From a virus (taxonomy: Duplodnaviria; Heunggongvirae; Uroviricota; Caudoviricetes), in IMG/VR virus record IMGVR_UViG_3300020045_008999, positions 160,001 through 224,000 of that record: a stretch of DNA of 64,000 nt; one strand, 5' to 3'. This document shows positions 1 to 64,000 of the stretch, piece by piece (positions within the stretch are counted from its first letter, which is position 1; every line of letters starts with the position of its first letter). The translations under genes and the position numbers were made by a program. The notes below the pieces were generated by a model, which searched no databases, had not been told where the DNA came from, and saw nothing but the letters and a program-made list of their open reading frames with translations.

Positions 1-360
1 ACCCACTGTAGTAGGCCCACCCACTAACGTAGTTAATCGATTTTCAATACAATAAAAACTACCACCAACCGTAACCGGTGAACCCTCTAATGAAGTTAAT
101 TTATTAAATCTACAACTAAAACCCTCACCCACAGTATGTGGCGAACCCTCTAATGAAGTCAAATCATTATGATCACATTCAAAATCCCCACTCACTTTTC
201 CAAATTTTAATGGTAATGAAGTTAATGATCCCCTGGGAAATACAACACTACCATCTACGTCAATAGAGCCATCCGAGTTTATCGAATAGTCTTCGATATG
301 ATATTCTTTGCAGATTAAATCGATCCGGTCTTTTTCTTCTTTATTGATTAAGTTCTTCAT
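1..360 (-). CDS. LRR family A protein, N-terminal part (runs off window start)
   Basis: ATG at 360-358 reads MKNLINKEEKDRIDLICKEYHIEDYSINSDGSIDVDG, followed by xFxCxxNxLTSLEGSP repeats; not in the ORF track because it is truncated. Confidence 0.9.
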   Translation of the reverse strand, partial: MKNLINKEEKDRIDLICKEYHIEDYSINSDGSIDVDGSVVFPRGSLTSLPLKFGKVSGDFECDHNDLTSLEGSPHTVGEGFSCRFNKLTSLEGSPVTVGGSFYCIENRLTTLVGGPTTVG

Positions 361-370
361 ATAGTATATA

Positions 371-1414
371 TTATTCTAGACCATCTTTAATTTCTGCTAT
401 CAAATCCAGGAAGTTTTCTTCATTTAATGTTAAGTCATCGTTCCAGATCTCAAAGTGTCGTTGATACTTTAAGATTAGTTTAATATGGTATATATTGTCT
501 ACAAATAGAACAGGCAAGCATTGACTATCGAAGTATCCCTCACCACTTATTTCTATATCTACATCACCGGCATAAGTAGAAGCTAAATTATTATCTGTGC
601 AATAAAAACCACCACTAACTGTATTTGGGGAACCCTCTAGGGTAGTTAATTGATTATTCTCACAATAAAAACTACCACTAACTACAGTCGGTGACCCCTT
701 TAGTAAAGTTAGTTTATTACTTGTACATGAAAAGTCACCACCCACCGATTGTGGTACCCCTTCAAAACTAGTTAATTGATTATCATCACAATAAAAACTA
801 CCACCAACTGTATTTGGCGAACCCACTAACGTAGTTAATCCATTACACTGGCAGTTAAAACCACGACTAACTGTAATAGGCCCACCCACTAACGTAGTTA
901 ATTGATTATCATTACAATGAAAATTACCGACCACTGAGGTAGGTCCACCAAGCAAACTAGTTAATTGATTATCATTACAATGAAAATTACCGACCACTGA
1001 GGTAGGGGATCCTTCTAAGGTAGTTAATTTATTATAACTACATTTGAAAATACCCCCAACTGTAGTAGGGGATCCCTCTAACGTAGTTAATTGATTATCA
1101 TCACAGTGGAAATTACCGCCAACTGTAGTAGGGGATCCCTCTAAGGTAGTTAAATGATTATCGTCACAATGGAAATTACCACCAACTGTAGTAGGGGATC
1201 CCTCTAAGGTAGTTAATTTATTATCATCACAATGGAAATTACCACTTACATTTCTAAACTTTAATGGTAGTTTTTCTAGTCCCCAATTAACTATTACCAC
1301 AAAATCATTCACATCAATAGATCCATCCGAGTTTATTGAATAGTTTTCAATTTGGTAAAATTTACATAATAAATCAATGCGGTCCTTTTCTTCTTTACTA
1401 ATTAAATTCTTCAT
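371..1414 (-). CDS. LRR family A protein (longest copy, about 10 repeats)
   Basis: Conserved N-cap, tandem 22-aa repeats FxCxxNxLTTLEGSPTTVGG, conserved C-cap ending DGLE. Confidence 0.93.
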   Translation of the reverse strand: MKNLISKEEKDRIDLLCKFYQIENYSINSDGSIDVNDFVVIVNWGLEKLPLKFRNVSGNFHCDDNKLTTLEGSPTTVGGNFHCDDNHLTTLEGSPTTVGGNFHCDDNQLTTLEGSPTTVGGIFKCSYNKLTTLEGSPTSVVGNFHCNDNQLTSLLGGPTSVVGNFHCNDNQLTTLVGGPITVSRGFNCQCNGLTTLVGSPNTVGGSFYCDDNQLTSFEGVPQSVGGDFSCTSNKLTLLKGSPTVVSGSFYCENNQLTTLEGSPNTVSGGFYCTDNNLASTYAGDVDIEISGEGYFDSQCLPVLFVDNIYHIKLILKYQRHFEIWNDDLTLNEENFLDLIAEIKDGLE

Positions 1415-1424
1415 GGCTTATATA

Positions 1425-2153
1425 TTAAAGTAAACCATCTTCAATTTCTGTTATTAAATCCTTGAAATTTTCTTCGTTTAATGTAAGGTCATCATTCCAT
1501 ATAAAAAAATGTCTTTGGTATTTTAGAATCAACTTAATATGGATAAGGTTAGTAATAAGCACCGATGGCAATCTATTTGATTTAAAATTTATACTATTTT
1601 CTACTTCTATATCAGTATCGCCTGAGTATGTAGAAACTATTTGATTGCTACTACAATCAAAATTATATCCAATTGTAGTCGGTGCACCCACCAATGATTT
1701 AATAAAATTATTGGAGCATATATAATAACCACCAATCGTAGTAGGAGAACTCTCTAATGTGACCAACCTATTGTATGAGCATTCATAATTACCACCCACT
1801 GTAACCGGCCCACCCACTAATGAAGTTAATTGATTATCATTACAATGATAATCCTCACCCACTATATGTGGAGAACCCTCTAATGAAGTCAATTTATTGT
1901 ATGAACAAGTAAAATAAACCCCGACAGTATGGGGGGAACCAGACAAAGATGTTAAGTTATTCTGATTGCATTTAAAATATCCAGTTACATTACCAAAGCG
2001 CAATGGTAAATGTGATATAGTCATACCAGTTAATTTCACATTACCATCCACATCAACAGATCCATCCGAGTTTATTGAATAGTTTTCGATTTCATATTCT
2101 TTGCAGATTAAATCGATCTGGTCCTTTTCTTCTTTAGATATTAAGTTCTTCAT
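1425..2153 (-). CDS. LRR family A protein
   Basis: ORF track 1425..2168; family-conserved start MKNLISKEEKD at 2153. Confidence 0.92.
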   Translation of the reverse strand: MKNLISKEEKDQIDLICKEYEIENYSINSDGSVDVDGNVKLTGMTISHLPLRFGNVTGYFKCNQNNLTSLSGSPHTVGVYFTCSYNKLTSLEGSPHIVGEDYHCNDNQLTSLVGGPVTVGGNYECSYNRLVTLESSPTTIGGYYICSNNFIKSLVGAPTTIGYNFDCSSNQIVSTYSGDTDIEVENSINFKSNRLPSVLITNLIHIKLILKYQRHFFIWNDDLTLNEENFKDLITEIEDGLL

Positions 2154-2198
2154 GTGGTAACGTATCAACTATGTTAGTTTGACTATATATTAAAACTA

Positions 2199-2750
2199 TT
2201 ATTCCAACCCCTCTTGGATTTCCAATATTAAAGTGTTGAAATTTTCTTCATTCAAAGTAAGATCAGCATTCCATATAAAGAAATGTCTTTGGTATTTCAA
2301 AATTAATTTAATATGATTATTATTCTTTTCTAAAATATCAGGCATTTTATGTATCCCCAGATTAAGGTCACTATATAAATCCCCAACGGTCTCATTGTCA
2401 ACATTACCGGAATAGGTGGAAATTAAATAATTTACCGCAAAGCGAAAATGTTTCCCGACATATTCTGGACAACCTTCCAATGTAGTCAAATTATTATTCT
2501 CACATTCATAATGACCACCGACACATATTGGGCCGCCCACTAATGTAGTTAATTTATTTCTATTGATCTCAAAGCTACCACTTACCTTGCCAAAACGCAA
2601 CGGTAAACTCAGTAATCCTCTCTGATTTAAATTAACATTACCATCTACATCAATAGAGCCATCCGAGTTTATCGAATAATTTTTAATTTGATAGCGTAAG
2701 CATTCCAGGTCGATCTGGTCCTTTTCTTCTTTAGATATTAAGTTCTTCAT
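2199..2750 (-). CDS. LRR family A protein (short)
   Basis: Conserved caps and 22-aa repeats. Confidence 0.92.
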   Translation of the reverse strand: MKNLISKEEKDQIDLECLRYQIKNYSINSDGSIDVDGNVNLNQRGLLSLPLRFGKVSGSFEINRNKLTTLVGGPICVGGHYECENNNLTTLEGCPEYVGKHFRFAVNYLISTYSGNVDNETVGDLYSDLNLGIHKMPDILEKNNNHIKLILKYQRHFFIWNADLTLNEENFNTLILEIQEGLE

Positions 2751-2774
2751 GAGATAACGGTGTTTGTCTATATA

Positions 2775-3383
2775 TTATTCTAGGCCGTCTTTAATTTCAT
2801 CCAGAAGTATCTGGAAGTTTTCTTCATTAAATGACAAATCATCATTCCAGATCATGAAATACCTCTGATACTTTATAATAGTACTAAGGTGTTCGTTATT
2901 ATCCATAAACACTTTAGGCAATAACTGAGTTTGTGGGTTTATTAGGTACACTCCACTCACATTTATATCGGTATCACCAGAATACGTAGATGTGATTTTA
3001 TTATTACCCACATTAAATTTGCCACCAACCGTTGTGGGTGCACCGACCAAGTCAGTCAGCTTATTGCTGCTACATGCAAAAATACTACCAACGGTGACCG
3101 GGCCACCAATCAAATTAGTCAATTTGTTATCGTTACAGTTAAATACACCACCAACCGTATGAGGGGATCCCTCTAAGGTAGTTAATGAATTCAGAGAACA
3201 ATAAAAACTACCAGACACATTACCAAATTTAATAGGAAGATTTTTCAGGTCTAAATTTCGTATACTCGCGTCACCATCAACGTCGATGGAACCATCTGGG
3301 TTTATCGAATAGTTTTTGATTCTATGTTTTTTACATATTAAATCAATCTGGTCCTTTTCTTCCTTGGTGATTAAGTTTTTCAT
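2775..3383 (-). CDS. LRR family A protein
   Basis: Conserved caps and 22-aa repeats. Confidence 0.92.
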   Translation of the reverse strand: MKNLITKEEKDQIDLICKKHRIKNYSINPDGSIDVDGDASIRNLDLKNLPIKFGNVSGSFYCSLNSLTTLEGSPHTVGGVFNCNDNKLTNLIGGPVTVGSIFACSSNKLTDLVGAPTTVGGKFNVGNNKITSTYSGDTDINVSGVYLINPQTQLLPKVFMDNNEHLSTIIKYQRYFMIWNDDLSFNEENFQILLDEIKDGLE

Positions 3384-3393
3384 AAATTTATTT

Positions 3394-4008
3394 TTATTCT
3401 AATCCCTCTTCTATTTCTAATAACAAATCCTTGAAATTTTCTTCGTTTAATGTAAGGTCATCATTCCAGATTTCAAAATGTCGTTGGTATTTCAAGATCA
3501 ATTTAATAACAACTTTGTTATGGCAATTACTAAGAAATTGCTGAGGTAATTTATTATTATTATTACAGTCAAAACTACCAATGATATCAATATCAATATC
3601 ACCAGAAAATATAGAAATTAGGTCATTGTGCATACAAAAAAACCCACCACCTATACTCTCAGGGGCACCCTCTAATGTGGTTAGTGCATTTAAATAACAA
3701 TGATAACTACCACCTACGGTAACTGGTCCACCCACCAATGAAATCAATTTATTAGTACAGCATGAATAACCCTTACCTACGGTAACCGGAGAACCTTTTA
3801 GAGTAGTTAACTTATTGTGATTGCATGAAAAATTACCAGATACTTTACCAAACTGTAATGGTAATTTTATTAAATGTCTATCCCTTAAATCCACATCACC
3901 ATCAACGTCAATAGATCCATCTGAGTTAATGGTATAGTTTTTTATTTTATATTCTTTGCATATAAAATCGATCTGGTCCTTTTCTTCCTTGGTGATTAAG
4001 TTCTTCAT
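3394..4008 (-). CDS. LRR family A protein
   Basis: Conserved caps and 22-aa repeats. Confidence 0.92.
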   Translation of the reverse strand: MKNLITKEEKDQIDFICKEYKIKNYTINSDGSIDVDGDVDLRDRHLIKLPLQFGKVSGNFSCNHNKLTTLKGSPVTVGKGYSCCTNKLISLVGGPVTVGGSYHCYLNALTTLEGAPESIGGGFFCMHNDLISIFSGDIDIDIIGSFDCNNNNKLPQQFLSNCHNKVVIKLILKYQRHFEIWNDDLTLNEENFKDLLLEIEEGLE

Positions 4009-4018
4009 ATAGTATATA

Positions 4019-4621
4019 TTATTCTAAACCATCTTCAATTTCTAATATAAGATCATTAAAATTTTCCTCGTTTAATGTAAGGTCATCATTCCAGATTTCA
4101 AAATGTCGTTGGTACTTTAAGATTATTTTAATATGGTCGATATTGTCATTAAATAATTGTGGTAATGAGGCCACATGCGAAAAAACATCTGATATTTCAA
4201 TATCAATATTTCCAGAATATGTAGAAATTAACTTATAGTTTTCGTAGCATATATATATGCCACCCACCATAGTAGGTGAACCCTCTAATGAAGTTAATTC
4301 ATTATAACTACAATTGAAAATACCCCCAACGGTAGTAGGCGATCCCTCTAAGGAAGTCAAAACATTATGATCACAATAAAAATTACCATTAACGGTAACT
4401 GGCGAACCTTCTAATGTAGTTAATTTATTACTAGCACAATCGAATTTACCAGATACTTTATTGAATTTAATCGGCATTTTAGTTAGTCCTATGTTGAATA
4501 AATCCACACTACCATCAACATTGATGGAACCATCCGAGTTTATGATATAGTTTGTGATTCTATATTGAATGCATATTAAATCAATCTGGTCCTTTTCTTC
4601 TTTAGTAATTAAGTTCTTCAT
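4019..4621 (-). CDS. LRR family A protein
   Basis: Conserved caps and 22-aa repeats. Confidence 0.92.
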   Translation of the reverse strand: MKNLITKEEKDQIDLICIQYRITNYIINSDGSINVDGSVDLFNIGLTKMPIKFNKVSGKFDCASNKLTTLEGSPVTVNGNFYCDHNVLTSLEGSPTTVGGIFNCSYNELTSLEGSPTMVGGIYICYENYKLISTYSGNIDIEISDVFSHVASLPQLFNDNIDHIKIILKYQRHFEIWNDDLTLNEENFNDLILEIEDGLE

Positions 4622-4635
4622 AAATTTATTCTTTT

Positions 4636-5487
4636 TTATTTTAAACCATCTTCAATTTCTAATAGCAAGTCATTGAAATTTTCATCATTTAATGATAAGT
4701 CATCATTCCAGATACTAAAATAGCGTTGGTACTTTAGAATCAATTTAATGTTTTCAGCATTATCTTGTAACAATTGTGGTAAGTAGGTATGATTAAAATA
4801 AAATTCTTCACCCACTTCAATGTCATTATCACCCGAATGGGTGGATATTAAATCATTATTACAATGGAAGTTGCCTTTAATCGTTTTGGGACAACCAATA
4901 AGAGTGCTTATTTGGTTAGAATTGCATACAAAATCACAATTAATTACTTCCGGGGATCCTACCAGGGATGTTATATTATTAAGCATGCAATAAATATTAC
5001 CCTTGATAGTATTTGGAATACCTTTAAATGAGGTTAAATTATTACTAGAACAATCAAAATCACCACCCACCGAAGTAGGTGCACCTTCCAATGTAGTCAA
5101 ATCGTTACCACCACATCTGAAGTGTAGACCAACCTCAACCGGACTACCATGCAGCGATCTTAGTTTATTTTCGACACAATCATACGCGTTCCCCACTATT
5201 GATGGACCACCAATCAAATTAACTAATTTGTTGTCAGCACAATCAAAGTAGTTTCCTACTTCATAAGGGCAACCATCTAATGTGGTTAGCATATTACTAG
5301 AACAGATGAAATCCTTACTGACTTTTCCAAAACGCAGGGGTAACTTAGTTAAACTTTCCATATATAAATTCACATCACCATCTACATCAATAGATCCATC
5401 CGAGTTTATGGTATAGTTTTTAATATTATATTTATCACAAATTGAATCAATACGATCCTTTTCTTCTTTACTGATTAAGTTCTTCAT
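4636..5487 (-). CDS. LRR family A protein (long)
   Basis: Conserved caps and 22-aa repeats. Confidence 0.92.
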   Translation of the reverse strand: MKNLISKEEKDRIDSICDKYNIKNYTINSDGSIDVDGDVNLYMESLTKLPLRFGKVSKDFICSSNMLTTLDGCPYEVGNYFDCADNKLVNLIGGPSIVGNAYDCVENKLRSLHGSPVEVGLHFRCGGNDLTTLEGAPTSVGGDFDCSSNNLTSFKGIPNTIKGNIYCMLNNITSLVGSPEVINCDFVCNSNQISTLIGCPKTIKGNFHCNNDLISTHSGDNDIEVGEEFYFNHTYLPQLLQDNAENIKLILKYQRYFSIWNDDLSLNDENFNDLLLEIEDGLK

Positions 5488-5536
5488 AGTACTATATATT
5501 AGATATTAAAAACTCACATGGAATCATAATATTTAT

Positions 5537-5544
5537 TACATTTG
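5537..5544 (+). promoter_or_regulatory. Bacteroidota-type -7 box, antisense to the LRR array
   Basis: TACATTTG upstream of the ATG at 5583. Confidence 0.5.
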
Positions 5545-5582
5545 TACCCATCATTAATAATATGCTGTAAATATACTCAATT

Positions 5583-6036
5583 ATGTCTATCAGTTTGAAA
5601 ACCATACCCCCAAATTATTCACCGGTTTTATTCGAAATGTTTTACATGGTGCCCGATGAAAAAACGGGGGAAGAATATTATTACTTCAAGGATAAAACGA
5701 TTAGCCGTGATCGCTATACTCCTATATTTCTGAAATGAATTAAAATCAACACATATGAATTTTCATTTTATAGTAGTATAAAAGGGGAATACGGTCGTTT
5801 TTTTTACAATTGAATTTGGATTGGGGTTCAGAACTATCAACGAAATTCAAGGACTTTTTACATACGGTAGATTTATAATGGATAATGATTATGAATTATC
5901 GTTGGACTCATGTAAAAAGATTTATGATTTAAATCTGACCATTGGCTATTATGATAACCAGGGTGTTGAGATAATTGAATATGATCAGATGGCAATACAA
6001 CGCCGCATTACCATCAATGATATTTTATATTCTTAA
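5583..6036 (+). pseudogene. Probable decayed gene inserted antisense in the array
   Basis: ATG 5583; in-frame TGA 5736-5738; same frame stays open to a T8 run (5798-5805), where removing one T joins ORF 5821..6036, which ends QRRITINDILYS. Confidence 0.5.
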
Positions 6037-6038
6037 TA

Positions 6039-6641
6039 TTATTCTAGGCCATCTTTAATTTCATCAAGCAATTCTTGAAAGTTTTCATCATTCAATGATA
6101 GATCGGCATTCCAGATCTCAAAATGTCGCTGATATTTTAAAATTAGTTTAATGTGTACAATATTATCTTGTAATAGTTGTGGTAATTCATCACCTATGCA
6201 TCTAAATTTACCACCCAATTCAATATCTATATCACCGGAATAGGTAGAAATTATCTCACTATGTATGTAATTAATATCCCCACCAATTATGTGGGGAGTC
6301 CCCTCTAATGAAGTCAGCTCATTACCATAACAATGAAAATTACCACCTACCGATGATGGCCCACCTATTAATGAAGTTAATTGATTGCAAGAACAACTAA
6401 AATCACCACCAACCGTAATTGGGGATCCCTCTAATGTAGTCAGTTTATTAACACTACAATTAAAATTACCACTGACATTATTAAATGTTAATGGTAATTT
6501 ATTAAATTTCAGTAATGCTAAATTTACATCACCATTAACATCAATCGATCCATCTGAAGTGATATTATAATTTTCAATATTGAGATTGGTGCATATTGAA
6601 TCAATTCGATCCTTTTCTTCTTTACTAATTAAGTTCTTCAT
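6039..6641 (-). CDS. LRR family A protein
   Basis: Conserved caps and 22-aa repeats. Confidence 0.92.
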   Translation of the reverse strand: MKNLISKEEKDRIDSICTNLNIENYNITSDGSIDVNGDVNLALLKFNKLPLTFNNVSGNFNCSVNKLTTLEGSPITVGGDFSCSCNQLTSLIGGPSSVGGNFHCYGNELTSLEGTPHIIGGDINYIHSEIISTYSGDIDIELGGKFRCIGDELPQLLQDNIVHIKLILKYQRHFEIWNADLSLNDENFQELLDEIKDGLE

Positions 6642-6660
6642 GGTTTAATAGGGTTTCATT

Positions 6661-6703
6661 ATATATAAAATCTAATAACTCAAAGTGGTCAGCTCAGATA
6701 CTA
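6661..6703. repeat. Empty/collapsed form of the intergenic element
   Basis: Left flank (tatataaaatctaataactcaaagtggtcagc, cf. 7864-7898) joined directly to right flank (tcagatacta, cf. 11344-11353). Confidence 0.65.
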
Positions 6704-7306
6704 TTCTAAACCATCTTCTATTTCAGTTATCAAAACCTGGAAGTTTTCTTCGTTTAATGTTAAGTCATCGTTCCAGATCTCAAAATGTCGCTGATATTTT
6801 AAAATTAGTTTAATGTGTACAATATTATCTTGTAATAGTTGTGGTAAGTTGTTACAAATACTCATATTGACAAAACCATTCACTTCAATATCTACATCAC
6901 CTGCATAGGTAGAAGTTAACTTGTTATATGCACAAATTAAATTACCACCAATTGTGTGAGGTGCACCTTCTAATGTAGATAGTTGATTATTATAGCACTG
7001 ATAATTACCACCTACTGATGATGGACCTCCTACTAATGAAGTTAAGTTGTTCCTATAACAATGAAAATTATAGCCCACCGATTGTGGAGCACCTTCTAAT
7101 GTAGATAGTTGATTAGTATCACAACAAAAATTGTCACTTACCGTACCAAACTGCAAGGGTAGTTTTTCTAGTTTCCACCTTACAAATAACATACTTCCAT
7201 CTACATCAATAGACGCATCCGGATTAATGGAATAGTTTTTTATGCGGTATTGCTTACATATTAAATCAATTTGATCCTTTTCTTCTTTACTAATTAAGTT
7301 CTTCAT
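6701..7306 (-). CDS. LRR family A protein
   Basis: Conserved caps and 22-aa repeats. Confidence 0.92.
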   Translation of the reverse strand: MKNLISKEEKDQIDLICKQYRIKNYSINPDASIDVDGSMLFVRWKLEKLPLQFGTVSDNFCCDTNQLSTLEGAPQSVGYNFHCYRNNLTSLVGGPSSVGGNYQCYNNQLSTLEGAPHTIGGNLICAYNKLTSTYAGDVDIEVNGFVNMSICNNLPQLLQDNIVHIKLILKYQRHFEIWNDDLTLNEENFQVLITEIEDGLE

Positions 7307-7318
7307 AAATTCATTCTT

Positions 7319-7858
7319 TTATTCTAATCCCTCTTCTATTTCTAATATCAAATCTTTAAAGTTATCAACATTAAGTGTCAGATCATCATTCCAAATCATA
7401 AAGTGTCTCTGGTACTTCAAGATCAGTTTAATGTGTATAATATTATCTTGTAATAATTGTGGTAATTCATTATTAGACAATTCCACGTCACCCACCAATT
7501 CAATATCTATATCCCCGGAATAGGTAGACGTTAACTTGTTACGTGAACAAATTAAATCACCTACAACCGTATGAGGTGCCCCCTCTAATGAAGTTATTTC
7601 ATTATAATAACAACTAAAATCACCACCAACGGTAATCGGCCCACCCTCTAAGGAAGTTAGGTTGTTCATATAACAATAGAAATCACCACTCACTTTATTA
7701 AATTTTATTGGAAATTCCACTAAATCAACATTGACTATTCTAACATAACCATCTACATCAATAGACCCATCCGGATTAATGCTATACTTCATGATGCTAT
7801 ATTGGGTACATATTGAATCAATTCGATCCTTTTCTTCTTTGGTAATTAAGTTCTTCAT
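7319..7858 (-). CDS. LRR family A protein (short)
   Basis: Conserved caps and 22-aa repeats. Confidence 0.92.
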   Translation of the reverse strand: MKNLITKEEKDRIDSICTQYSIMKYSINPDGSIDVDGYVRIVNVDLVEFPIKFNKVSGDFYCYMNNLTSLEGGPITVGGDFSCYYNEITSLEGAPHTVVGDLICSRNKLTSTYSGDIDIELVGDVELSNNELPQLLQDNIIHIKLILKYQRHFMIWNDDLTLNVDNFKDLILEIEEGLE

Positions 7859-7894
7859 ATGTTATATATAAAAATCTAATAACTCAAAGGGGAC

Positions 7895-8120
7895 CAGCGA
7901 ACCGATAGGTGAGCTGCATATTAAACTAAACTTTAACGTTTTTTAACATTATAAATTTGCATATTAATTTAACTTTTATTAACTTTGTGTTGGCACTTTA
8001 CACTCAAGTACTACACTATAAAGTGCCAACATAAAGATACAATATTATTTTCATATACACAAGAATTTTAACAACGTTGTTAACATTTATATTTCAGCAC
8101 TATGTCCTCGCTTCGCTCGG
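7895..8120. repeat. Intergenic element copy E1
   Basis: Top-strand hairpin 7895-7916; + promoter TTTG 7956 / TAACTTTG 7980-7987; 18-bp inverted repeat 7983-8000 / 8019-8036; - promoter TATCTTTA 8039-8032 with TTG 20 nt upstream; bottom-strand hairpin 8106-8120. Confidence 0.9.
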
Positions 8121-8225
8121 ACTAATCATTATATATATTTTGCCTCTTATAATCTAAACTTTATTTATTCTTTACGTATAGTGTAGTTGTTAACTACTGG
8201 TTTATAAGGTACCACCATGAGGATA

Positions 8226-8963
8226 CTATTCTAAACCATCTTCTATTTCGCTTATCAAAACCTGGAAGTTTTCTTCATTTAAGGTAAGATCATCATTCCA
8301 TATCTCAAAGTATCGCTGATATTTTAAAATTAGCTTAATAACAACGTTGTTATGATCCATATTAGACTTAAGGAGTGGCGGTAATGTACCACCTGGTGAA
8401 AAATGACCACTCACTTCGATATCAATATCACCAGAATAAGTGGATGTCAATTTGTTATCATAACATACAAAATCCCCGCCAATCTTAGCAGGGGAACCAT
8501 CTAAGGAGATTAACTGATTTTCATAACAGTGAAAATTATTACCGACACTAACCGGAGCACCCTTTAACGATGTTAATCTGTTAAAACCACAAACAAAACT
8601 ACCCCCAACTATATGGGGACAACCCTCTAATGAAGTCAAATTATTATGACTAATGATGAAATCACCATCGACACTAACCGGGGCACCCTCTAATGAGGTT
8701 AAAATATTATGACTAATGATGAAATCACCATCGACACTAACCGGGGCACCCTCTAATGAAGTCAAATTATTAAACGAACATGTAAATCTACCAGATATTG
8801 CACCAAATTTCAATGGCAACTTATCTAATTTTTCATTATATAAATTTATACTATCATCTACATCAATAGACCCATCCGGATTAATGGAATAGTTTTTTAT
8901 ACTGTATTGATCACATATTAAATCAATTTGATCCTTTTCTTCTTTAGATATTAAGTTCTTCAT
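8226..8963 (-). CDS. LRR family A protein
   Basis: Conserved caps; recent internal duplication TSLEGAPVSVDGDFIISHN x2. Confidence 0.92.
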   Translation of the reverse strand: MKNLISKEEKDQIDLICDQYSIKNYSINPDGSIDVDDSINLYNEKLDKLPLKFGAISGRFTCSFNNLTSLEGAPVSVDGDFIISHNILTSLEGAPVSVDGDFIISHNNLTSLEGCPHIVGGSFVCGFNRLTSLKGAPVSVGNNFHCYENQLISLDGSPAKIGGDFVCYDNKLTSTYSGDIDIEVSGHFSPGGTLPPLLKSNMDHNNVVIKLILKYQRYFEIWNDDLTLNEENFQVLISEIEDGLE

Positions 8964-8974
8964 AAAGCTATATA

Positions 8975-9577
8975 TTATTCTAGGCCATCTTCAATTTCTA
9001 ATATCAAATCTTTAAAGTTATCTACGTTCAATGTTAAGTCATCATTCCAGATCTCAAAATGTCGCTGATATTTTAAAATTAGTTTAATGTGTCTAATATT
9101 ATCTTGTAATAATTGTGGTAATAGATTACCAGATAAATCCACATCAGCATCCACTTCGATATCAGTATCACCGGAATATGTAGAAGTCAGGTAGTTACGT
9201 AAACAAGTTAAATCACCACCAACCGTATGAGGTGCCCCCTCTAATGAAGTTATTTCATTATAATAACAATAAAAATTACCACCTACATAAGTAGGCGAAC
9301 CTACTAATGATGTCAATTTGTTTTCATAACATTCAAAATATCCACCAACCGTTGTAGGTGCACCATCTAATGAAGTCAGTAGATTTAAACCACAATTAAA
9401 AAACCCGGTAACTTTACCAAATCGCAATGGTATTTTAGTTAATTTTGTATTATGTAAATTAACATCATCATCTACATCAATAGTACCATCCGGGTTAATG
9501 CTATACTTCATGATGCTATATTGGGTGCATATTGAATCAATTCGATCTTTTTCTTCTTTACTAATTAAATTCTTCAT
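8975..9577 (-). CDS. LRR family A protein
   Basis: Conserved caps and 22-aa repeats. Confidence 0.92.
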   Translation of the reverse strand: MKNLISKEEKDRIDSICTQYSIMKYSINPDGTIDVDDDVNLHNTKLTKIPLRFGKVTGFFNCGLNLLTSLDGAPTTVGGYFECYENKLTSLVGSPTYVGGNFYCYYNEITSLEGAPHTVGGDLTCLRNYLTSTYSGDTDIEVDADVDLSGNLLPQLLQDNIRHIKLILKYQRHFEIWNDDLTLNVDNFKDLILEIEDGLE

Positions 9578-9588
9578 AAAACTATATA

Positions 9589-10317
9589 TTATTCTAGGCC
9601 GTCTTCGATTTCTACTATCAAATCCTGGAAGTTATCTTCATTGAGTGTAAGGTCTTCGTTCCAGATAAAGAAATGTCTCTGGTACTTTAAAATTAGTTTA
9701 ATATGGTATATATTGTCTACAAATAGAACAGGCAAGCATTGACTATCGAAGTATCCCTCACCACTTATTTCTATATCTACATCACCGGCATAAGTAGAAG
9801 CCAAATTATTATCTGTACAAATTAAATCACCGCCAATGGTAACCGGAGCACCCTCTAGGGTAGTTAATTGATTTTCGTCACAATAAAAACTACCAACAAC
9901 GTTAACTGGTCCACCCACTAACGTAGTTAATTGATTCCTTGTACATGAAAAGTCACCACCCACCAATTGTGGCACCCCTTCAAAACTAGTTAATTGATTA
10001 TCGTCACAATAAAAATCACCGCCAATGGTAACCGGCCCACCCACTAACGTAGCTAATTGATTATCATCACAATAAAAAAACCCACCCACCGTAGTAGGTG
10101 AGTCCTCTAGTGATGTCAGTTTGTTTGAAACACAATCGAAATTACCAAATACTTTATTAAAATTTAATGGAATTTTTTCCAAACCGGTCCTCCTTAAACT
10201 CACATCACCATCAACATCAATAGATCCATCTGAGTTAATCGTATAATTCTTAATTTTATATTTTATACATATTAAATCGATCTGGTCCTTTTCCTCTTTA
10301 CTAATTAAGTTCTTCAT
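9589..10317 (-). CDS. LRR family A protein
   Basis: Conserved caps; shares an identical 110-bp block with gene 371..1414. Confidence 0.92.
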   Translation of the reverse strand: MKNLISKEEKDQIDLICIKYKIKNYTINSDGSIDVDGDVSLRRTGLEKIPLNFNKVFGNFDCVSNKLTSLEDSPTTVGGFFYCDDNQLATLVGGPVTIGGDFYCDDNQLTSFEGVPQLVGGDFSCTRNQLTTLVGGPVNVVGSFYCDENQLTTLEGAPVTIGGDLICTDNNLASTYAGDVDIEISGEGYFDSQCLPVLFVDNIYHIKLILKYQRHFFIWNEDLTLNEDNFQDLIVEIEDGLE

Positions 10318-10341
10318 ATGTTAGCGGTGTTTGTCTATATA

Positions 10342-11079
10342 TTATTCTAGCCCGTCGTCAATTTCTAATATTAAATCATTGAAGTTATCAATATTCAATG
10401 ATAAGTCATCATTCCAGATCTCAAAGTGTCTCTGGTATTTTAAAATCAATTTGATGTGGTGTATGTTAGCCATAAGCTGATGAGGTAACCTATTATCACC
10501 AAATTCAAGTTCACTATCCTCACTATCCACTTCTATGTCAATATCACCTGAGTATGTAGATGTCAATTTATTCGCACTACAATTAAAATTGCCACTTATA
10601 GTGATAGGCAAACCCACCATTGTAGTCAATATATTAAAATTACAGTTAAAATCACCACCAACAGAAATAGGCGATCCCTCTAATGACGTCAGCCGATTCT
10701 CAATACAATCAAACTGACCACCCACCGTATGAGGTCCACCCACTAAGGTAGATAAATCATTGTCACCGCAATCAAAATCACCGCCCACTGTATGTGGTGC
10801 GCCCTCTAATGAAGTTATTTGATTAAAGTGGCAGTAGAAATCACCACCAACTGTATGAGGAGATCCTTCCAATGAAGTTATTTGATTAAACGAGCATATG
10901 AAATGACCCGAAACTTTACCAAATTTCAATGGCAATTGTATTAATTTTTTACTCGAAATAAACACATCCCCATCAACATCAACAGATCCATTCGAATTAA
11001 TCGAATAATTTTCAATTTGATAATCTTTACATATTAAATCGATCTGGTCCTTTTCACCTTTGCTAATTAAATTTTTCAT
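10342..11079 (-). CDS. LRR family A protein
   Basis: Conserved caps and 22-aa repeats. Confidence 0.92.
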   Translation of the reverse strand: MKNLISKGEKDQIDLICKDYQIENYSINSNGSVDVDGDVFISSKKLIQLPLKFGKVSGHFICSFNQITSLEGSPHTVGGDFYCHFNQITSLEGAPHTVGGDFDCGDNDLSTLVGGPHTVGGQFDCIENRLTSLEGSPISVGGDFNCNFNILTTMVGLPITISGNFNCSANKLTSTYSGDIDIEVDSEDSELEFGDNRLPHQLMANIHHIKLILKYQRHFEIWNDDLSLNIDNFNDLILEIDDGLE

Positions 11080-11114
11080 AAGCTATATATAAAAATTAGA
11101 TCCATCAAAGCGGC

Positions 11115-11350
11115 CAGCGAACCGATAGGTGAGCTGCATATTATATTAAACTTTAACAGTTTTAATTTGTAAATGTTAGATATATTCATTAACTTTGTGT
11201 TGGTACCTTACACTCAAGTACTACACTATAAAGTGCCAATATAAAGATACAAAATATAGTAATACAAAGCAAGTCTTTAATGTAAAAGTTATGAACGATG
11301 TTAACGAAGTGTCTTATCAACGATGTTATAAACAATCGCTCACTCAGACA
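11115..11350. repeat. Intergenic element copy E2
   Basis: Hairpin 11115-11136 identical to E1; TTTG 11166 / TAACTTTG 11190-11197; inverted repeat 11193-11210 / 11229-11246; opposing promoter; gttatcaac-like repeats; truncated right end cgctcact 11337-11344. Confidence 0.9.
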
Positions 11351-11962
11351 CTACTGTAGCCCCTCTTCTATTTCAGAAATCAAATTCTGGAAGTTTTCTT
11401 CATTTAATGTAAGATCATCATTCCATATAAAGAAATACCTCTGGTACTTTAATATTAGTTTAGTAACAACGTTATTATGTTCCATATTAGACTTAAGGAG
11501 TGGCGGTAATGTATCACCTGGACAAAAAAATCCTAAAACTTCAATATCCACATCACCAGAATAAGTTGAGGTTAATTTGTTACCATTGCACTCAAAATCA
11601 CCACCAACAGTAACCGGGCCACCCACAAGTGAAGTCAATTTATTTCCATGACAGTGGTAATCACCACCAACAGTATGTGGACCACCATCTAATGAAGTCA
11701 ACTGATTTTGACCACATCTAAAATCACCACCAACAGTATGTGGACCGTCCTCTAATGTAGTCAAGAAGTTCGATGTACAAGAAAATCTACCAGAAATCTT
11801 ACCAAATTTCAATGGGAACTTAACTAAGTTCTCACTATATAAATTCACATTGCCATCCACATCAATCGATCCATCTGAGTTGATTGTATAATTCTCGATG
11901 CCGTATTGATCACATATTAAATCGATCTGGTCCTTTTCACCTTTGCTAATTAAATTTTTCAT
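11351..11962 (-). CDS. LRR family A protein
   Basis: Conserved caps and 22-aa repeats. Confidence 0.92.
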   Translation of the reverse strand: MKNLISKGEKDQIDLICDQYGIENYTINSDGSIDVDGNVNLYSENLVKFPLKFGKISGRFSCTSNFLTTLEDGPHTVGGDFRCGQNQLTSLDGGPHTVGGDYHCHGNKLTSLVGGPVTVGGDFECNGNKLTSTYSGDVDIEVLGFFCPGDTLPPLLKSNMEHNNVVTKLILKYQRYFFIWNDDLTLNEENFQNLISEIEEGLQ

Positions 11963-11972
11963 AAGCTATATA

Positions 11973-12515
11973 TTATTCTAATCCATCTTCAATTTCAGCT
12001 ATCAAATCAGCAAAGTTATCTGCATTCAAAGTTAAGTCATCGTTCCAGATTTCAAAATGCCTCTGGAACTTCAAGATTAGTTTAATATGATCCAGGTTAT
12101 CCAATAATTGCTGTGGTAGTAGACTGTTGTCGGCACATCTTACAATTCCGGATACGTCAATATCCGTATCACCTGTGTAAGTAGAAGTTAAATTATTATA
12201 ACTACAATAGAAATCACCACCAACCGTATGTGGGGATCCCTCTAATGAAGTTAAAACATTGTACCCACATCTAAAATCACCACCAACTGTAGCCGGGCAA
12301 CCGTCTAATGAAGTCAAGTAATTACCAAGGCAACTGAAATTACCAGTCACTTTTCCAAATTTCAAAGGTATAACAGATATTTCTTCTTCGTGTAATGCTA
12401 CATCACCATTCACATCAACTGAACCATCTGAGTTGATCGAATAGTTCTCGATGTCGTATTGTTTACATATTAAATCAATTTGATCCTTTTCTTCTTTAGA
12501 TATTAAATTCTTCAT
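11973..12515 (-). CDS. LRR family A protein (short)
   Basis: Conserved caps and 22-aa repeats. Confidence 0.92.
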   Translation of the reverse strand: MKNLISKEEKDQIDLICKQYDIENYSINSDGSVDVNGDVALHEEEISVIPLKFGKVTGNFSCLGNYLTSLDGCPATVGGDFRCGYNVLTSLEGSPHTVGGDFYCSYNNLTSTYTGDTDIDVSGIVRCADNSLLPQQLLDNLDHIKLILKFQRHFEIWNDDLTLNADNFADLIAEIEDGLE

Positions 12516-12526
12516 AAAACTATATA

Positions 12527-13135
12527 TTATTTCAACCCCTCTTCAATTTCTGCTATCAAATTCAGGAAGTTTTCCTCATTCAAAGATAGATCATCGTTCC
12601 AGATTTCAAAATGTCTCTGGTACTTCAAAATTAGTTTAATATGATCCATATGATCAATAACTAGCTGAGGTAACTGTAAAAATGTGTCACCTGAGTATAA
12701 ATCGCCAGCGAATTCAATATCAATATCCCCAGAATAGGTAGACGTAATGTTATTATTAGTACATTTTAAATCACCACCAATAATACTTGGACTACATTCC
12801 AACGTAGTTAAATTGTTATAACTACAATAAAAATCACCAACTACCGTATGTGGTCCACCCTCCAATGAAGTTAATTCATTATAATAACAATTAAAATCAC
12901 CACCAATTATAGTAGGCGATCCCACCAATGTAGTCAAATGATTAAACGAACATGAGAAATGACCAGAAACTTTACCAAATTTTAATGGTAATTGTATTAA
13001 TTTTTTCCTCGAAATAAACACATCCCCATCAACATCAATAGATCCATCCGAGTTAATTTTATATTTCTTTATATTGTATAGATAGCATATCGAATCGATA
13101 CGATCCTTTTCTTCTTTGTTAATTAAGTTCTTCAT
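12527..13135 (-). CDS. LRR family A protein
   Basis: Conserved caps and 22-aa repeats. Confidence 0.92.
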   Translation of the reverse strand: MKNLINKEEKDRIDSICYLYNIKKYKINSDGSIDVDGDVFISRKKLIQLPLKFGKVSGHFSCSFNHLTTLVGSPTIIGGDFNCYYNELTSLEGGPHTVVGDFYCSYNNLTTLECSPSIIGGDLKCTNNNITSTYSGDIDIEFAGDLYSGDTFLQLPQLVIDHMDHIKLILKYQRHFEIWNDDLSLNEENFLNLIAEIEEGLK

Positions 13136-13146
13136 GTAGCTATATA

Positions 13147-13707
13147 TTATTCTAATCCCTCTTTAATTTCTGCTATCAAATCATTGAAGTTTTCTTCGTT
13201 CAATGTTAGATCCTCATTCCAGATCATAAATGGTCGCTGGTACTTCAGAATCAATTTAATATGACCCAGGTTATCCACCAATTGCTGAGGTAGGTGGTTA
13301 GAATTGACACTTGTGACATCGGAAATGCATCTTATAATACCGGATACCTCAATATCAGTATCACCAGCGTAAGTAGAAGTTAGAACATTATACGTGATAT
13401 CAAAATAACCCCCAACATATGCCGGGCATCCCACCAATGATGTCAGCATATTATCCTCACAATCAAAATCACCACCAACATTCTTAGGGGAACCTACCAG
13501 TGATTTCAAGCCATTCGAATCACATCGGAAAACACCAGATACATTATTGAATTTTACTGGAATTACGATTAAGCCGCTATCCGCTAAATTGACATCCCCC
13601 TTTACATCAATCGATCCATCCGAGTTAATCGAATAATTCTTGATGCCAAATTCTTCACATATCAAATCAATTTGATCCTTTTCTTCTTTACTAATTAAGT
13701 TCTTCAT
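13147..13707 (-). CDS. LRR family A protein (short)
   Basis: Conserved caps and 22-aa repeats. Confidence 0.92.
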   Translation of the reverse strand: MKNLISKEEKDQIDLICEEFGIKNYSINSDGSIDVKGDVNLADSGLIVIPVKFNNVSGVFRCDSNGLKSLVGSPKNVGGDFDCEDNMLTSLVGCPAYVGGYFDITYNVLTSTYAGDTDIEVSGIIRCISDVTSVNSNHLPQQLVDNLGHIKLILKYQRPFMIWNEDLTLNEENFNDLIAEIKEGLE

Positions 13708-13717
13708 GGCCTATATA

Positions 13718-14569
13718 TTATTCTAACCCCTCGTTAATTTCTGCTATCAAATCATTGAAATTTTCTTCGTTCAGACTAAGATCTTCATTCCAGATCATAA
13801 AATGCCGCTGGTACTTTAAAATTAATACTATGTGTTCTATATTTTCATTAAACAGTTGAGGCAGTGTACTATTTGTAAAGCATACGTCAGCCCTCAACTC
13901 AATGTCTATATCACCAGAATATGTAGATGTCAACAGGTTTTTTTTACAATCGAAATAACCACAAGTAGCAGTTGGGGCACCCTCTAAAGATGTCAATTTA
14001 TTATGACCACATAGCAAATCACCGCCAACCCACTCAGGACCCCCCACTAATGAAGTCAACTGATTGTGACTACAATAAAAATTACCTTTCACTGTGGTAG
14101 GTGAGCCATGTAATGTAGTCAACATATTAAAGAAGCAGCTATAGCCTTTTCCGATCGTAGTAGGCCCATCCACTAATGAAGTCAAACGATTATCATCACA
14201 GTTAAAATGCCCACCAACCTCAACCGGACCCCCCACTAATGAAGTCAAATAATTATGACCACAGTCAAAATATCCACTCACCGTAGTAGGACAACCCACT
14301 AATGAAGTCAATTGATTTTTGACACAATCGAAACCACCCACCGTAGTAGGACAACCCACTAATGAAGTCAATTGATTATCATTACAAATAAAATTCCCAG
14401 ATACCGTATTAAATTTTATTGGCAACTCTTTTAATTTTTGCTCATGTAAGTTTACATCACCATCAACATCAATCGACCCATCCGAGTTGATAGTATAATT
14501 TTCGATTCGGTGGTCATTACATATCTCATCGATACGATCCTTTTCTTCTTTGGTAATTAAATTCTTCAT
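13718..14569 (-). CDS. LRR family A protein (long)
   Basis: Conserved caps; near-identical tandem NQLTSLVGCPTTV units. Confidence 0.92.
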   Translation of the reverse strand: MKNLITKEEKDRIDEICNDHRIENYTINSDGSIDVDGDVNLHEQKLKELPIKFNTVSGNFICNDNQLTSLVGCPTTVGGFDCVKNQLTSLVGCPTTVSGYFDCGHNYLTSLVGGPVEVGGHFNCDDNRLTSLVDGPTTIGKGYSCFFNMLTTLHGSPTTVKGNFYCSHNQLTSLVGGPEWVGGDLLCGHNKLTSLEGAPTATCGYFDCKKNLLTSTYSGDIDIELRADVCFTNSTLPQLFNENIEHIVLILKYQRHFMIWNEDLSLNEENFNDLIAEINEGLE

Positions 14570-14579
14570 GGTCTATATA

Positions 14580-15120
14580 TTATTCTAAGCCGTCTTTAAT
14601 ATCTGCAATCAGATTGTTAAAGTTTTCTTCATTCAATGTTAGATCATCATTCCAGATCATGAAATGCCGCTGGTACTTTAAAATTAATAAGATGTGCTCT
14701 ATATTATCATTAAACAGTTGAGGTAACGGATTACTTACAATATTAACATTCTCACCTATTTCAATATCAATATCCATTAAATAGGTGGTGGTTATATTAT
14801 TAAAGGAACAATCGAAACTACCCAAAATAGTAACCGGACATCCATTCAATGAAGTTAGACTATTATTGTTACAATAAAAATACCCACCCACCGTAGTAGG
14901 TGAGCCCTCCAGAGATGTCAATTTGTTTAAAACACAATTGAAATTACCAGACACAATGTTGAATCTTACCGGAAATTTAGTTATTTTTTTTATCAAATAA
15001 ATCTACATTGCCGTGCACGTCAATTGATCCATCTGAGTTAATTGAATAGTTTTTAATATTTTCATTAGAGCATATTCTATCGATACGATCCTTTTCTTCT
15101 TTGCTTATTAAGTTCTTCAT
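14580..15120 (-). pseudogene. LRR family A gene frameshifted in an A8 homopolymer
   Basis: MKNLISKEEKDRID starts at 15120; span is 541 nt (3n+1); A8 run (T8 at 14984-14991) restores the frame into ORF 14580..14996 if A7. Confidence 0.85.
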
Positions 15121-15131
15121 ATAAATATTTA

Positions 15132-15734
15132 CTATTCCAACCCTTCTTCAATTTCCGATATCAAATCCTTGAAGTTTTTTTTATTTAAGGTAAGATCATC
15201 ATTCCAAATATAAAAATGTCGCTGGTACTTTAAGATCAATTTGATGTGATTTATATTTGTGATAAGTGATTTATATATTTTTTTACCTGGGTAAAAATCG
15301 CCACCAAAATCAATATCGATATCACCAGAATACGTAGAACGGATAGGTGTATCCTCAAAAAATAAATCACCACCAATGGTATGAGGTGCTCCCTCTAATG
15401 AAGTTAATTCAATATTACCACTGCAAACAAAATCACCATTAACCACATTCGGGGCACCATTTAGTGATGTTAGTCTATTATCACTACACTTAAAATTACC
15501 ACCCACCGTAGTAGGACCACCCTCTAATGATGTCAATAGATTAAAATTACATCCAAAATCACCAGTTATCTTACCGAACTTCAATGGCAGCTTAACTATA
15601 TCTATATTAAATATACTGACATCACCATCCACATCAACTGAACCATCCGAGTTGATCGAATAATTCACGATTCCGTATTGATCACATATTAAATCAATAC
15701 GATCCTTTTCCTCTTTACTAATTAAGTTCTTCAT
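15132..15734 (-). CDS. LRR family A protein
   Basis: ORF track 15132..15764; family-conserved start at 15734. Confidence 0.92.
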   Translation of the reverse strand: MKNLISKEEKDRIDLICDQYGIVNYSINSDGSVDVDGDVSIFNIDIVKLPLKFGKITGDFGCNFNLLTSLEGGPTTVGGNFKCSDNRLTSLNGAPNVVNGDFVCSGNIELTSLEGAPHTIGGDLFFEDTPIRSTYSGDIDIDFGGDFYPGKKIYKSLITNINHIKLILKYQRHFYIWNDDLTLNKKNFKDLISEIEEGLE

Positions 15735-15851
15735 ATATCTATATATAAAATCCAAATCACTCAAAGGTGGCCGACTTACGTAGTTATAATCGCAGTGAGC
15801 GGCATAATTCTACCCATCTTGTTCCAATCTTTATGTTAGCGTAGGTATGAG

Positions 15852-16419
15852 TTATTCAAGTATTTGTGAAATTATCCACGTTCTATACAATTTTGCTAGA
15901 TCATACGATTCCGGATTTGCTAATTGGTCCATGCGTAATCCCAGCCTAAATAATTCGATAATCGTATCTATATCATTATTGATCCCGGAAAAACATCCAT
16001 CAATGTTGGTGGTAATTCCGTCAAATGAATGAATGAATGTGAAAATCAATATCACAAAAATAATTACCACCAACTTTACTTGGACCGAATTCCAATGATG
16101 TTAGTTTATTTTCACAGCAATAAAAACACTCACCGATAATACTTGGACCGAATTCCAATGATGTTAATTCATTTTCACAACACAAAAAATCACCAGTAAC
16201 TTCAATAGGACAACCGTATAATGTACTGAGCTTATTTTGTACACATATAAAGTCACCAATAACCTTATTAAACCGCAATGGTAGCTCAGTTAAATTTTGA
16301 CCACATAGATCAACCCCATCATAAGCATCAATTGTACCATCGTCATTAATGTCGTAGCCGGAAATTGAATACTTCTGACAGATATCCTCGATTTTATTAT
16401 TTCGTTCAGAATTATCCAT
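15852..16419 (-). pseudogene. Diverged LRR gene (family B tail) frameshifted at a (CATT)4 microsatellite
   Basis: ORF 16021..16419 and ORF 15852..16073 join in frame if one 4-bp unit at 16024-16039 is removed (568-4=564 nt); restored C-terminus LYRTWIISQILE. Confidence 0.8.
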
Positions 16420-16465
16420 AATTGTATTTTTCCTAAGTATTGAATATAAAAAGAAACTCGTAATG

Positions 16466-17206
16466 CTATTTATTTAATTGTTTAGTGTATTTTTTCTTTA
16501 TCATTTGTTTTGTTAGCTTTTCCTTATCACCATCTTCAACAATTCTAATTATTATACTATCGATACCAACGTCCTTGATCATCTTATCTAAGGTAACAGA
16601 ATGACCAGATTTTAAATTGTTTAGTAAGCCATCATTTTTACTAGTATATACTATAAATTTTTTATTTACCTGATTGGTTATGACAACAGAATAACGCTTG
16701 CTTTGTGTGAATAAATGAGATGGATATAGGTATAACTTTTCATGCAATTGTTTTAATGACTTATATCCCAAAACATCTTTCATAATATTGATCGACTTAT
16801 GTACTTCGGTATCCTCTGCTCCTTTGATAAATAGATTGTATCTTTCGTTGGGATTATTATTATCGTTAAATTCAATATTGGTTAGATCCTGGACCATAGA
16901 ATATTCTCTTATAAGCCTTTCTTCATCAGCGCGATCAGATGACAACATTTTGACAATTAGTCGACTACCAGAGTCCAGAATTCCCTTTATTAGTTTATTC
17001 TTTCTTACATTTATATTAGTTGCCTTTTGTAGATCTAATATGTGGAATGCAATCCTCCCCTTTATATTACTAGTTGATCCAATATAAAAATCATTTATCA
17101 TATACACCCCAGATGTATACGTATCTTCAATATCCGCAAACCATTTTATGTTATCAGAAACATAATTTATCAATAGTTTTTTCTTATCAACCTCAGTTTT
17201 TGTCAT
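16466..17206 (-). CDS. GIY-YIG family endonuclease
   Basis: SGVYMINDFYIGSTSNIKGRIAFH motif plus downstream E and N (EERLIREY...LTN). Confidence 0.75.
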   Translation of the reverse strand: MTKTEVDKKKLLINYVSDNIKWFADIEDTYTSGVYMINDFYIGSTSNIKGRIAFHILDLQKATNINVRKNKLIKGILDSGSRLIVKMLSSDRADEERLIREYSMVQDLTNIEFNDNNNPNERYNLFIKGAEDTEVHKSINIMKDVLGYKSLKQLHEKLYLYPSHLFTQSKRYSVVITNQVNKKFIVYTSKNDGLLNNLKSGHSVTLDKMIKDVGIDSIIIRIVEDGDKEKLTKQMIKKKYTKQLNK

Positions 17207-17485
17207 TTGTATATAAATTAATCAATTATATACAAATGATATGTGAAAGTTTAGTGATGTGTAAAATAAATAATCAAATAAATACTAGTGAATATTTAAC
17301 ATATTAAATTTGTATAAGAACTTTAAATTTCTTAACTTTGTGTTGGCACCTTATACTCTACTACTAGACTATAGTGTGCCAACATAAAGATACTAATTAA
17401 TACAATACAAAACAAGACTCATAGACAAAAGTTATCAACAATCGTTCACTGCGTTTATAAATACGTTAGCGACACCACTCTGATA

Positions 17486-18088
17486 CTATTCTAATCCGTC
17501 TTCAATTTCTGCTATCAAATTCTGGAAGTTTTCCTCATTTAAAGTTAAGTCATCATTCCAGATGAAGAAATGTCTTTGGTACTTCAAGATCAATTTAATG
17601 TGATGTACATTATTCTTCAATTGCTGTGGTAGGATGTTTAAGCTACATGTTACAATTCCGGATACGTCAATATCCGTATCACCTGAGTAAGTAGAAGTTA
17701 ATTTATTATTACTACAATATAAATTACTACCAACCGATTGTGGTGCCCCCACTAATGAAGTTAAACCATTGTACCCACATCTGAAATTCCCACCAACAGA
17801 TGTAGGTGATCCTTCCAATGACGTCAACATATTAATACTACAATAAAAATCATCACCAACTGTATGAGGGGATCCCTCTAAGGTAGTTAATATGTTCATT
17901 GAACAAGAAAATTTACCGGTCACATTACCAAATCGCAATGGTAATTGTTTTAAGCGTTTATGTTCTAAATCAACATCTCCCTCAACGTCAATGGATCCAT
18001 CAGCATTAATAGTGTAATGCCTAATATGAGATCTTCTACAAATCGAATCAATACGGTTCTTTTCCTCTATACTAATTAAGTTTTTCAT
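17486..18088 (-). CDS. LRR family A protein
   Basis: Conserved caps and 22-aa repeats. Confidence 0.92.
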   Translation of the reverse strand: MKNLISIEEKNRIDSICRRSHIRHYTINADGSIDVEGDVDLEHKRLKQLPLRFGNVTGKFSCSMNILTTLEGSPHTVGDDFYCSINMLTSLEGSPTSVGGNFRCGYNGLTSLVGAPQSVGSNLYCSNNKLTSTYSGDTDIDVSGIVTCSLNILPQQLKNNVHHIKLILKYQRHFFIWNDDLTLNEENFQNLIAEIEDGLE

Positions 18089-18211
18089 AAGCTATATATA
18101 CTATTATTATTTTTTCAATTTTTACCAAAACAGCGAATGGAAATATAATATATACTATGTAGGAATGATGAAGTTTATTAAATATTCTAGATTAACAACT
18201 CTATCACGCTC

Positions 18212-18445
18212 AGTAGATTATCGGATACCAGCTTTTATCCCAGGGATAATGATCCAGCTGCCCATATAAAGATCGAAAAGTGATAGAACAATCGAAAATG
18301 TTAAATATACCAAACCCAAGACTACACATCGAATAGATACAACAGTGTTATACCTATCGAAGAATATATGTTAATTCATAGTAGATTATCGGAAACCAGC
18401 TTTTATCCCAGGGATAATGATCCAGCTGCCCATATAAAGATCGAA
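18212..18445. repeat. 66-bp direct repeat x2 with internal palindrome
   Basis: 18212-18277 and 18380-18445 differ at one base; contain TTATCCC-A-GGGATAA nested in CAGCT...AGCTG. Confidence 0.9.
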
Positions 18446-18741
18446 CCGCAATTAATTATTCAAGATAATATACCATTCAAATATCAACGGATGTCATAAT
18501 ACAAATTAAAACATATTTAAATACCCAACCTGGTGAAATGTCAAAAAAAATGACATACATACCGGGAATTACCAGTTAGAACAATCCTAATGATTTAAAT
18601 ATGAATATAATTGAGCTATTTAAATACAGTGGATTTAAGCCACTTAAATTTTAAAATGGTGTCCTAGTATTAAAAAAATATAATAAAGCCTTATATTAGG
18701 CAACATTGAAGGGATTTAATGAATTTACTTATATAAGACAG

Positions 18742-18830
18742 CAGCGAACGAAGTGAGCTGTATAATTATACAAAATTTTAACAACGTTGTTATCAACAAT
18801 CGCTCACTACGTTTATAACTACATTAGCGA
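18742..18830. repeat. Intergenic element copy E4 lacking the promoter/IR core
   Basis: Left hairpin cagcgaacgaagtgagctg 18742-18760 followed closely by right-side ttaacaacgttgttatcaacaatcgctcact. Confidence 0.8.
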
Positions 18831-18844
18831 CCACCATCTAGATA

Positions 18845-19585
18845 TTATTCTAATCCTTCTTCAATTTCGGATATCAAATCCTTGAAGTTTTCTTCATTCA
18901 ATGTCAGATCATCATTCCATATAAAGAAATATCTCTGGTACTTAAAGATCATTCTGAAATCAACCATGTGTTCACCATCACCGTCTTTACCAAATTGTAC
19001 CGGCATGTACTTTGTGTCATAATATAAAGTGCCCTTTAATTCAATATCATCAGCACAATACGTGGATGATATTGAATTACCTTCACAATGATAACCACCT
19101 CCAATCATAGTAGGTGATCCTATTAAGTTACTTAGTTGGTTATCGGCACAACAAAAATTTCCATTAACACTATTTGGACCACCTTCCAATGAAGTTAAAA
19201 TGTTCCTATGACAATAAAAATCCACATTAATGATATCCGGTGATCCCTTTAACGAAGTTAATTGGTTATAAGAACAAAAGAAACTATTTCGGACTAACTT
19301 AGGGCCCCAGTCTAAATTAACCAAGTTATTAGACTGTCCGTAAAATGTCCCACCAACCTCATGCGGACATCCTTTCAATGAAGTTAACTGATTTCCATTG
19401 CAATAAAAATCACCAGATACTTTATTAAAGCTCAATGGTAAATCAGTTAATTCCTTTTTGGTTAAATTAACATCACCATCAACGTCAATAGTCCCATCTG
19501 AGTTTATCGAGTAATTAAATATATTATATTTCTTACAAATTGAATCAATACGATCCTTTTCCTCTTTAGATATTAAATTCTTCAC
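18845..19585 (-). CDS. LRR family A protein (first of array, GTG start)
   Basis: Conserved caps and 22-aa repeats. Confidence 0.9.
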   Translation of the reverse strand: MKNLISKEEKDRIDSICKKYNIFNYSINSDGTIDVDGDVNLTKKELTDLPLSFNKVSGDFYCNGNQLTSLKGCPHEVGGTFYGQSNNLVNLDWGPKLVRNSFFCSYNQLTSLKGSPDIINVDFYCHRNILTSLEGGPNSVNGNFCCADNQLSNLIGSPTMIGGGYHCEGNSISSTYCADDIELKGTLYYDTKYMPVQFGKDGDGEHMVDFRMIFKYQRYFFIWNDDLTLNEENFKDLISEIEEGLE

Positions 19586-19636
19586 ATGTTTATCTTTATT
19601 TCAATTATATATAAAATTCAGATCCCTCAAAGCGGC

Positions 19637-19874
19637 CAGCGAACGCAGTGAGCTGCATATTAACATAGGTAAATTTTAACGTAGATTTTAACAGTTTTAA
19701 TTTGTATATGTCCTCAACTTTTACTACCTTTATGTTGGCACACTATAGTGTAGTACCAGAGTATAAGGTGCCAATATAAAGATACAAAATATAGTAATAC
19801 AAGTCAAGTGTTTTCTGTAAAAGTTATCAACGATGTTATCAACGATGTTATAAACAATCGCTCACTGCGTTCGC
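19637..19874. repeat. Intergenic element copy E5 with inverted core
   Basis: Perfect 15-bp terminal inverted repeat GCGAACGCAGTGAGC (19639-19653) / GCTCACTGCGTTCGC (19860-19874); IR arms 19728-19741 / 19768-19781; three 12-bp gttatcaacgat-type repeats 19823-19858. Confidence 0.9.
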
Positions 19875-19909
19875 GGCACCATCTAAATCCCCATTAGATC
19901 TATTCGAAT

Positions 19910-20596
19910 TTAATTTAATGGAATTTTCAACCAGGTCATGTTATTATACATTTCCAATTCACCGGATCCACCAGTGTACTCATTTACTAAATGATGAAGT
20001 GCCTTGGAATTGATCTGGATACGCATATAGACAGTATTGAACTCTGTGAAAGTTTCTTTGGTTGATGCCCACACAAATCCCTTAACGAATTCCTCCAGGT
20101 AAATAGTTGGAATTCTAGGTACTTCTAACTCATATTTATTCACCTGGAATCCATAATCCATCAAAGACCAAACCAAATGGAATGAAGTGATCAAACAAGT
20201 TCGGATATTCACATCCCGGACACCCTTCTTAATGACATATCCAGAATTGATAGCAGCACTTATATCACTCATAATAGGATCCGTAGTTTTCAAATGCAAA
20301 TTATATAACTTAGTAGTTATTTTAATATGACCACATGCCCATATCGATCCAAGGTAATAGGCCCGGGTAGAATCCATCTTATCAATTCGAAAGTATTCGG
20401 AATCCAAGCTTATAGTGCGGGAATCAGAAACAGTCTTACACTGAATCGAACAGTATTTTCTAGGCCTGGTCAATTCAAATCTATTGTCATATTTAAATGA
20501 CTTTTTACAATTGGAACAGATGCAATCCACCCATAATAATTCTTTATTTTTGACCGGGCGGCCTGGGCGTTTCTTATTACTCATAGTTGAATTCAT
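19910..20596 (-). CDS. Degenerate LAGLIDADG-like protein with N-terminal AT-hook-like motif and Cys4 zinc finger
   Basis: KRPGRPVK; CSNC...YCSIQC; AYYLGSIWACGHI and FVKGFVWAS resemble the two LAGLIDADG helices without the acidic residues. Confidence 0.55.
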   Translation of the reverse strand: MNSTMSNKKRPGRPVKNKELLWVDCICSNCKKSFKYDNRFELTRPRKYCSIQCKTVSDSRTISLDSEYFRIDKMDSTRAYYLGSIWACGHIKITTKLYNLHLKTTDPIMSDISAAINSGYVIKKGVRDVNIRTCLITSFHLVWSLMDYGFQVNKYELEVPRIPTIYLEEFVKGFVWASTKETFTEFNTVYMRIQINSKALHHLVNEYTGGSGELEMYNNMTWLKIPLN

Positions 20597-20622
20597 AGTT
20601 AATTTAATATGTTTAGTGATAT

Positions 20623-20658
20623 TAAATTAATTTTTAGGGTTGTCTAAAAATTAATTTA
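20623..20658. promoter_or_regulatory. 15-bp inverted repeat upstream of the LAGLIDADG-like gene
   Basis: taaattaatttttag / ctaaaaattaattta with a 6-nt loop. Confidence 0.55.
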
Positions 20659-20894
20659 GTTAAGTATAAATAATTTGTTTTTGAATCTAAACTTTTTAAT
20701 AGGTCAAATCCTACTTAGTTTAAGACTCTAATATTATTTCCATATTATCCCATATTATTATACATCACCTATCTATATATTCCGAAAACAAAACACATAA
20801 TTAATATACTCACTTTTCATGTACATTATCACACATATCTATACATTTCGACATATTTAAATGATTTGATTTATTTAATAAAACACATAATTAA

Positions 20895-20913
20895 TTGCTC
20901 ACTGCGTTCGCAA
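20895..20913 (-). repeat. Isolated G.A/GCA hairpin of the element family
   Basis: Bottom strand ttgc-ga-ac-GCA-gt-ga-gcaa. Confidence 0.75.
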
Positions 20914-21003
20914 CCCCATAGAATTGTATTTAAATCATCTTTCAGGTTGTTTTCAGGTTGATTTCATGTATGTATTATCTTTCATCTTTTATATCATTAA
21001 ATA

Positions 21004-21034
21004 GTTGTTATATTAAAAAGATTATATACCTTTG
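21004..21034 (+). promoter_or_regulatory. Bacteroidota sigma promoter
   Basis: GTTG-N19-TACCTTTG at the head of the plus-strand gene block. Confidence 0.7.
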
Positions 21035-24000
21035 GGATCTAAAAACAAACCATAGAAGATTGTCAGCGTTGAATATAATATGAAAATATGAAAATACCAT
21101 TATTAATAAAAGCATTTACTAGTCCATTTGTTCGTCCTATGATAATTTTTTATTTTGGAAAAACTGCCATAGGGACTCCTTACTTCTTTCCCCGCAATTG
21201 GGTAAAATATACCAAGCAAGACTGTATCGACCAAGCTACTAAATCTATGGGAAATTCTAATACAAATAGAACTTTTGATCAGTGGATTGATCATTATAAA
21301 AATTATTCCAAGGCAGTTCCAAAGCGGATAGGTTTTGATTTTGTGGATCTTGGGTGGAAGACGAAGTGGAGTAATACGGATTTTAGGCATGAGTTCAATC
21401 CACGTTTGAGTTTTGTATTTTTCGGATATCAAATAGCTGTAACCTTTGTACCATTGGATGATTGTCACTATTGGGAATGTTTTTTATATTATAATTTCGC
21501 TACAGATAAGACAAAGAGTCGTCAAGAGAGAATTATCCAAAGTAGAAATGAGTTTCCATGTGTTTGGACTAGACATAGTGATAATGGTAAAGAGACTATA
21601 AATTATTGGGATAAAATATTAAAAAAATAAAAATAAAAATACCATTTAATTTTATAATTATGAAACTAAAAGATTTAAAAGGCCCCGATAGTATATTCAC
21701 ATATAAGGGTGAGAGTACTAGTATTTACGATAAGACTTTTTAGTTATGGAATTTATGGATGACTTATTTGATTTTACGGATGAACCGTTGGTACCTATTG
21801 TGATGTCTAAGGATGCATTTGTGACTAAGACTAGGAAGTTATTATCTCATATTGATACTCTTTATGGTCAGGGTTGGCAGACTCGGGCATTGATTGAATC
21901 GGAATATCCGGATCAAAGTGTTTGTGATTTGTGTAAGGGTTGTGGCACATTTACTTTGGATGGTGTGGATGGTGTTGCCGCGGATTGTGTTGTAGATTAC
22001 GAAGATGGTCAGTGTGTGACTAGGTATTTTGATTCGGAAGAATTTGTGTTGAGTATAGAGGAATGTTTGGATGATCTTTACGAACTGCTGTTGGTTGACA
22101 CTATTAATTAAATAAAAGTATTTGAATATGGGACAACTGACAAGATTGATTGAATTATCATCGGATGACAACCAAGTGGTTGTGGGTAGATCTTATACGT
22201 GTATGGATTGTGATTGGTGTGGATTGGTATCGGAATGTGATTTTGATACTGAGTATGATGAATTCAAGGACATAGATAGAAGGTATCCAATATGTCCGGA
22301 GTGCGGTGGTGGATTAGAATGTTGATCTTGATAATAAATAACTAAATATAATATGGAAAATACTAAGACTGCTGCTATACGTAGTTTAACTGATGATGAA
22401 TTATTGAGTAATGCTTTGCGGTTTGCTTTTGACAAATGTCCTGATGAAAGTGGGGCTTTGGTTGATTTTCAGAAATACAAGAGTACCTTTTACGGGTGTA
22501 TGAAATGGATGCGTGATAACTATGAGCCGACCTGTGATGGGTTTCTGGGCGAGGTTGAATCGAAATAAATTATAAATTAGACTAGATTATGAAAAACACA
22601 AACCTACCATTGGATTCTTGTACTAAGGATTTCAAATACACTTTAAGGAGTAAAGAGGGTAAAATCATATTACAAGAAATCGTAACATTTGGTTCCATAG
22701 AAGCCGTTTCCGAAAAATTGGAAAGGTAACCCAATGATACTTATGGCGATTTCTGATTACAAGCACAATATGATATCAAATAATTTTGATATCTTGGTTG
22801 ATGAAAATTTAGAGTTTGACATATAATAGGTGCCTCCGACACATTTCGGATAATCCGCAAGCTTTTGCCTAGGGTAATTATACACTTATATAGGGTTGTG
22901 GGTGTTTAACTAAAGTATAAAATGAAAAAAGAATTAGAGGAAATTGCTGAAAAAGTACAAAAATTAGTTGATTATGAAGTTTCTAAAATTGAAAGAAAGG
23001 AAACTAAATGGAAAAATCAATATGAAAGTGTGATGAGTGAATTAGAAAGTGAATTGAAATATACTAATGAACTTATTGTGGACTCAAACGAAAATGGGTT
23101 AACTATTAGTTCGGTTGAGGCAGAGGGTTACAAGAGATGTTTAATCACGATGATAAATCGATTTCGCGATTTTGAAAAATACGAGTAACTAATAGCGAAT
23201 CATTATGAGAAATAAAATAACCAGAAAGGATAAGAAGAAGTTACGTGCTATAATGTTGTGTCATACTGGTAATGTGACGTGTCGTAAATCAACCTATAGT
23301 AAGGAAGAATGGTTAAAGATAAAAATCATGTATAGGGTTTGGCTGTCTTGTTTCACTATGGATGACAGAAGAATGGCCAATACCGTACGATGAATTACTT
23401 AATGAATTACAAATTATGAATTAACCCAACTATTGTATAGATAAAAATAGCAGTAGTTACAATACAGATTTTATTATGAAAGCACTATGCTTAATTATTT
23501 GGATGCTTATTTCGATGTTATTCGTATGTAGTATAATAGGACTAGTAATGTTTATACCCAAGGATAGCTGGCAGAATTACTCAAATACCCCATCTACTTG
23601 GTATTCGTTTGGTGAAAGGTTATTGGCGAGTGTTGTTGAATAAATACGAAATAAATACATATTATGAGTCCATCAAAAAATAAGGATTTGATCCGGGTTT
23701 TCTATTGAGGACATACTGTTTTAGATATGAGAGAGACATTTGAAGATTACACGAAACGATTACAAGAACGAAGAACCGAGGATGGGTATAGGTATACTGA
23801 CGAAGATTTCGAAAGGCACAAAGAGTACATTAAGATTTGTTATGAAACGGATTTAAGTGTTTATAAGTGTTTGGAATTTATGTGGTTCCAAGAGTATTCT
23901 AAATAGGGCTTTTCACTATAAAAAACCAAATAATATGCAAATTAAAGAGGAATTGATTGCTCGTATTAAATTAGAATTGGCTGAGGTATGCCAGTCTTAT

Positions 24001-25500
24001 GACCAAGATAATGTCAGTAGTTTTATGCGATGGATGAGAGTGGAATATGTCAATTACATGTTACTTTCCAGAGATGCTGCGATGGAAACCTTAGGGCGAC
24101 TAAGAGTAGTGTATGCGGGTTACATCCCGTTGATAGAAGTATTGGAACGCAACATCAATGGGTATGCGTCGCTTCAATGTTTTTATAGGGTTTCGTTGGA
24201 CTATATATCGGAACAAGAACAAGTATAACAAGTAAAAAACAAATATGGCATATCAAATTACAAATGAAAATGAAATAGTTTTCACCAATTCAAGACAAGA
24301 CCCAATCCGCAATATATGGAACAATCTTACTACTGTAAAGGGGCATTTAATCTATCGATTGAAGCGTGACCTAGACAAAGGGACACATTCAGTAGATGAA
24401 CAAGAGCAAATTAAAAAGAGAATAGTCGAAGTTAATAAAATGACCAAAAAGAGCATAATGCAAGCCTATGACATAAAACGCAAGCCCATGACATTGCTCG
24501 AAAAATTTGAGAAAATTGAGGTTAATCATGAAAATTATCTGGACGGTTTAGTAGGCGTAGCAGATAAGTTTGCTATTGATTTTGCGGATTGGGTTGAGAA
24601 GCTATCACCATCGCAGCGAACGTCTGTTTGGTCTAAGAATGGTGAGTATAGTGGATTATTCACCATGGATAATGAGCAACTTTTAGAGAAATACAAAAGG
24701 GAAAAGGGATTATAGCCCGGGTTAATTTAACAATAAACCGATTTAATATGAAAGTAATAGTAAAATACCAGGTTATAGATTCAAATAACTTAACCTACGG
24801 AATGTTTAAGTTGGGTGGGGAAATGATCGCAAACCCTCGAATAACGGACCAACAGGTACCTTTGGGTGGTGTTGCTTCGAATATTGGATGGTTAAGGCAA
24901 GATGTTCATAGGTGTACTGGTGATATAATGGAATTTCATCCAGAATATGATTCTATTGAATATGAATTAGTAGAAATGGATTACGACAGATGGTAATATG
25001 GCTTTATTAGTAAAATATGAAGATTTATTAAATATTTCGGCTGAGTTTTATGATTTGTTTAATCCAGAAATAGATACAGCCGAACATTATAATCTTAGAA
25101 TAGAATTGGCCAAATACGTAGCACACGCTACATATTCACACGATGTGGCTCACAATGAATGTGGGTTAACTTTTGAAAACTGGGCTAAAAAATACAAAAT
25201 AGTTTCTGATAAAATTTAAAAGTAAAAACTATGTTTAAAGTAAGTATTAAAAAAGCATTTATAATACACAATGTAAGCCGGTTTTGTAACAACGGATGGC
25301 GAAGATTTGATAGTATAAAAGAGGTAGAAAAGCAACATTCGTTTAATGCTTTGCCAAAAACTAATGAATACTACGATATTGTAGTAAGAGGTAAAATACA
25401 ATACCGTTATTATTATGGCGGATGTATTTCGTCAGATGGATGGGTTGAACAAAATGTAACTCATTTTAGATTATCATCCAGTTATAAGTTACCGAGGTGG

Positions 25501-25855
25501 TAACGTCCGGTTACTATACGAGGTTGTTGCCGAATTAAAAACCGACCACACAAACACAAACTAATACTTAAAATTATGACTGGTATTTCAAAAAATTCCG
25601 AATTGCAACAATCTTGTATAACCGCTGTTATGCCTCGTTTTTTTGTCGATGAGCGAAATGGATGTATAGCAATTAGAGATAGAAATCATCCCGATTTTGA
25701 TATTGACCATCAAGGACTAGATGCAGATTTACCCGATGTGGTAGATTTTAAAATGGGTGAGCAAATTAAATTTTCAAATTTTGTAACTTGGGATTTAGCC
25801 CCTGAAATAATTTTAGATTTTAATTCTCGTTGTGCTTTGTTAAATGAGGCATAAC
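25501..25855 (+). mobile_element. attC-like site plus gene cassette (ORF 25576..25854)
   Basis: Imperfect inverted repeat TAAC(25501)...GTTA(25627-25630); cassette ends GTTATGCCTCGTTT 25627-25640 and AAATGAGGCATAAC 25842-25855 are complementary. Confidence 0.65.
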
Positions 25856-26325
25856 TTGCTCATAGCATTCCAGTGAACGATGCAAGTTCAAGTAATATCA
25901 AATAAAGACTGATCAATGAACATAGAAACTATCTTTTGTGACAATTATTTCCCACCTACTTATATTTTCTGTTTGAAATGGAAAGATGGTAGTTATCAGA
26001 ATAGGACACAATATGTGTGTAATGAATCAAAGTCACCGTATGGTAAAGAATACGTTGGTGTATGGAATGTGACTTATAAGAAACTAAATCCTAATTATTA
26101 TTGTGATGGACAGCGTGATATATAAGAATCGTTTCAAATTTTGGTCTATACAAACCTTATTAAATAATTAATAATGAAACAAATGAGCAACTATTTCAGA
26201 CGACTATCTAACGTGTGGTTAGGGTCGACAATTTTAGGTAAAATATGCATTAGTATTATATTTCCAATTTGGTTACTTGCTGGATTTAATTCGGCATGGG
26301 ATGATTAACAGTTTTGTACTAATTA

Positions 26326-26357
26326 TTTGGTTATTGTACTGAAATGTATTACATTTG
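26326..26357 (+). promoter_or_regulatory. Bacteroidota sigma promoter
   Basis: TTTG-N20-TACATTTG. Confidence 0.7.
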
Positions 26358-28095
26358 TCTGGTATACTGATTTTAAATACTATATTGAAATCATAAAGAC
26401 GCGATTAATTAACGTCCATCGCTACAATTTCGACTTGTGGTAAAAAGCAAGGTGTTTCGGATGAGAAACAGTAATTAAAAATGAATTTATGGCAAATATC
26501 TATGATTTACACGACCATCCTTGCGTTAAAATTGAAAACATAATCCATATTACAATTTCGGCAACTAAAACAATGTGTGGTAAAGAGTGGATTTATTCGC
26601 CAACCATCGAAAGATTTAAAAGAACAAAAGTAAAAACATTAAAGTGGGTAAGTCCGGATAAAATTAATTGTCAAAAATGTATTGATGCTTATGGAAATGA
26701 AAAAGCAGTTGATTTTTAGAAAAAAAGCAGTTGATTTTTAAAACGATGGTTGTGACAATATCGCCTAACTATCTTATGTTAGTGGTATTAAAAAAATAAA
26801 TTATGAAAATATATCCAGTTGAAATACAAATTGGTCAGAGAGTTATTAAAAGTAATAGCTTTCAATCTTTTAGAGTTATTGACAAAATAAAAGAAACACC
26901 AAAAACAATAACATTTCTCGTAAAATATTATAAAGGTGATATACGTTGTCATGGTGATTTTATTGAAAAAGAAGTAACATTTAGAAAATCTACAATAGTT
27001 GAAAGTAGAGAAGATTTTATCGGGACTAAATTTAACCAATTATATAAAATAAAACCCGAAAGACTAAAAGATGTTATTAACCGAGGATTTGAATTGTATA
27101 GAGTAAAGGCAAAACAAACATATAGTTGGGGTGATGATGGTTTGAGAATTGGTGATTATATGTTTGCAATGTTTAATGGTATCAACTATGAGACCGAAAG
27201 TATATTAGATGATGGTACCGTTAATGTAATACCACCATCAAAAAATTCAGACAAACCTAAATTATCTGGTTGGAGTAATAATAATGGCGGATTCGAGGAT
27301 TTTTATGAAAAGATAGATATGAATATTATTTTAAACACTAATGAACCGTGTCCCACAACGGTGGGAAGCGATAGTGACAAGGATGTTAAATTCACTCTTA
27401 ATACTAAAGAGGTTAGAAAATATTTAGAAAGTAAAGGATTTAAAGGCCTTACTTTTTTCCAAGGTGGTAAGTTTATTTATGCGTTTATATCTATAAGAGC
27501 AAACGTAAATCACCAATGGAAAGAGAAAGATTATTCCACCTTTAATGAGAATGATAAAAATAGACTGTCTTTCTTAAATCAAAGCGATTGTAGTTATGAT
27601 GAATTCAAATACTATATTGAAAACCTAAACTAGGGATTCCTTAATTATACTATGTTAGTGGTATTTTAAAAAAATAAATTATGCTGAATAAATTTAAAAT
27701 TGAAATAATCGATAATCAAGTTGGCAATTTTTTCCAAATCAATCTATATAAGTGGAAGAAAGTTAATAAGTGGTTTCAAATAGCGAAATTTGACTGGTGT
27801 ATTGAGTTTAGACACATTTTGGGTAAAAATTATAGGTGTCCAGAGATTTCACAAAAACGAATAACCATTGAACAGTATTTCGAAAGAGAGGTCCAAGACG
27901 AATTAAATCGCGATGGCATAGAAGAAGTACATAGAATTATAATTGCTGCATCATAATGAGGCAGGTTTTTTAAATATACACTTAAATACAACACTAAATA
28001 CAAAGAGAGATTGGGTAAACCGGTCTCTCTTTTTCCGTTACTGATCATTTTCGATTCAATTTTGGGATTTTCCCCTATATAAAAACGGTTATTTG

Positions 28096-28127
28096 TTTGG
28101 TAATTTGGTTCAAATACACTACATTTG
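28096..28127 (+). promoter_or_regulatory. Bacteroidota sigma promoter
   Basis: TTTG-N20-TACATTTG; implies true start of ORF 28093 is the ATG at 28150. Confidence 0.7.
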
Positions 28128-28603
28128 TTTTATACTAAAAACCTCTATTATGGAAACGTTAGCATTTTTTAAGAAGTATTGTAAGTTAAAGGGACTTGAA
28201 ACCAAGTATGCATTTGGACATATCCATGGTGAGACTAAGAGTTTGGTTTTTATGAATGGCGAAACTACGGAACATTTGGAATACTTGGGAACCAATGTAC
28301 GGGATGGTATTTTGTATCGGGTATCACCGGCTACTTGTGGCTATGGTGAGGACGGGAGTAACAAGTGTACTATAGGCAAACCTAACCCGGCCTGTATGGG
28401 TGGTATTTATTCCAAAAATAAATGTGCTATTTATTTTCATACTCCGATTGATTTGGAAACGTTTCGATATGATTTGAATATGGAGGAGTTTCAATTACTG
28501 AGTCTCAACCATGAGTAGGAAGTAGTCGAAGAATTGTAGAAAATGGGGTATATTATCAAAATCGGAAGCGCATTGAATCAATTTACCGAATATTTGTTTA
28601 ATC

Positions 28604-29002
28604 ATGGACGTAGGGGAAATATATAATTTTTGCATCAAACACCATATTAGTAATTACACCATTAATTCAGATGGGTTTATAGATGTGATCGGGTCAGTTA
28701 TTTTAGGTACAGAAGATGGAATAGAAGATGGGCACCTACCAGATGGAATTCGTTTTGGGTATGTTAGTGAGAGTTTCAACTGTACGTGGGCTTCCCTGAC
28801 CTCACTTAATGGATGTCCTTTGGTGTTGGGTGGTATTTTTTGTTGTTACTATGGATTTATGGATTGGACGGATGAGAACTTTGATGTTCTGTATCGTTAT
28901 AACTATTCCCAGCTGAGAATTAATAGTAATTTCAAGTTGGGATATGATAGGTATTGTAAAATAAGGAAGCGTAGGGATATTATTAATGAATTGCTCCGGT
29001 GA
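28604..29002 (+). CDS. LRR family B protein
   Basis: ISNYTINSDGFIDV N-cap, degenerate repeat, tail RKRRDIINELLR. Confidence 0.85.
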   Translation: MDVGEIYNFCIKHHISNYTINSDGFIDVIGSVILGTEDGIEDGHLPDGIRFGYVSESFNCTWASLTSLNGCPLVLGGIFCCYYGFMDWTDENFDVLYRYNYSQLRINSNFKLGYDRYCKIRKRRDIINELLR

Positions 29003-29006
29003 TATA

Positions 29007-29038
29007 TTTGGAAAAATCGAATAAAATTATTACATTTG
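29007..29038 (+). promoter_or_regulatory. Bacteroidota sigma promoter
   Basis: TTTG-N20-TACATTTG. Confidence 0.7.
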
Positions 29039-29293
29039 AATACTAATCGTAAATTAAATACAAATGAAAACAGAAACTTCGAAAAATAATGATGCAAATC
29101 CGGATCGCTCAATGGATTCAGATCAAGCATTTATTGACATTAACTACACATTTAATGCAATTGCAAATCAAGACAAGAGTAATAGTTGGAAACTGGATGA
29201 ACTTAGACTAATACTAAATCAGTTACAGAAGACTCAATTTGAAAACGGCATAAAAGCTGGATTTAGAAAAGGGATTAAACTACTTACGGACCA

Positions 29294-29481
29294 GGACATA
29301 AACAACCTTTAAATAAAAGTAATATGGATATGAAAAATTTCATCACTGAGAAAATGAATTCTGGTGGATTGACCGTAGCAATATCCGGACATAAACAACC
29401 TTTAAACAAAAGTAATATGGATATGAAAAATTTCATCACTGAGAAAATGAATTCTGGTGGATTGACCGTAGCAATATCCGG
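29294..29481 (+). repeat. 93-bp tandem duplication covering leader and start of ORF 29324..29950
   Basis: 29294-29386 and 29387-29479 differ at one base; duplicates MDMKNFITEKMNSGGLTVAISG. Confidence 0.9.
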
Positions 29482-29950
29482 TCAGGTGGCTGCCTTATGC
29501 GATGAATATAGACTAATGAAATCATCGGATCACTGCAGTATTATCACTGGTGAATTTGGCCGTTTGGGAAGTTTAAACATTAAAGAACTTAGTGCTGATT
29601 GCCAAGAGCTTGTATTCAAATATGAGAGTGGATCATATGACTATGTATCGACCAGAACCAATTCATCTACAAATATACTCTGGACTGATTATCAAGACAT
29701 CGAACCTTACAACCGCCAGGGTGGGTTGTACGCAGACGGGGCCTCATTTAAAAGTTTGGGTGCGCCAGTTTTAGAAAAATCGGATTGCCGAGAATTTCAC
29801 GCTACGCATGTTTACCAGGGCAATATAAGTTTTGCGGTTTGGGGGTTTCGTTTTAATGATTTTTACAATTCCATAAATTTTGGCATTTGCATAAAAACGG
29901 ATCAGGTGGGTGTATTCATTACTCGTCTAAGACTTATTATAGGAAAGTAA
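29324..29950 (+). CDS. Hypothetical protein with duplicated N-terminus
   Basis: ORF track. Confidence 0.75.
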   Translation: MDMKNFITEKMNSGGLTVAISGHKQPLNKSNMDMKNFITEKMNSGGLTVAISGQVAALCDEYRLMKSSDHCSIITGEFGRLGSLNIKELSADCQELVFKYESGSYDYVSTRTNSSTNILWTDYQDIEPYNRQGGLYADGASFKSLGAPVLEKSDCREFHATHVYQGNISFAVWGFRFNDFYNSINFGICIKTDQVGVFITRLRLIIGK

Positions 29951-30229
29951 ATAATTCTTTAAAACCGGTAAATATGAGTTTATTAATGTATGCGAACAAC
30001 ATGGCCTTTTGGATATTAAAGTATCGAAAAGAGTTGACCACATTTGAGGAATTCAAATCGAGGTCTAAATTTACACTTACCAGTCAATGGAATGCTGCTA
30101 TGTTCACTACTATGGTTAATGATGGAATCAATGATGATTTGACTTCTATTGCTCAATGGGTGCAAAATAGTTTGGATAAGGATGGTCATGATGAATCGTA
30201 TTACATAAACGACTAAAAAATAAATACCA

Positions 30230-30616
30230 ATGTATAATGATTTGGTTATTGATTTTCTTGATAATAATGAGATCTCAAATTACGTGATTAATTTGGATGG
30301 CACTATCGATGTACATGGTAGGGTTATGTTATATTCTTATAGTGGTATTGAATTACCCTCTTATATACAATTCGGCAAAGTATTAGGAAATTTTTCATGT
30401 TCGTGTCTTAATATAACATCTTTGGTTGGGTTCCCACTACACATTGGTGGTTATTTGATGTGTTATTTCGGCAAGATAGCACCGAGTTATGAGAATTTTG
30501 AAATTTTACACCGGTATTCGGGTTGTTTGTATATTGAACCAGAATTAGATGTGTTGTACCAAAAATACTGTAGGATGAAAAAACGTATGGGTAGTATAGA
30601 TGAAATCATCTATTAA
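30230..30616 (+). CDS. LRR family B protein
   Basis: ISNYVINLDGTIDV, FGKVLGNFSC, tail KKRMGSIDEIIY. Confidence 0.85.
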   Translation: MYNDLVIDFLDNNEISNYVINLDGTIDVHGRVMLYSYSGIELPSYIQFGKVLGNFSCSCLNITSLVGFPLHIGGYLMCYFGKIAPSYENFEILHRYSGCLYIEPELDVLYQKYCRMKKRMGSIDEIIY

Positions 30617-30619
30617 CTA

Positions 30620-30651
30620 GTTGTAAATATGGGTTGAATATATTACATTTG
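30620..30651 (+). promoter_or_regulatory. Bacteroidota sigma promoter
   Basis: GTTG-N20-TACATTTG. Confidence 0.7.
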
Positions 30652-31053
30652 AACCCCAGCTAAACATAAATATGGATCCAAACAAGAAAATGATTTACGA
30701 TAAGGTTTATGCCCATCTGAATGCGGATGAATCAACTGCTAGTAAATTAATTGCGAGACACTTTCGCTATGCGTTATTAGATAAGGCGATAACTGATCAA
30801 GAGTATGATTATTACTTTAAGTCGGGTGATGATATTGCCTTGGTAATGAATAATAGGCATGTGTTATGTTTGGGTGACGGAATTGATTCATGTGCGTATA
30901 ACACTACTATTGAGTGTGATGTATGTAAATACAACAACACAGCTTTCCCTGGAGCATTGGATCCGGGTGCTACTAAAAATCGTTATAAATAAAACCATAA
31001 GATATATTCAGTCGAACCTTCTTTATCTGGAAATAATTGTAATTAAACGGTGA

Positions 31054-31794
31054 ATGATTATGTATAATAATGACCTAACAACGTGGGATGATCATAAATT
31101 GTTGAAGTTATATAAGCACGCCATGGTATATAGGTATATGTGCTATAAGGATACTTTTGGCAGCTACCACCCTAAATATGAGCACAACTGTGTTCATCTA
31201 GAAGACATAAAGAGCAGCTTTTTTTTCAAACTATACTATCCGAATGAATTGGCTATGTTAGAGCAAATGTGGACTCGTTACATGGATAGTAATTTTCATA
31301 ATAGATGTTGGTGGGAGTCACAGAATATATTCAGTACTCGAATTACATTCCCGCAACCGGCCCTGGATGATGTTGTTAGTGATGTTGTTAGCGATGTTGT
31401 TAGCGATGTTGTTAGCGATGTTGTTAGTGATAGTATAATCATGGATTATATTCACTATAATGGTAACCAGTATATTCTACATGGCAGTGGCAGCAAGCGT
31501 AAGGTTTACTTATCACCGGACGGTACCCATGTAATTAAGGTTGCTATGGATCCTATTGGTTTAGGCATTGGTGAGAATTTATCAGAGTCCCAAATCTATG
31601 CGAGTAACCCGGATTCCATTTACGCCAAATGCGAAATGATAGAGAATGATTGGCTGTTGATGGAATACGTAGAACCGGGATTTTTCACTTCAAAAGACAA
31701 TTTACCCCAATGGACTTTGAGTATTGCCGAACATCAGGTGGGTTACACCCTTTCCGGGAAGTTAGTGGCATATGATTACGGTTCCGATATTTAA
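31054..31794 (+). CDS. Two-domain protein with (DVVS)5 linker and minimal protein-kinase-like C-terminal domain
   Basis: GSGSKRKVY...VIKV...NLSE...LMEYV...LVAYDYG. Confidence 0.55.
   Translation: MIMYNNDLTTWDDHKLLKLYKHAMVYRYMCYKDTFGSYHPKYEHNCVHLEDIKSSFFFKLYYPNELAMLEQMWTRYMDSNFHNRCWWESQNIFSTRITFPQPALDDVVSDVVSDVVSDVVSDVVSDSIIMDYIHYNGNQYILHGSGSKRKVYLSPDGTHVIKVAMDPIGLGIGENLSESQIYASNPDSIYAKCEMIENDWLLMEYVEPGFFTSKDNLPQWTLSIAEHQVGYTLSGKLVAYDYGSDI
31369..31428 (+). repeat. 12-bp tandem repeat x5 (gatgttgttagy)
   Basis: Directly visible; encodes DVVS x5. Confidence 0.95.
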
Positions 31795-32236
31795 TACAAT
31801 TGAAATGGATGATACTACATTAGACATAATTGATTATTTTCTAACTAATAGGTGTATTTGGAACTATGCCTACCCATACGAGGTTACTTCGGATGGTTTG
31901 ATTAATATCCAAGGTGATATTTTGATTACTTCGGTCCCGGATGGTCGCCATCAGATGTCTCATATTAGGTTTGGTAATGTGAGTGGTAATTTACGATGTC
32001 ATGTCTTAGGGGTTGATTCGCGTTCATGGGACTGGTTTCCTAACCAGGTGGGTGGTTGTGTTAGTATTATTTATGATAAAATAAACAATTCTAATTATGA
32101 TGTTTCAATTTTCAATACTTTATACCGCTATAACCTCAGACAGGTTCAGATAAACAATGGGATATCATCAGAATACCTTACATATTATCAGAACCGAAAG
32201 CGTATTGATACAATTAATAAAATATTAGATGACTAA
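31772..32236 (+). CDS. LRR family B protein (probable start 31805)
   Basis: RFGNVSGNLRC, tail RKRIDTINKILDD. Confidence 0.8.
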   Translation: MITVPIFNTIEMDDTTLDIIDYFLTNRCIWNYAYPYEVTSDGLINIQGDILITSVPDGRHQMSHIRFGNVSGNLRCHVLGVDSRSWDWFPNQVGGCVSIIYDKINNSNYDVSIFNTLYRYNLRQVQINNGISSEYLTYYQNRKRIDTINKILDD

Positions 32237-32238
32237 CG

Positions 32239-32628
32239 ATGGATAGAGATGACATTATAACGTTCTGTAAAAGACACAGGATAGCAAATTATAGTATTCG
32301 ACCGGATGGGGTTATTGATGTAGATGGTGATGTAGTTATGTTTGTCGAAACACTGAACTTAGGTGGTATAAAGTTTGGCAATGTAAGTGGTGATTTTTTC
32401 GTTAACTGGTCTAATTTAAGTAGCATGGTTGGGTTTCCGACCTTTGTTGGTAATACGCTTAGTGCGGATTATTGTCACTTAGATAATAGTGATGAAAATT
32501 TTTCTATTATATACCAGTGTGATTGTAAAGAAATGAAATTTACCCACGCTTTTATGGAGGGATATCGGCGGTATCAGGTCAAGCGAATGCGTATTGACAA
32601 TATTAATGACATATTAAAAAACGAATGA
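32239..32628 (+). CDS. LRR family B protein
   Basis: IANYSIRPDGVIDVDGDV, tail RMRIDNINDILKNE. Confidence 0.85.
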   Translation: MDRDDIITFCKRHRIANYSIRPDGVIDVDGDVVMFVETLNLGGIKFGNVSGDFFVNWSNLSSMVGFPTFVGNTLSADYCHLDNSDENFSIIYQCDCKEMKFTHAFMEGYRRYQVKRMRIDNINDILKNE

Positions 32629-33088
32629 AACAGCATGAAATTGCCACGCTATTTATAAAATTAGGGATTATTAAATATGATATAAGGGATGATGGTTTAA
32701 TTGACATCTACCATAGTGTGCCTTTAGACAAAATAATTTATATCCAACGCGAGACACAGCTTCGCATTGGTAGGATCATCGGAGATGTTCATGGAACATG
32801 GTCTACTGAAAATTATGTTGAGAAATTACCATACAGTGTTAGTGGTAATATTTATCTTAAATATGCATCATTGCATGCTACCGATGCGAATTTCGAAGTC
32901 TTATACAATTGTCAATGTAATCAAGTATTAACCACTGGCCAATTTAAAGTTAGGTATGAGGGATACTGTAGAGTGAGAAAGCGAAGTGAAACTATTAATG
33001 ACATATTAAAAAACGAATGAATCAGCATGAAATTGCCACGCTATTTATAAAATTAAGGATTATTAACTATGATATAAGGGATGATGGT
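32601..33088 (+). repeat. 96-bp direct repeat spanning two consecutive gene junctions
   Basis: 32601-32696 and 32993-33088, three mismatches. Confidence 0.85.
32625..33020 (+). CDS. LRR family B protein (highly diverged)
   Basis: YDIRDDGLIDI, tail RKRSETINDILKNE. Confidence 0.8.
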   Translation: MKQHEIATLFIKLGIIKYDIRDDGLIDIYHSVPLDKIIYIQRETQLRIGRIIGDVHGTWSTENYVEKLPYSVSGNIYLKYASLHATDANFEVLYNCQCNQVLTTGQFKVRYEGYCRVRKRSETINDILKNE

Positions 33089-33412
33089 GCAATTGAAATA
33101 AGGGGTGGCATAAACTTATCCACATTATTAAAAATATACCACTATTATCCAACGATCACCATTGGTAGTGTTTCGGGAAATATATATGGTTCAGGGTGTA
33201 CAGAAACCAAACTATTGGGATTTCCATCTCATGTAGGTGGTTTAGTACATCTCATGTACAGTTCACTGGAAGCTACTATTGAAAATTTTGAATTATTGTA
33301 CAAGTGTAATTATTTATCGGTAGTACTCCCACGCTATTTCGAATATGGGTATGTTAGATATTGTAAAATGAGAAAACGAAGTGAGTCTATTGTTGAATTG
33401 TTATATGAATAA
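33017..33412 (+). CDS. LRR family B protein (highly diverged)
   Basis: YDIRDDGAIEI, GFPSHVGG, tail RKRSESIVELLYE. Confidence 0.8.
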   Translation: MNQHEIATLFIKLRIINYDIRDDGAIEIRGGINLSTLLKIYHYYPTITIGSVSGNIYGSGCTETKLLGFPSHVGGLVHLMYSSLEATIENFELLYKCNYLSVVLPRYFEYGYVRYCKMRKRSESIVELLYE

Positions 33413-33465
33413 TATTCTCCAGACCTGATCCAAATCGATGTTGTGAAAACTTTAGAACATTCGGT

Positions 33466-33497
33466 ATTGCTTTTTAAGTTATAATGTTGTATGTTTG
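33466..33497 (+). promoter_or_regulatory. Bacteroidota sigma promoter
   Basis: ATTG-N20-TATGTTTG. Confidence 0.65.
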
Positions 33498-33523
33498 TAT
33501 CATAATAAGTAATACACTGAACT

Positions 33524-33967
33524 ATGGAAGCGATCTACTACACGACAACTGCTGCTGGACAATTGCATTTAGCTGAATTACAATCCCGTATTAAAGATGC
33601 CAAATCTGAAAAAATAATCGTAGACTGTCCCCGATGCAATGGTGAGGGTGGTATAGTTGAATTTGCACATGTATCTAATGGAATTTGTTTTTTATGCAAG
33701 GGTAGTAAACAAACCTATTCATATCGCACGCCGAAACAGCAAAACCTCAACCGTCTTATCAAAGAACAGATCCTAGAATTATCAAAACGTTTGGTTGTTC
33801 CACAAGAAATTATAATTGAATTTGGGACTAACCCAAAGCACCACACACCGATGTTTCATTCTTTTGTGCGCAATTTTATGGCAACCAATGGATTTTTGGG
33901 TGATAGTTATGATTTTCATGACATATTATACAGAATCAATTGCTTGGACCACTTTATGTATGAATAA
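33524..33967 (+). CDS. Protein with DnaJ-type CxxCxGxG zinc finger
   Basis: CPRCNGEG...CFLCKGS. Confidence 0.65.
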   Translation: MEAIYYTTTAAGQLHLAELQSRIKDAKSEKIIVDCPRCNGEGGIVEFAHVSNGICFLCKGSKQTYSYRTPKQQNLNRLIKEQILELSKRLVVPQEIIIEFGTNPKHHTPMFHSFVRNFMATNGFLGDSYDFHDILYRINCLDHFMYE

Positions 33968-33985
33968 TTATCTAACTCAAAATTA

Positions 33986-34432
33986 ATGGAATTGCCAAAC
34001 CCCGGAAGCGACGACCTAATAAAAGAAAGCAACACCGCTTATCATACTTTTGTACATCTAACACTCACTCAATGGGGTGTAAAAGATTACACCATTAATA
34101 CTGATATGACTGTCGATATAAATACTGATGTGTCCTTATTAGGTATACCTAATTTAGAAGTACCATTCCAAATAGGCATCGTGTGGGGTTATTTTTCTTG
34201 TTTGATCTGTGGGTTTGAATCATTCAAGGGATTTCCACGTAAAGTATATGGTACGTTTCGTTGTATTAGTAATGAAATAATACATTCCCAAGAAAATTTT
34301 GATTACTTATATACATTGGAACCATCTAAGATAGATATTGGGGATCGTGGCGACCCGTTTCACGACGCGTACCAACAGTATGTCAAGGGCCGGATGAGAT
34401 GTGATAACATTAATGAAATATTAAACCCATAA
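33986..34432 (+). CDS. LRR family B protein
   Basis: VKDYTINTDMTVDI, SFKGFPRKVYGTFRC, tail RMRCDNINEILNP. Confidence 0.85.
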   Translation: MELPNPGSDDLIKESNTAYHTFVHLTLTQWGVKDYTINTDMTVDINTDVSLLGIPNLEVPFQIGIVWGYFSCLICGFESFKGFPRKVYGTFRCISNEIIHSQENFDYLYTLEPSKIDIGDRGDPFHDAYQQYVKGRMRCDNINEILNP

Positions 34433-34435
34433 CAG

Positions 34436-34843
34436 ATGCAGAAAAGAACAACACCGGAATATATTAGCAACCTACCAAAGAACCACATTTTTGTATTTGG
34501 ATCAAATTTATCGGGAAGACATGGTAAGGGGGCAGCGAAAACGGCTCTGAGATGGGGTGCGCGCTATGGCCGGGCAAATGGTCCACAAGGAAGAACCTAT
34601 GCATTACCAACCAAAGATGCCCAAATTAAGCACGCTTTGTCCATTGATATAATTAGACCATTTGTAGATGAATTCATAGCATTTGCAAAAGAGAATGTCG
34701 GTCTGGTGTTTTTAGTAACCGAAGTCGGTTGCGGTCTGTCTGGTTTAAAACCTAGTGCTGTTGCACCACTATTCATCGATGCCATTGGTGTGGAAAACAT
34801 TCATTTACCGGAACGATTTTGGAATATTCTTAATAAAATATAA
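34436..34843 (+). CDS. Phage macrodomain-like protein
   Basis: IFVFGSNLSGRHGKGAA...YALPT...FLVTEVGCGLSG, a conserved phage macro-like family signature. Confidence 0.7.
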   Translation: MQKRTTPEYISNLPKNHIFVFGSNLSGRHGKGAAKTALRWGARYGRANGPQGRTYALPTKDAQIKHALSIDIIRPFVDEFIAFAKENVGLVFLVTEVGCGLSGLKPSAVAPLFIDAIGVENIHLPERFWNILNKI

Positions 34844-35334
34844 AACATATGGATTTAACTACATTAATTCCGGAAATTGATTACCAACAAACCTACACAT
34901 ATGAGCAAAGGGTCGATATTTTTAATAAGTATCTGATTTCACCGGCCACTAAAATGATGTGTCCGATTTGGCAATTATCACAATTTATAATTAGTAATAC
35001 CATGCCCAATAAAAATACTTACGTATATAGATTTGGACATGGTCAGAACTTATTAAACAACTCAAGAGATATAGCGATACAAAACCGCAAAGAGATGCAA
35101 GTTTCAATGACTTCTTCTAATAAATCAATCATGATACGTAGTTATGATCCAGATGCGAAAGAAATGCCAAAATATGGGAAGTATCGTAATGCGATTCGAT
35201 TTGATTTAACGATGCGTACGATTTCACTATGTACTAGTTTAACACAATTAGGACCGTATCAGGTTAGTCGTGATTTATATGATCAAATTGACCAGTGGTT
35301 AATAGATTTTGGGTATAGTAAGTGGTAGATTACA

Positions 35335-35392
35335 TTAAATTTAATACAACGAATAGTGCATTAAATTACACTATTCGTTGTATTAAATTTAA
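35335..35392. repeat. Perfect 24-bp inverted repeat, 10-nt loop
   Basis: ttaaatttaatacaacgaatagtg / cactattcgttgtattaaatttaa. Confidence 0.9.
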
Positions 35393-35641
35393 AAATCATA
35401 CGTAAGTATGGAAATAGTGCAATGAATGGCACTTTTAAAAATAAAAAAGAACATAGCATGTCAGAAAATTTAAACGAAGCACCCAAAGACTCACAAGTAA
35501 CCGGGGTATTTATTCAATTTCAGGATCGAGGAATGGTGAATATCGCTGATTTATCCAGAGTAGAATATGAAGAATTTTTGGATATGATGCATATGGTCCG
35601 AACATCTTATTTAGTAGCGATAAATCGAACCGAATAATCAT

Positions 35642-36232
35642 ATGGAAATATATGAAAAGATGAAGTCTTTGAAGAATAAAAGAAATAAGGAAAAAGTAGT
35701 TGATAAAGATATCAAAAAAATTAAATCATTTTGTGATCTGGTTGTGATTGGTACTTATGTGATCAATTTGGATAATACCGTATCTGTAACTGGAATGGTA
35801 AATATGGCTGGTCATGGGTTGAAATCTATACCGGTTAAATTTAAAGAGGTAAGTGAAGGGTTTAATTGTTCGGGAAACACACTAACTAATTTAATTGGTG
35901 CCCCGGATTCTATTGGTACATATTTTAATTGTTCTGACAATTTACTAACATCATTGGTTGGATTACCATGTTACATTCATGATTTTCTCATGTGTCATAC
36001 CAACCGCCTTGAAAGTTTCCAAGGATTAGAGAGTAGTACTTATAGCCCAACATGTAGGCTGCATGTCTATAACAATCCAACTATGAAACAAGAAGATAGG
36101 TTGGATAATTTTAAACGATTAGATAATTTTAATTCAAATTGTGTTTATTTGGATTCGGATTTAAACCATAGTTATCAACTATATTTACGTGCTAAAGACC
36201 GTATTAAAAACATTGCCGACATACTTAAATAA
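35642..36232 (+). CDS. LRR family B protein
   Basis: FNCSGNTLTNLIGAP repeats, tail KDRIKNIADILK. Confidence 0.88.
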   Translation: MEIYEKMKSLKNKRNKEKVVDKDIKKIKSFCDLVVIGTYVINLDNTVSVTGMVNMAGHGLKSIPVKFKEVSEGFNCSGNTLTNLIGAPDSIGTYFNCSDNLLTSLVGLPCYIHDFLMCHTNRLESFQGLESSTYSPTCRLHVYNNPTMKQEDRLDNFKRLDNFNSNCVYLDSDLNHSYQLYLRAKDRIKNIADILK

Positions 36233-36454
36233 AAAATATGATGAATAATAAAGAAATTAAACAAGAATGTGACTTAATATACAACGAAATTAAGAGTGCC
36301 GAACAACGACTGCGCAAATTGCGAGACCTTTGTGAGCATGATGATACCGATATTGGAAATTATTCCTATCGAGTTGGGGTTGTTGAGCGCGCAGAAATTT
36401 GTAATTCATGCGGCGAAATCATAAAACGCATGAGTTAATTAATAATGTATAGAT

Positions 36455-36985
36455 ATGACCCAAGAAGAATTAATTCGCGGAATATGTAGTACGTGTATTA
36501 CCGGAACTTATGATCTGGGCCCAGATTTGTCGGTAAATGTAAATGGTTCGGTAAATTTAGCTCATAGAAATTTATTATGTTTGCCTATTAATTTTAATAC
36601 TGTGAGTGGTAATTTTTACTGCGAAGGTAATAGGTTGACCACACTACATGGTGCTCCACACTACGTTGGTGGCGTATTTGATTGTTCCTTTAATAGATTG
36701 ATCAATTTAAATGGATTGCCTAAAGAGATATCTGGTAATTTAATTTGTAGTAATAATTCCTTTATTACATTTGAGGGTATGGACAAATCGATGATCAGTG
36801 GTGATCTGGCATGTTTTGATAATTTCGCATTAAGAAGCGATAAAAGTTCAGATATGATCAATTTTAAAATATTTGATCAATTTATGCCCGCACAAATCTA
36901 CGTCGATCATTCAATTACTGAACGATATAAACAATATTTACGCATTAAAAACCGTATTGACATCATTAAAAATATTTTAAACTAA
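36455..36985 (+). CDS. LRR family B protein
   Basis: FYCEGNRLTTLHGAP repeats, tail KNRIDIIKNILN. Confidence 0.88.
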   Translation: MTQEELIRGICSTCITGTYDLGPDLSVNVNGSVNLAHRNLLCLPINFNTVSGNFYCEGNRLTTLHGAPHYVGGVFDCSFNRLINLNGLPKEISGNLICSNNSFITFEGMDKSMISGDLACFDNFALRSDKSSDMINFKIFDQFMPAQIYVDHSITERYKQYLRIKNRIDIIKNILN

Positions 36986-37391
36986 ACAACACGCATATGG
37001 ACAATATGGACAAAATATTAACAAACGAAGCTTATATATCCTTTTCAAATTGGCTTATTCATTCAGATTGTGCAACGCGTTGCTGGGGTGGGTTAGGTAA
37101 TGGTAATGATAATGGTGGCATTGGTTTTGAATTTTTACCAGAAGAATTCCAAGTTGAAATGCTCATTATGTGGTTTGATGCAATGGAAATATTCATTGGT
37201 AGTGAGATTTGTTTCGATAGTGGATCACAATATGTTCGTGGGTTTGATGCATCCGTTTGGTCGAGTACTATTATTTTGGTCGAGAGTATATCCGGATACA
37301 ATAACCTAGATGTGTATCAAAGTCGTTTGGAATCCAAAAAGGACGCAATTGTATATGCGAATAATTACTACAATACCATTAAGTCTAAGCG

Positions 37392-37931
37392 ATGAAGATC
37401 AATCGAAGTACCATCATACACAAATGTCTTAGATATAACATCAATAATTATTCAATAAATTTAGATGGTTCGATTGATGTGCATGGTGATGTAAATTTAT
37501 TTCAGATTAAATTAGAAAAACTACCATTAAATTTTGGTAAGGTCAGTGGTAATTTTTCATGTGCATTTAATAAATTAACTACACTAGAGGGTTCCCCGGT
37601 TACGGTGGGTGGTTTTTTTGATTGTTCCTATAATACGTTAACATCCTTGGAGGGTGCTCCACATACAGTGGGACGTTTTTTCGATTGTAGTATGAATAGT
37701 TTGACAAATATATTAGGTGGACCCACATTAGTTCGCGATGAATTTAAACTTTCGAAACTATTTGATGGGACACATGTTAGTATTGATGACAATTATGCCT
37801 ATTTATATGATCTCATGTTGCAAAATACTGATATTTTTTTCAGAAGCCAGCCCATGCGTGATTATTTCATAAAATATGTCAAAGCCCGTAAAAGACTAGA
37901 TGTGATAAAATCAATTTTGGATACGGATTGA
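37392..37931 (+). CDS. LRR protein with family-A-like repeats and family B tail
   Basis: FSCAFNKLTTLEGSPVTVGG repeats, tail RKRLDVIKSILDTD. Confidence 0.88.
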   Translation: MKINRSTIIHKCLRYNINNYSINLDGSIDVHGDVNLFQIKLEKLPLNFGKVSGNFSCAFNKLTTLEGSPVTVGGFFDCSYNTLTSLEGAPHTVGRFFDCSMNSLTNILGGPTLVRDEFKLSKLFDGTHVSIDDNYAYLYDLMLQNTDIFFRSQPMRDYFIKYVKARKRLDVIKSILDTD

Positions 37932-40458
37932 TTCTAATACAATCATCGATATTATATCAATTTACACATAGATAAAAAACATTGAATTGAAATGCAATTT
38001 TTAGAAATAAAAATTATATATTTGTTAAAAAAAATCACATGAATAGTTATACGAAAGAATTTGTACACAATGGTCAACGCTTTAGCATTATTGTAAACTT
38101 AAACACTAAAGTTGAAAAACGAATAAATGGGGACCGATGGCATACCATTCAGTGCAACAACACAGGGCCAGGGAACTATTATGAAAAAATAGAAGTGTTA
38201 GATGCTAATTTAGAAAAATCAATAATGGATATAGAGTCCAGTGCCAAGGCGAGTGTTGATAAAATCTTGCCTAACGAAACTGAACAAGAAATCTTATTAA
38301 AGAAATTGGGATTTAAATAGTAAATTATGAAAATAGCTAAACAAGATATTCAAATAGGGATGCAGTTCGCACTGACTGAAAATTCCATAAATGTATTCAA
38401 TTATGATCCTAGTGGATATTATTCAATGGACAATGCAGTTGAAATATTTTCATCAGTTGGCAATATTTCGATTACGTCATTAGTGTATAGGAATAAAGGA
38501 AATGGTGACATGATTCGTTTCAATATTTCTAATTCGCCAAAAGAATTCACTACATGGTGGGCAGCATTTAAGAGAAGTACTAAATATGTCCCAACGGATT
38601 CAATCATATTGAACCCGGTAACAAAAATACCCAAATTGAAAAAGACAAAATGGTCGGAGATGCAAGCAGCCCGATTAGGTGCCCCGGGATACTACATTGA
38701 GTATTATGGAAAACCTAATGAGTATCCAAGCGAATATTCAGTGATTTACATCGGTGTTGGAAAATGCAGATACATTCATTATAATTCGCCACCTAATCGT
38801 CAAGATTGGGCATCTCTTTTATGGTCTTGTGCCCCGACAAAGCGCAAAATCAATACATCAATTACCGATATAGAAAACGTGATATATCGATATCACTTTT
38901 TCGAAACACATGAAGATTTGATTAAATATAAAGGAATTTATCATAAACCAGGTGCAATGATACCGGTAGTCGAATAATTTATGGAGTTCAAACCTAAATA
39001 TGGCAACAGTACCAAACCTTTACAATATGACTTGGAATCACTTGTAGAGGATTCATACTATCGCATCAATGACACCAAAAAAATTCTACAATGGAATGGT
39101 GTTGAATTTCTCAAACCTTTGAAAGACCAACAAGGGCGATATGGTAGTTGGTTGGAACGAATAGAATCGCAGCCAAATGTTAAATTCGTACAAGAAGTGG
39201 ATCTATTAGAACTCTACTTATGATTTATCTAATTACCGTAGAAGCTAATTACGATCATCTTGAAATTGAATTTCTGGCAAATTTTGAAATCATTGCAGAC
39301 ATTTGTGAAAGTACTAATGCATCAAGGGGTACTATTGAGGCTGAGCTTACTAAATATAATCCGGACATTTATACCGTATTTTCATCGTTTATACATCTAA
39401 AACAACGAGGATATGTAGTGCTTCATACTCGATCAGTTTCGTACTTTAATAATGCGGTGTGGAAACCTGATTTAAGTTACATGCTAATAAATACCGACAA
39501 TTCGGCGATAAAACCGTTATTTCGAAAAAAAATGATTGCGGAAATACTTAAATAAATTACATTCGTATTATATAATTGTATATATTTGTAGAAAATATTA
39601 TATTATGAAAACATTATATTATAACGAAATAGGGAATGCGATCTCGGATTATATGGTATCCAAATGGTTGGATAATTTCCTCAGTGGTGATGCATCCCAT
39701 GTTTATTTCTCATCTGCTATCGTATTGGATGAACTTCGCGCTCGAATTAAGGAGGGTAGTATCGCTCATGATGCGGTGTGTATTGATATCGATGGTAAAG
39801 AATTCTTCATTGATTCAGATGGTAGATCGAGTGATTGGGACAACTGTTCGGAATTGTTGGTTCATGAGCGCATAATGATGCGTTTATTTTAGCTTTAATA
39901 TTGATGAGAAATACTATAGACAAAAGTCGTATATGCATAGGATCGCGTTTAAGAATTTGGAGCAGTAAGTATCAATGTGAGAAAGTAATTACAGTAATTC
40001 ACATACGGTTAGTCGTGATTTTCTTTTTGTATGATAATGATCCGGAAGAAGATTGGTTACCAATGGGAAGTTATATAATAGAAACTGCTACATTCGAGTA
40101 GTATAAATCACTTATTATGATAAAAGTTATAATTAAAGTAGAAACCGATTCCGATTTCACCTTATCATTTCCTAAAAACATCACCGGATTTTATGATATA
40201 AAATATGATGGTAATTATTTTATAAAGATATGTTACGAAGAAAAAAACGCGCTGGATGGTTTAGTTGCACTATTAAGTGAAATTGAGATTAGTTCGTGTA
40301 AAGATTGGCACAGTGCTGATTTGAAAAAGGGTATAAGTGGTTACATCAACCAACTAAACACATTGGGACTTTCTAGTTCAATCTATGATTTAATAGGTGG
40401 TGGTAATTGGTCATTCACTATTGATGTTTTGAGAATAACCGAACAATACGTAACAGCA

Positions 40459-40793
40459 TAACGCTTTACTGACAAACGAAGGTAGTTATTTGATACAAAA
40501 TAATCTTTAAATTAATCTAAAAATGAAAATATTCTTCGCATTCAAGGCCCAAATAATTGTTTATGTGGTGTTAGTTGTAGTACTTTCTGCTTGTAGAAAT
40601 TCAGATAAAAAATATCCAAGCGAAACTTCAAAATTTATCGTTACCAGAATAGAACCTAACACATTTGCCACAAGTATTTATTTGTTGGAACCAATTGATA
40701 AACAAGACTTAAATATGAATCATACTTGGATAGTTGATAGTATTGGTAAATTTACCGCTGGCGATACGCTGTCTTTTCAACATTATCGCTAAC
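40459..40793 (+). mobile_element. Degenerate attC-like site plus cassette encoding a putative lipoprotein (40523..40792)
   Basis: GCATAAC at stop of 40117..40461; inner arms tagttatttg / caaataattg; GTTAG 40570; cassette ends GCTAAC 40788-40793; lipobox-like VLSAC. Confidence 0.45.
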
Positions 40794-41927
40794 ATACACG
40801 GTTTGTTTTTCGACTGTGCAATAAATCAAATACAAGATGTTCAATAAATTGAACACAGATGGAAAGCTGGAAATCATAATTGGATAGTTGATAATATTGA
40901 AATAATTAAAAAAATAAATATGTCGAAAATTAAAGAAGAGCATCTAGTGTTCATGACGGATGATATGTATACACCTATATCATACAAAGGAGTGTCTGTA
41001 AGTCCACCATTATACAAAGGAAATGGTGAGCATAGCGTTCGTGATTTAGAAAAAATTTGTAACCAATACAAAGAATACGTGAGTCAGCAGCAAATAATTA
41101 AGCAAAATTGCATGAAACATATTGTTGAGCTTAAATTTGGAATTAAATTCGAATCTAATGACCATTGATATGGAATTTATAGGCACAACCAAATATCAAC
41201 ATGCCGCTGTGTTGCGGAATAATACTAGGCGAAGTATTATGTTGTATTTCGTCAATGGTATTCAAATTTTCAAAGAGAAGATTCCATTTGATGAAAATTA
41301 TGAACAAGGTACCGGTAAATGGGTTTTTACAAACGTATACCTATTAAATGGGAAGTTGTACCAAACCAGATCCAATGATCGGTGGTGTAATCATACATCT
41401 ACCTACATAATAAAATCTAGAGATGTTAAATTTCCATTATCAAAACGGATATTAGAACAGGTAAATATACCAGTCGATTTGAAAATAATCTTCAAGAAGT
41501 AATTATTCGATAAAAGTAAGTTACATACATGATAATAATCGCTATAGTGCGTAATTGTACATTACCACTTACCCAGAATGGACTTGAGATGATTATGTCC
41601 AGCATCAATCTGATAGATATTGATATATTAATGGAAATTGATTCAGCACTAGGAATGACAGATGATAAAGATGTAATTAATTTTTTTAGAAGTCGTGGTA
41701 TTAAACATTTTCGCGATTCATATATCTCATACTTAAATCGGTATGGTGTTGTTCAATTGTATTCCGGAAAATTGGCATTACAACCTATAGTGATTGTCGA
41801 TTGTATGCATTCTAAATTCAGACATATTGAAAGACTTATTTCTATTCGTAAAATTTTAAGTAGCTAATAAATTAATATTTTTTTCACAATATAAACCCTT
41901 GTAAAATTTTACATAATATTTACATTA

Positions 41928-41962
41928 AAAAATAGGAAATTATAAACTAATTTCCTATTTTT
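41928..41962. promoter_or_regulatory. 15-bp inverted repeat overlapping a -7 box (operator-like or terminator)
   Basis: aaaaataggaaatta / taatttcctattttt overlapping TATTTTTG 41956-41963. Confidence 0.55.
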
Positions 41963-43894
41963 GTATTTATATAAACCACTTTTCTCATGACACAGATCGA
42001 AATTAACTTAATGAATTTAAAACAAGTTGGAATAATAGATTTCGTATCTACATTAGATTGGATGGACCCATATTTGGATGTATTGAAAAATGATGAGTTG
42101 GGTGAAGTATTTCCGGTTTTCCCAGAACGAATTTACGAATGGGGAACCAAAGAATACATTGCTTCATTATCAATTTCGTGTTTCTTTGGCACCAAATCAT
42201 TGGATAGAGAAATTGCTTTCAGTGCACAATCCAGACTTAATTACAACATTGTCCGTTGGACAGAACTTTAACATGGAAGTATCTGAAATACAAACTATCT
42301 TGGTGGGTCAGTTTACCGAATATTCATTTCGGGTCGTAAATGATGATCATAGTTATATCAATTACATTGCATTAGTAACTAAATATGATTTGAGGACCTA
42401 CACTGTTTCATTTATAGGATTGGAATGTATCGAACTTAATTTCGAAGATGACTACAGGGCGGCACACCAGTATGCAATAAATTGTATTACTGCAGCAAGA
42501 AACACTTAGATGAAGAATCCTTAGGGATGTAGAAGTATTAAAAAATCATAACTCATATAAATCTCACACAGATGGCAACCAACCAAAGAAATCAAAAGTG
42601 CATCGATACTATAAAAGAATCGCTAAAATCAAGATTCAACATCTCTTCTGATCGAGATTTATTAGTACAACTGGGAATTAAACCAGAGGATAAAGAAAAA
42701 TTATTCTTGTGGATTAAATACCAAAATGCATTTTCATATGCTGAGGGATATGAAAACGGACAAGAGAATTTGAAATTTGAAATTAATAATCAAATTGGCG
42801 ATTTGCTTAAATCCGAACGAGATTATTTTTAACATAATTCTATACTAAAACAACTGTTTAATTTTAATATAAACTAATGACTAATCCAATAATAAATAAT
42901 AGAATAGTATCATCCAAAACGTTCGCAGTTCGTTTTAAATCATTTGTCGAAAGTGTGACGGTACAAGATGCATGCGGCGAAGATGAAAAAGAAGCAATGT
43001 TAAATGTTGCCAATTCGTTATTAGTTTATCAATTACACACTATTGATGCTAATGATACGGAAGAGACTGAATATTTAGAAAGAATCGGGATATACCCATT
43101 ACTACCAATATTAGTAACTCATGATGGTGTAGAATTACATGCGAGTGAGACTGGTGCGATGGTATATTCTAGTATGATCATCCCAAGACTGGGTGATGAA
43201 GTACGCCAGCACACGGTAAAAAATTCGGATGATATTAAACGAATTAATCCAAAACGAATTATTTTTTGGAATAAAAAAGAGGCGGAATCTTATATAGAAT
43301 TCAACACTAAATCCATTTCAATACAAGATTTAATTAATGCTAATTTATACCAGGCATATGAGCAATCCAAATCCAAAGGACATTAAATACTTAGGGGTAC
43401 CCAATGTTTGCTTTTCACTTATCGATGCCAATGATAAACGCGATGAATTGTATGCTAACCAAAGAATTGATAGAGGGTTTGACGATAGTGAGACATGGTC
43501 ATTGTCTGGAACAATGGCATCTTTTTTGTTACCAAGACTAATCCGTTTTATAAAATTGGATAATAGTGTTAGAGATGCTGAATTTATGGAAGACTTGAAT
43601 AATTTTAGAAAATTATTAGAGTTAGAAATTCGAGATAATGGTGCAAGAAATTTTACAATAGAAGAAAAAAATACAGTATCCAAAGGACTAAAGGCATTTG
43701 AGAAAATATTTTTATTATTGTGGTGGTAGAAATTAGGTTATTTCCCTAATTTATATTAGATTTGTGTATAGTTTAAAAATCAGAAAATGAGCAATGTAGT
43801 AAATCACAAAGAAATATTTATAAGTGCATTATATGTATCACCAGAACAGGTGAGACATTATTTCACAAATGGTCATATAAAAGTATAATCAAAA

Positions 43895-44015
43895 GAGAAT
43901 TTTATAAAGTGATGCTGGATTTATTCGTCAGGGTTTATACAGATGCAAGTAGCTTTTTGATAACGATAAGGTAGCTATAGATGCCTATGGGTCGGTTCGA
44001 TTCCGACAATTCTCA
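43895..44015 (+). ncRNA. tRNA-like RNA with expanded central region
   Basis: Acceptor GAGAATT 43895-43901 / AATTCTC 44008-44014; T-arm GTCGG-TTCGATT-CCGAC 43991-44007; 89 nt between, with no canonical D or anticodon arm. Confidence 0.6.
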
Positions 44016-44548
44016 CTATTAAAAAATATAAAGTATGTTTATAATACAAGTAATTGTTTTGCTCGCGATCATATTATATGTGGTGGGAAGTTGTATAAAT
44101 ATAATAGATAATCACATACCTGAATCACGTACTAGTTTAAACGCGGATCTTATGTTTAATATTGTGGGTGCAATATGCATATTTGTATTACTTTATTTCT
44201 GTGGTGCCTTTGATCAAATTTTTCCAAAAATTCACGTGTTATGAAATCCACCACAGCTATGATAAAATATATAGTAAAATTGCATATGACTTCCACACAA
44301 GATTGTGTAAGACCTTACGTAAAAGAAGTTGTTAAAGAATCGCTAAAAGAAGCGAGAATTTTAATCAAAGACTTAAAAGTAGATTATAAAAAAGCATTCA
44401 ATATACACCAATTAGGATTTGAATATGATTATGATGGAGTTGAGAATAAAGTTTATAAAGTCATTTCAAAAACTATTGAATACGTTGGGTTAAATGACGT
44501 ACCACTAGATACTATAACTAATACACAAATAACTAATACATAAATGTT

Positions 44549-44974
44549 ATGATTAATAAGCTGGAAAAATTGAAAGCATTTGACTTAGAACGAAAAGTAA
44601 TTTGTTCTGTGTTATCTATTGAATTATCGAGTTTGAATGGTCGCAATTTGGGAAATGTAGAACTGAACAATGGTTTGGTGACTTTTTACAAAAATTATAC
44701 CAAAGGGGATTGTGTGTTGTTGGAATTCACCGGTTATCAAGATTCAGATAAAGAAGATATTTATGATTCTGATATATTGGTCGGGGATGACATAATTTAT
44801 TTAGTGCAATGGAATCAAAACCAAACTAGTTGGTGGCTATCACCGATCCAATCACGATCTGGAGTAGATGAGATGATTTATGTAATTGACAATCAGACAC
44901 TTGGGAATGGGTATTTATCTCGCCGAGATTTAACTAAAATTGGTAACAAATATACCCATGCACATTTATTGTAA
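44549..44974 (+). CDS. YopX-like phage protein
   Basis: KLKAFD...LLEFTGYQDSDKEDIYDSDIL...KIGNKY matches the YopX pattern (QYTGLKDKNGKEIYEGDI...VIGN). Confidence 0.7.
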   Translation: MINKLEKLKAFDLERKVICSVLSIELSSLNGRNLGNVELNNGLVTFYKNYTKGDCVLLEFTGYQDSDKEDIYDSDILVGDDIIYLVQWNQNQTSWWLSPIQSRSGVDEMIYVIDNQTLGNGYLSRRDLTKIGNKYTHAHLL

Positions 44975-45010
44975 CAACACTCACCGGTATAACGGGTGGT
45001 TGGCATAAAC

Positions 45011-45304
45011 AACGTCCTGTGGCTTTGTCTTGTGCCGAAAAAAATAAGACCTAATATTTAAATTAAAAACTATTATGCCAAGTACAAAACAAAATGAAAA
45101 TTTAACCGAAAGTGACAATAAGTCAAAACCACTGTTATGTGAGGTTATTACTTTAAAAGTAATGGATATATGGCACCCATTTATAAAAAATAGTCAACGA
45201 TGGGTTTACTCAAATGAATTTGAATCAACAACCGAATTTATAAATTGGGTAATGCAGCACCAAAAAGATTTATCAGGAGTGGTTCGTGGGTAATCTCACA
45301 TAAC
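45011..45304 (+). mobile_element. attC-like site plus gene cassette (ORF 45075..45293)
   Basis: AAC gtcct GTGG c TTTG t CTT ... AAG t CAAA a CCAC t GTT(45134); cassette ends GTTATGTGAGGTTA 45134-45147 and TAATCTCACATAAC 45291-45304 are complementary. Confidence 0.65.
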
Positions 45305-45706
45305 TTCTAAATAACTAACACATAAATTATGTTATACTGTATAAACCCAGTGGAATGCCCGAATGATTCACAATGCTTAGAAGTATTGTTATTCCAAGAT
45401 CTGAATGATTTGGGGTGGAAGATCTATAGAACTCATGATTCGTTCATTATTGAATATTTAGGCAATGCCTATTTTTCCGAAAAATACTTTTCATGTTATC
45501 TCAAGTCCGGTGTTAATATTACGTTTATTAATACCAATTGTATTTTATTTAAATGTACCAGGGTTGAAGTCTTTTTAAACATAAGAGACGCAATCACCAA
45601 TAATTACACAGATGATATCTGGGAATTTTTACAAAATTTATTTACAGAACGTCTTGATCTCGACCCAACACTTATGAGCACTGAATATATGTAAAACCCA
45701 CAATAT

Positions 45707-46264
45707 ATGAAAGATTTAATAACAATTACTACTGTACTTCATTTAGATAATCAATACGTATCATCTGATGGATTTTATGAAATAAATAAACACAGAGACT
45801 CTTTTGTTTATGATGGTATTGTATACACCTATTTATCGTCAGGGATGGCAAGAAGGGTTTATAAATCAGCATGTGGTGAATTTGTGATCAAAGTTCCAAT
45901 TGGTGGTTATTATATAGACACCGCTGAGGAAATAAAAGACTTCATAATGTCTGATATGAAAAACGTGGACCCTAGTATATCACATAACTATGGTGAAGCT
46001 AAAGCATATGAAGAATGTCCCGAGGAATTGAAAATATTTTTAGCACACACTGAGTTACTACCAAATTGTTGGGTAAAACAAGAATTTGTGGAAGTATTAA
46101 ATTGTGTATTCACCGGCCGCCACGACCTTCGAGAAATAGGCCGACGTAAAGACGGTACTCTTTGTATTTTTGATTTTGACCCATTGTTAGATGATTTTAA
46201 ATTTGATGGTTATTACTGGCCAAGACTACCAATAATCATTTCAGAAATTGAGAGTAAAATATAA
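45707..46264 (+). CDS. Minimal protein-kinase-like protein
   Basis: SSGMARRVY...FVIKVP...NYGEA...VKQEFV...HDLREIG...LCIFDFD; paralogous to the C-terminal half of 31054..31794. Confidence 0.55.
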   Translation: MKDLITITTVLHLDNQYVSSDGFYEINKHRDSFVYDGIVYTYLSSGMARRVYKSACGEFVIKVPIGGYYIDTAEEIKDFIMSDMKNVDPSISHNYGEAKAYEECPEELKIFLAHTELLPNCWVKQEFVEVLNCVFTGRHDLREIGRRKDGTLCIFDFDPLLDDFKFDGYYWPRLPIIISEIESKI

Positions 46265-47171
46265 ATACTAACAAGTAATTAAGTTACTAATACGATCATC
46301 TGTATGGAAAAAATCAGCGGTACAAATGCCTATAATCGGATTCTATACGGTTTGAAAATATACGAATATCCCGTATCGTTTTCTAATTACATGTAAGAAA
46401 TAGGTAATGGATATTTTTAAATCTAAATATTAAATAAAATTCAAAAATGGAAGAACAAAAACTATCAATTAGTGGGTTGTATTACAGATATAAACAAACT
46501 TCGGATAACGATATAGAAAAACATTTAAAAACTATTAAGATAGTTGTGTTGAAAGATAATGGAATTGGTACCACTTATGGGTATTACCCACTCTCACAAA
46601 ATTCAATGGACAAAATCTTAGAAAGTCCAAGAAGTGTTTCGTTAAGTTATGATGCAACTGAAACAGATCCGGATTGTCTGGAAGGATTAAGTGAATATAA
46701 AACAATCCGTTATTTAGTTAAGTCAACATCTAGGTTTTTTCTAAAACCTGATATTGGTGAGATTTTTGATCAGATACATTATCGTGATTTATTGTCGGAC
46801 AAAATAAAGGCGATTCAATACATACCATCCGCATTGGAAACACTAGATGATACTCAAGGGGAGCATTTCATCTTGGAAGCTAAGTTACTAATATAATCAG
46901 TAATTAAAATGGAAAATAAAACTATCCCGGATAAATCTGATAAATCTGATAAATTGACTAAGGCCCGTAATGAATTCATACAGAATATGTTAGCTTGGTC
47001 AATATATTTTGTAATAACTATGATACTTTTATATCCGGTATTTACCGATGAAATCTGGATGCATATTAGTATAAGTACTATTATTAGTTTTGTGTTAGGC
47101 ATGTTTAATAAAATAATTCAATTGTTAATATGTATTGATAATAAAATCGATCCAAAATAGTAGCCATTTAT

Positions 47172-47203
47172 GTTGCTATTTTGGATTTTATTTATTATAT
47201 TTG
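47172..47203 (+). promoter_or_regulatory. Bacteroidota sigma promoter
   Basis: GTTG-N20-TATATTTG. Confidence 0.7.
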
Positions 47204-47598
47204 TGTTCTAAATAAGTAAATTATGGACACAAATACAATCAATATTGAATTGGCAAAATTTTTAGGATGGTTCCAAGACCCTGATAGTTTACCAGGTACT
47301 TGGTTTGTGATAAATGCCAATGCTAAAATAGTTATATATTCTCAGCACAATGACATCTACCAAGAACTACCATTCCACAGGAATATTAAATACCAAATTG
47401 AAATTATTGACAAAATCGAAAGTCTTGGATATGATTTCATTATAGGTGGTGGTGTGGTATCTATTAAAGTTACTAGCACAAGCCCTAAATTTTATGAAAG
47501 TTGTACTTTGTATCGAGATCGCGATCTTAGTAGATTAGATGGTATTTATTCCGAGATAGATAAATTTATTAAATTCTATAACAAAAATATCATCTAAT

Positions 47599-48198
47599 AT
47601 GTCACGATTTGAATTTGTGTCGGATTTCAATAAACTAGACAATCGAAGTATTTCGATTAACGAAACATTGAAAAAAATTTATGAAAATAATGGTGGCGAT
47701 CTAAATGCCTCTATTGTAGAGGCATCGTCTTATTTAAAGACAGTAGACGAAACTATTCGAAATGTTTACGAAGTTGTTGAATCTGAGATTCCGCTATACG
47801 CATATCATAACTTAATGACTTTAGGGGCTGATAATTATGGTTTTACCGATGCTGAACATGAAACGGCATTATCCAATACTATAACGGCATGTCGAGATTA
47901 TTATGGTGATCCTATACCAAATGAGTACATTTTATGTGCCGCCATTAATTACAGAGGTATCATTGTAAGTGGAAAGCGTCACGGTGATTGTTATGATACT
48001 CTATATGGGATTCTAGGTAGTCGAGACATTAAAGATAATCCATGTAGGGAACAACAAGGATTTCTAACATCATATAATCGCTATGTTGATCGCAAAGAAG
48101 GGTGGGTGATCGCCAAGAAAAATAACCAAATAAAATACGGTTTAGAAGCATCAGAAAATGGACCTGAATCTACATTAATTAGCGAAAATCTTTATTAA
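47599..48198 (+). CDS. Conserved phage hypothetical protein
   Basis: C-terminal ILCAAI...GKRHGDC...QGFLTSYNRYVDRKE...LISENLY, a motif set I recognise from phage hypotheticals; function unknown. Confidence 0.6.
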   Translation: MSRFEFVSDFNKLDNRSISINETLKKIYENNGGDLNASIVEASSYLKTVDETIRNVYEVVESEIPLYAYHNLMTLGADNYGFTDAEHETALSNTITACRDYYGDPIPNEYILCAAINYRGIIVSGKRHGDCYDTLYGILGSRDIKDNPCREQQGFLTSYNRYVDRKEGWVIAKKNNQIKYGLEASENGPESTLISENLY

Positions 48199-48206
48199 AA
48201 ATTATT

Positions 48207-48650
48207 ATGAAAAACTTATCAAAAATATTCACATTGTTGATCCTCAGTACATTATTATTTTCATGTGATGTACCACCCGAACGTTATACCATAAATAGAA
48301 CCAGTTCGACATTCGAATTAAGACAGCTCATACAAAATGAACGAACCACTACCTCTTCAAGTGCTATGTATTTCTTGGTAATCGGAAGCTATGCTTCTAA
48401 CACCACAACAACAGAAGAAGTTAAAGTATTTGCAAAAGTAAATGGTGATTACCGCATGCTTACAATGCCTTTAGAGGATGTGCGCATTCGAATAAATAAT
48501 AAATTAACAAAACCAACTTTGTTGATTACCTATAGGGATGCGCTTCATACAGACGAAGAGATATGTGATTCCAAGTGGGTTAGTAAAAAATACATCATAT
48601 CATGTCCGGAAAAATACATTCCCGAAAAATTGTTGCCTATAAATTTGTAG
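48207..48650 (+). CDS. Putative lipoprotein
   Basis: MK + hydrophobic stretch + LLFSC lipobox. Confidence 0.6.
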   Translation: MKNLSKIFTLLILSTLLFSCDVPPERYTINRTSSTFELRQLIQNERTTTSSSAMYFLVIGSYASNTTTTEEVKVFAKVNGDYRMLTMPLEDVRIRINNKLTKPTLLITYRDALHTDEEICDSKWVSKKYIISCPEKYIPEKLLPINL

Positions 48651-48703
48651 GAAACAATTTTTCAAATTTGTAAAAATAATATATAGTTTAAACTAATTTA
48701 CAA

Positions 48704-49216
48704 ATGGACCATCTTAAAAAATTTGAAGAATTTTCATTTAGCGAAACTGAAAATTTAAAAAATATATCACCACAGCAACCTCGTTCAAAAGGACAATTTC
48801 AAAAGGGCCATGTCCCATTCAACAAAGATAGGAAGCGAGAAGAATATTTATCACCCGAACAAATTGCAAAGATGCAACAAACTGAGTTCAAAGAGGGCGA
48901 AACCACAGGTGCTGCACATCCCAGTTGGAAAGGCGGGATTCAATCAAATAAGCGCGATGGTAAATTCATTAGCACCGGGAACAAGGAACGAAAGAGAATT
49001 TCACGATATAATTATGAAATGCGTCACGGTAAAATACCAACCGGTTGGATAATATATCATTTAGATCAGGATAAAGAAAACGATGATATTGATAATTTAA
49101 TAGCAGTACCCAGAGCAATTTTGATGCAATTAAATTCAAATCGAATGAACTCAAATTATCATGAGATCAAAACCGCGGTTGATATGCATCTCGCAAATAT
49201 TGAATCGAAAAAATAA
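48704..49216 (+). CDS. HNH homing endonuclease
   Basis: FQKGHVPFNK / HPSWKGG N-terminal motifs; HGKIPTGWIIYHLDQDKENDDIDNL; preceded by TAATATATA. Confidence 0.75.
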   Translation: MDHLKKFEEFSFSETENLKNISPQQPRSKGQFQKGHVPFNKDRKREEYLSPEQIAKMQQTEFKEGETTGAAHPSWKGGIQSNKRDGKFISTGNKERKRISRYNYEMRHGKIPTGWIIYHLDQDKENDDIDNLIAVPRAILMQLNSNRMNSNYHEIKTAVDMHLANIESKK

Positions 49217-49224
49217 TTCATAAT

Positions 49225-49252
49225 AAAAAACCATCAGATAGATGGTTTTTTT
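49225..49252 (+). terminator. Intrinsic terminator
   Basis: aaaaaaCCATC-agata-GATGGttttttt. Confidence 0.8.
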
Positions 49253-49851
49253 GTTTTTCATATATATTTACATGATAAATATACACATTACATCAAAACC
49301 TATTGTTTTTTTAACTATATTTGTCAATGATAATTAAAATAGTATGGAAGATCTTAAAAATAATATTGATGCAATCAGTCTAGAAAGATATATATTACTT
49401 TCTAAGTATTTGGCATATGGTTTAGTGGTACAATATAAAGAATTTCGTTACGAGGTTGATTCACTTGGACTAGAGTGGATATTTATTGCAAATGAAAATG
49501 GTTTGGCCACTAGGTACGGTGATGTGCGGCCAGTTTTTCGACCAAATTCAGACATAGTGAAAGAAATCGAGATTAATGGGAACCGATTAATACCAATTGT
49601 GGAACTTGCTAAATTATTCCACACCACCAAAGGAAATGATATAAGTCATTATACTAATATCAAAATAGATGATCGAAAGCGATATTCGGTAAATTGTTGT
49701 GTTGATAATGACGACTCTAGATATATGTATTTCCAAATAAATTTCGACATTTTATCCGAGTCATATCAATTAGTGGATAAGTTAATTGAATGGGGATTTG
49801 ATGTATTTGATCAAATTGGGTTGTACGCAGTATCTTATAACAGTAAAATAA

Positions 49852-50070
49852 TTGACAATGAGTAAATCAAACACCCAAGCGAAATTGACTGATTATCAAA
49901 TTAAAATATTAGACACAATCAAAGATGAGTCTAAAACCTGTGATGATATTGCATGGGAAATCAATTCCCATAAAATGCATGTAGGTAGATCAATGAAAAC
50001 ACTAATAGGTAGAAATGTGGTCGGAGTATATCACGCAGATTGGTCAAACCCAAGGTATTATAAATTATAA
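49852..50070 (+). CDS. Small winged-helix DNA-binding protein
   Basis: LTDYQIKIL...TCDDIAWEI...VGRSMKTLIGRNVV pattern. Confidence 0.55.
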   Translation: MTMSKSNTQAKLTDYQIKILDTIKDESKTCDDIAWEINSHKMHVGRSMKTLIGRNVVGVYHADWSNPRYYKL

Positions 50071-50097
50071 CCAAACCAAACCAAACAAATATTTTTT

Positions 50098-50853
50098 ATG
50101 TATTATATAGTACAGGATAAAATTTTCAAAAATGAAAATTACAACAAACTTTTTGTTGCATTGGACCGCTTAGGTGTTGAATATAAAACAATTGATATGG
50201 ATTCAATTGACACGTCAATATTAACTACTGATAGAAAGGATGTATTCGTATTTGGTTCAGTTCGTTTAGCAAAACATTCCGCTGAAAATGGCTGGATACC
50301 CGGATCATTCTACGGTGGTAACCATGATTATTCAATATACAAAGACTATTATAAAGAGAATTTACTTAATTATGATAGTATTGTTCAGAAAATTTCAGAT
50401 CCTATTGACTGGACACCCAATGAAATTAAATTCATACGACCATGTAAAGATAATAAAGCTTTTAATGGCGGTCGTTATACCTGTACAAAATGGCTTGACC
50501 AGATGGTAATGAATAACATACATTTTGATATATTAATTCAAATTTCTACCATCAAAAAAATATACAAAGAAGCCAGGGTATGGGTTGTGGGTGGTAAGGT
50601 GGTGACCAGCTCATATTATTTATTTAATGGTGATATCCCATATGAAGAAAGTGTTGAACCATCTGGCCTTGATTTTGCACAGTCAATGGCTAATATCTAT
50701 CAAGTTGCGGAAGCATTTGTTATTGATATTTGTCTGACACCCGATGGGTGGAAAATTGTGGAAGTAAATTGCATCAATTGTTCGGGGTTTTATAACGGTG
50801 ATTTACAAAAACTAATTATATCTTTAGAAGATCATTTTAATCCAATAAAATAA
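50098..50853 (+). CDS. ATP-grasp domain protein (DUF4343/R2K-like)
   Basis: FIRPCKDNKAFNG...EARVWVVGGKVVT...FVIDI...IVEVNCINCSGFY. Confidence 0.8.
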   Translation: MYYIVQDKIFKNENYNKLFVALDRLGVEYKTIDMDSIDTSILTTDRKDVFVFGSVRLAKHSAENGWIPGSFYGGNHDYSIYKDYYKENLLNYDSIVQKISDPIDWTPNEIKFIRPCKDNKAFNGGRYTCTKWLDQMVMNNIHFDILIQISTIKKIYKEARVWVVGGKVVTSSYYLFNGDIPYEESVEPSGLDFAQSMANIYQVAEAFVIDICLTPDGWKIVEVNCINCSGFYNGDLQKLIISLEDHFNPIK

Positions 50854-50859
50854 GTAACT

Positions 50860-51594
50860 ATGAAATATTCAAATGATTATTTGGCTGAAATTTATTCAAA
50901 TACATTAGCGCATGCTGCCACTATTAGCAAAATTTCATCAGCTAGTTTATGTACGATGGGTGAATTTACAAAAATACCTAATGGGGGTTCGCATAATATC
51001 GAAGTAGTCAGTAGTGATACAGTATCCGCAATTATAGCACTACGCGAACATGGTACAGTATGTGCCTTAAATATGGCTTCTTATAGAAGACCAGGGGGTG
51101 GTGTCATAAATGGTGCAAAGGCACAAGAAGAATGTTTATACAGATGTTCCAATTTAGGAACCTTAGATACCAATATGTACTACCCGCTATCGGACGAGGC
51201 GGCGGTATATACCAAAAATGCAGTATTTTTCAAGGACGTTAATTATGATTACATGCCTGAGGTTATCTGTGATGTGGTTACAATTGCTGCGTATAATTTC
51301 AATGAAAAAGGTCTGAGCCGGTTGGAATTCACGGACTATGAAGCACAAACGAAGCGAAAAATAAGATTTATGCTAAAACTTGCAAATGAGAATCAAATAG
51401 ACTCGGTAGTTTTAGGCGCATGGGGGTGCGGCGTATTTGATAATGATCCATTTGAAATGGCCACTATGTTTAAAGAAGTTTTAATTGGTGAAAATTATGC
51501 ATCATTATTCAAATTGGTAAGATTTGCGGTAATAAATGATCATAATTCGGTTGGTGACAACTACGATGTTTTTAATAAGGTATTAACGTTTTAA
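50860..51594 (+). CDS. Microbial-type PARG macrodomain (TIGR02452/DUF2263-like)
   Basis: LNMASYRRPGGGVINGAKAQEECLYRCS catalytic GGG-x6-QEE motif; VLGAWGCGVF. Confidence 0.9.
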   Translation: MKYSNDYLAEIYSNTLAHAATISKISSASLCTMGEFTKIPNGGSHNIEVVSSDTVSAIIALREHGTVCALNMASYRRPGGGVINGAKAQEECLYRCSNLGTLDTNMYYPLSDEAAVYTKNAVFFKDVNYDYMPEVICDVVTIAAYNFNEKGLSRLEFTDYEAQTKRKIRFMLKLANENQIDSVVLGAWGCGVFDNDPFEMATMFKEVLIGENYASLFKLVRFAVINDHNSVGDNYDVFNKVLTF

Positions 51595-51805
51595 TAAATA
51601 ATCATGGTAAATAAATTTAGAAATATCATTTTAATTTATGTCAATGATACTTTGTGTAATATTGGGTTACACAAATGGGTGAATATTGATAGACATACAC
51701 CAATACCAACTGATGGTGAACGAATATATTTTTCCAATCTACACGAATGTAGCCACTGCAAAAAAAAAGAATATAAACCAATGGGGTCTATTATATAAAT
51801 ATTTA

Positions 51806-51837
51806 TTTGGATTGTAATGTATTTTCACATATATTTG
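51806..51837 (+). promoter_or_regulatory. Bacteroidota sigma promoter
   Basis: TTTG-N20-TATATTTG. Confidence 0.7.
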
Positions 51838-51867
51838 TATATCTAAAAATGATAAATATTAAAAATA

Positions 51868-54800
51868 ATGGATTTAACAGCACAAAATGTCCACCAGGTT
51901 TTTTTAAATTGTATGTTCGAAGAGGGTGAAAGCACTGATAACTATATTTTGGCAGAGGGTTTGCACTTGAGTGTTGGCTTTAAACCGGAACGGTTAGAAG
52001 ATAATGCCGATAATATTACTGAATTATTAAATAGTCTGCCAGATAGCTTTAAAAATGATGGGGCTGGAATGACATTTCTCAATATGTGTAATGATAATTT
52101 AGGCAATCAATGGACTGATAGACATCAAACAATGGATGAATTAGTATGTTTAGGAATAGCTATTGGTAAATTATCGTATTCAAGTCCTAGAGAATTATGG
52201 ATAACATTCCCTGGAGGTATGCCATTTTTATCAATCAAATAACTAATCTATAGTATTATGAATACATATACACTTTTTTGGATGACCGGTGAGGTACAAA
52301 TAATAACCGGTGACACCCCTAGTGAGGCGATGAATAATGCGGGAATAGGGCAAGGCGCATTGCGAGCACTTGACTTTTATAGCAGTGGTGATAAGCAAAA
52401 TGAATATACCTGGAATCGTGAGGATCGTAAATGGGATAAGGTATAAACCATTTCATATCGCATAGTATATTAATCAAATTTGTAAAATTATAATAAAAAA
52501 GTTGATATGAAAAAAATACTGGTTTTAGGCACAACTCATATAATGTGCACACTGGTTTCAAATAAATCATTCGTATTTGACAATAATGGGAGTGATGAAT
52601 CAGTAGTAAATACAAATGACCCATTTGCTCCGGAAAGTATCCCATTTATCAATTCAAGAAAGGATCATTTCGAAGGTTTACAGTTTTATGAAAAAACCCC
52701 AAATAAATTTATTGGGAAACCGTTGAGAAATTATAAATAAATATCGGTAACATCAAGAATGAAGAATGGAAAAAACATAATTCCCCAGGAATTAGATTTA
52801 GTAGCTAGATTAGTATTGGGTGCTTATGGATATGAAACTATATGGGTTCGTATCGCTAAAATTAATAGTGATGGAACCTTTTTTGGTATAGCTGAGAATG
52901 TAGATAGGCGTAATGATAGATATATAAAGGGTGACCAGTACCTATTTGATTATGATGACAGTATGATTATTTACACCGACCAACAATTGTGTTATTCAGA
53001 TAATGTATCTATATGTGACTGCCCAGGTCTTTGTAGAGACAAATAAAGCGTCATATGAAACCAACTTCTAATAATGTGAATATTTCAGAGTTTCGCTTAA
53101 CCGGGTTAAGTAGAAAAAAATCATTCACATTACAATTGCTACATACTGATCGCGAAATATTTTGGGCAACACCTGAAATGTCACAACATTCGTTTGATAC
53201 TTTTTGGAATTATTATATTCCGTCTAATAAATATATTGCGGAGGTACAACACAACGGATTAACTGGTGATGGAATACCCATTGATCCAATAGTGATTTCT
53301 ATAAGAGAAATACATTTATAATTTTTTTAATATTCTAAAAAAACCTATATGATAAATCCTGAAACTTTAATAGAAGCTAATAAATTCAAAACACAAATGT
53401 TGGTATGTTCAATAATGTGTTGGCTACTTATTATTTTCTTAGAAATATTAAACCCTGATCGGCCATTAGAATTTGTGATTTTATTCGCAGCGGTTGTACT
53501 AACATTTATTTATGTTAAAATGAAATGTATGATTGCTAGGTACAACAGTGAAGACATACTCAATCAAAATGCGGAATTCGCTAGAGTAATTACTAAATCT
53601 ATAACAAAAAGCAAATGATTAATAGTATATCAGTGAAACTAAATAAAATAGAAATACCACACTTTGATGGCGAAATTTCTATGCTACCATTTGACCTGTG
53701 TGATACTAGCACGTTGCCTGATAATTTTCACAACACTGTTAATGATATGGTCAATAATTTACCAATTTTATATGGGGAAGCATTTTTCACAATACATGGT
53801 AAATTCGTCAGTAAAGACAGGACTATGCGTCGAGGTGCCCCACACATTGATGGTAATTATATCAATGGCCCTAGTATTAAGGGATATAAGAGACAATTAT
53901 CAGGCTGGTCAAACCCGAATCCTAATCCAGGTTGGTCAACCCCGAATCCTAATCCAGGTTGGGAAAATTCTAATCCTAATCATAATCCAGGCTGGAGTTC
54001 ACATCAGCCGCTAGTGAACGGACACAAAATTTCATATGAAAGTGCCACGGGAGGGATGCTTATATCGTCAAATTATTCAGCATGCAAAGGCTGGAACGGT
54101 GTATTTGATGGAATTCCTAACATTGGCGGCGATTGTTCACATATCAAATTAGATGATGGATTTATGCTAGAGGCAAATGAGGTATATTACGGAAATTCAC
54201 AATTTATACATGAAAGTTTACCATCTGATAAAGACATTCATAGAGTAATGATAAGAATTACGCTACCGATTGAATATCCAGCATTAGTATTTTAAATTCA
54301 CACATTTTATGCAAATTATAGTTATAGAAAATACGGTTTATAAAATAACAGAAAGTCTTTATAGTGAATTAATGTTAAAGTATAAAGAAATCTCTGATAA
54401 AGAATACTATCATTCACAACAGATGGAGATCTCGGATTACATTGATAGTATTTTACCTAAATTAACACTTGTCGGATCAATAGCATTTGATTATAGACTA
54501 TAAATTATATTCGTTGTTAGTAATTTGATATTTAATATGTAAATTTCAATGAGTAATATTTTGAATTAATTATTTTTTTGATTATATTTGTTTAATATTA
54601 TTTAATAACACTATTATGGAATTTACCAAAAAAACATACGAATTGCTTAAAAAACAGTACAATGAAGCAGTGGCCGCTAATCAAACTTCATTCATATTCG
54701 AAGGGAATGAGTTGTTGGTTTCGTACGCAAAGTATCTGATAGAATATCTAAGTACTAAATTTTAATAAAGAAACTTCTATGGAACAGTTTAGTATTTCAG

Positions 54801-55881
54801 AATTGAAGCTAATTGCACATTCACTTGGCATAGATCTTTTCAATGCTGTAATGTCACATAAGAGAATTGATAAAATATTACCAAATACATTTTATCGAAA
54901 TTATTACCAAAGTAATGACGAAGCGTTATTTGGAAGTTTGTTACAAGATGGGTTTGTTCATAAAATGTATAGAAGCAATTTGTGCTACTTCCACATAACT
55001 GAATCCGGTATTGTGAAGTTTAAAAAAGAGTTTGAAAAACTGGTAAATTACCAGAAACAATCTAACCGAGATGTATCGTACTTGAAAAGTAGAATTGAAT
55101 TCTATTGTACCTGGAGTAACTACAACTTTGGAGCCGGGAATGCTGAACACGTAATATCAGTATATCTCAATGACTACAAACAAGGACACAATATATCACA
55201 TACAACTAGGGATTGTATAAGAAGGTTTTCGAATGAATTGAAAACAATCGATACATTAATCGTTAATTAGTAAAACTACACATAATGTCAGAATCAAATT
55301 CCGAGACACACTTGGCTATAACTGCTACCAAAGGCGGGATGCTACAACTAAATAAAATAGATGTTAAAGGTGAATATCTTAGCGAATGGAATGAACATTC
55401 AAAAGATTTTTACGCATTGGCTATGAATGGTGAAATTATACGAAACACTCTTTATCGAAAGGGTGGACTTAATTTCAACTTAAAAGTTGGTATCGATAAG
55501 TATTTTATGCTTTTAAAATACACGGAATGTATTTATGATTTAGATTTTATTCAAAAGTGTTATCCGGAAAAAAGTAAAACCGAACAAGAGGTATTGCGAA
55601 AACATTTGAAATCACAATGGGTAATAATTGACTCATATGGTGACGAAAAAGTAATTTTTGATCAATTCAAACACGCTAATCTCGTAAATTCAATGTCCCC
55701 TATTTATTTCATTGATGGGAATTATTATAATATTGATACCGGATATTTTTATTGTAATGCTTCATCTAGCATGAGTACCAAGACTGTTTTGATTTTGGAA
55801 AATAAATATGATAGTGACGAAGCTAAAAAAGGAATAATGAAAATAAATCTAAATGATGGGACTTGGGAAGTTTTCAAATAA
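51868..55881 (+). other. Block of small hypothetical phage genes (51868..52242, 52258..52446, 52507..52740, 52759..53046, 53055..53321, 53349..53618 membrane, 54309..54503, 54779..55270, 55285..55881)
   Basis: Co-oriented packed ORFs; promoter TTTG-N19-TATATTTG at 54560-54590. Confidence 0.7.
53615..54295 (+). CDS. 2-oxoglutarate/Fe(II) oxygenase-like protein with GW-(NP)n repeat insert
   Basis: RRGAPHIDG (HxD), HESLP (distal H), RVMIRIT (2OG-binding R); 27-bp repeats about 53901-53996. Confidence 0.6.
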   Translation: MINSISVKLNKIEIPHFDGEISMLPFDLCDTSTLPDNFHNTVNDMVNNLPILYGEAFFTIHGKFVSKDRTMRRGAPHIDGNYINGPSIKGYKRQLSGWSNPNPNPGWSTPNPNPGWENSNPNHNPGWSSHQPLVNGHKISYESATGGMLISSNYSACKGWNGVFDGIPNIGGDCSHIKLDDGFMLEANEVYYGNSQFIHESLPSDKDIHRVMIRITLPIEYPALVF

Positions 55882-55998
55882 CCACGAAGTAGACCAGCAT
55901 TATATCGCCTTCAAATGTTACCATTGAGAATTCGTAATTACTGCGAAAAAATGGTCATATACAAAGTACCGTAGTTTAACAATATTGAAATTATTAGA

Positions 55999-56421
55999 AT
56001 GACAATAGAAGAAATTGATTTTTTTTGTGAAAACGTACATATAATAAGATATGTTCATAATAATGATGGTACAATCGATGTCAATCAGCACGTATCATTA
56101 CCTCATTGGGTTCATGAAGTACCTCCAATATTTAACGTGGTCCATGGTTTTTTTGAGTGTATGAGTAGTCAATTAACTAGTTTGATTGGATCACCAAATG
56201 AAGTATTTGGGGGTATATGGCTGTCAAATTGTGAAAAATTATCGTCATTGGTGGGACTGCCTAACAATTTCACATCGTTAACTATAAACGACTCAGTTGA
56301 AGGTTCACTTGAAAATTTTCAAATATTAATGAATTGCGTAAAAGTGGATAAGATTCATGCCCCACGAGAATTTCTGCGTAAATATAATAGATATAAAAGC
56401 ATAGTTTCAATTTTAAAATAA
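55999..56421 (+). CDS. LRR family B protein
   Basis: NNDGTIDV, LTSLIGSP, tail YNRYKSIVSILK. Confidence 0.85.
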   Translation: MTIEEIDFFCENVHIIRYVHNNDGTIDVNQHVSLPHWVHEVPPIFNVVHGFFECMSSQLTSLIGSPNEVFGGIWLSNCEKLSSLVGLPNNFTSLTINDSVEGSLENFQILMNCVKVDKIHAPREFLRKYNRYKSIVSILK

Positions 56422-56428
56422 TATCAAT

Positions 56429-56989
56429 ATGAAATACCAATACTTTGGCAAAACACCAACACCAACACCAACACCAAATAATATACAATTGGGATTTTAT
56501 ATAGATTGTGGTGGAAATTTGATCATATATCATGAAATGAAACCATCTAGTTTTGCAATAAAAAAATATGGATATAGTGATTCCGATAAGATAGTATGTT
56601 CACATACTATCAAACAATCCAAATTACGACAAATACCAAAAAGTATCAAAACTAGGTTTCGAAATCGATTTGAATCAGAACACCAATGGGTGTTATTTTT
56701 CAAAGACCTAAATAAATATATAGGAATGTATAGAGTATCTGGGAAAAATTGGGTGGATACGGTACCATTACCTGTTTCAAATTGGTTACTTGGCCGCTTA
56801 GAACAATATAAGAATGAAATGGATGAACATTGTGTTGATAATTACAGAGCAGCCAATGTACGCAAATCATCGCAGATGCGTCGTTATCGCAGAGATCAAA
56901 AATCAGGATGTTGTGGTTTTTTTGATGTCAAGGAAGTATGTCCTATTGACCACAACGAATATATAATGGGATTTAATTATGGGCATTAA
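56429..56989 (+). CDS. Hypothetical protein with N-terminal (TP)4 repeat
   Basis: ORF track; C-terminal DNYR...GCCGFFD...MGFNYGH. Confidence 0.65.
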   Translation: MKYQYFGKTPTPTPTPNNIQLGFYIDCGGNLIIYHEMKPSSFAIKKYGYSDSDKIVCSHTIKQSKLRQIPKSIKTRFRNRFESEHQWVLFFKDLNKYIGMYRVSGKNWVDTVPLPVSNWLLGRLEQYKNEMDEHCVDNYRAANVRKSSQMRRYRRDQKSGCCGFFDVKEVCPIDHNEYIMGFNYGH

Positions 56990-57488
56990 GGTTTACATGA
57001 AGATCCTACAATTTGTTAACAGTCTTCTATTTGGGAAAAAACGTACATTGGCAATTGAAGTATTTTGTAATCATCTTAATATAGTAAAATATGAAGTCAA
57101 TGATGATTATTCAATAGATGTTTTTAGTGATGTGTGGTTAGTAAACAGCAATTTAAAGAAAATACCCATAACTTTCAACCGAATTTATGGGTCGTTTAAT
57201 TGTTATTCATGTGTTCAGCTGAAAACACTTGATGGTTTTCCGAAATATATTTATGGAAAATTCGATATGCCAGATAACATATCTTTAAAATCTTTAAAAG
57301 GATTACCGTTATTCGTAGGTGGTTATGTTAACTTAGAGGGATCATTTAATTTAGTCAACAGTAATGAAAATTGTGAAATTCTAGAAAGATGTGAAATTCT
57401 TGGTGGTGTTTTCCTACCAAATAAATTCAATATTTTCTACAAAATTTTTAAACGTTCATCCACAATACAACAAATGTTAAATGAATAA
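56979..57488 (+). CDS. LRR family B protein
   Basis: YEVNDDYSIDV, LKTLDGFP, tail FKRSSTIQQMLNE. Confidence 0.85.
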   Translation: MGIKVYMKILQFVNSLLFGKKRTLAIEVFCNHLNIVKYEVNDDYSIDVFSDVWLVNSNLKKIPITFNRIYGSFNCYSCVQLKTLDGFPKYIYGKFDMPDNISLKSLKGLPLFVGGYVNLEGSFNLVNSNENCEILERCEILGGVFLPNKFNIFYKIFKRSSTIQQMLNE

Positions 57489-57945
57489 ATTTAAAAGAAA
57501 AATAATATCCAAGTGCATTAAGCTAAGAAATGAAGGCATAATTAAAGGGTCTTTTCATGTGAATGATAATTTAGAGGTAGATGTTATAGGTAGTGTAGTT
57601 TTTGATTTCACCACACATGAAACAATTCCGGTTCAGTTTGGATCAATATCTAATGACTTCGAATGTTATTCAATCCACCTTAAGTCAATTAGCGGTTTTC
57701 CAAAATTATTAGGTGGTGCATTTAGATTCACGTCCAATAATTTTGAACAAACTGATGAAAATTTCTTAGTAATCAGAAACATATACAATTTACCTGACTT
57801 GGTTACGCAATTTGGTGAGATTACACACTTACGAACATCATGTGTCCACTTGGATTCAGAATGTAGAATTGCATATTATTCGTGGTTAAAAAGATATACC
57901 CGGATTGAAACTATAAATGATATTATAAGTGATATTATAACTTAA
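57481..57945 (+). CDS. LRR family B protein
   Basis: VNDNLEVDV, LKSISGFP, tail YTRIETINDIISDIIT. Confidence 0.82.
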   Translation: MNKFKRKIISKCIKLRNEGIIKGSFHVNDNLEVDVIGSVVFDFTTHETIPVQFGSISNDFECYSIHLKSISGFPKLLGGAFRFTSNNFEQTDENFLVIRNIYNLPDLVTQFGEITHLRTSCVHLDSECRIAYYSWLKRYTRIETINDIISDIIT

Positions 57946-58547
57946 TTTGTATTATCCACTGGTGGAACTAAGCTCAATAAAAGTTTCCCAGCATCCCAAT
58001 CAAACCCCATAGTAGCTGACGCAATAGCAGTGGTATTGGACCATCTAAACTTCTGTTCGCTGTTAAGTACAACAATTTCCACACCATCATATACTGGATC
58101 TAAATTGTTTAGCAATTCTCTCATTTCTTTTATATTCATATTTTATATTGTTATGTGTTATTATTTACCAATCTTTGAATTATTGGGGCATTACTTTGAT
58201 CATCTAAATCATATATAAATCGATATGTAATTTCCTCTATATTAAATTGTTCTTCATACAAGTAGGCGGAAAAACAAGTATAGAATGGCTCCAAATATGA
58301 TGATTTATTATATATAATTTTAGACTCTTCTTTGTCAATATTTTCGAATTGTGGTAGTGAATTTATATATTCCATTATTTGACCAGCAACAGTTGACTTA
58401 ATAGACACAAATTGTTCATGGTCTTCTACAATTTTAGTGAGATTTGATGCAATATCATACACATCAATCGAGTTCCCGAGTATCGAATTAGTACTCAAAT
58501 ATTCAACAAATTTATCAAGTAATAAATTTTTGGATTCCATATTTATA

Positions 58548-59087
58548 TCAGTTAATTAAATTACAAATGAGTTTCACGATCAATTCGCGATCACTCGGTG
58601 CACTTTGAGCGATTAGAATTGTCAAAGATACTAAAGTTGCCTTATTTATTTTATTATTATTGTTACTTATTAAATTATTATTCATTGATAGATACCATAC
58701 AAACATAAGTGCTCCAATACGCTTATTACCATCGCTAAATGGGTGGTTTTTGACAATGAAATAGAAAAGATTAGTTGCCCTTTCCTCAACACTGGGATAT
58801 AAGTATTGTCCACCGAATGATTGCTCTACACTTTTCAATATGCCCTCGAATGATTCATCCCGCTTATTACCAAACAACTGAGTTGCTTCACCTAATCCAA
58901 TTAAGGTACCTTTTAAGCGATCAATTATGCCCATGGCATTACTAATATCTATTTGATATAAATCGGCCTCCTCAAGTGCCAATGTAGGGATTCGATCGGA
59001 ATCAAATTGATTTAATAATACAAAACTATCTAGGTATTCATTTATGATGTCGTTTTTTTTCATAATTTGATATTTAATATTTGACAT
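58548..59087 (-). CDS. Fic/Doc family protein
   Basis: HPFSDGNKRIG motif; QSFGGQYLYPSVEERA. Confidence 0.9.
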   Translation of the reverse strand: MSNIKYQIMKKNDIINEYLDSFVLLNQFDSDRIPTLALEEADLYQIDISNAMGIIDRLKGTLIGLGEATQLFGNKRDESFEGILKSVEQSFGGQYLYPSVEERATNLFYFIVKNHPFSDGNKRIGALMFVWYLSMNNNLISNNNNKINKATLVSLTILIAQSAPSDRELIVKLICNLIN

Positions 59088-59095
59088 TTAATGTA

Positions 59096-59123
59096 CAAAT
59101 GTAAGTTATTTTAAGTATATTTG
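59096..59123. promoter_or_regulatory. Overlapping divergent -7 boxes
   Basis: TACATTTG on minus strand (59103-59096) and TATATTTG on plus strand (59116-59123). Confidence 0.55.
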
Positions 59124-59423
59124 TATTTTAAATATCATATTATGCAAAATAAAACGTTAATAGCAGCTGCTCGTTTAATTCTAACGGAATTGGTCATTCA
59201 ATGTAGCGAAAAAGAACAAATTTTCTTCAAAAAGATGTATTCGCATCAAAATTCAACGCTTAGCATAACTGATATAGTGGATAATCTAGACCCATCTAAA
59301 TTAGACACGGCCATAACACAATGCGAAAATACTATACGCAAAAATGCACAAATAGATAAATCTATTATTTAGTTAAAATGTTCGTAAAGGGAACTGATGT
59401 GAAGTATTTCAATAAGTTTTCTG

Positions 59424-60245
59424 GTGGATTTTACTATAACTTATATCAAATTCAATGATAAAAATGATAAAAATAAAATAAAAATGGCAAAAGTTAGAAC
59501 GGAACATTTAAGTATACATAATCCACACTCTGGTGGTGATAGATCTGATTCATTAGTTCTTAAATTTAACATCAATGTTTCAGTGAATGGACTGTTTTAT
59601 ACGTTATTGAATAATGATGATGTGGTTAAAATAGAAGCGACCGGTGTAATATTTGAATTTGATAAAAAAGGCAACAGTGGTTACTTCTGTGCGAACAATA
59701 TAGATGATTTGACATATAAAATTAAATCACACTGTGTTGATTACTTCAATAGAGTAATAATTGAGGATGTAATTGTGATTAAATATTCAATCGAAACCAA
59801 TTGTAGTTATGTACTTAATGAAGATGGTATTACCTGTCCAAATGGAACATCTAAATATGTCGGTACTGGCGAATCATGGTCATGGGAATCCGGTACCCTA
59901 AAGCCATCAGTTACATCCAAATTCCCGTTTGGTGTGAAAATTTATGCAAAACCATTCCATAAAGTAGTGAGTAAATATAATAGTGGTGCGATTAAATCAG
60001 TTTATAGTGGAATTGAACATAACGATAATTATTATTTAAATTGGTTAAACGATATTATACACATTTCTCCGCCATCAAATGGTATCAATGGTGAGGTTAT
60101 ATATAGCGAAGAAAATGCAAAATTTTTCGTGGATATGTTAAAATGGGTGTGTTCCACCAACGAAAACATAAAACATATGTTTAGTAGTCCCGAGAAATTA
60201 TTGGACACAATACAATCTAGACCAAATATTTTATCTCTGCGGTAA
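59424..60245 (+). CDS. Hypothetical protein (probable start 59484)
   Basis: Long ORF, no recognised motif. Confidence 0.7.
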   Translation: MDFTITYIKFNDKNDKNKIKMAKVRTEHLSIHNPHSGGDRSDSLVLKFNINVSVNGLFYTLLNNDDVVKIEATGVIFEFDKKGNSGYFCANNIDDLTYKIKSHCVDYFNRVIIEDVIVIKYSIETNCSYVLNEDGITCPNGTSKYVGTGESWSWESGTLKPSVTSKFPFGVKIYAKPFHKVVSKYNSGAIKSVYSGIEHNDNYYLNWLNDIIHISPPSNGINGEVIYSEENAKFFVDMLKWVCSTNENIKHMFSSPEKLLDTIQSRPNILSLR

Positions 60246-60767
60246 ATGGATTTTATTAAAGAAAAATGCGAGAAATATAAAATACGCAATTACTCTATTA
60301 GACAAAATGGTGAGGTTGATGTGAGGGGTGACGTAGATTTAACCTCTAGAAATTTACACAAACTCCCAATTGTATTCAATCATGTCACCGGGATATTTAA
60401 TTGTAGTAATAATCGACTAACTACCCTAATGGGTTCACCCAAATATGTTGGTCATGACTTCATTTGTTCATTGAATGAATTACCAAATTTGGTAGGAGCA
60501 CCAGAATATATAGGTGGTAATTTTATATGCAGCCACAATTTAAAATTGAATAGTACATATTCCGGAAATAATGATATAGACGTAAAGGGATTTATGCGAA
60601 ATATAAATTTCAATTGTCGTTTACCGCATGAGATTATGAAATATAAACAATACCATACTCAGATATTAAAATATCAACGCTATTTTGACATATGGAATGT
60701 TGATTTATCATTAAATGAAGAAAATTTTAAACTATTAATTACAGAGTGCTCCGATGGTTTATTGTAA
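60246..60767 (+). CDS. Orphan LRR protein with family A C-cap but no MKNLISKEE leader
   Basis: ILKYQRYFDIWNVDLSLNEENFKLLITECSDGLL. Confidence 0.88.
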   Translation: MDFIKEKCEKYKIRNYSIRQNGEVDVRGDVDLTSRNLHKLPIVFNHVTGIFNCSNNRLTTLMGSPKYVGHDFICSLNELPNLVGAPEYIGGNFICSHNLKLNSTYSGNNDIDVKGFMRNINFNCRLPHEIMKYKQYHTQILKYQRYFDIWNVDLSLNEENFKLLITECSDGLL

Positions 60768-60812
60768 CCATTACTTCCGGTAATTAATAGTTTAAAAATC
60801 CTGATCAAATAA

Positions 60813-61202
60813 TTAGTGTTGGTACATTATTCCCATATCATCTAATGATTTCGATAACATTTTATTATAATCACCAAAGGTTCCATTAAGTAATTCTATA
60901 AATGGAATCCACTTCACTAAATGTGGTTCATCATGGGAAATTATACCACTATACTTCGCGATATAAGTAAAACACATGCTACCATCTTTGTGTATTGCAA
61001 ATGCCAGAATCAAATCATCTATGTCTAGACCAGTTTCTTCCTTACATTCGCGTATAGCGGTTGTTTTTGAGTCAAGTAAATCTTCTGGTTCCATTTTACC
61101 TCCGGGTAACCCCATCTTACTATGATCATCTTTACGCGAAACACCCAAAACTAAGCCTTGTTCATTAATTAGCACTACACATGCTGATACATTTTTATAC
61201 AT
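60813..61202 (-). CDS. NUDIX hydrolase
   Basis: LPGGKMEPED...AIRECKEETGL Nudix box. Confidence 0.88.
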   Translation of the reverse strand: MYKNVSACVVLINEQGLVLGVSRKDDHSKMGLPGGKMEPEDLLDSKTTAIRECKEETGLDIDDLILAFAIHKDGSMCFTYIAKYSGIISHDEPHLVKWIPFIELLNGTFGDYNKMLSKSLDDMGIMYQH

Positions 61203-61279
61203 AATTTTATTTAATTTAAACTCATTTTATACAAATGTAGTAATTTTATCAATATGTTAATATGATCGAACAATTAATA

Positions 61280-61708
61280 TTATAATTTAGTTGTTTCATC
61301 TCCATTTTTTTTATCAATTACTTTTCTACCCCAAGCATACTTTACCCAGGTTTTTGTATCATGGAAATATTCCCACCAATAAGGTATCCATTTACCAAAA
61401 AACACAATGGTCCATGTATTTGGCTCAGCTTTAAGTATTCTATGGCAATAATTTTCAGGAAGATAGCGAGGTTTGAACAGTTGATTTACATTTTTGGTTA
61501 ATATAGTACCATCTTCAATCACTTCTTCCACGTAGCTTCCGCTTAATAAAAATGCATATGCATTAAACGCATGTGTATGGAATCGGTTTTGTAATATGGT
61601 TTGCCAGTTGTAAACCCATATTCCACCAAAATGCTTACTTTCAAAGATGGTATATTGGATTATACCTCCCTCACCTAATTCTACTCTTTTCTTTTTGAAA
61701 AATATCAT
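61280..61708 (-). CDS. Cupin-fold protein
   Basis: FHTHAF...LLSGSYVEE...HRI...WTIVF. Confidence 0.65.
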   Translation of the reverse strand: MIFFKKKRVELGEGGIIQYTIFESKHFGGIWVYNWQTILQNRFHTHAFNAYAFLLSGSYVEEVIEDGTILTKNVNQLFKPRYLPENYCHRILKAEPNTWTIVFFGKWIPYWWEYFHDTKTWVKYAWGRKVIDKKNGDETTKL

Positions 61709-61710
61709 AT

Positions 61711-62475
61711 TTATTGTTTTTTATTTATATCTATTATTCGATTAACCGCCATGTTAAAATAACGTTCTTCCATTTCAATACCGATCGAGTGGCGATTTAA
61801 TTTTACGGCAGCGAGATTTGTAGTTCCTGAACCCATTGTATTATCTAGTATTAAATCACCATCATTTGTATATGTTTTTACTAACATTTCTAATAATGCC
61901 AATGGTTTTTGGGTTGGGTGGGCTTCTTCACCTTTTTTGGTTTTTTGTTTATCCGTTGCGAAAATTTGCACGCTTCGTGGATAACGTTCCGTGCTATCAT
62001 ATGACGTTAAACCATGATCACCATATACTTCGGTTTTCTTACTATTACGTTTGTGGTTAGCAGAACTCACTTTACGTTCGTGTCCTATCGTTTTTTGTGG
62101 GTTATATGTTGGAATTTTATCGTAAAAAACCAATATATTCTCATGAGCTTTCATTGGCATTTTCTTAGCATTAAGATGACCGGTTGCCGATGTTTTTTCC
62201 CAAATCCATTCGTATCGCAACCACTCTAAATTAGAACACCCCAATACCTTGTCAAATGGAGTTTGTGCAAATAGAATAATAACACCATTTGGTTTCAATA
62301 CTCGTTTATATTCAGCCCATAACTTATCTAAATCTAGCACAGTATCCCAACGATTCCTAGTTGTACCATATGGTAAATCACATATAATCGCATCAACGCT
62401 ATTATCAACAATTAATGGAAATATATCAAAACAATCGGCATTATATAAAGTAGTGTTCCCTATTATTTTCTTCAT
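61711..62475 (-). CDS. DNA N4-cytosine/N6-adenine methyltransferase (beta class)
   Basis: Motif IV DLPY precedes HPTQKP and motif I LDNTMGSGTT. Confidence 0.92.
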   Translation of the reverse strand: MKKIIGNTTLYNADCFDIFPLIVDNSVDAIICDLPYGTTRNRWDTVLDLDKLWAEYKRVLKPNGVIILFAQTPFDKVLGCSNLEWLRYEWIWEKTSATGHLNAKKMPMKAHENILVFYDKIPTYNPQKTIGHERKVSSANHKRNSKKTEVYGDHGLTSYDSTERYPRSVQIFATDKQKTKKGEEAHPTQKPLALLEMLVKTYTNDGDLILDNTMGSGTTNLAAVKLNRHSIGIEMEERYFNMAVNRIIDINKKQ

Positions 62476-62479
62476 ATGT

Positions 62480-63943
62480 CTAATGTGTAATTCTCTTTAA
62501 TGTCTGTTTTGTAAATTCTTTACAAAGTCCCCATTTGGTCCCTCTTCCTGTATAATTATGTTGCTCAATATCCAGGATTTCAACGTACCCAGACCAATTA
62601 CATTTTTCCATTTTAGACCAAGTCGAAAATAATTTAATATAAGGTGTGTCCTGTCCGAATTTGTATAAATACCACTTTCCACCATATAACTTGCGATACC
62701 ACCGACTGTATAAAAAATCAGAATTCCAGTAAATATTTTCTTGTTTTTGTAAGTATTTACTATCTTCCATAATGATTTTCTCGCTTATTAGTAATGTGAT
62801 TAAATGTATCCAGCGATCGTAGTAAATAATTTGCTAATATATGATCAGGTGTATTACTAGCATTTTCTTTACAATATTTGTTCAGTAATAAAGTTAATTC
62901 TTTTTCAAAACTGATATCAGATGATTCCAATTCAAAATTAGTCGCAGTAGATTCTATTTGATCGCAAGGCAACACATTAGGATTAGTATCAAGTAAGTCA
63001 AATGCCTTATTTATAATTATATTCATATCGTCTTCGATCATCGAAATCAGTCTATAATTATCCCAGATAAATGTGTTGCCGTCATATTCAACATAGTCAA
63101 TTCGAAATCCACCAGCCATTAGCGCACTATATGTAAGTTTGTAATATACATTATTATACCTGACTAAATCTGGTAATTCTACTTCACACCTATTATTAAA
63201 TTCAATTTCAATATTCATGTCCATTATATAGTTATTAATTTTTTAATATTTTTCATTTTTTCTCTACTTATTGTTTTTCCATGTTCGGTTATTTTAAATG
63301 GTGATTTATATATAACAATTTTAAAAAAATAGGACCCAAACTCATCATCATTTACGATGACACTTACCACAATCTGATTCCCATTATCATCACACTCGAT
63401 CTCTCCACCAACACCATATAAAAACTCAACAACTTTTTGAATATTTTCTGTACTAAAATCCATATTTACCTATTATTTAATTTGTGTATTAAATTGAAAA
63501 AACCCTACTATGTTATAGTAGGGTTTTTTAAAAAAGTTTGTTTTTTAATATTTCATTTGATACATTTCAGTGAAATCCAATATCACTTTATTACGATCTG
63601 GAATTATATTAAAGTCCGTAAAGCCATTTTTACCTAACATCGATTGTAATATATCGTTTAGTTTATCCCAGGTTGAATGAGTTATGCTATCATTTTCACG
63701 CGCAACAAATTCAACAATTACCTCATTGGCCCACTCATTGGAAGATTTGTTGAATACCGATGAGTATTTAATATCTCGAATACTACTACCCACAAATGAA
63801 AAAAGTTCTCTAATTCGAAAAGTGTTTACCAATACTTTAGATCCATCATCATCCAAAAATGAAATCATGTCAAATTTATCATCCGAAATATAATGTTCGG
63901 ATATAAAATCACCGATCTTTACTTTTATATTTTTACCATTCAT
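62480..63943 (-). other. Minus-strand hypothetical genes 62480..62770, 62760..63224, 63224..63463, 63545..63943
   Basis: Packed/overlapping co-oriented ORFs. Confidence 0.7.
63497..63529. terminator. Intrinsic (bidirectional) terminator
   Basis: aaaaaaCCCTACTAT-gtt-ATAGTAGGGtttttt. Confidence 0.8.
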
Positions 63944-64000
63944 TTAATATATTTCATTTTTCATTATATATAAAATATATGTTATGATAATGATATAATT

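Follow-up and report, generated by a model that had tools for sequence, protein, structure and literature searches.

An intergenic module at the upstream edge of an LRR gene array in a giant phage carries a 26-nt core that seems to read backwards between its inverted-repeat arms, which raises two questions: has this core truly been inverted, and, if so, was it flipped by a reversible, recombinase-driven switch or by a single mutational event at a hairpin? The module lies in a 64,000-nucleotide stretch of DNA, hereafter the window, corresponding to bases 160,001-224,000 of a single 596,785-bp virus record (a metagenome assembly from IMG/VR; CheckV 98% complete, 31.9% G+C). The first-pass annotation of the window had described the core as one that is or was invertible, with consequences for the 5' leaders of two transcripts, and had named a one-off, hairpin-mediated micro-inversion as the alternative.

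A tandem array of ~200-aa genes on the minus strand, containing 21-residue LRR-like repeats, spans positions 1-19,585 of the window; its genes are mostly ~10 bp apart, and a ~240-bp intergenic module is found at a few breaks. Using an nhmmer profile built from the four window copies (E1, E2, E3 and E5), we detected five module copies in the whole genome, all in the plus orientation: E1 (7895-8120), E2 (11115-11348), E3 (17280-17475), E5 (19637-19873, E 2.9e-57) and a diverged copy, E0, ~2.2 kb left of the window (G000:C1:157764-157947). E5, which is co-linear with E1, E2 and E3, sits at the upstream edge of the array, between an LRR-family gene of 246 aa (18845-19585, minus strand) and an upstream gene (19910-20596, minus strand) with a weak match to phrog_4645 (annotated endonuclease, E 3.2e-06). 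Every module is centred on a 14-bp inverted repeat around a 26-nt core, shorter in E0, and the arm pair is confined to the modules, with no other occurrence in the genome; the pattern TTGGCAC-N20-32-GTGCCAA is found three times in the window versus 0.00 expected from shuffles. In E5, left arm, core and right arm together occupy 19728-19781 (CTTTATGTTGGCAC / ACTATAGTGTAGTACCAGAGTATAAG / GTGCCAATATAAAG), and the corresponding elements lie at 7983-8036 in E1, 11193-11246 in E2 and 17336-17389 in E3. The E0 arms read TCGACAC/GTGTCAA instead of TTGGCAC/GTGCCAA, with one compensatory change in both arms (G-C to A-T) and one mismatch, and the gapped scores of its 21-nt core differ too little between the two directions to fix an orientation. 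A partial core-like stretch at 8176-8228 (TATAGTGTAGT...TATAAGGTACCA), 150 bp right of E1 and at the 3' end of the gene at 8226-8963, scores at E 0.2-0.46 on both strands in the profile search, with ambiguous orientation, and may be the remnant of another module.

As a separate feature of the array, nuclease-like genes adjoin two of the four window modules: the gene upstream of E5 and a GIY-YIG-like open reading frame at 16466-17206 (minus strand; PF01541 at 22.2 bits, slightly below the cut-off). NUMOD4 open reading frames likewise adjoin LRR genes in two related contigs (L006 and L007), and together these genes suggest freestanding homing-endonuclease traffic in the array.

The orientation of the core was compared across six copies, namely E1, E2, E3, E5 and two from related phage (L004 and L009), with E0 left out of the count. 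The E5 core (19742-19767) is inverted relative to all five others, matching them at 20-25 of 26 positions when reversed versus 15-17 when read forward: 23/26 versus 17/26 for the E3 core (17350-17375), 21/26 versus 16/26 for E2, 20/26 versus 16/26 for E1, 23/26 versus 15/26 for L004 and 25/26 versus 16/26 for L009. Copy pairs that do not include E5 match better forward (19-25/26) than reversed (15-17/26). The core is itself quasi-palindromic, with 16-18 of its 26 positions identical to its own reverse complement, which is why the forward match of E5 is not lower and why the orientation signal resides only in the asymmetric positions. Ten core positions are informative about orientation; eight of these are flipped in E5 and one is canonical, and the other five copies are canonical at 7-9 and flipped at 0-2 of them. 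The 33-nt flanks outside each E5 arm match the other copies at 18-29/33 forward versus 12-16/33 reversed and, with the flanks matching forward and the core reversed, the inversion is confined to the arms and core. In the 43-nt stretch that starts with the left-arm A and extends to GTGCCAA, E5 and L009 show 11 differences in forward alignment and one after reverse complementation. Since five of the six copies are canonical, including L009 with its unflipped E5-type core, the single flipped copy, E5, represents the derived state. As judged from these comparisons, the inversion is confirmed as real, the core having been inverted at least once, and the observations from which the first-pass annotation had started all stand: the 23/26 match of the reversed core to E3, its resemblance to E1 and E2, and the unchanged orientation outside the 14-bp arms.

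The arms that delimit the flipped core coincide with parts of two facing promoter-like sites. On the plus strand, canonical modules carry TTTG (ATTG in L004)-N20-TAACTTTG, ending within the left arm, and on the minus strand a mirror site, CTTG (CTTA in L004)-N20-TATCTTTA, ending within the right arm; the 20-nt spacing is constant in all six copies, whereas the spacer sequence varies. In E5 the rightward site is TTTG-N20-TACCTTTA (19701-19732, plus strand), with a -7 box inside the left arm where other copies have TAACTTTG, and the leftward site is CTTG-N20-TATCTTTA (19777-19808, minus strand), with its -7 box in the right arm. The leftward site faces the next LRR gene, at 18845-19585, and transcription from the rightward one would enter the preceding gene in antisense. 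We take TTTG-N19-20-TAnnTTTG to be the Bacteroidota primary-sigma promoter (-33 TTTG and -7 TAnnTTTG, spaced by 19-21 nt), following the consensus of Bayley et al. 2000. This pattern occurs at 21 sites genome-wide, of which 12 have the commonest spacing, N20, lies 16-40 nt before start codons and is ~15-fold enriched upstream of genes relative to coding sequence (examples fall within 28093-28150, 29002-29064 and 51594-51868 of the window). A second motif, TATATATA, is ~40-fold enriched in upstream regions, and the two enrichments together point to a Bacteroidota-type host promoter set and a likely phage late promoter. TTGACA-type promoters show no enrichment ahead of genes in this phage. The palindrome could also be read as a sigma-70 site (TTGGCA-N16-TAnACT), a reading we rejected because gene-upstream regions show no enrichment for such sites either.

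Given that the -7 boxes sit in the arms, the arms would constitute the -7 and start regions of two facing predicted promoters. At neither site does the -33 or the -7 box reach into the core, each being placed in an arm or further out; the core itself is promoterless, and it would form the first ~26-30 transcribed nucleotides of both predicted transcripts. A flip of a core at the start of both predicted transcripts would swap their two 5' leaders, and we infer such a swap for E5, in agreement with the earlier expectation that an inversion of the core would alter both leaders. The rightward, antisense -7 box of E5 was probably also degraded, from TAACTTTG to TACCTTTA, by arm homogenisation and an A-to-C change. 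When the leftward leader is folded as RNA, with either the native core or one flipped in silico, no consistent orientation-dependent pairing appears, and an Rfam search of the centre found no family, returning only a chance miRNA-hairpin match of 25 bits versus a 90-bit threshold. Beside the right promoter of E5 lies a run of 12-nt tandem repeats (19823-19858; GTTATCAACGAT twice, then GTTATAAACAAT), whose counterpart at L004:4107-4166 consists of five units of ACGTAGTTATAA; these repeats look iteron-like.

How the flip came about can be approached through the arms themselves. The arms match at 13 of their 14 bp, with a perfect part of 7-9 bp. The left arm reads CTTTGTGTTGG(C/T)AC in all five other copies, and E5 (19728-19741) is the sole copy with A, not G, at the fifth base. 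In the five canonical copies this base is G (CTTTGTG...) and the mirror position of the right arm is T (...CATAAAG); the E5 left-arm A is therefore the exact mirror of the right-arm allele, and the E5 right arm (19768-19781) is unchanged, being of the usual right-arm type and identical to those of E2 and L004. A conservative crossover swaps both alleles or neither, so that a change in the left arm only amounts to a non-reciprocal pattern, and a reciprocal model would need extra mutations to account for the E5 arms; the argument is a modest one, resting on one base. Arm homogenisation fits the left-arm G-to-A change and requires an extra step at a second arm site, the right-arm C/T position, where an L009-like ancestor would need one additional C-to-T change or a conversion from an E2-type flank. 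In DNA folding, three of the four window copies (E1, E3 and E5) form hairpins of -11.1 to -15.7 kcal/mol (z -3.1 to -7.0), and the E2 hairpin is weaker because of an arm mismatch.

We consider it likely, with a probability of roughly 70%, that the E5 flip arose by a replication or repair template switch at the quasi-palindrome, a rare event that became fixed at this copy, and not by an enzyme-driven reversible switch. In such an event the E5 core and inner arms would have been replaced by their own reverse complement at a hairpin-forming quasi-palindrome: the nascent strand would copy one arm, pair with the complementary arm of either strand or of a paralogous module, copy the core backwards and return in the other arm. 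A switch entering outside base 5 of the left arm and returning within GTGCCAA on the right would generate the observed pattern. Template switching is known to produce arm homogenisation and inversion of the inverted-repeat spacer together (PMC8604942), and short template-switch mutations have been described in related work (PMC8794818, PMC5453318). The micro-inversion that the first-pass annotation had offered as its alternative thus turns out to fit the evidence best, given the shared orientation of five of six copies, the non-reciprocal arms and the unlinked recombinase discussed below.

The two related-phage copies bear on where the template may have come from. A protein search with the LRR gene adjoining E5 returned many family members, and among the 14 contigs that were read the module is present in two only, L004 and L009, both from JGI metagenome 3300057098. 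Orthologs of both E3 and the gene at 17486-18088 are present in L004 (85.7% over 859 bp), where the core matches that of E3 at 24/26 in the same orientation. The L009 module (776-949) is the ortholog of E2 by flanks and synteny (81% over 238 bp; synteny with 11973-12515), yet its core is of the E5 type, matching the E5 reverse complement at 25/26 and canonical relative to its own flanks, which indicates that the locus undergoes copy-choice or gene-conversion events. The E1 and E2 cores are 25/26 identical despite their differing flanks and the E5 right flank is E2-like (29/33); cores thus appear, from these comparisons, to have been exchanged among modules by gene conversion. Furthermore, once the flip is allowed for, the E5 centre (19728-19781) and that of L009 (L009:823-897) agree at 42 of 43 positions, with E5-L009 flanks at 71% and module flanks at 71-81% overall. 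A centre so much better conserved than its flanks is expected to be functional or under constraint, in which case the flip might matter, and the centre might serve as an operator for the two facing promoters or as a leader element.

Neither relative module is a positional ortholog of E5: the gene at 19910-20596 has no homolog among 5.8 billion proteins, and the ortholog of the E5-neighbouring LRR gene in a third contig, L002 (78%), has no module upstream. The arm pattern TTGGCAC-N26-GTGCCAAYATAAAG returned no matches in IMG/VR and none in JGI metagenome contigs, a blastn comparison of the intergenic region with 50,697 phage records gave no match, and an LRR-alignment search of viral and metagenome contigs yielded no confirmed relatives. 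In GTDB genomes the same arm pattern matched twice, in Bacteroides bouchesdurhonensis and B. faecichinchillae (L013:4375-4421 and L014:2691-2737), and we rejected both matches as unrelated, since their centre is different and they share one intergenic spacer of a housekeeping region, in which NAD synthase and phosphatase genes converge and GTGCCA/TGGCAC hairpins abound. They are probably due to chance, with about two expected in 596 Gb, though both fall in Bacteroides.

The exchange of cores invites a reading in which ectopic gene conversion from a different module, whose core was of an ancestral E2/L009 type, supplied the E5 centre in inverted register, after a strand end in the palindromic arm misannealed during recombination-dependent replication. 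In its favour, the E5 core is closest to that of L009, the E2 ortholog, the E5 right flank is E2-like, and the near-identical E1 and E2 cores appear to have moved between different flanks. This scenario would nevertheless need the same microhomology step, which makes it a variant of the template-switch explanation more than a true alternative, and as an account in its own right we hold it to be unlikely. Indeed, an in-place switch and an ectopic copy in inverted register are indistinguishable here, and the mosaic of an E2-like right flank and an L009-like core makes an ectopic template plausible.

We regard as equally unlikely a recurrent, enzyme-independent flip-flop, in which frequent hairpin flipping would maintain a mixed phage population and the reference would merely represent the majority state. 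Such flipping would have the same structural basis as the template switch, namely the hairpin folds and the flipped core, and the diverged E0 may also be flipped, on a weak score difference; small hairpin-bounded inversions are moreover known to recur homoplastically in plastid genomes (PMC12371153, PMC5492656). Against it, the E3 ortholog in L004 keeps the E3 orientation and the canonical copies all agree despite 15-30% flank divergence, both of which argue for a low flip rate.

A programmed mini-inverton, in which the core is turned back and forth by the tyrosine recombinase of the phage or by an invertase of the host, so that the leaders are swapped and expression of the adjacent LRR cassette becomes phase-variable, would require a suitable enzyme, in most invertons one encoded close by. 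The window contains no invertase gene, as had been noted at first pass, and the whole phage encodes a single recombinase-family gene, a tyrosine recombinase at G000:C1:108069-108698 (L001:1330-1959, plus strand), ~69 kb from E5 and ~52 kb left of the window. The protein (183-209 aa) comprises the catalytic domain only, with visible R, HxxR, H and Y motifs, and matches PF00589 (37.6 bits) and the phrog_216 'integrase' family (E 4.6e-22); it gave no match to PDB sequences. The genome has no match to PF00239, PF07508, PF01548 or PF01797, which represent serine, large serine, IS110-type and Y1 enzymes, and arm-like sites were found genome-wide only in the modules, with none near the tyrosine recombinase. 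The genome-wide search that the first-pass annotation had proposed therefore does return a recombinase, albeit a short one that is unlinked to the modules, and no serine, large-serine or IS110-type enzyme; a host enzyme might still supply the activity.

That an inverted repeat bounds the flipped piece exactly, and that the genome encodes one tyrosine recombinase with the R, HxxR, H and Y motifs, would both suit such an inverton. For known recombinases, two-site synapsis on one DNA molecule takes ~80 bp for Cre/lox and 150-1000 bp for characterised invertible promoters, and the flipped piece, at 26 bp (54 bp with its arms), is far below this spacing. The promoter type is Bacteroidota-like, in a phylum rich in invertons, and a 57-bp inversion in B. 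thetaiotaomicron has been molecularly confirmed, its invertase not having been identified (PMC10028968); small size alone is thus not decisive. The flipped piece nonetheless carries no promoter, the recombinase is distant and without arm-like sequence nearby, the arm change is non-reciprocal, and five of the six copies share one orientation, all of which leave a programmed inverton very improbable. As to the two orientations coexisting, as a reversible inverton would have it, copies and relatives split five canonical to one flipped, and the gene neighbouring E5 is carried by a single contig in the protein search. We attach just as little credence to a broader version, in which the 54-bp palindrome serves two facing promoters as a leader cassette built to be flipped, whether by the phage recombinase, a host invertase or a tuned hairpin mechanism. 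If true, a 5' RNA element would switch between the sense transcript of the LRR cassette and the antisense transcript of the upstream gene, and the phage population would be a mix of expression states for a variable LRR binder repertoire. Of the original proposal that the core is or was invertible, what survives is that it has been inverted at least once; a recombinase-driven phase-variation switch finds no support in a 26-bp, promoterless segment with no linked invertase and non-reciprocal arms. Least credible of all is an assembly or sequencing artefact or a run of chance point substitutions: hairpins can yield chimeric reads and the record is a metagenome assembly, but the arms (14 bp, 7-9 bp perfect) are shorter than usual assembler k-mers, so that k-mers spanning arm and flank should fix the core orientation, eight of the ten orientation-informative positions carry the exact complementary mirror base, and matches of 23-25/26 are observed where the best unrelated 26-mer to the flipped E3 core on both strands of the whole 596,785-bp genome reaches 18/26.

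Among known systems, E5 most resembles the inversion of inverted-repeat spacers by template switching, as formulated in the Ripley quasi-palindrome model and described since (PMC8604942, PMC8794818, PMC5453318): the spacer between short imperfect inverted repeats gives way to its reverse complement, what looks like a group of substitutions has a single cause, one arm becomes a better mirror of the other, and no enzyme or specific site is needed. Unlike the published cases, which were read from orthologs on a species tree, the E5 event emerges from a comparison of paralogous promoter modules within a 597-kb phage, its spacer is long (26 nt) and itself quasi-palindromic, and the mechanism is inferred from the copies compared. 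Aligners misread such spacer inversions as substitution clusters. Hairpin-loop inversions in plastid genomes (PMC12371153; PMC5492656, PMC9887819) are similar in having a stem of ~10-20 bp and a loop of a few to tens of nucleotides that occurs in either orientation without a recombinase. The plastid inversions recur often among close relatives, whereas here only one of six copies is flipped.

Classical invertons include the B. fragilis polysaccharide promoters flipped by Mpi, E. coli fimS and Salmonella hin. Like these, E5 has inverted repeats bounding a segment found in two orientations, a Bacteroidota-type host and a position beside variable genes resembling those for surface or binding proteins; unlike them, its segment is 26 bp long and promoterless, with no linked recombinase found and a non-reciprocal arm change. 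If it did act as a switch, no known inverton would be smaller, and a giant phage would have a new means of modulating how its repertoire of binder genes is expressed. In practice, a centre that is flipped between the short inverted repeats of a repeat family should be called phase-variable only on read-level evidence. Intragenic invertons have also been reported (PMC10028968).

The module also recalls, in architecture, recombination sites such as loxP and FRT, with ~14-bp inverted arms around an asymmetric centre that gives direction. In loxP and FRT sites, 13-bp inverted arms surround an asymmetric 8-bp spacer that sets the direction of the site. Those systems rely on an identical spacer of 6-8 bp, whereas the module spacer is 26 nt long and only 19-25/26 identical between copies; the cores differ at 1-7 positions, which would block strand exchange of the loxP/FRT type, and all flanks and genes are co-linear, so that no module-to-module inversion has happened. 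The module itself may merit more attention than the flip, given that its two promoters face each other and that its flanks have diverged far more than its centre. The E5 flip, for its part, adds a further case to a known class of event, the inversion of a spacer between inverted repeats, here within a conserved promoter palindrome of a giant phage of Bacteroidota type.

Follow-up and report, generated by a model that had tools for sequence, protein, structure and literature searches.

Do two small genes in a phage genome, each preceded by a hairpin resembling an integron attC site, represent mobile gene cassettes, and if so, what type of recombinase would move them? The question arises from a 64-kb window of a 597-kb megaphage genome, to which all coordinates given here refer unless marked as genome positions. 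An initial annotation of the window reported attC-like cassettes at three places and attributed them to recombination of the IntI type. Integrons are the textbook means of trading single genes and are thought to be rare in phages. The attC site of an integron lies 3′ of an open reading frame (ORF) that has no promoter of its own and depends on the platform promoter for expression, and IntI is a tyrosine recombinase with an integron-specific extra domain. Two of the three places, 25500-25855 (locus 1) and 45009-45304 (locus 2), withstood closer analysis and, judging from sequence comparisons, each probably carries one mobile gene cassette of an integron-like system that is found in Bacteroidota phages and prophages. 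The third place is not supported, and recombination of the IntI type is not shown.

Loci 1 and 2 each consist of a hairpin, a short ORF and a pair of complementary arms (Table 1). From 5′ to 3′, hairpin H1 is composed of NTAACG, 4 unpaired nt, a 4-bp stem, a 1-nt mismatch and a long bulged stem, followed by an A-rich loop that includes the start codon, the right arm and CTGTTAT. A bulged inverted repeat running from AAC to GTT, with the ATG in its loop and the ORF reading through the right arm, was recovered at both loci as first described. Codons 1-17 of the cassette 1 ORF come from the H1 loop and right arm, and for cassette 2, H2 together with the 5′ arm encodes the leader of the protein (MPSTKQNENL...KPLLCEV). 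The reported complementarity between the 14-nt end of the gene and the bases after GTT is also present at both loci. The stop codon (TAA) of the cassette 1 ORF is inside its own 3′ arm, and the right end of this cassette is TAAC. Neither ORF belongs to a Pfam or PHROG family, and the hairpins 3′ of the two cassettes fold no better than shuffled sequences. The window hairpins are 19.5 kb apart and solitary, with TAAC on both sides of each insertion, and the cassettes do not form a CALIN (two or more neighbouring attC sites with no integrase).

Table 1. Hairpins, reading frames and complementary arms in the 64-kb window.
Feature	Position	Strand	Description
Hairpin H1, attC-like site	25500..25631	+	TAAC to GTTA; covariance model R1, 84.9 bits
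Cassette 1 ORF, 92 aa	25576..25854	+	ATG in H1 loop
Cassette 1 5′ arm, GTTATGCCTCGTTT	25627..25640	+	pairs with 25842-25855
Cassette 1 3′ arm, AAATGAGGCATAAC	25842..25855	+	13/14 with 5′ arm, G:T at position 11
Hairpin H2, attC-like site	45009..45138	+	TAAC to GTTA; covariance model R1, 91.1 bits; ATG 45075 in loop
Cassette 2 ORF, 72 aa	45075..45293	+	start in H2 loop
Cassette 2 5′ arm, GTTATGTGAGGTTA	45134..45147	+	pairs with 45291-45304
Cassette 2 3′ arm, TAATCTCACATAAC	45291..45304	+	13/14 with 5′ arm, G:T at position 11
Possible decayed hairpin copy (weak third place)	40458..40574	+	covariance model, 17.6 bits

The inverted repeats of the window might be chance matches in AT-rich DNA, and by our own estimate, at the base composition of the window, 64 kb should contain about ten inverted repeats that match at 13/14 positions within 250 nt. 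However, loci 1 and 2 each have a hairpin detected by the model, the same mismatch position and shared flanks: AACCNCTGTTATG and CATAACTT co-occur in the window only at these loci. H1 and H2 (E about 1e-14) are its sole strong matches to the covariance model when filters are off. The same anatomy is found hundreds of times elsewhere, compared with 1% in controls. The probability that chance accounts for the repeats is practically nil, and for loci 1 and 2 chance is refuted. Folding of single DNA sequences recovers the full hairpin for H1 only (z -2.8), and the support for H2 therefore comes from the covariance model and from covariation. The third place, whose E value is 0.03 when 5 kb is searched and 0.4 over the window as a whole, is not significant alone, and the ends of the ORF that follows its hairpin pair at only about 9 of 14 positions. 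It is at best a decayed hairpin copy, and may be a chance match. Motif matches at genome positions 291199, 299357, 412332 and 426409 are inside long coding sequence and were rejected as chance occurrences.

H1 and H2 belong to a widespread hairpin family that corresponds to no family in Rfam. The covariance model identifies 10-15 hairpins per Baltic Flavobacterium siphophage, within about 5 kb and hence in CALIN arrangement, and about 10 in the megaphage. A strict pattern finds at least 120 stretches in Bacteroidota genomes and at least 120 in IMG/VR. The hairpins are 62-133 nt long and run from TAACG to TGTTA, with AAC and GTT invariant, a one-sided 4-nt spacer, bulges in the left arm and strong covariation. 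Their core boxes, GCATAAC and GTTATGC, match the attC consensus (RYYYAAC and GTTRRRY) at only 6 of 7 positions. Compensatory changes are seen at 10 of the 16 pairs in the seed alignment. Among 150 model matches, in a model-fitted alignment that leans towards the structure of the model, 94.1% of cells are paired (75.4% in shuffles), double-change cells number 405 (107.5 in shuffles, with 405 reached by none of 500), and the covariation score is 0.492, compared with 0.01-0.08 when partners are slid.

Each unit contains one hairpin, at its left end and 5′ of the cargo, and the hairpins are always on the same strand as the genes. In 154 of 410 units (38%), the hairpin includes the ATG and about 16 codons, and the loop is A-rich, as is typical of Bacteroidota translation starts. 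No ORF crosses the TAAC boundary, and stop codons are within the 3′ arm. Where pairing is defined as a downstream 14-mer ending in TAAC with at least 9 of 10 positions paired, the unit ends pair in 473 of 857 cases, compared with 8 of 857 when the arms are shuffled. Position 11 of the arm is non-Watson-Crick in 470 of the 473 paired units (G:T in 412), and the arms covary between homologous cassettes. A refined count found position-specific G:T (433) and C:A (269) with no general excess of wobble pairs, which identifies conserved mismatches and does not itself prove which strand folds. A strand-bias test by crude arm alignment was noisy and was set aside.

The closest relatives of the window cassettes show the same hairpins and arms in other contexts. 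H1 closely matches the hairpin that precedes gp009 in Flavobacterium phage snusmum6-1 (92-95% identity) and L214:9190-9319 (93%). Across 21 kb of the megaphage, H1 is the sole stretch with similarity to a phage in GenBank. The 5′ arm of cassette 1 recurs in snusmum gp009 and at genome position 30993 (minus strand), where the bodies are unrelated. The body of cassette 1 has a homolog in contig L012 (57% aa identity), with homology beginning at GTTATG and stopping at CATAAC. Relative to cassette 1, the L012 arms include a compensatory change from CCTC/GAGG to CCCC/GGGG and are still paired although the hairpin is absent. L012 also encodes a Xer-like recombinase 2.4 kb from the homolog but has no hairpins, and therefore provides little information on linkage between the two. 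H2 is 80-88% identical to hairpins of more than 20 IMG/VR phage contigs. The leader type of cassette 2 is joined to other bodies in L239, L252 and L240, and in the first two the arms, GTTATGTGATGTTT and AAATATCACATAAC, covary relative to those of cassette 2. Both the presence of the same cassettes elsewhere with junctions at the AAC and GTT points and the swapping of N-terminal leaders had been anticipated, and the former is seen between genomes while the latter is evident from one hairpin-encoded leader type fused to unrelated gene bodies. Neither the cassette 2 protein nor a 276-aa protein neighbouring a window cassette has a relative in IMG/VR. No close relative of the megaphage with an unoccupied site was found, and no recombination, circle or empty site was seen for the window cassettes; the unoccupied sites are predicted to be GGTGGTAAC/TTGCTCATAG and CATAAACAAC/TTCTAAATAAC, where the slash marks the junction, as it does below in ATAAC/G, TAAC/G and TAAC/TAYTATATGTA. 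At genome position 282789, joining the flanks yields a frame of just 24 codons, and restoration of an ORF start by excision is therefore not convincing there.

Rearrangement of units is seen in nine siphophage genomes that are >99% identical in their shared parts, with units differing in presence, absence and order. Unit 7 is found after units 16, 5 or 6, and unit 5 before units 10, 6 or 7, and at these switches the sequence changes exactly at ATAAC/G. Other mosaic junctions are located at the right foot (before GTTA) and, once, within a 5′ arm, and the same hairpins with their arms are found with unrelated bodies, so that one fixed cut cannot explain everything. Shuffling of this kind might also be a by-product of homologous recombination between repeated hairpins, with no dedicated recombinase involved. 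The hairpins would then have a regulatory function at the RNA or DNA level, for example as a stabiliser or terminator between genes that also presents a translation start. The precedent is the PeSL of T4-type phages, a sigma-70-type early promoter with a terminator stem-loop that forms mobile regulatory cassettes (PMC2839356, PMC4122927), flanks orphan ORFs and gives minicircles without a dedicated enzyme (PMC2839356). A regulatory function is in keeping with the constant co-orientation of hairpins and genes, with the 38% of hairpins that contain an ATG and about 16 codons with an A-rich loop, and with wobble pairs that are G:T on the coding strand, and the virulent siphophages that are richest in arrays have neither a tyrosine recombinase nor a Y1 transposase. 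However, PeSL crossovers arise by homology and map to different points within the element (PMC2839356), whereas the junctions here are fixed at the single point TAAC/G rather than scattered over a repeat of ~130 nt, the two ends of a cassette are complementary to each other, and the arrays are linked to a tyrosine recombinase. Homologous recombination also leaves unexplained the pairing of the first and last 14 nt across up to 1.3 kb, the retention of a mismatch rather than a pair at position 11, and the 11 different cassettes that abut a non-homologous site before the recombinase gene. It is considered an improbable sole explanation, roughly a one-in-several prospect, and a regulatory role may exist alongside mobility.

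The recombinase gene of the relatives predicts a Xer-like tyrosine recombinase of 267-271 aa and is located downstream of the array. At all 12 loci with this gene, the TAAC of the last cassette abuts a conserved TAYTATATGTA site about 55-80 nt before the gene. Of these loci, 8 are viral contigs selected for their hairpins, with the junction ahead of the gene and the gene in matching orientation; the other 4 were selected solely for the recombinase, and all of them have the same junction and a hairpin cassette. At least 11 distinct terminal cassettes sit on the conserved site. In the Flavobacterium columnare chromosome, the recombinase gene (L273:7001-7804) is in the middle of the phage, with the cassette array on one side and an S49-family peptidase gene on the other, and the site is therefore not a prophage-end attP. 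The recombinase was detected in only 13 of 240 fetched stretches, although these are short. It scores 130.5 bits against TIGR02249 (integron integrase; cut-off 265), with the match in two stretches, and 185 bits against NF040815, and source annotations call the protein XerD. IntI-type recombination, as originally inferred for the window, is not shown: this enzyme is Xer-like and below the integron-integrase cut-off, the hairpins are 5′ of the cargo, and no integron integrase is involved. The observation that the window contains no integrase was correct and extends to the megaphage genome, where no IntI-type integrase was found. Neither the megaphage nor the Baltic siphophages encode a cognate recombinase. 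The only tyrosine recombinase of the megaphage (genome 108068-108697, 37.6 bits) is not a member of the 267-aa family and has neither an upstream TAYTATATGTA site nor an adjacent hairpin. Without a cognate enzyme, the megaphage has solitary cassettes whose movement would depend on an enzyme in trans.

A different enzyme would be required if the units were MITE-like elements or single-strand transposons that depend on an HUH transposase (IS200/IS605-type) or another transposase that recognises a subterminal hairpin and cuts after the tetranucleotide TAAC. An imperfect hairpin beside a fixed tetranucleotide that is present at both unit ends, the apparent strand bias, and solitary megaphage insertions with TAAC on either side are all in keeping with such elements. 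IS200/IS605-type elements encode a Y1 HUH transposase and have subterminal hairpins at both ends. Here, there is one hairpin per unit, at the left end only, the gene that co-locates with the arrays is a tyrosine recombinase, and six-frame searches detected no Y1 transposase (PF01797) in the megaphage, in three siphophages or in contig L012, making transposition of this type very unlikely.

In the preferred model of cassette recombination, a unit consists of the hairpin, the 5′ arm (GTTA-N6-G), the cargo and the 3′ arm (T-N6-TAAC). We infer a circular form in which the 3′ arm, hairpin and 5′ arm would fold, on the single coding strand, into one long imperfect hairpin marked by a G:T pair at the foot, the 4-nt one-sided bulge and a C:A mismatch, with further G:T pairs within GTTG/CAAT and at arm position 11. 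The 267-aa Xer-like recombinase is the presumed catalyst and would cut at or within TAAC. Strand exchange with another hairpin, or with TAAC/TAYTATATGTA just upstream of the recombinase gene, would lead to excision, insertion and reordering of cassettes, much as IntI acts on attC and attI. The hairpin often provides an A-rich translation start and about 16 leader codons, and cargo moved onto another hairpin would have its N-terminus swapped. For the megaphage cassettes, the enzyme could be supplied by a prophage or a co-infecting phage.

The proposed system, as read from its sequence, has the geometry of an integron with the cargo inverted. Features in common with integrons are imperfect hairpin sites of about 60-130 nt with AAC/GTT feet, a one-sided unpaired spacer and bulges; a cassette start whose complement is found on the far side of its site; many unrelated cargos, including phage DNA methyltransferases, on one site type; and many arrays or single cassettes without an enzyme. 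The arrays also end on a primary (attI-like) site beside the recombinase gene in 12 of 12 recombinase-bearing relatives, a site that is absent from the megaphage. In contrast to integrons, the cargo follows the hairpin on the coding strand and often takes its start codon and leader from it, the recombinase gene is downstream of the array, the complementary ends span 14 nt with a fixed G:T at position 11 (the integron core is 7 nt), and the junction, read on the coding strand, is at the AAC side of the hairpin.

The proposed system may also resemble Xer/dif elements. A dif-type site is 28 bp, with two 11-bp arms around a 6-bp centre, and is acted on by a Xer-family recombinase. CTX-type phages integrate at dif via a folded single-stranded hairpin, and the pdif modules of Acinetobacter plasmids form arrays bounded by inverted arms. 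The cassettes would share the Xer-family enzyme, the proposed folded single strand with an unpaired centre and, as in pdif, inverted arms bounding the modules; the cassette junction, with an arm ending CATAA, about 6 central nt and then TATGTAAAT, is presumably dif-like. They differ in having one dedicated, element-encoded recombinase gene rather than the host XerC/XerD, and long hairpins with conserved mismatches in tandem arrays in phage early regions.

We lean towards the broader interpretation that Bacteroidota and their phages possess a second integron-type system, largely missed by standard tools, in which a 267-aa Xer-like enzyme that lacks the IntI-specific domain acts on long folded hairpins, each placed ahead of the cargo and donating a translation start and leader, and in which virulent phages without the enzyme, including the megaphage, share a cassette pool with cargo such as anti-restriction methyltransferases. 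If correct, this parallel system, common in phages and prophages of Flavobacteriia, would explain the exchange of small accessory genes, for example methyltransferases, even by virulent phages. It would also be a second, independent model for folded-single-strand recombination, with many natural examples of one site type with differing cargos that bear on the unsolved origin of cassettes. Movement of a cassette would rewrite N-termini as well, since start and leader are encoded by the hairpin, and no report of such an effect was found in the literature on classical integrons compared here.

Classical integrons are almost absent from Bacteroidetes (PMC9024848), and DNA methyltransferases set the host range in Baltic Flavobacterium phages (PMC7077304). 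A CALIN in one Polaribacter phage was described by Qi et al. (2023; PMC9892861). The sole precedent for recombination by an integrase is P12002L_attC2, a site of the methyltransferase-carrying CALIN in Polaribacter phage P12002L, for which IntI1 mediated recombination with attI1 in E. coli (PMC9892861). Covariance model R1 has no match in P12002L. By eye, short TAACG...TGTTA hairpins with the same plan are located between its methyltransferase genes.

The IMG/VR virus record that holds the window is 596,785 bp long, with completeness judged 98%, and the window itself (G+C ~32%) carries small ORFs in one shared orientation across 21-58 kb. Cassettes 1 and 2, first recognized in the initial annotation, were described there exactly to the base. 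In both, the 14-nt ends are matched at 13 of 14 positions, the sole mismatch being G:T at position 11, and an imperfect hairpin running from TAAC to GTTA lies 5′ of the end-paired ORF. The start ATGs of the 92-aa (cassette 1) and 72-aa (cassette 2) ORFs are in the hairpin loops, as had been claimed. The flanks AACCNCTGTTATG and CATAACTT are common to the two cassettes and co-occur in the window at these loci only. A weak third locus proposed at the same time (40458-40574) was not upheld, scoring 17.6 bits with the covariance model described below (E 0.4 over the window) and having ends that pair poorly. Between the YopX-family gene and the hairpin of cassette 2 (H2), GGTATAACGGGTGG...GGCATAAAC (44975-45010) looks like remnant cassette ends from past events. 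YopX is also cassette cargo in a Flavobacterium columnare array (L273:4971-5378).

Cassette features in the window and in the whole megaphage genome (G000).
Feature	Location	Strand	Details
Cassette 1 hairpin (H1)	window 25500-25631		
Cassette 1 end pair	window 25627-25640 with 25842-25855		GTTATGCCTCGTTT with AAATGAGGCATAAC
Cassette 2 hairpin (H2)	window 45009-45138		
Cassette 2 end pair	window 45134-45147 with 45291-45304		GTTATGTGAGGTTA with TAATCTCACATAAC
YopX-family gene	window 44549-44974		PF09643
Array of three hairpins	G000 585465-586720		~350 nt spacing
Third hairpin of that array	G000 586169-586299		clean arms GTTATAGCTTGTGG / CCATAAGCTATAAC, 418 nt apart
Solitary hairpin cassette	G000 30993-31121	-	5′ arm GTTATGCCTCGTTT as in cassette 1; hairpin and body differ
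Solitary hairpin cassette	G000 98900-99029	+	
Solitary hairpin cassette	G000 282789-282915	+	
Solitary hairpin cassette	G000 425788-425915	-	

Comparison of 21 kb of the window with GenBank phages gave one 130-bp match only, namely H1, which is 94.6% identical to DNA preceding gp009 of the 39 kb Flavobacterium siphophage snusmum6-1. The hairpin, leader and both arms of the two units are alike but the bodies are entirely unlike. A homologue of the cassette 1 body in IMG/VR contig L012 (57% aa identity) has a different leader; homology starts at GTTATG and stops at CATAAC, and the arms differ from those of cassette 1 by the compensatory change CCTC/GAGG to CCCC/GGGG. H1 and the hairpin in a further stretch, L214, are alike with different arms, the junction falling at the right foot. 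Unrelated bodies are found behind matching hairpin and arms, which we take to parallel the use of one attC type with many cargos in chromosomal integrons. On the reverse strand of L240 (~343-900), an H2-type hairpin is fused to cargo resembling an HNH/NUMOD4-type homing endonuclease.

Signs of movement come from nine Baltic siphophage genomes that are >99% identical over their aligned parts. Divided at TAAC|G, these genomes break down into units that differ in presence, absence and order; one downstream unit was found behind three different upstream units, and one upstream unit before up to four downstream units, with the switch exactly at ATAAC|G. Junctions were located at the GTT/AAC points, some of them at the right foot of the hairpin, so that one hairpin has different arms; one falls within a 5′ arm.

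The leftward early operons of these siphophages are packed with such elements. In the hairpin, NTAACG is followed by 4 unpaired nt, then come a 4-bp stem, a single mismatched nt and a long stem bulged on its left arm; a variable A-rich loop leads into the right arm and CTGTTAN. Mismatches are also conserved within GTTG/CAAT (G:T) and just past the 4-bp stem (C:A). An alignment of 24 sequences has 16 consensus pairs, 10 with compensatory changes, and no matching family was found in Rfam. The covariance model built from it finds 10-15 hairpins in each siphophage, confined to the early arm and always on the strand of the genes, and ~10 in the megaphage, only two of them in the window. In 150 further matches, an alignment fitted to the model and hence biased toward its structure, 94.1% of cells are paired (75.4% in shuffles) with 405 double changes (107.5 in shuffles; reached by 0 of 500), and the signal collapses in slid-partner controls.

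A strict pattern covering one hairpin subfamily (~6 chance matches expected by our own estimate) is present in at least 120 stretches of IMG/VR and at least 120 of a species-genome collection. The latter are nearly all Bacteroidota (Flavobacterium, Chryseobacterium, Kaistella, Chitinophagaceae, Sphingobacteriaceae and others), often with several per 8 kb. At 857 hairpin-like sites from these loci, the 14 nt from GTTA were compared with a downstream partner ending in TAAC, and pairing at ≥9 of 10 variable positions was found in 473, versus 8 with shuffled arms. Of the 473 pairs, 470 lack a Watson-Crick match at position 11; 412 are G:T there, and for the 55 A:C cases the simplest reading is the opposite strand of arrays. 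Median cassette length is 541 nt, stop codons lie inside the 3′ arm, and no ORF spans a TAAC boundary in the units examined. The hairpin contains the start ATG in 154 of 410 distinct units (median leader 16 codons). These data are compatible with an RNA-level role of the hairpin in presenting the start codon, and such a role and mobility may coexist.

Neither a Y1 transposase (siphophages, megaphage, L012) nor a tyrosine recombinase of any kind (siphophages) was found. With a 271-aa Xer-like recombinase of L012 as probe, 13 of 240 fetched stretches proved to carry a relative. Where these stretches are viral contigs, the gene is at the downstream end of the array in the orientation of the hairpins, and the TAAC of the last cassette is followed directly by TAYTATATGTA (the primary site), AACACTAATAAAA and the ATG. 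In a reverse test, four members picked on protein similarity and length of contig alone all had a hairpin cassette whose TAAC abuts the primary site ~55 nt before the ATG, and at least 11 different terminal cassettes were seen there. The family (at least 2,848 relatives, named XerD by the sources; 267 aa in almost all members) has PF00589 and an N-terminal SAM_4 domain, and scores below the integron-integrase cut-off. In the F. columnare chromosome the gene lies between a seven-hairpin array and an S49-family peptidase gene, which speaks against an attP at a prophage end. On the strand that places the hairpin before the body, the arrangement has the geometry of an integron (hairpin-body-hairpin-body-primary site-integrase), but with inverted cargo. 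In L263 (3609-4600), the recombinase frame past the primary site stops after ~35 codons and a different, longer integrase-like frame is next; the cassette recombinase gene seems broken. At least 12 hairpin cassettes lie in a chromosomal stretch (L071:666-1883 with L071/L105; Flavobacteriaceae MAG contig CAWEUV010000004.1, 680-696 kb) that terminates close to a 405-aa integrase of ordinary prophage type, not of the 267-aa family.

No copy of the 267-aa family was found in the megaphage. Its one tyrosine recombinase (G000 108068-108697), a divergent 209-aa protein (PF00589, 37.6 bits) overlapping an upstream 112-aa ORF, was rejected as the cassette enzyme, its context being unrelated with no hairpin or TAYTATATGTA site nearby. 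This leaves the two cassettes of the window solitary, and if this reading holds, their movement would require an enzyme provided in trans. Neither a circular form nor an unoccupied site of either one was seen.

Classical integrons are almost absent from Bacteroidetes according to IntegronFinder 2.0 (PMC9024848), and the hairpin elements go unmentioned where the Baltic phages were described (PMC7077304). In phages, Qi et al. 2023 identified 17 CALINs, including one in Polaribacter phage P12002L with two methyltransferases, of which one attC recombined with attI1 under IntI1; Xer, Flavobacterium, 14-nt arms and the primary site are not mentioned (PMC9892861). Short TAACG...TGTTA hairpins lie between the P12002L methyltransferase genes and are missed by the covariance model. 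The nearest phage analogue is the PeSLs of T4-type phages, which differ in that they recombine through homology, at points that vary (PMC2839356). Some 24 paralogous ORFs of ~180-350 aa each, arranged head-to-tail on the minus strand, occupy the left third of the window (371-20596).
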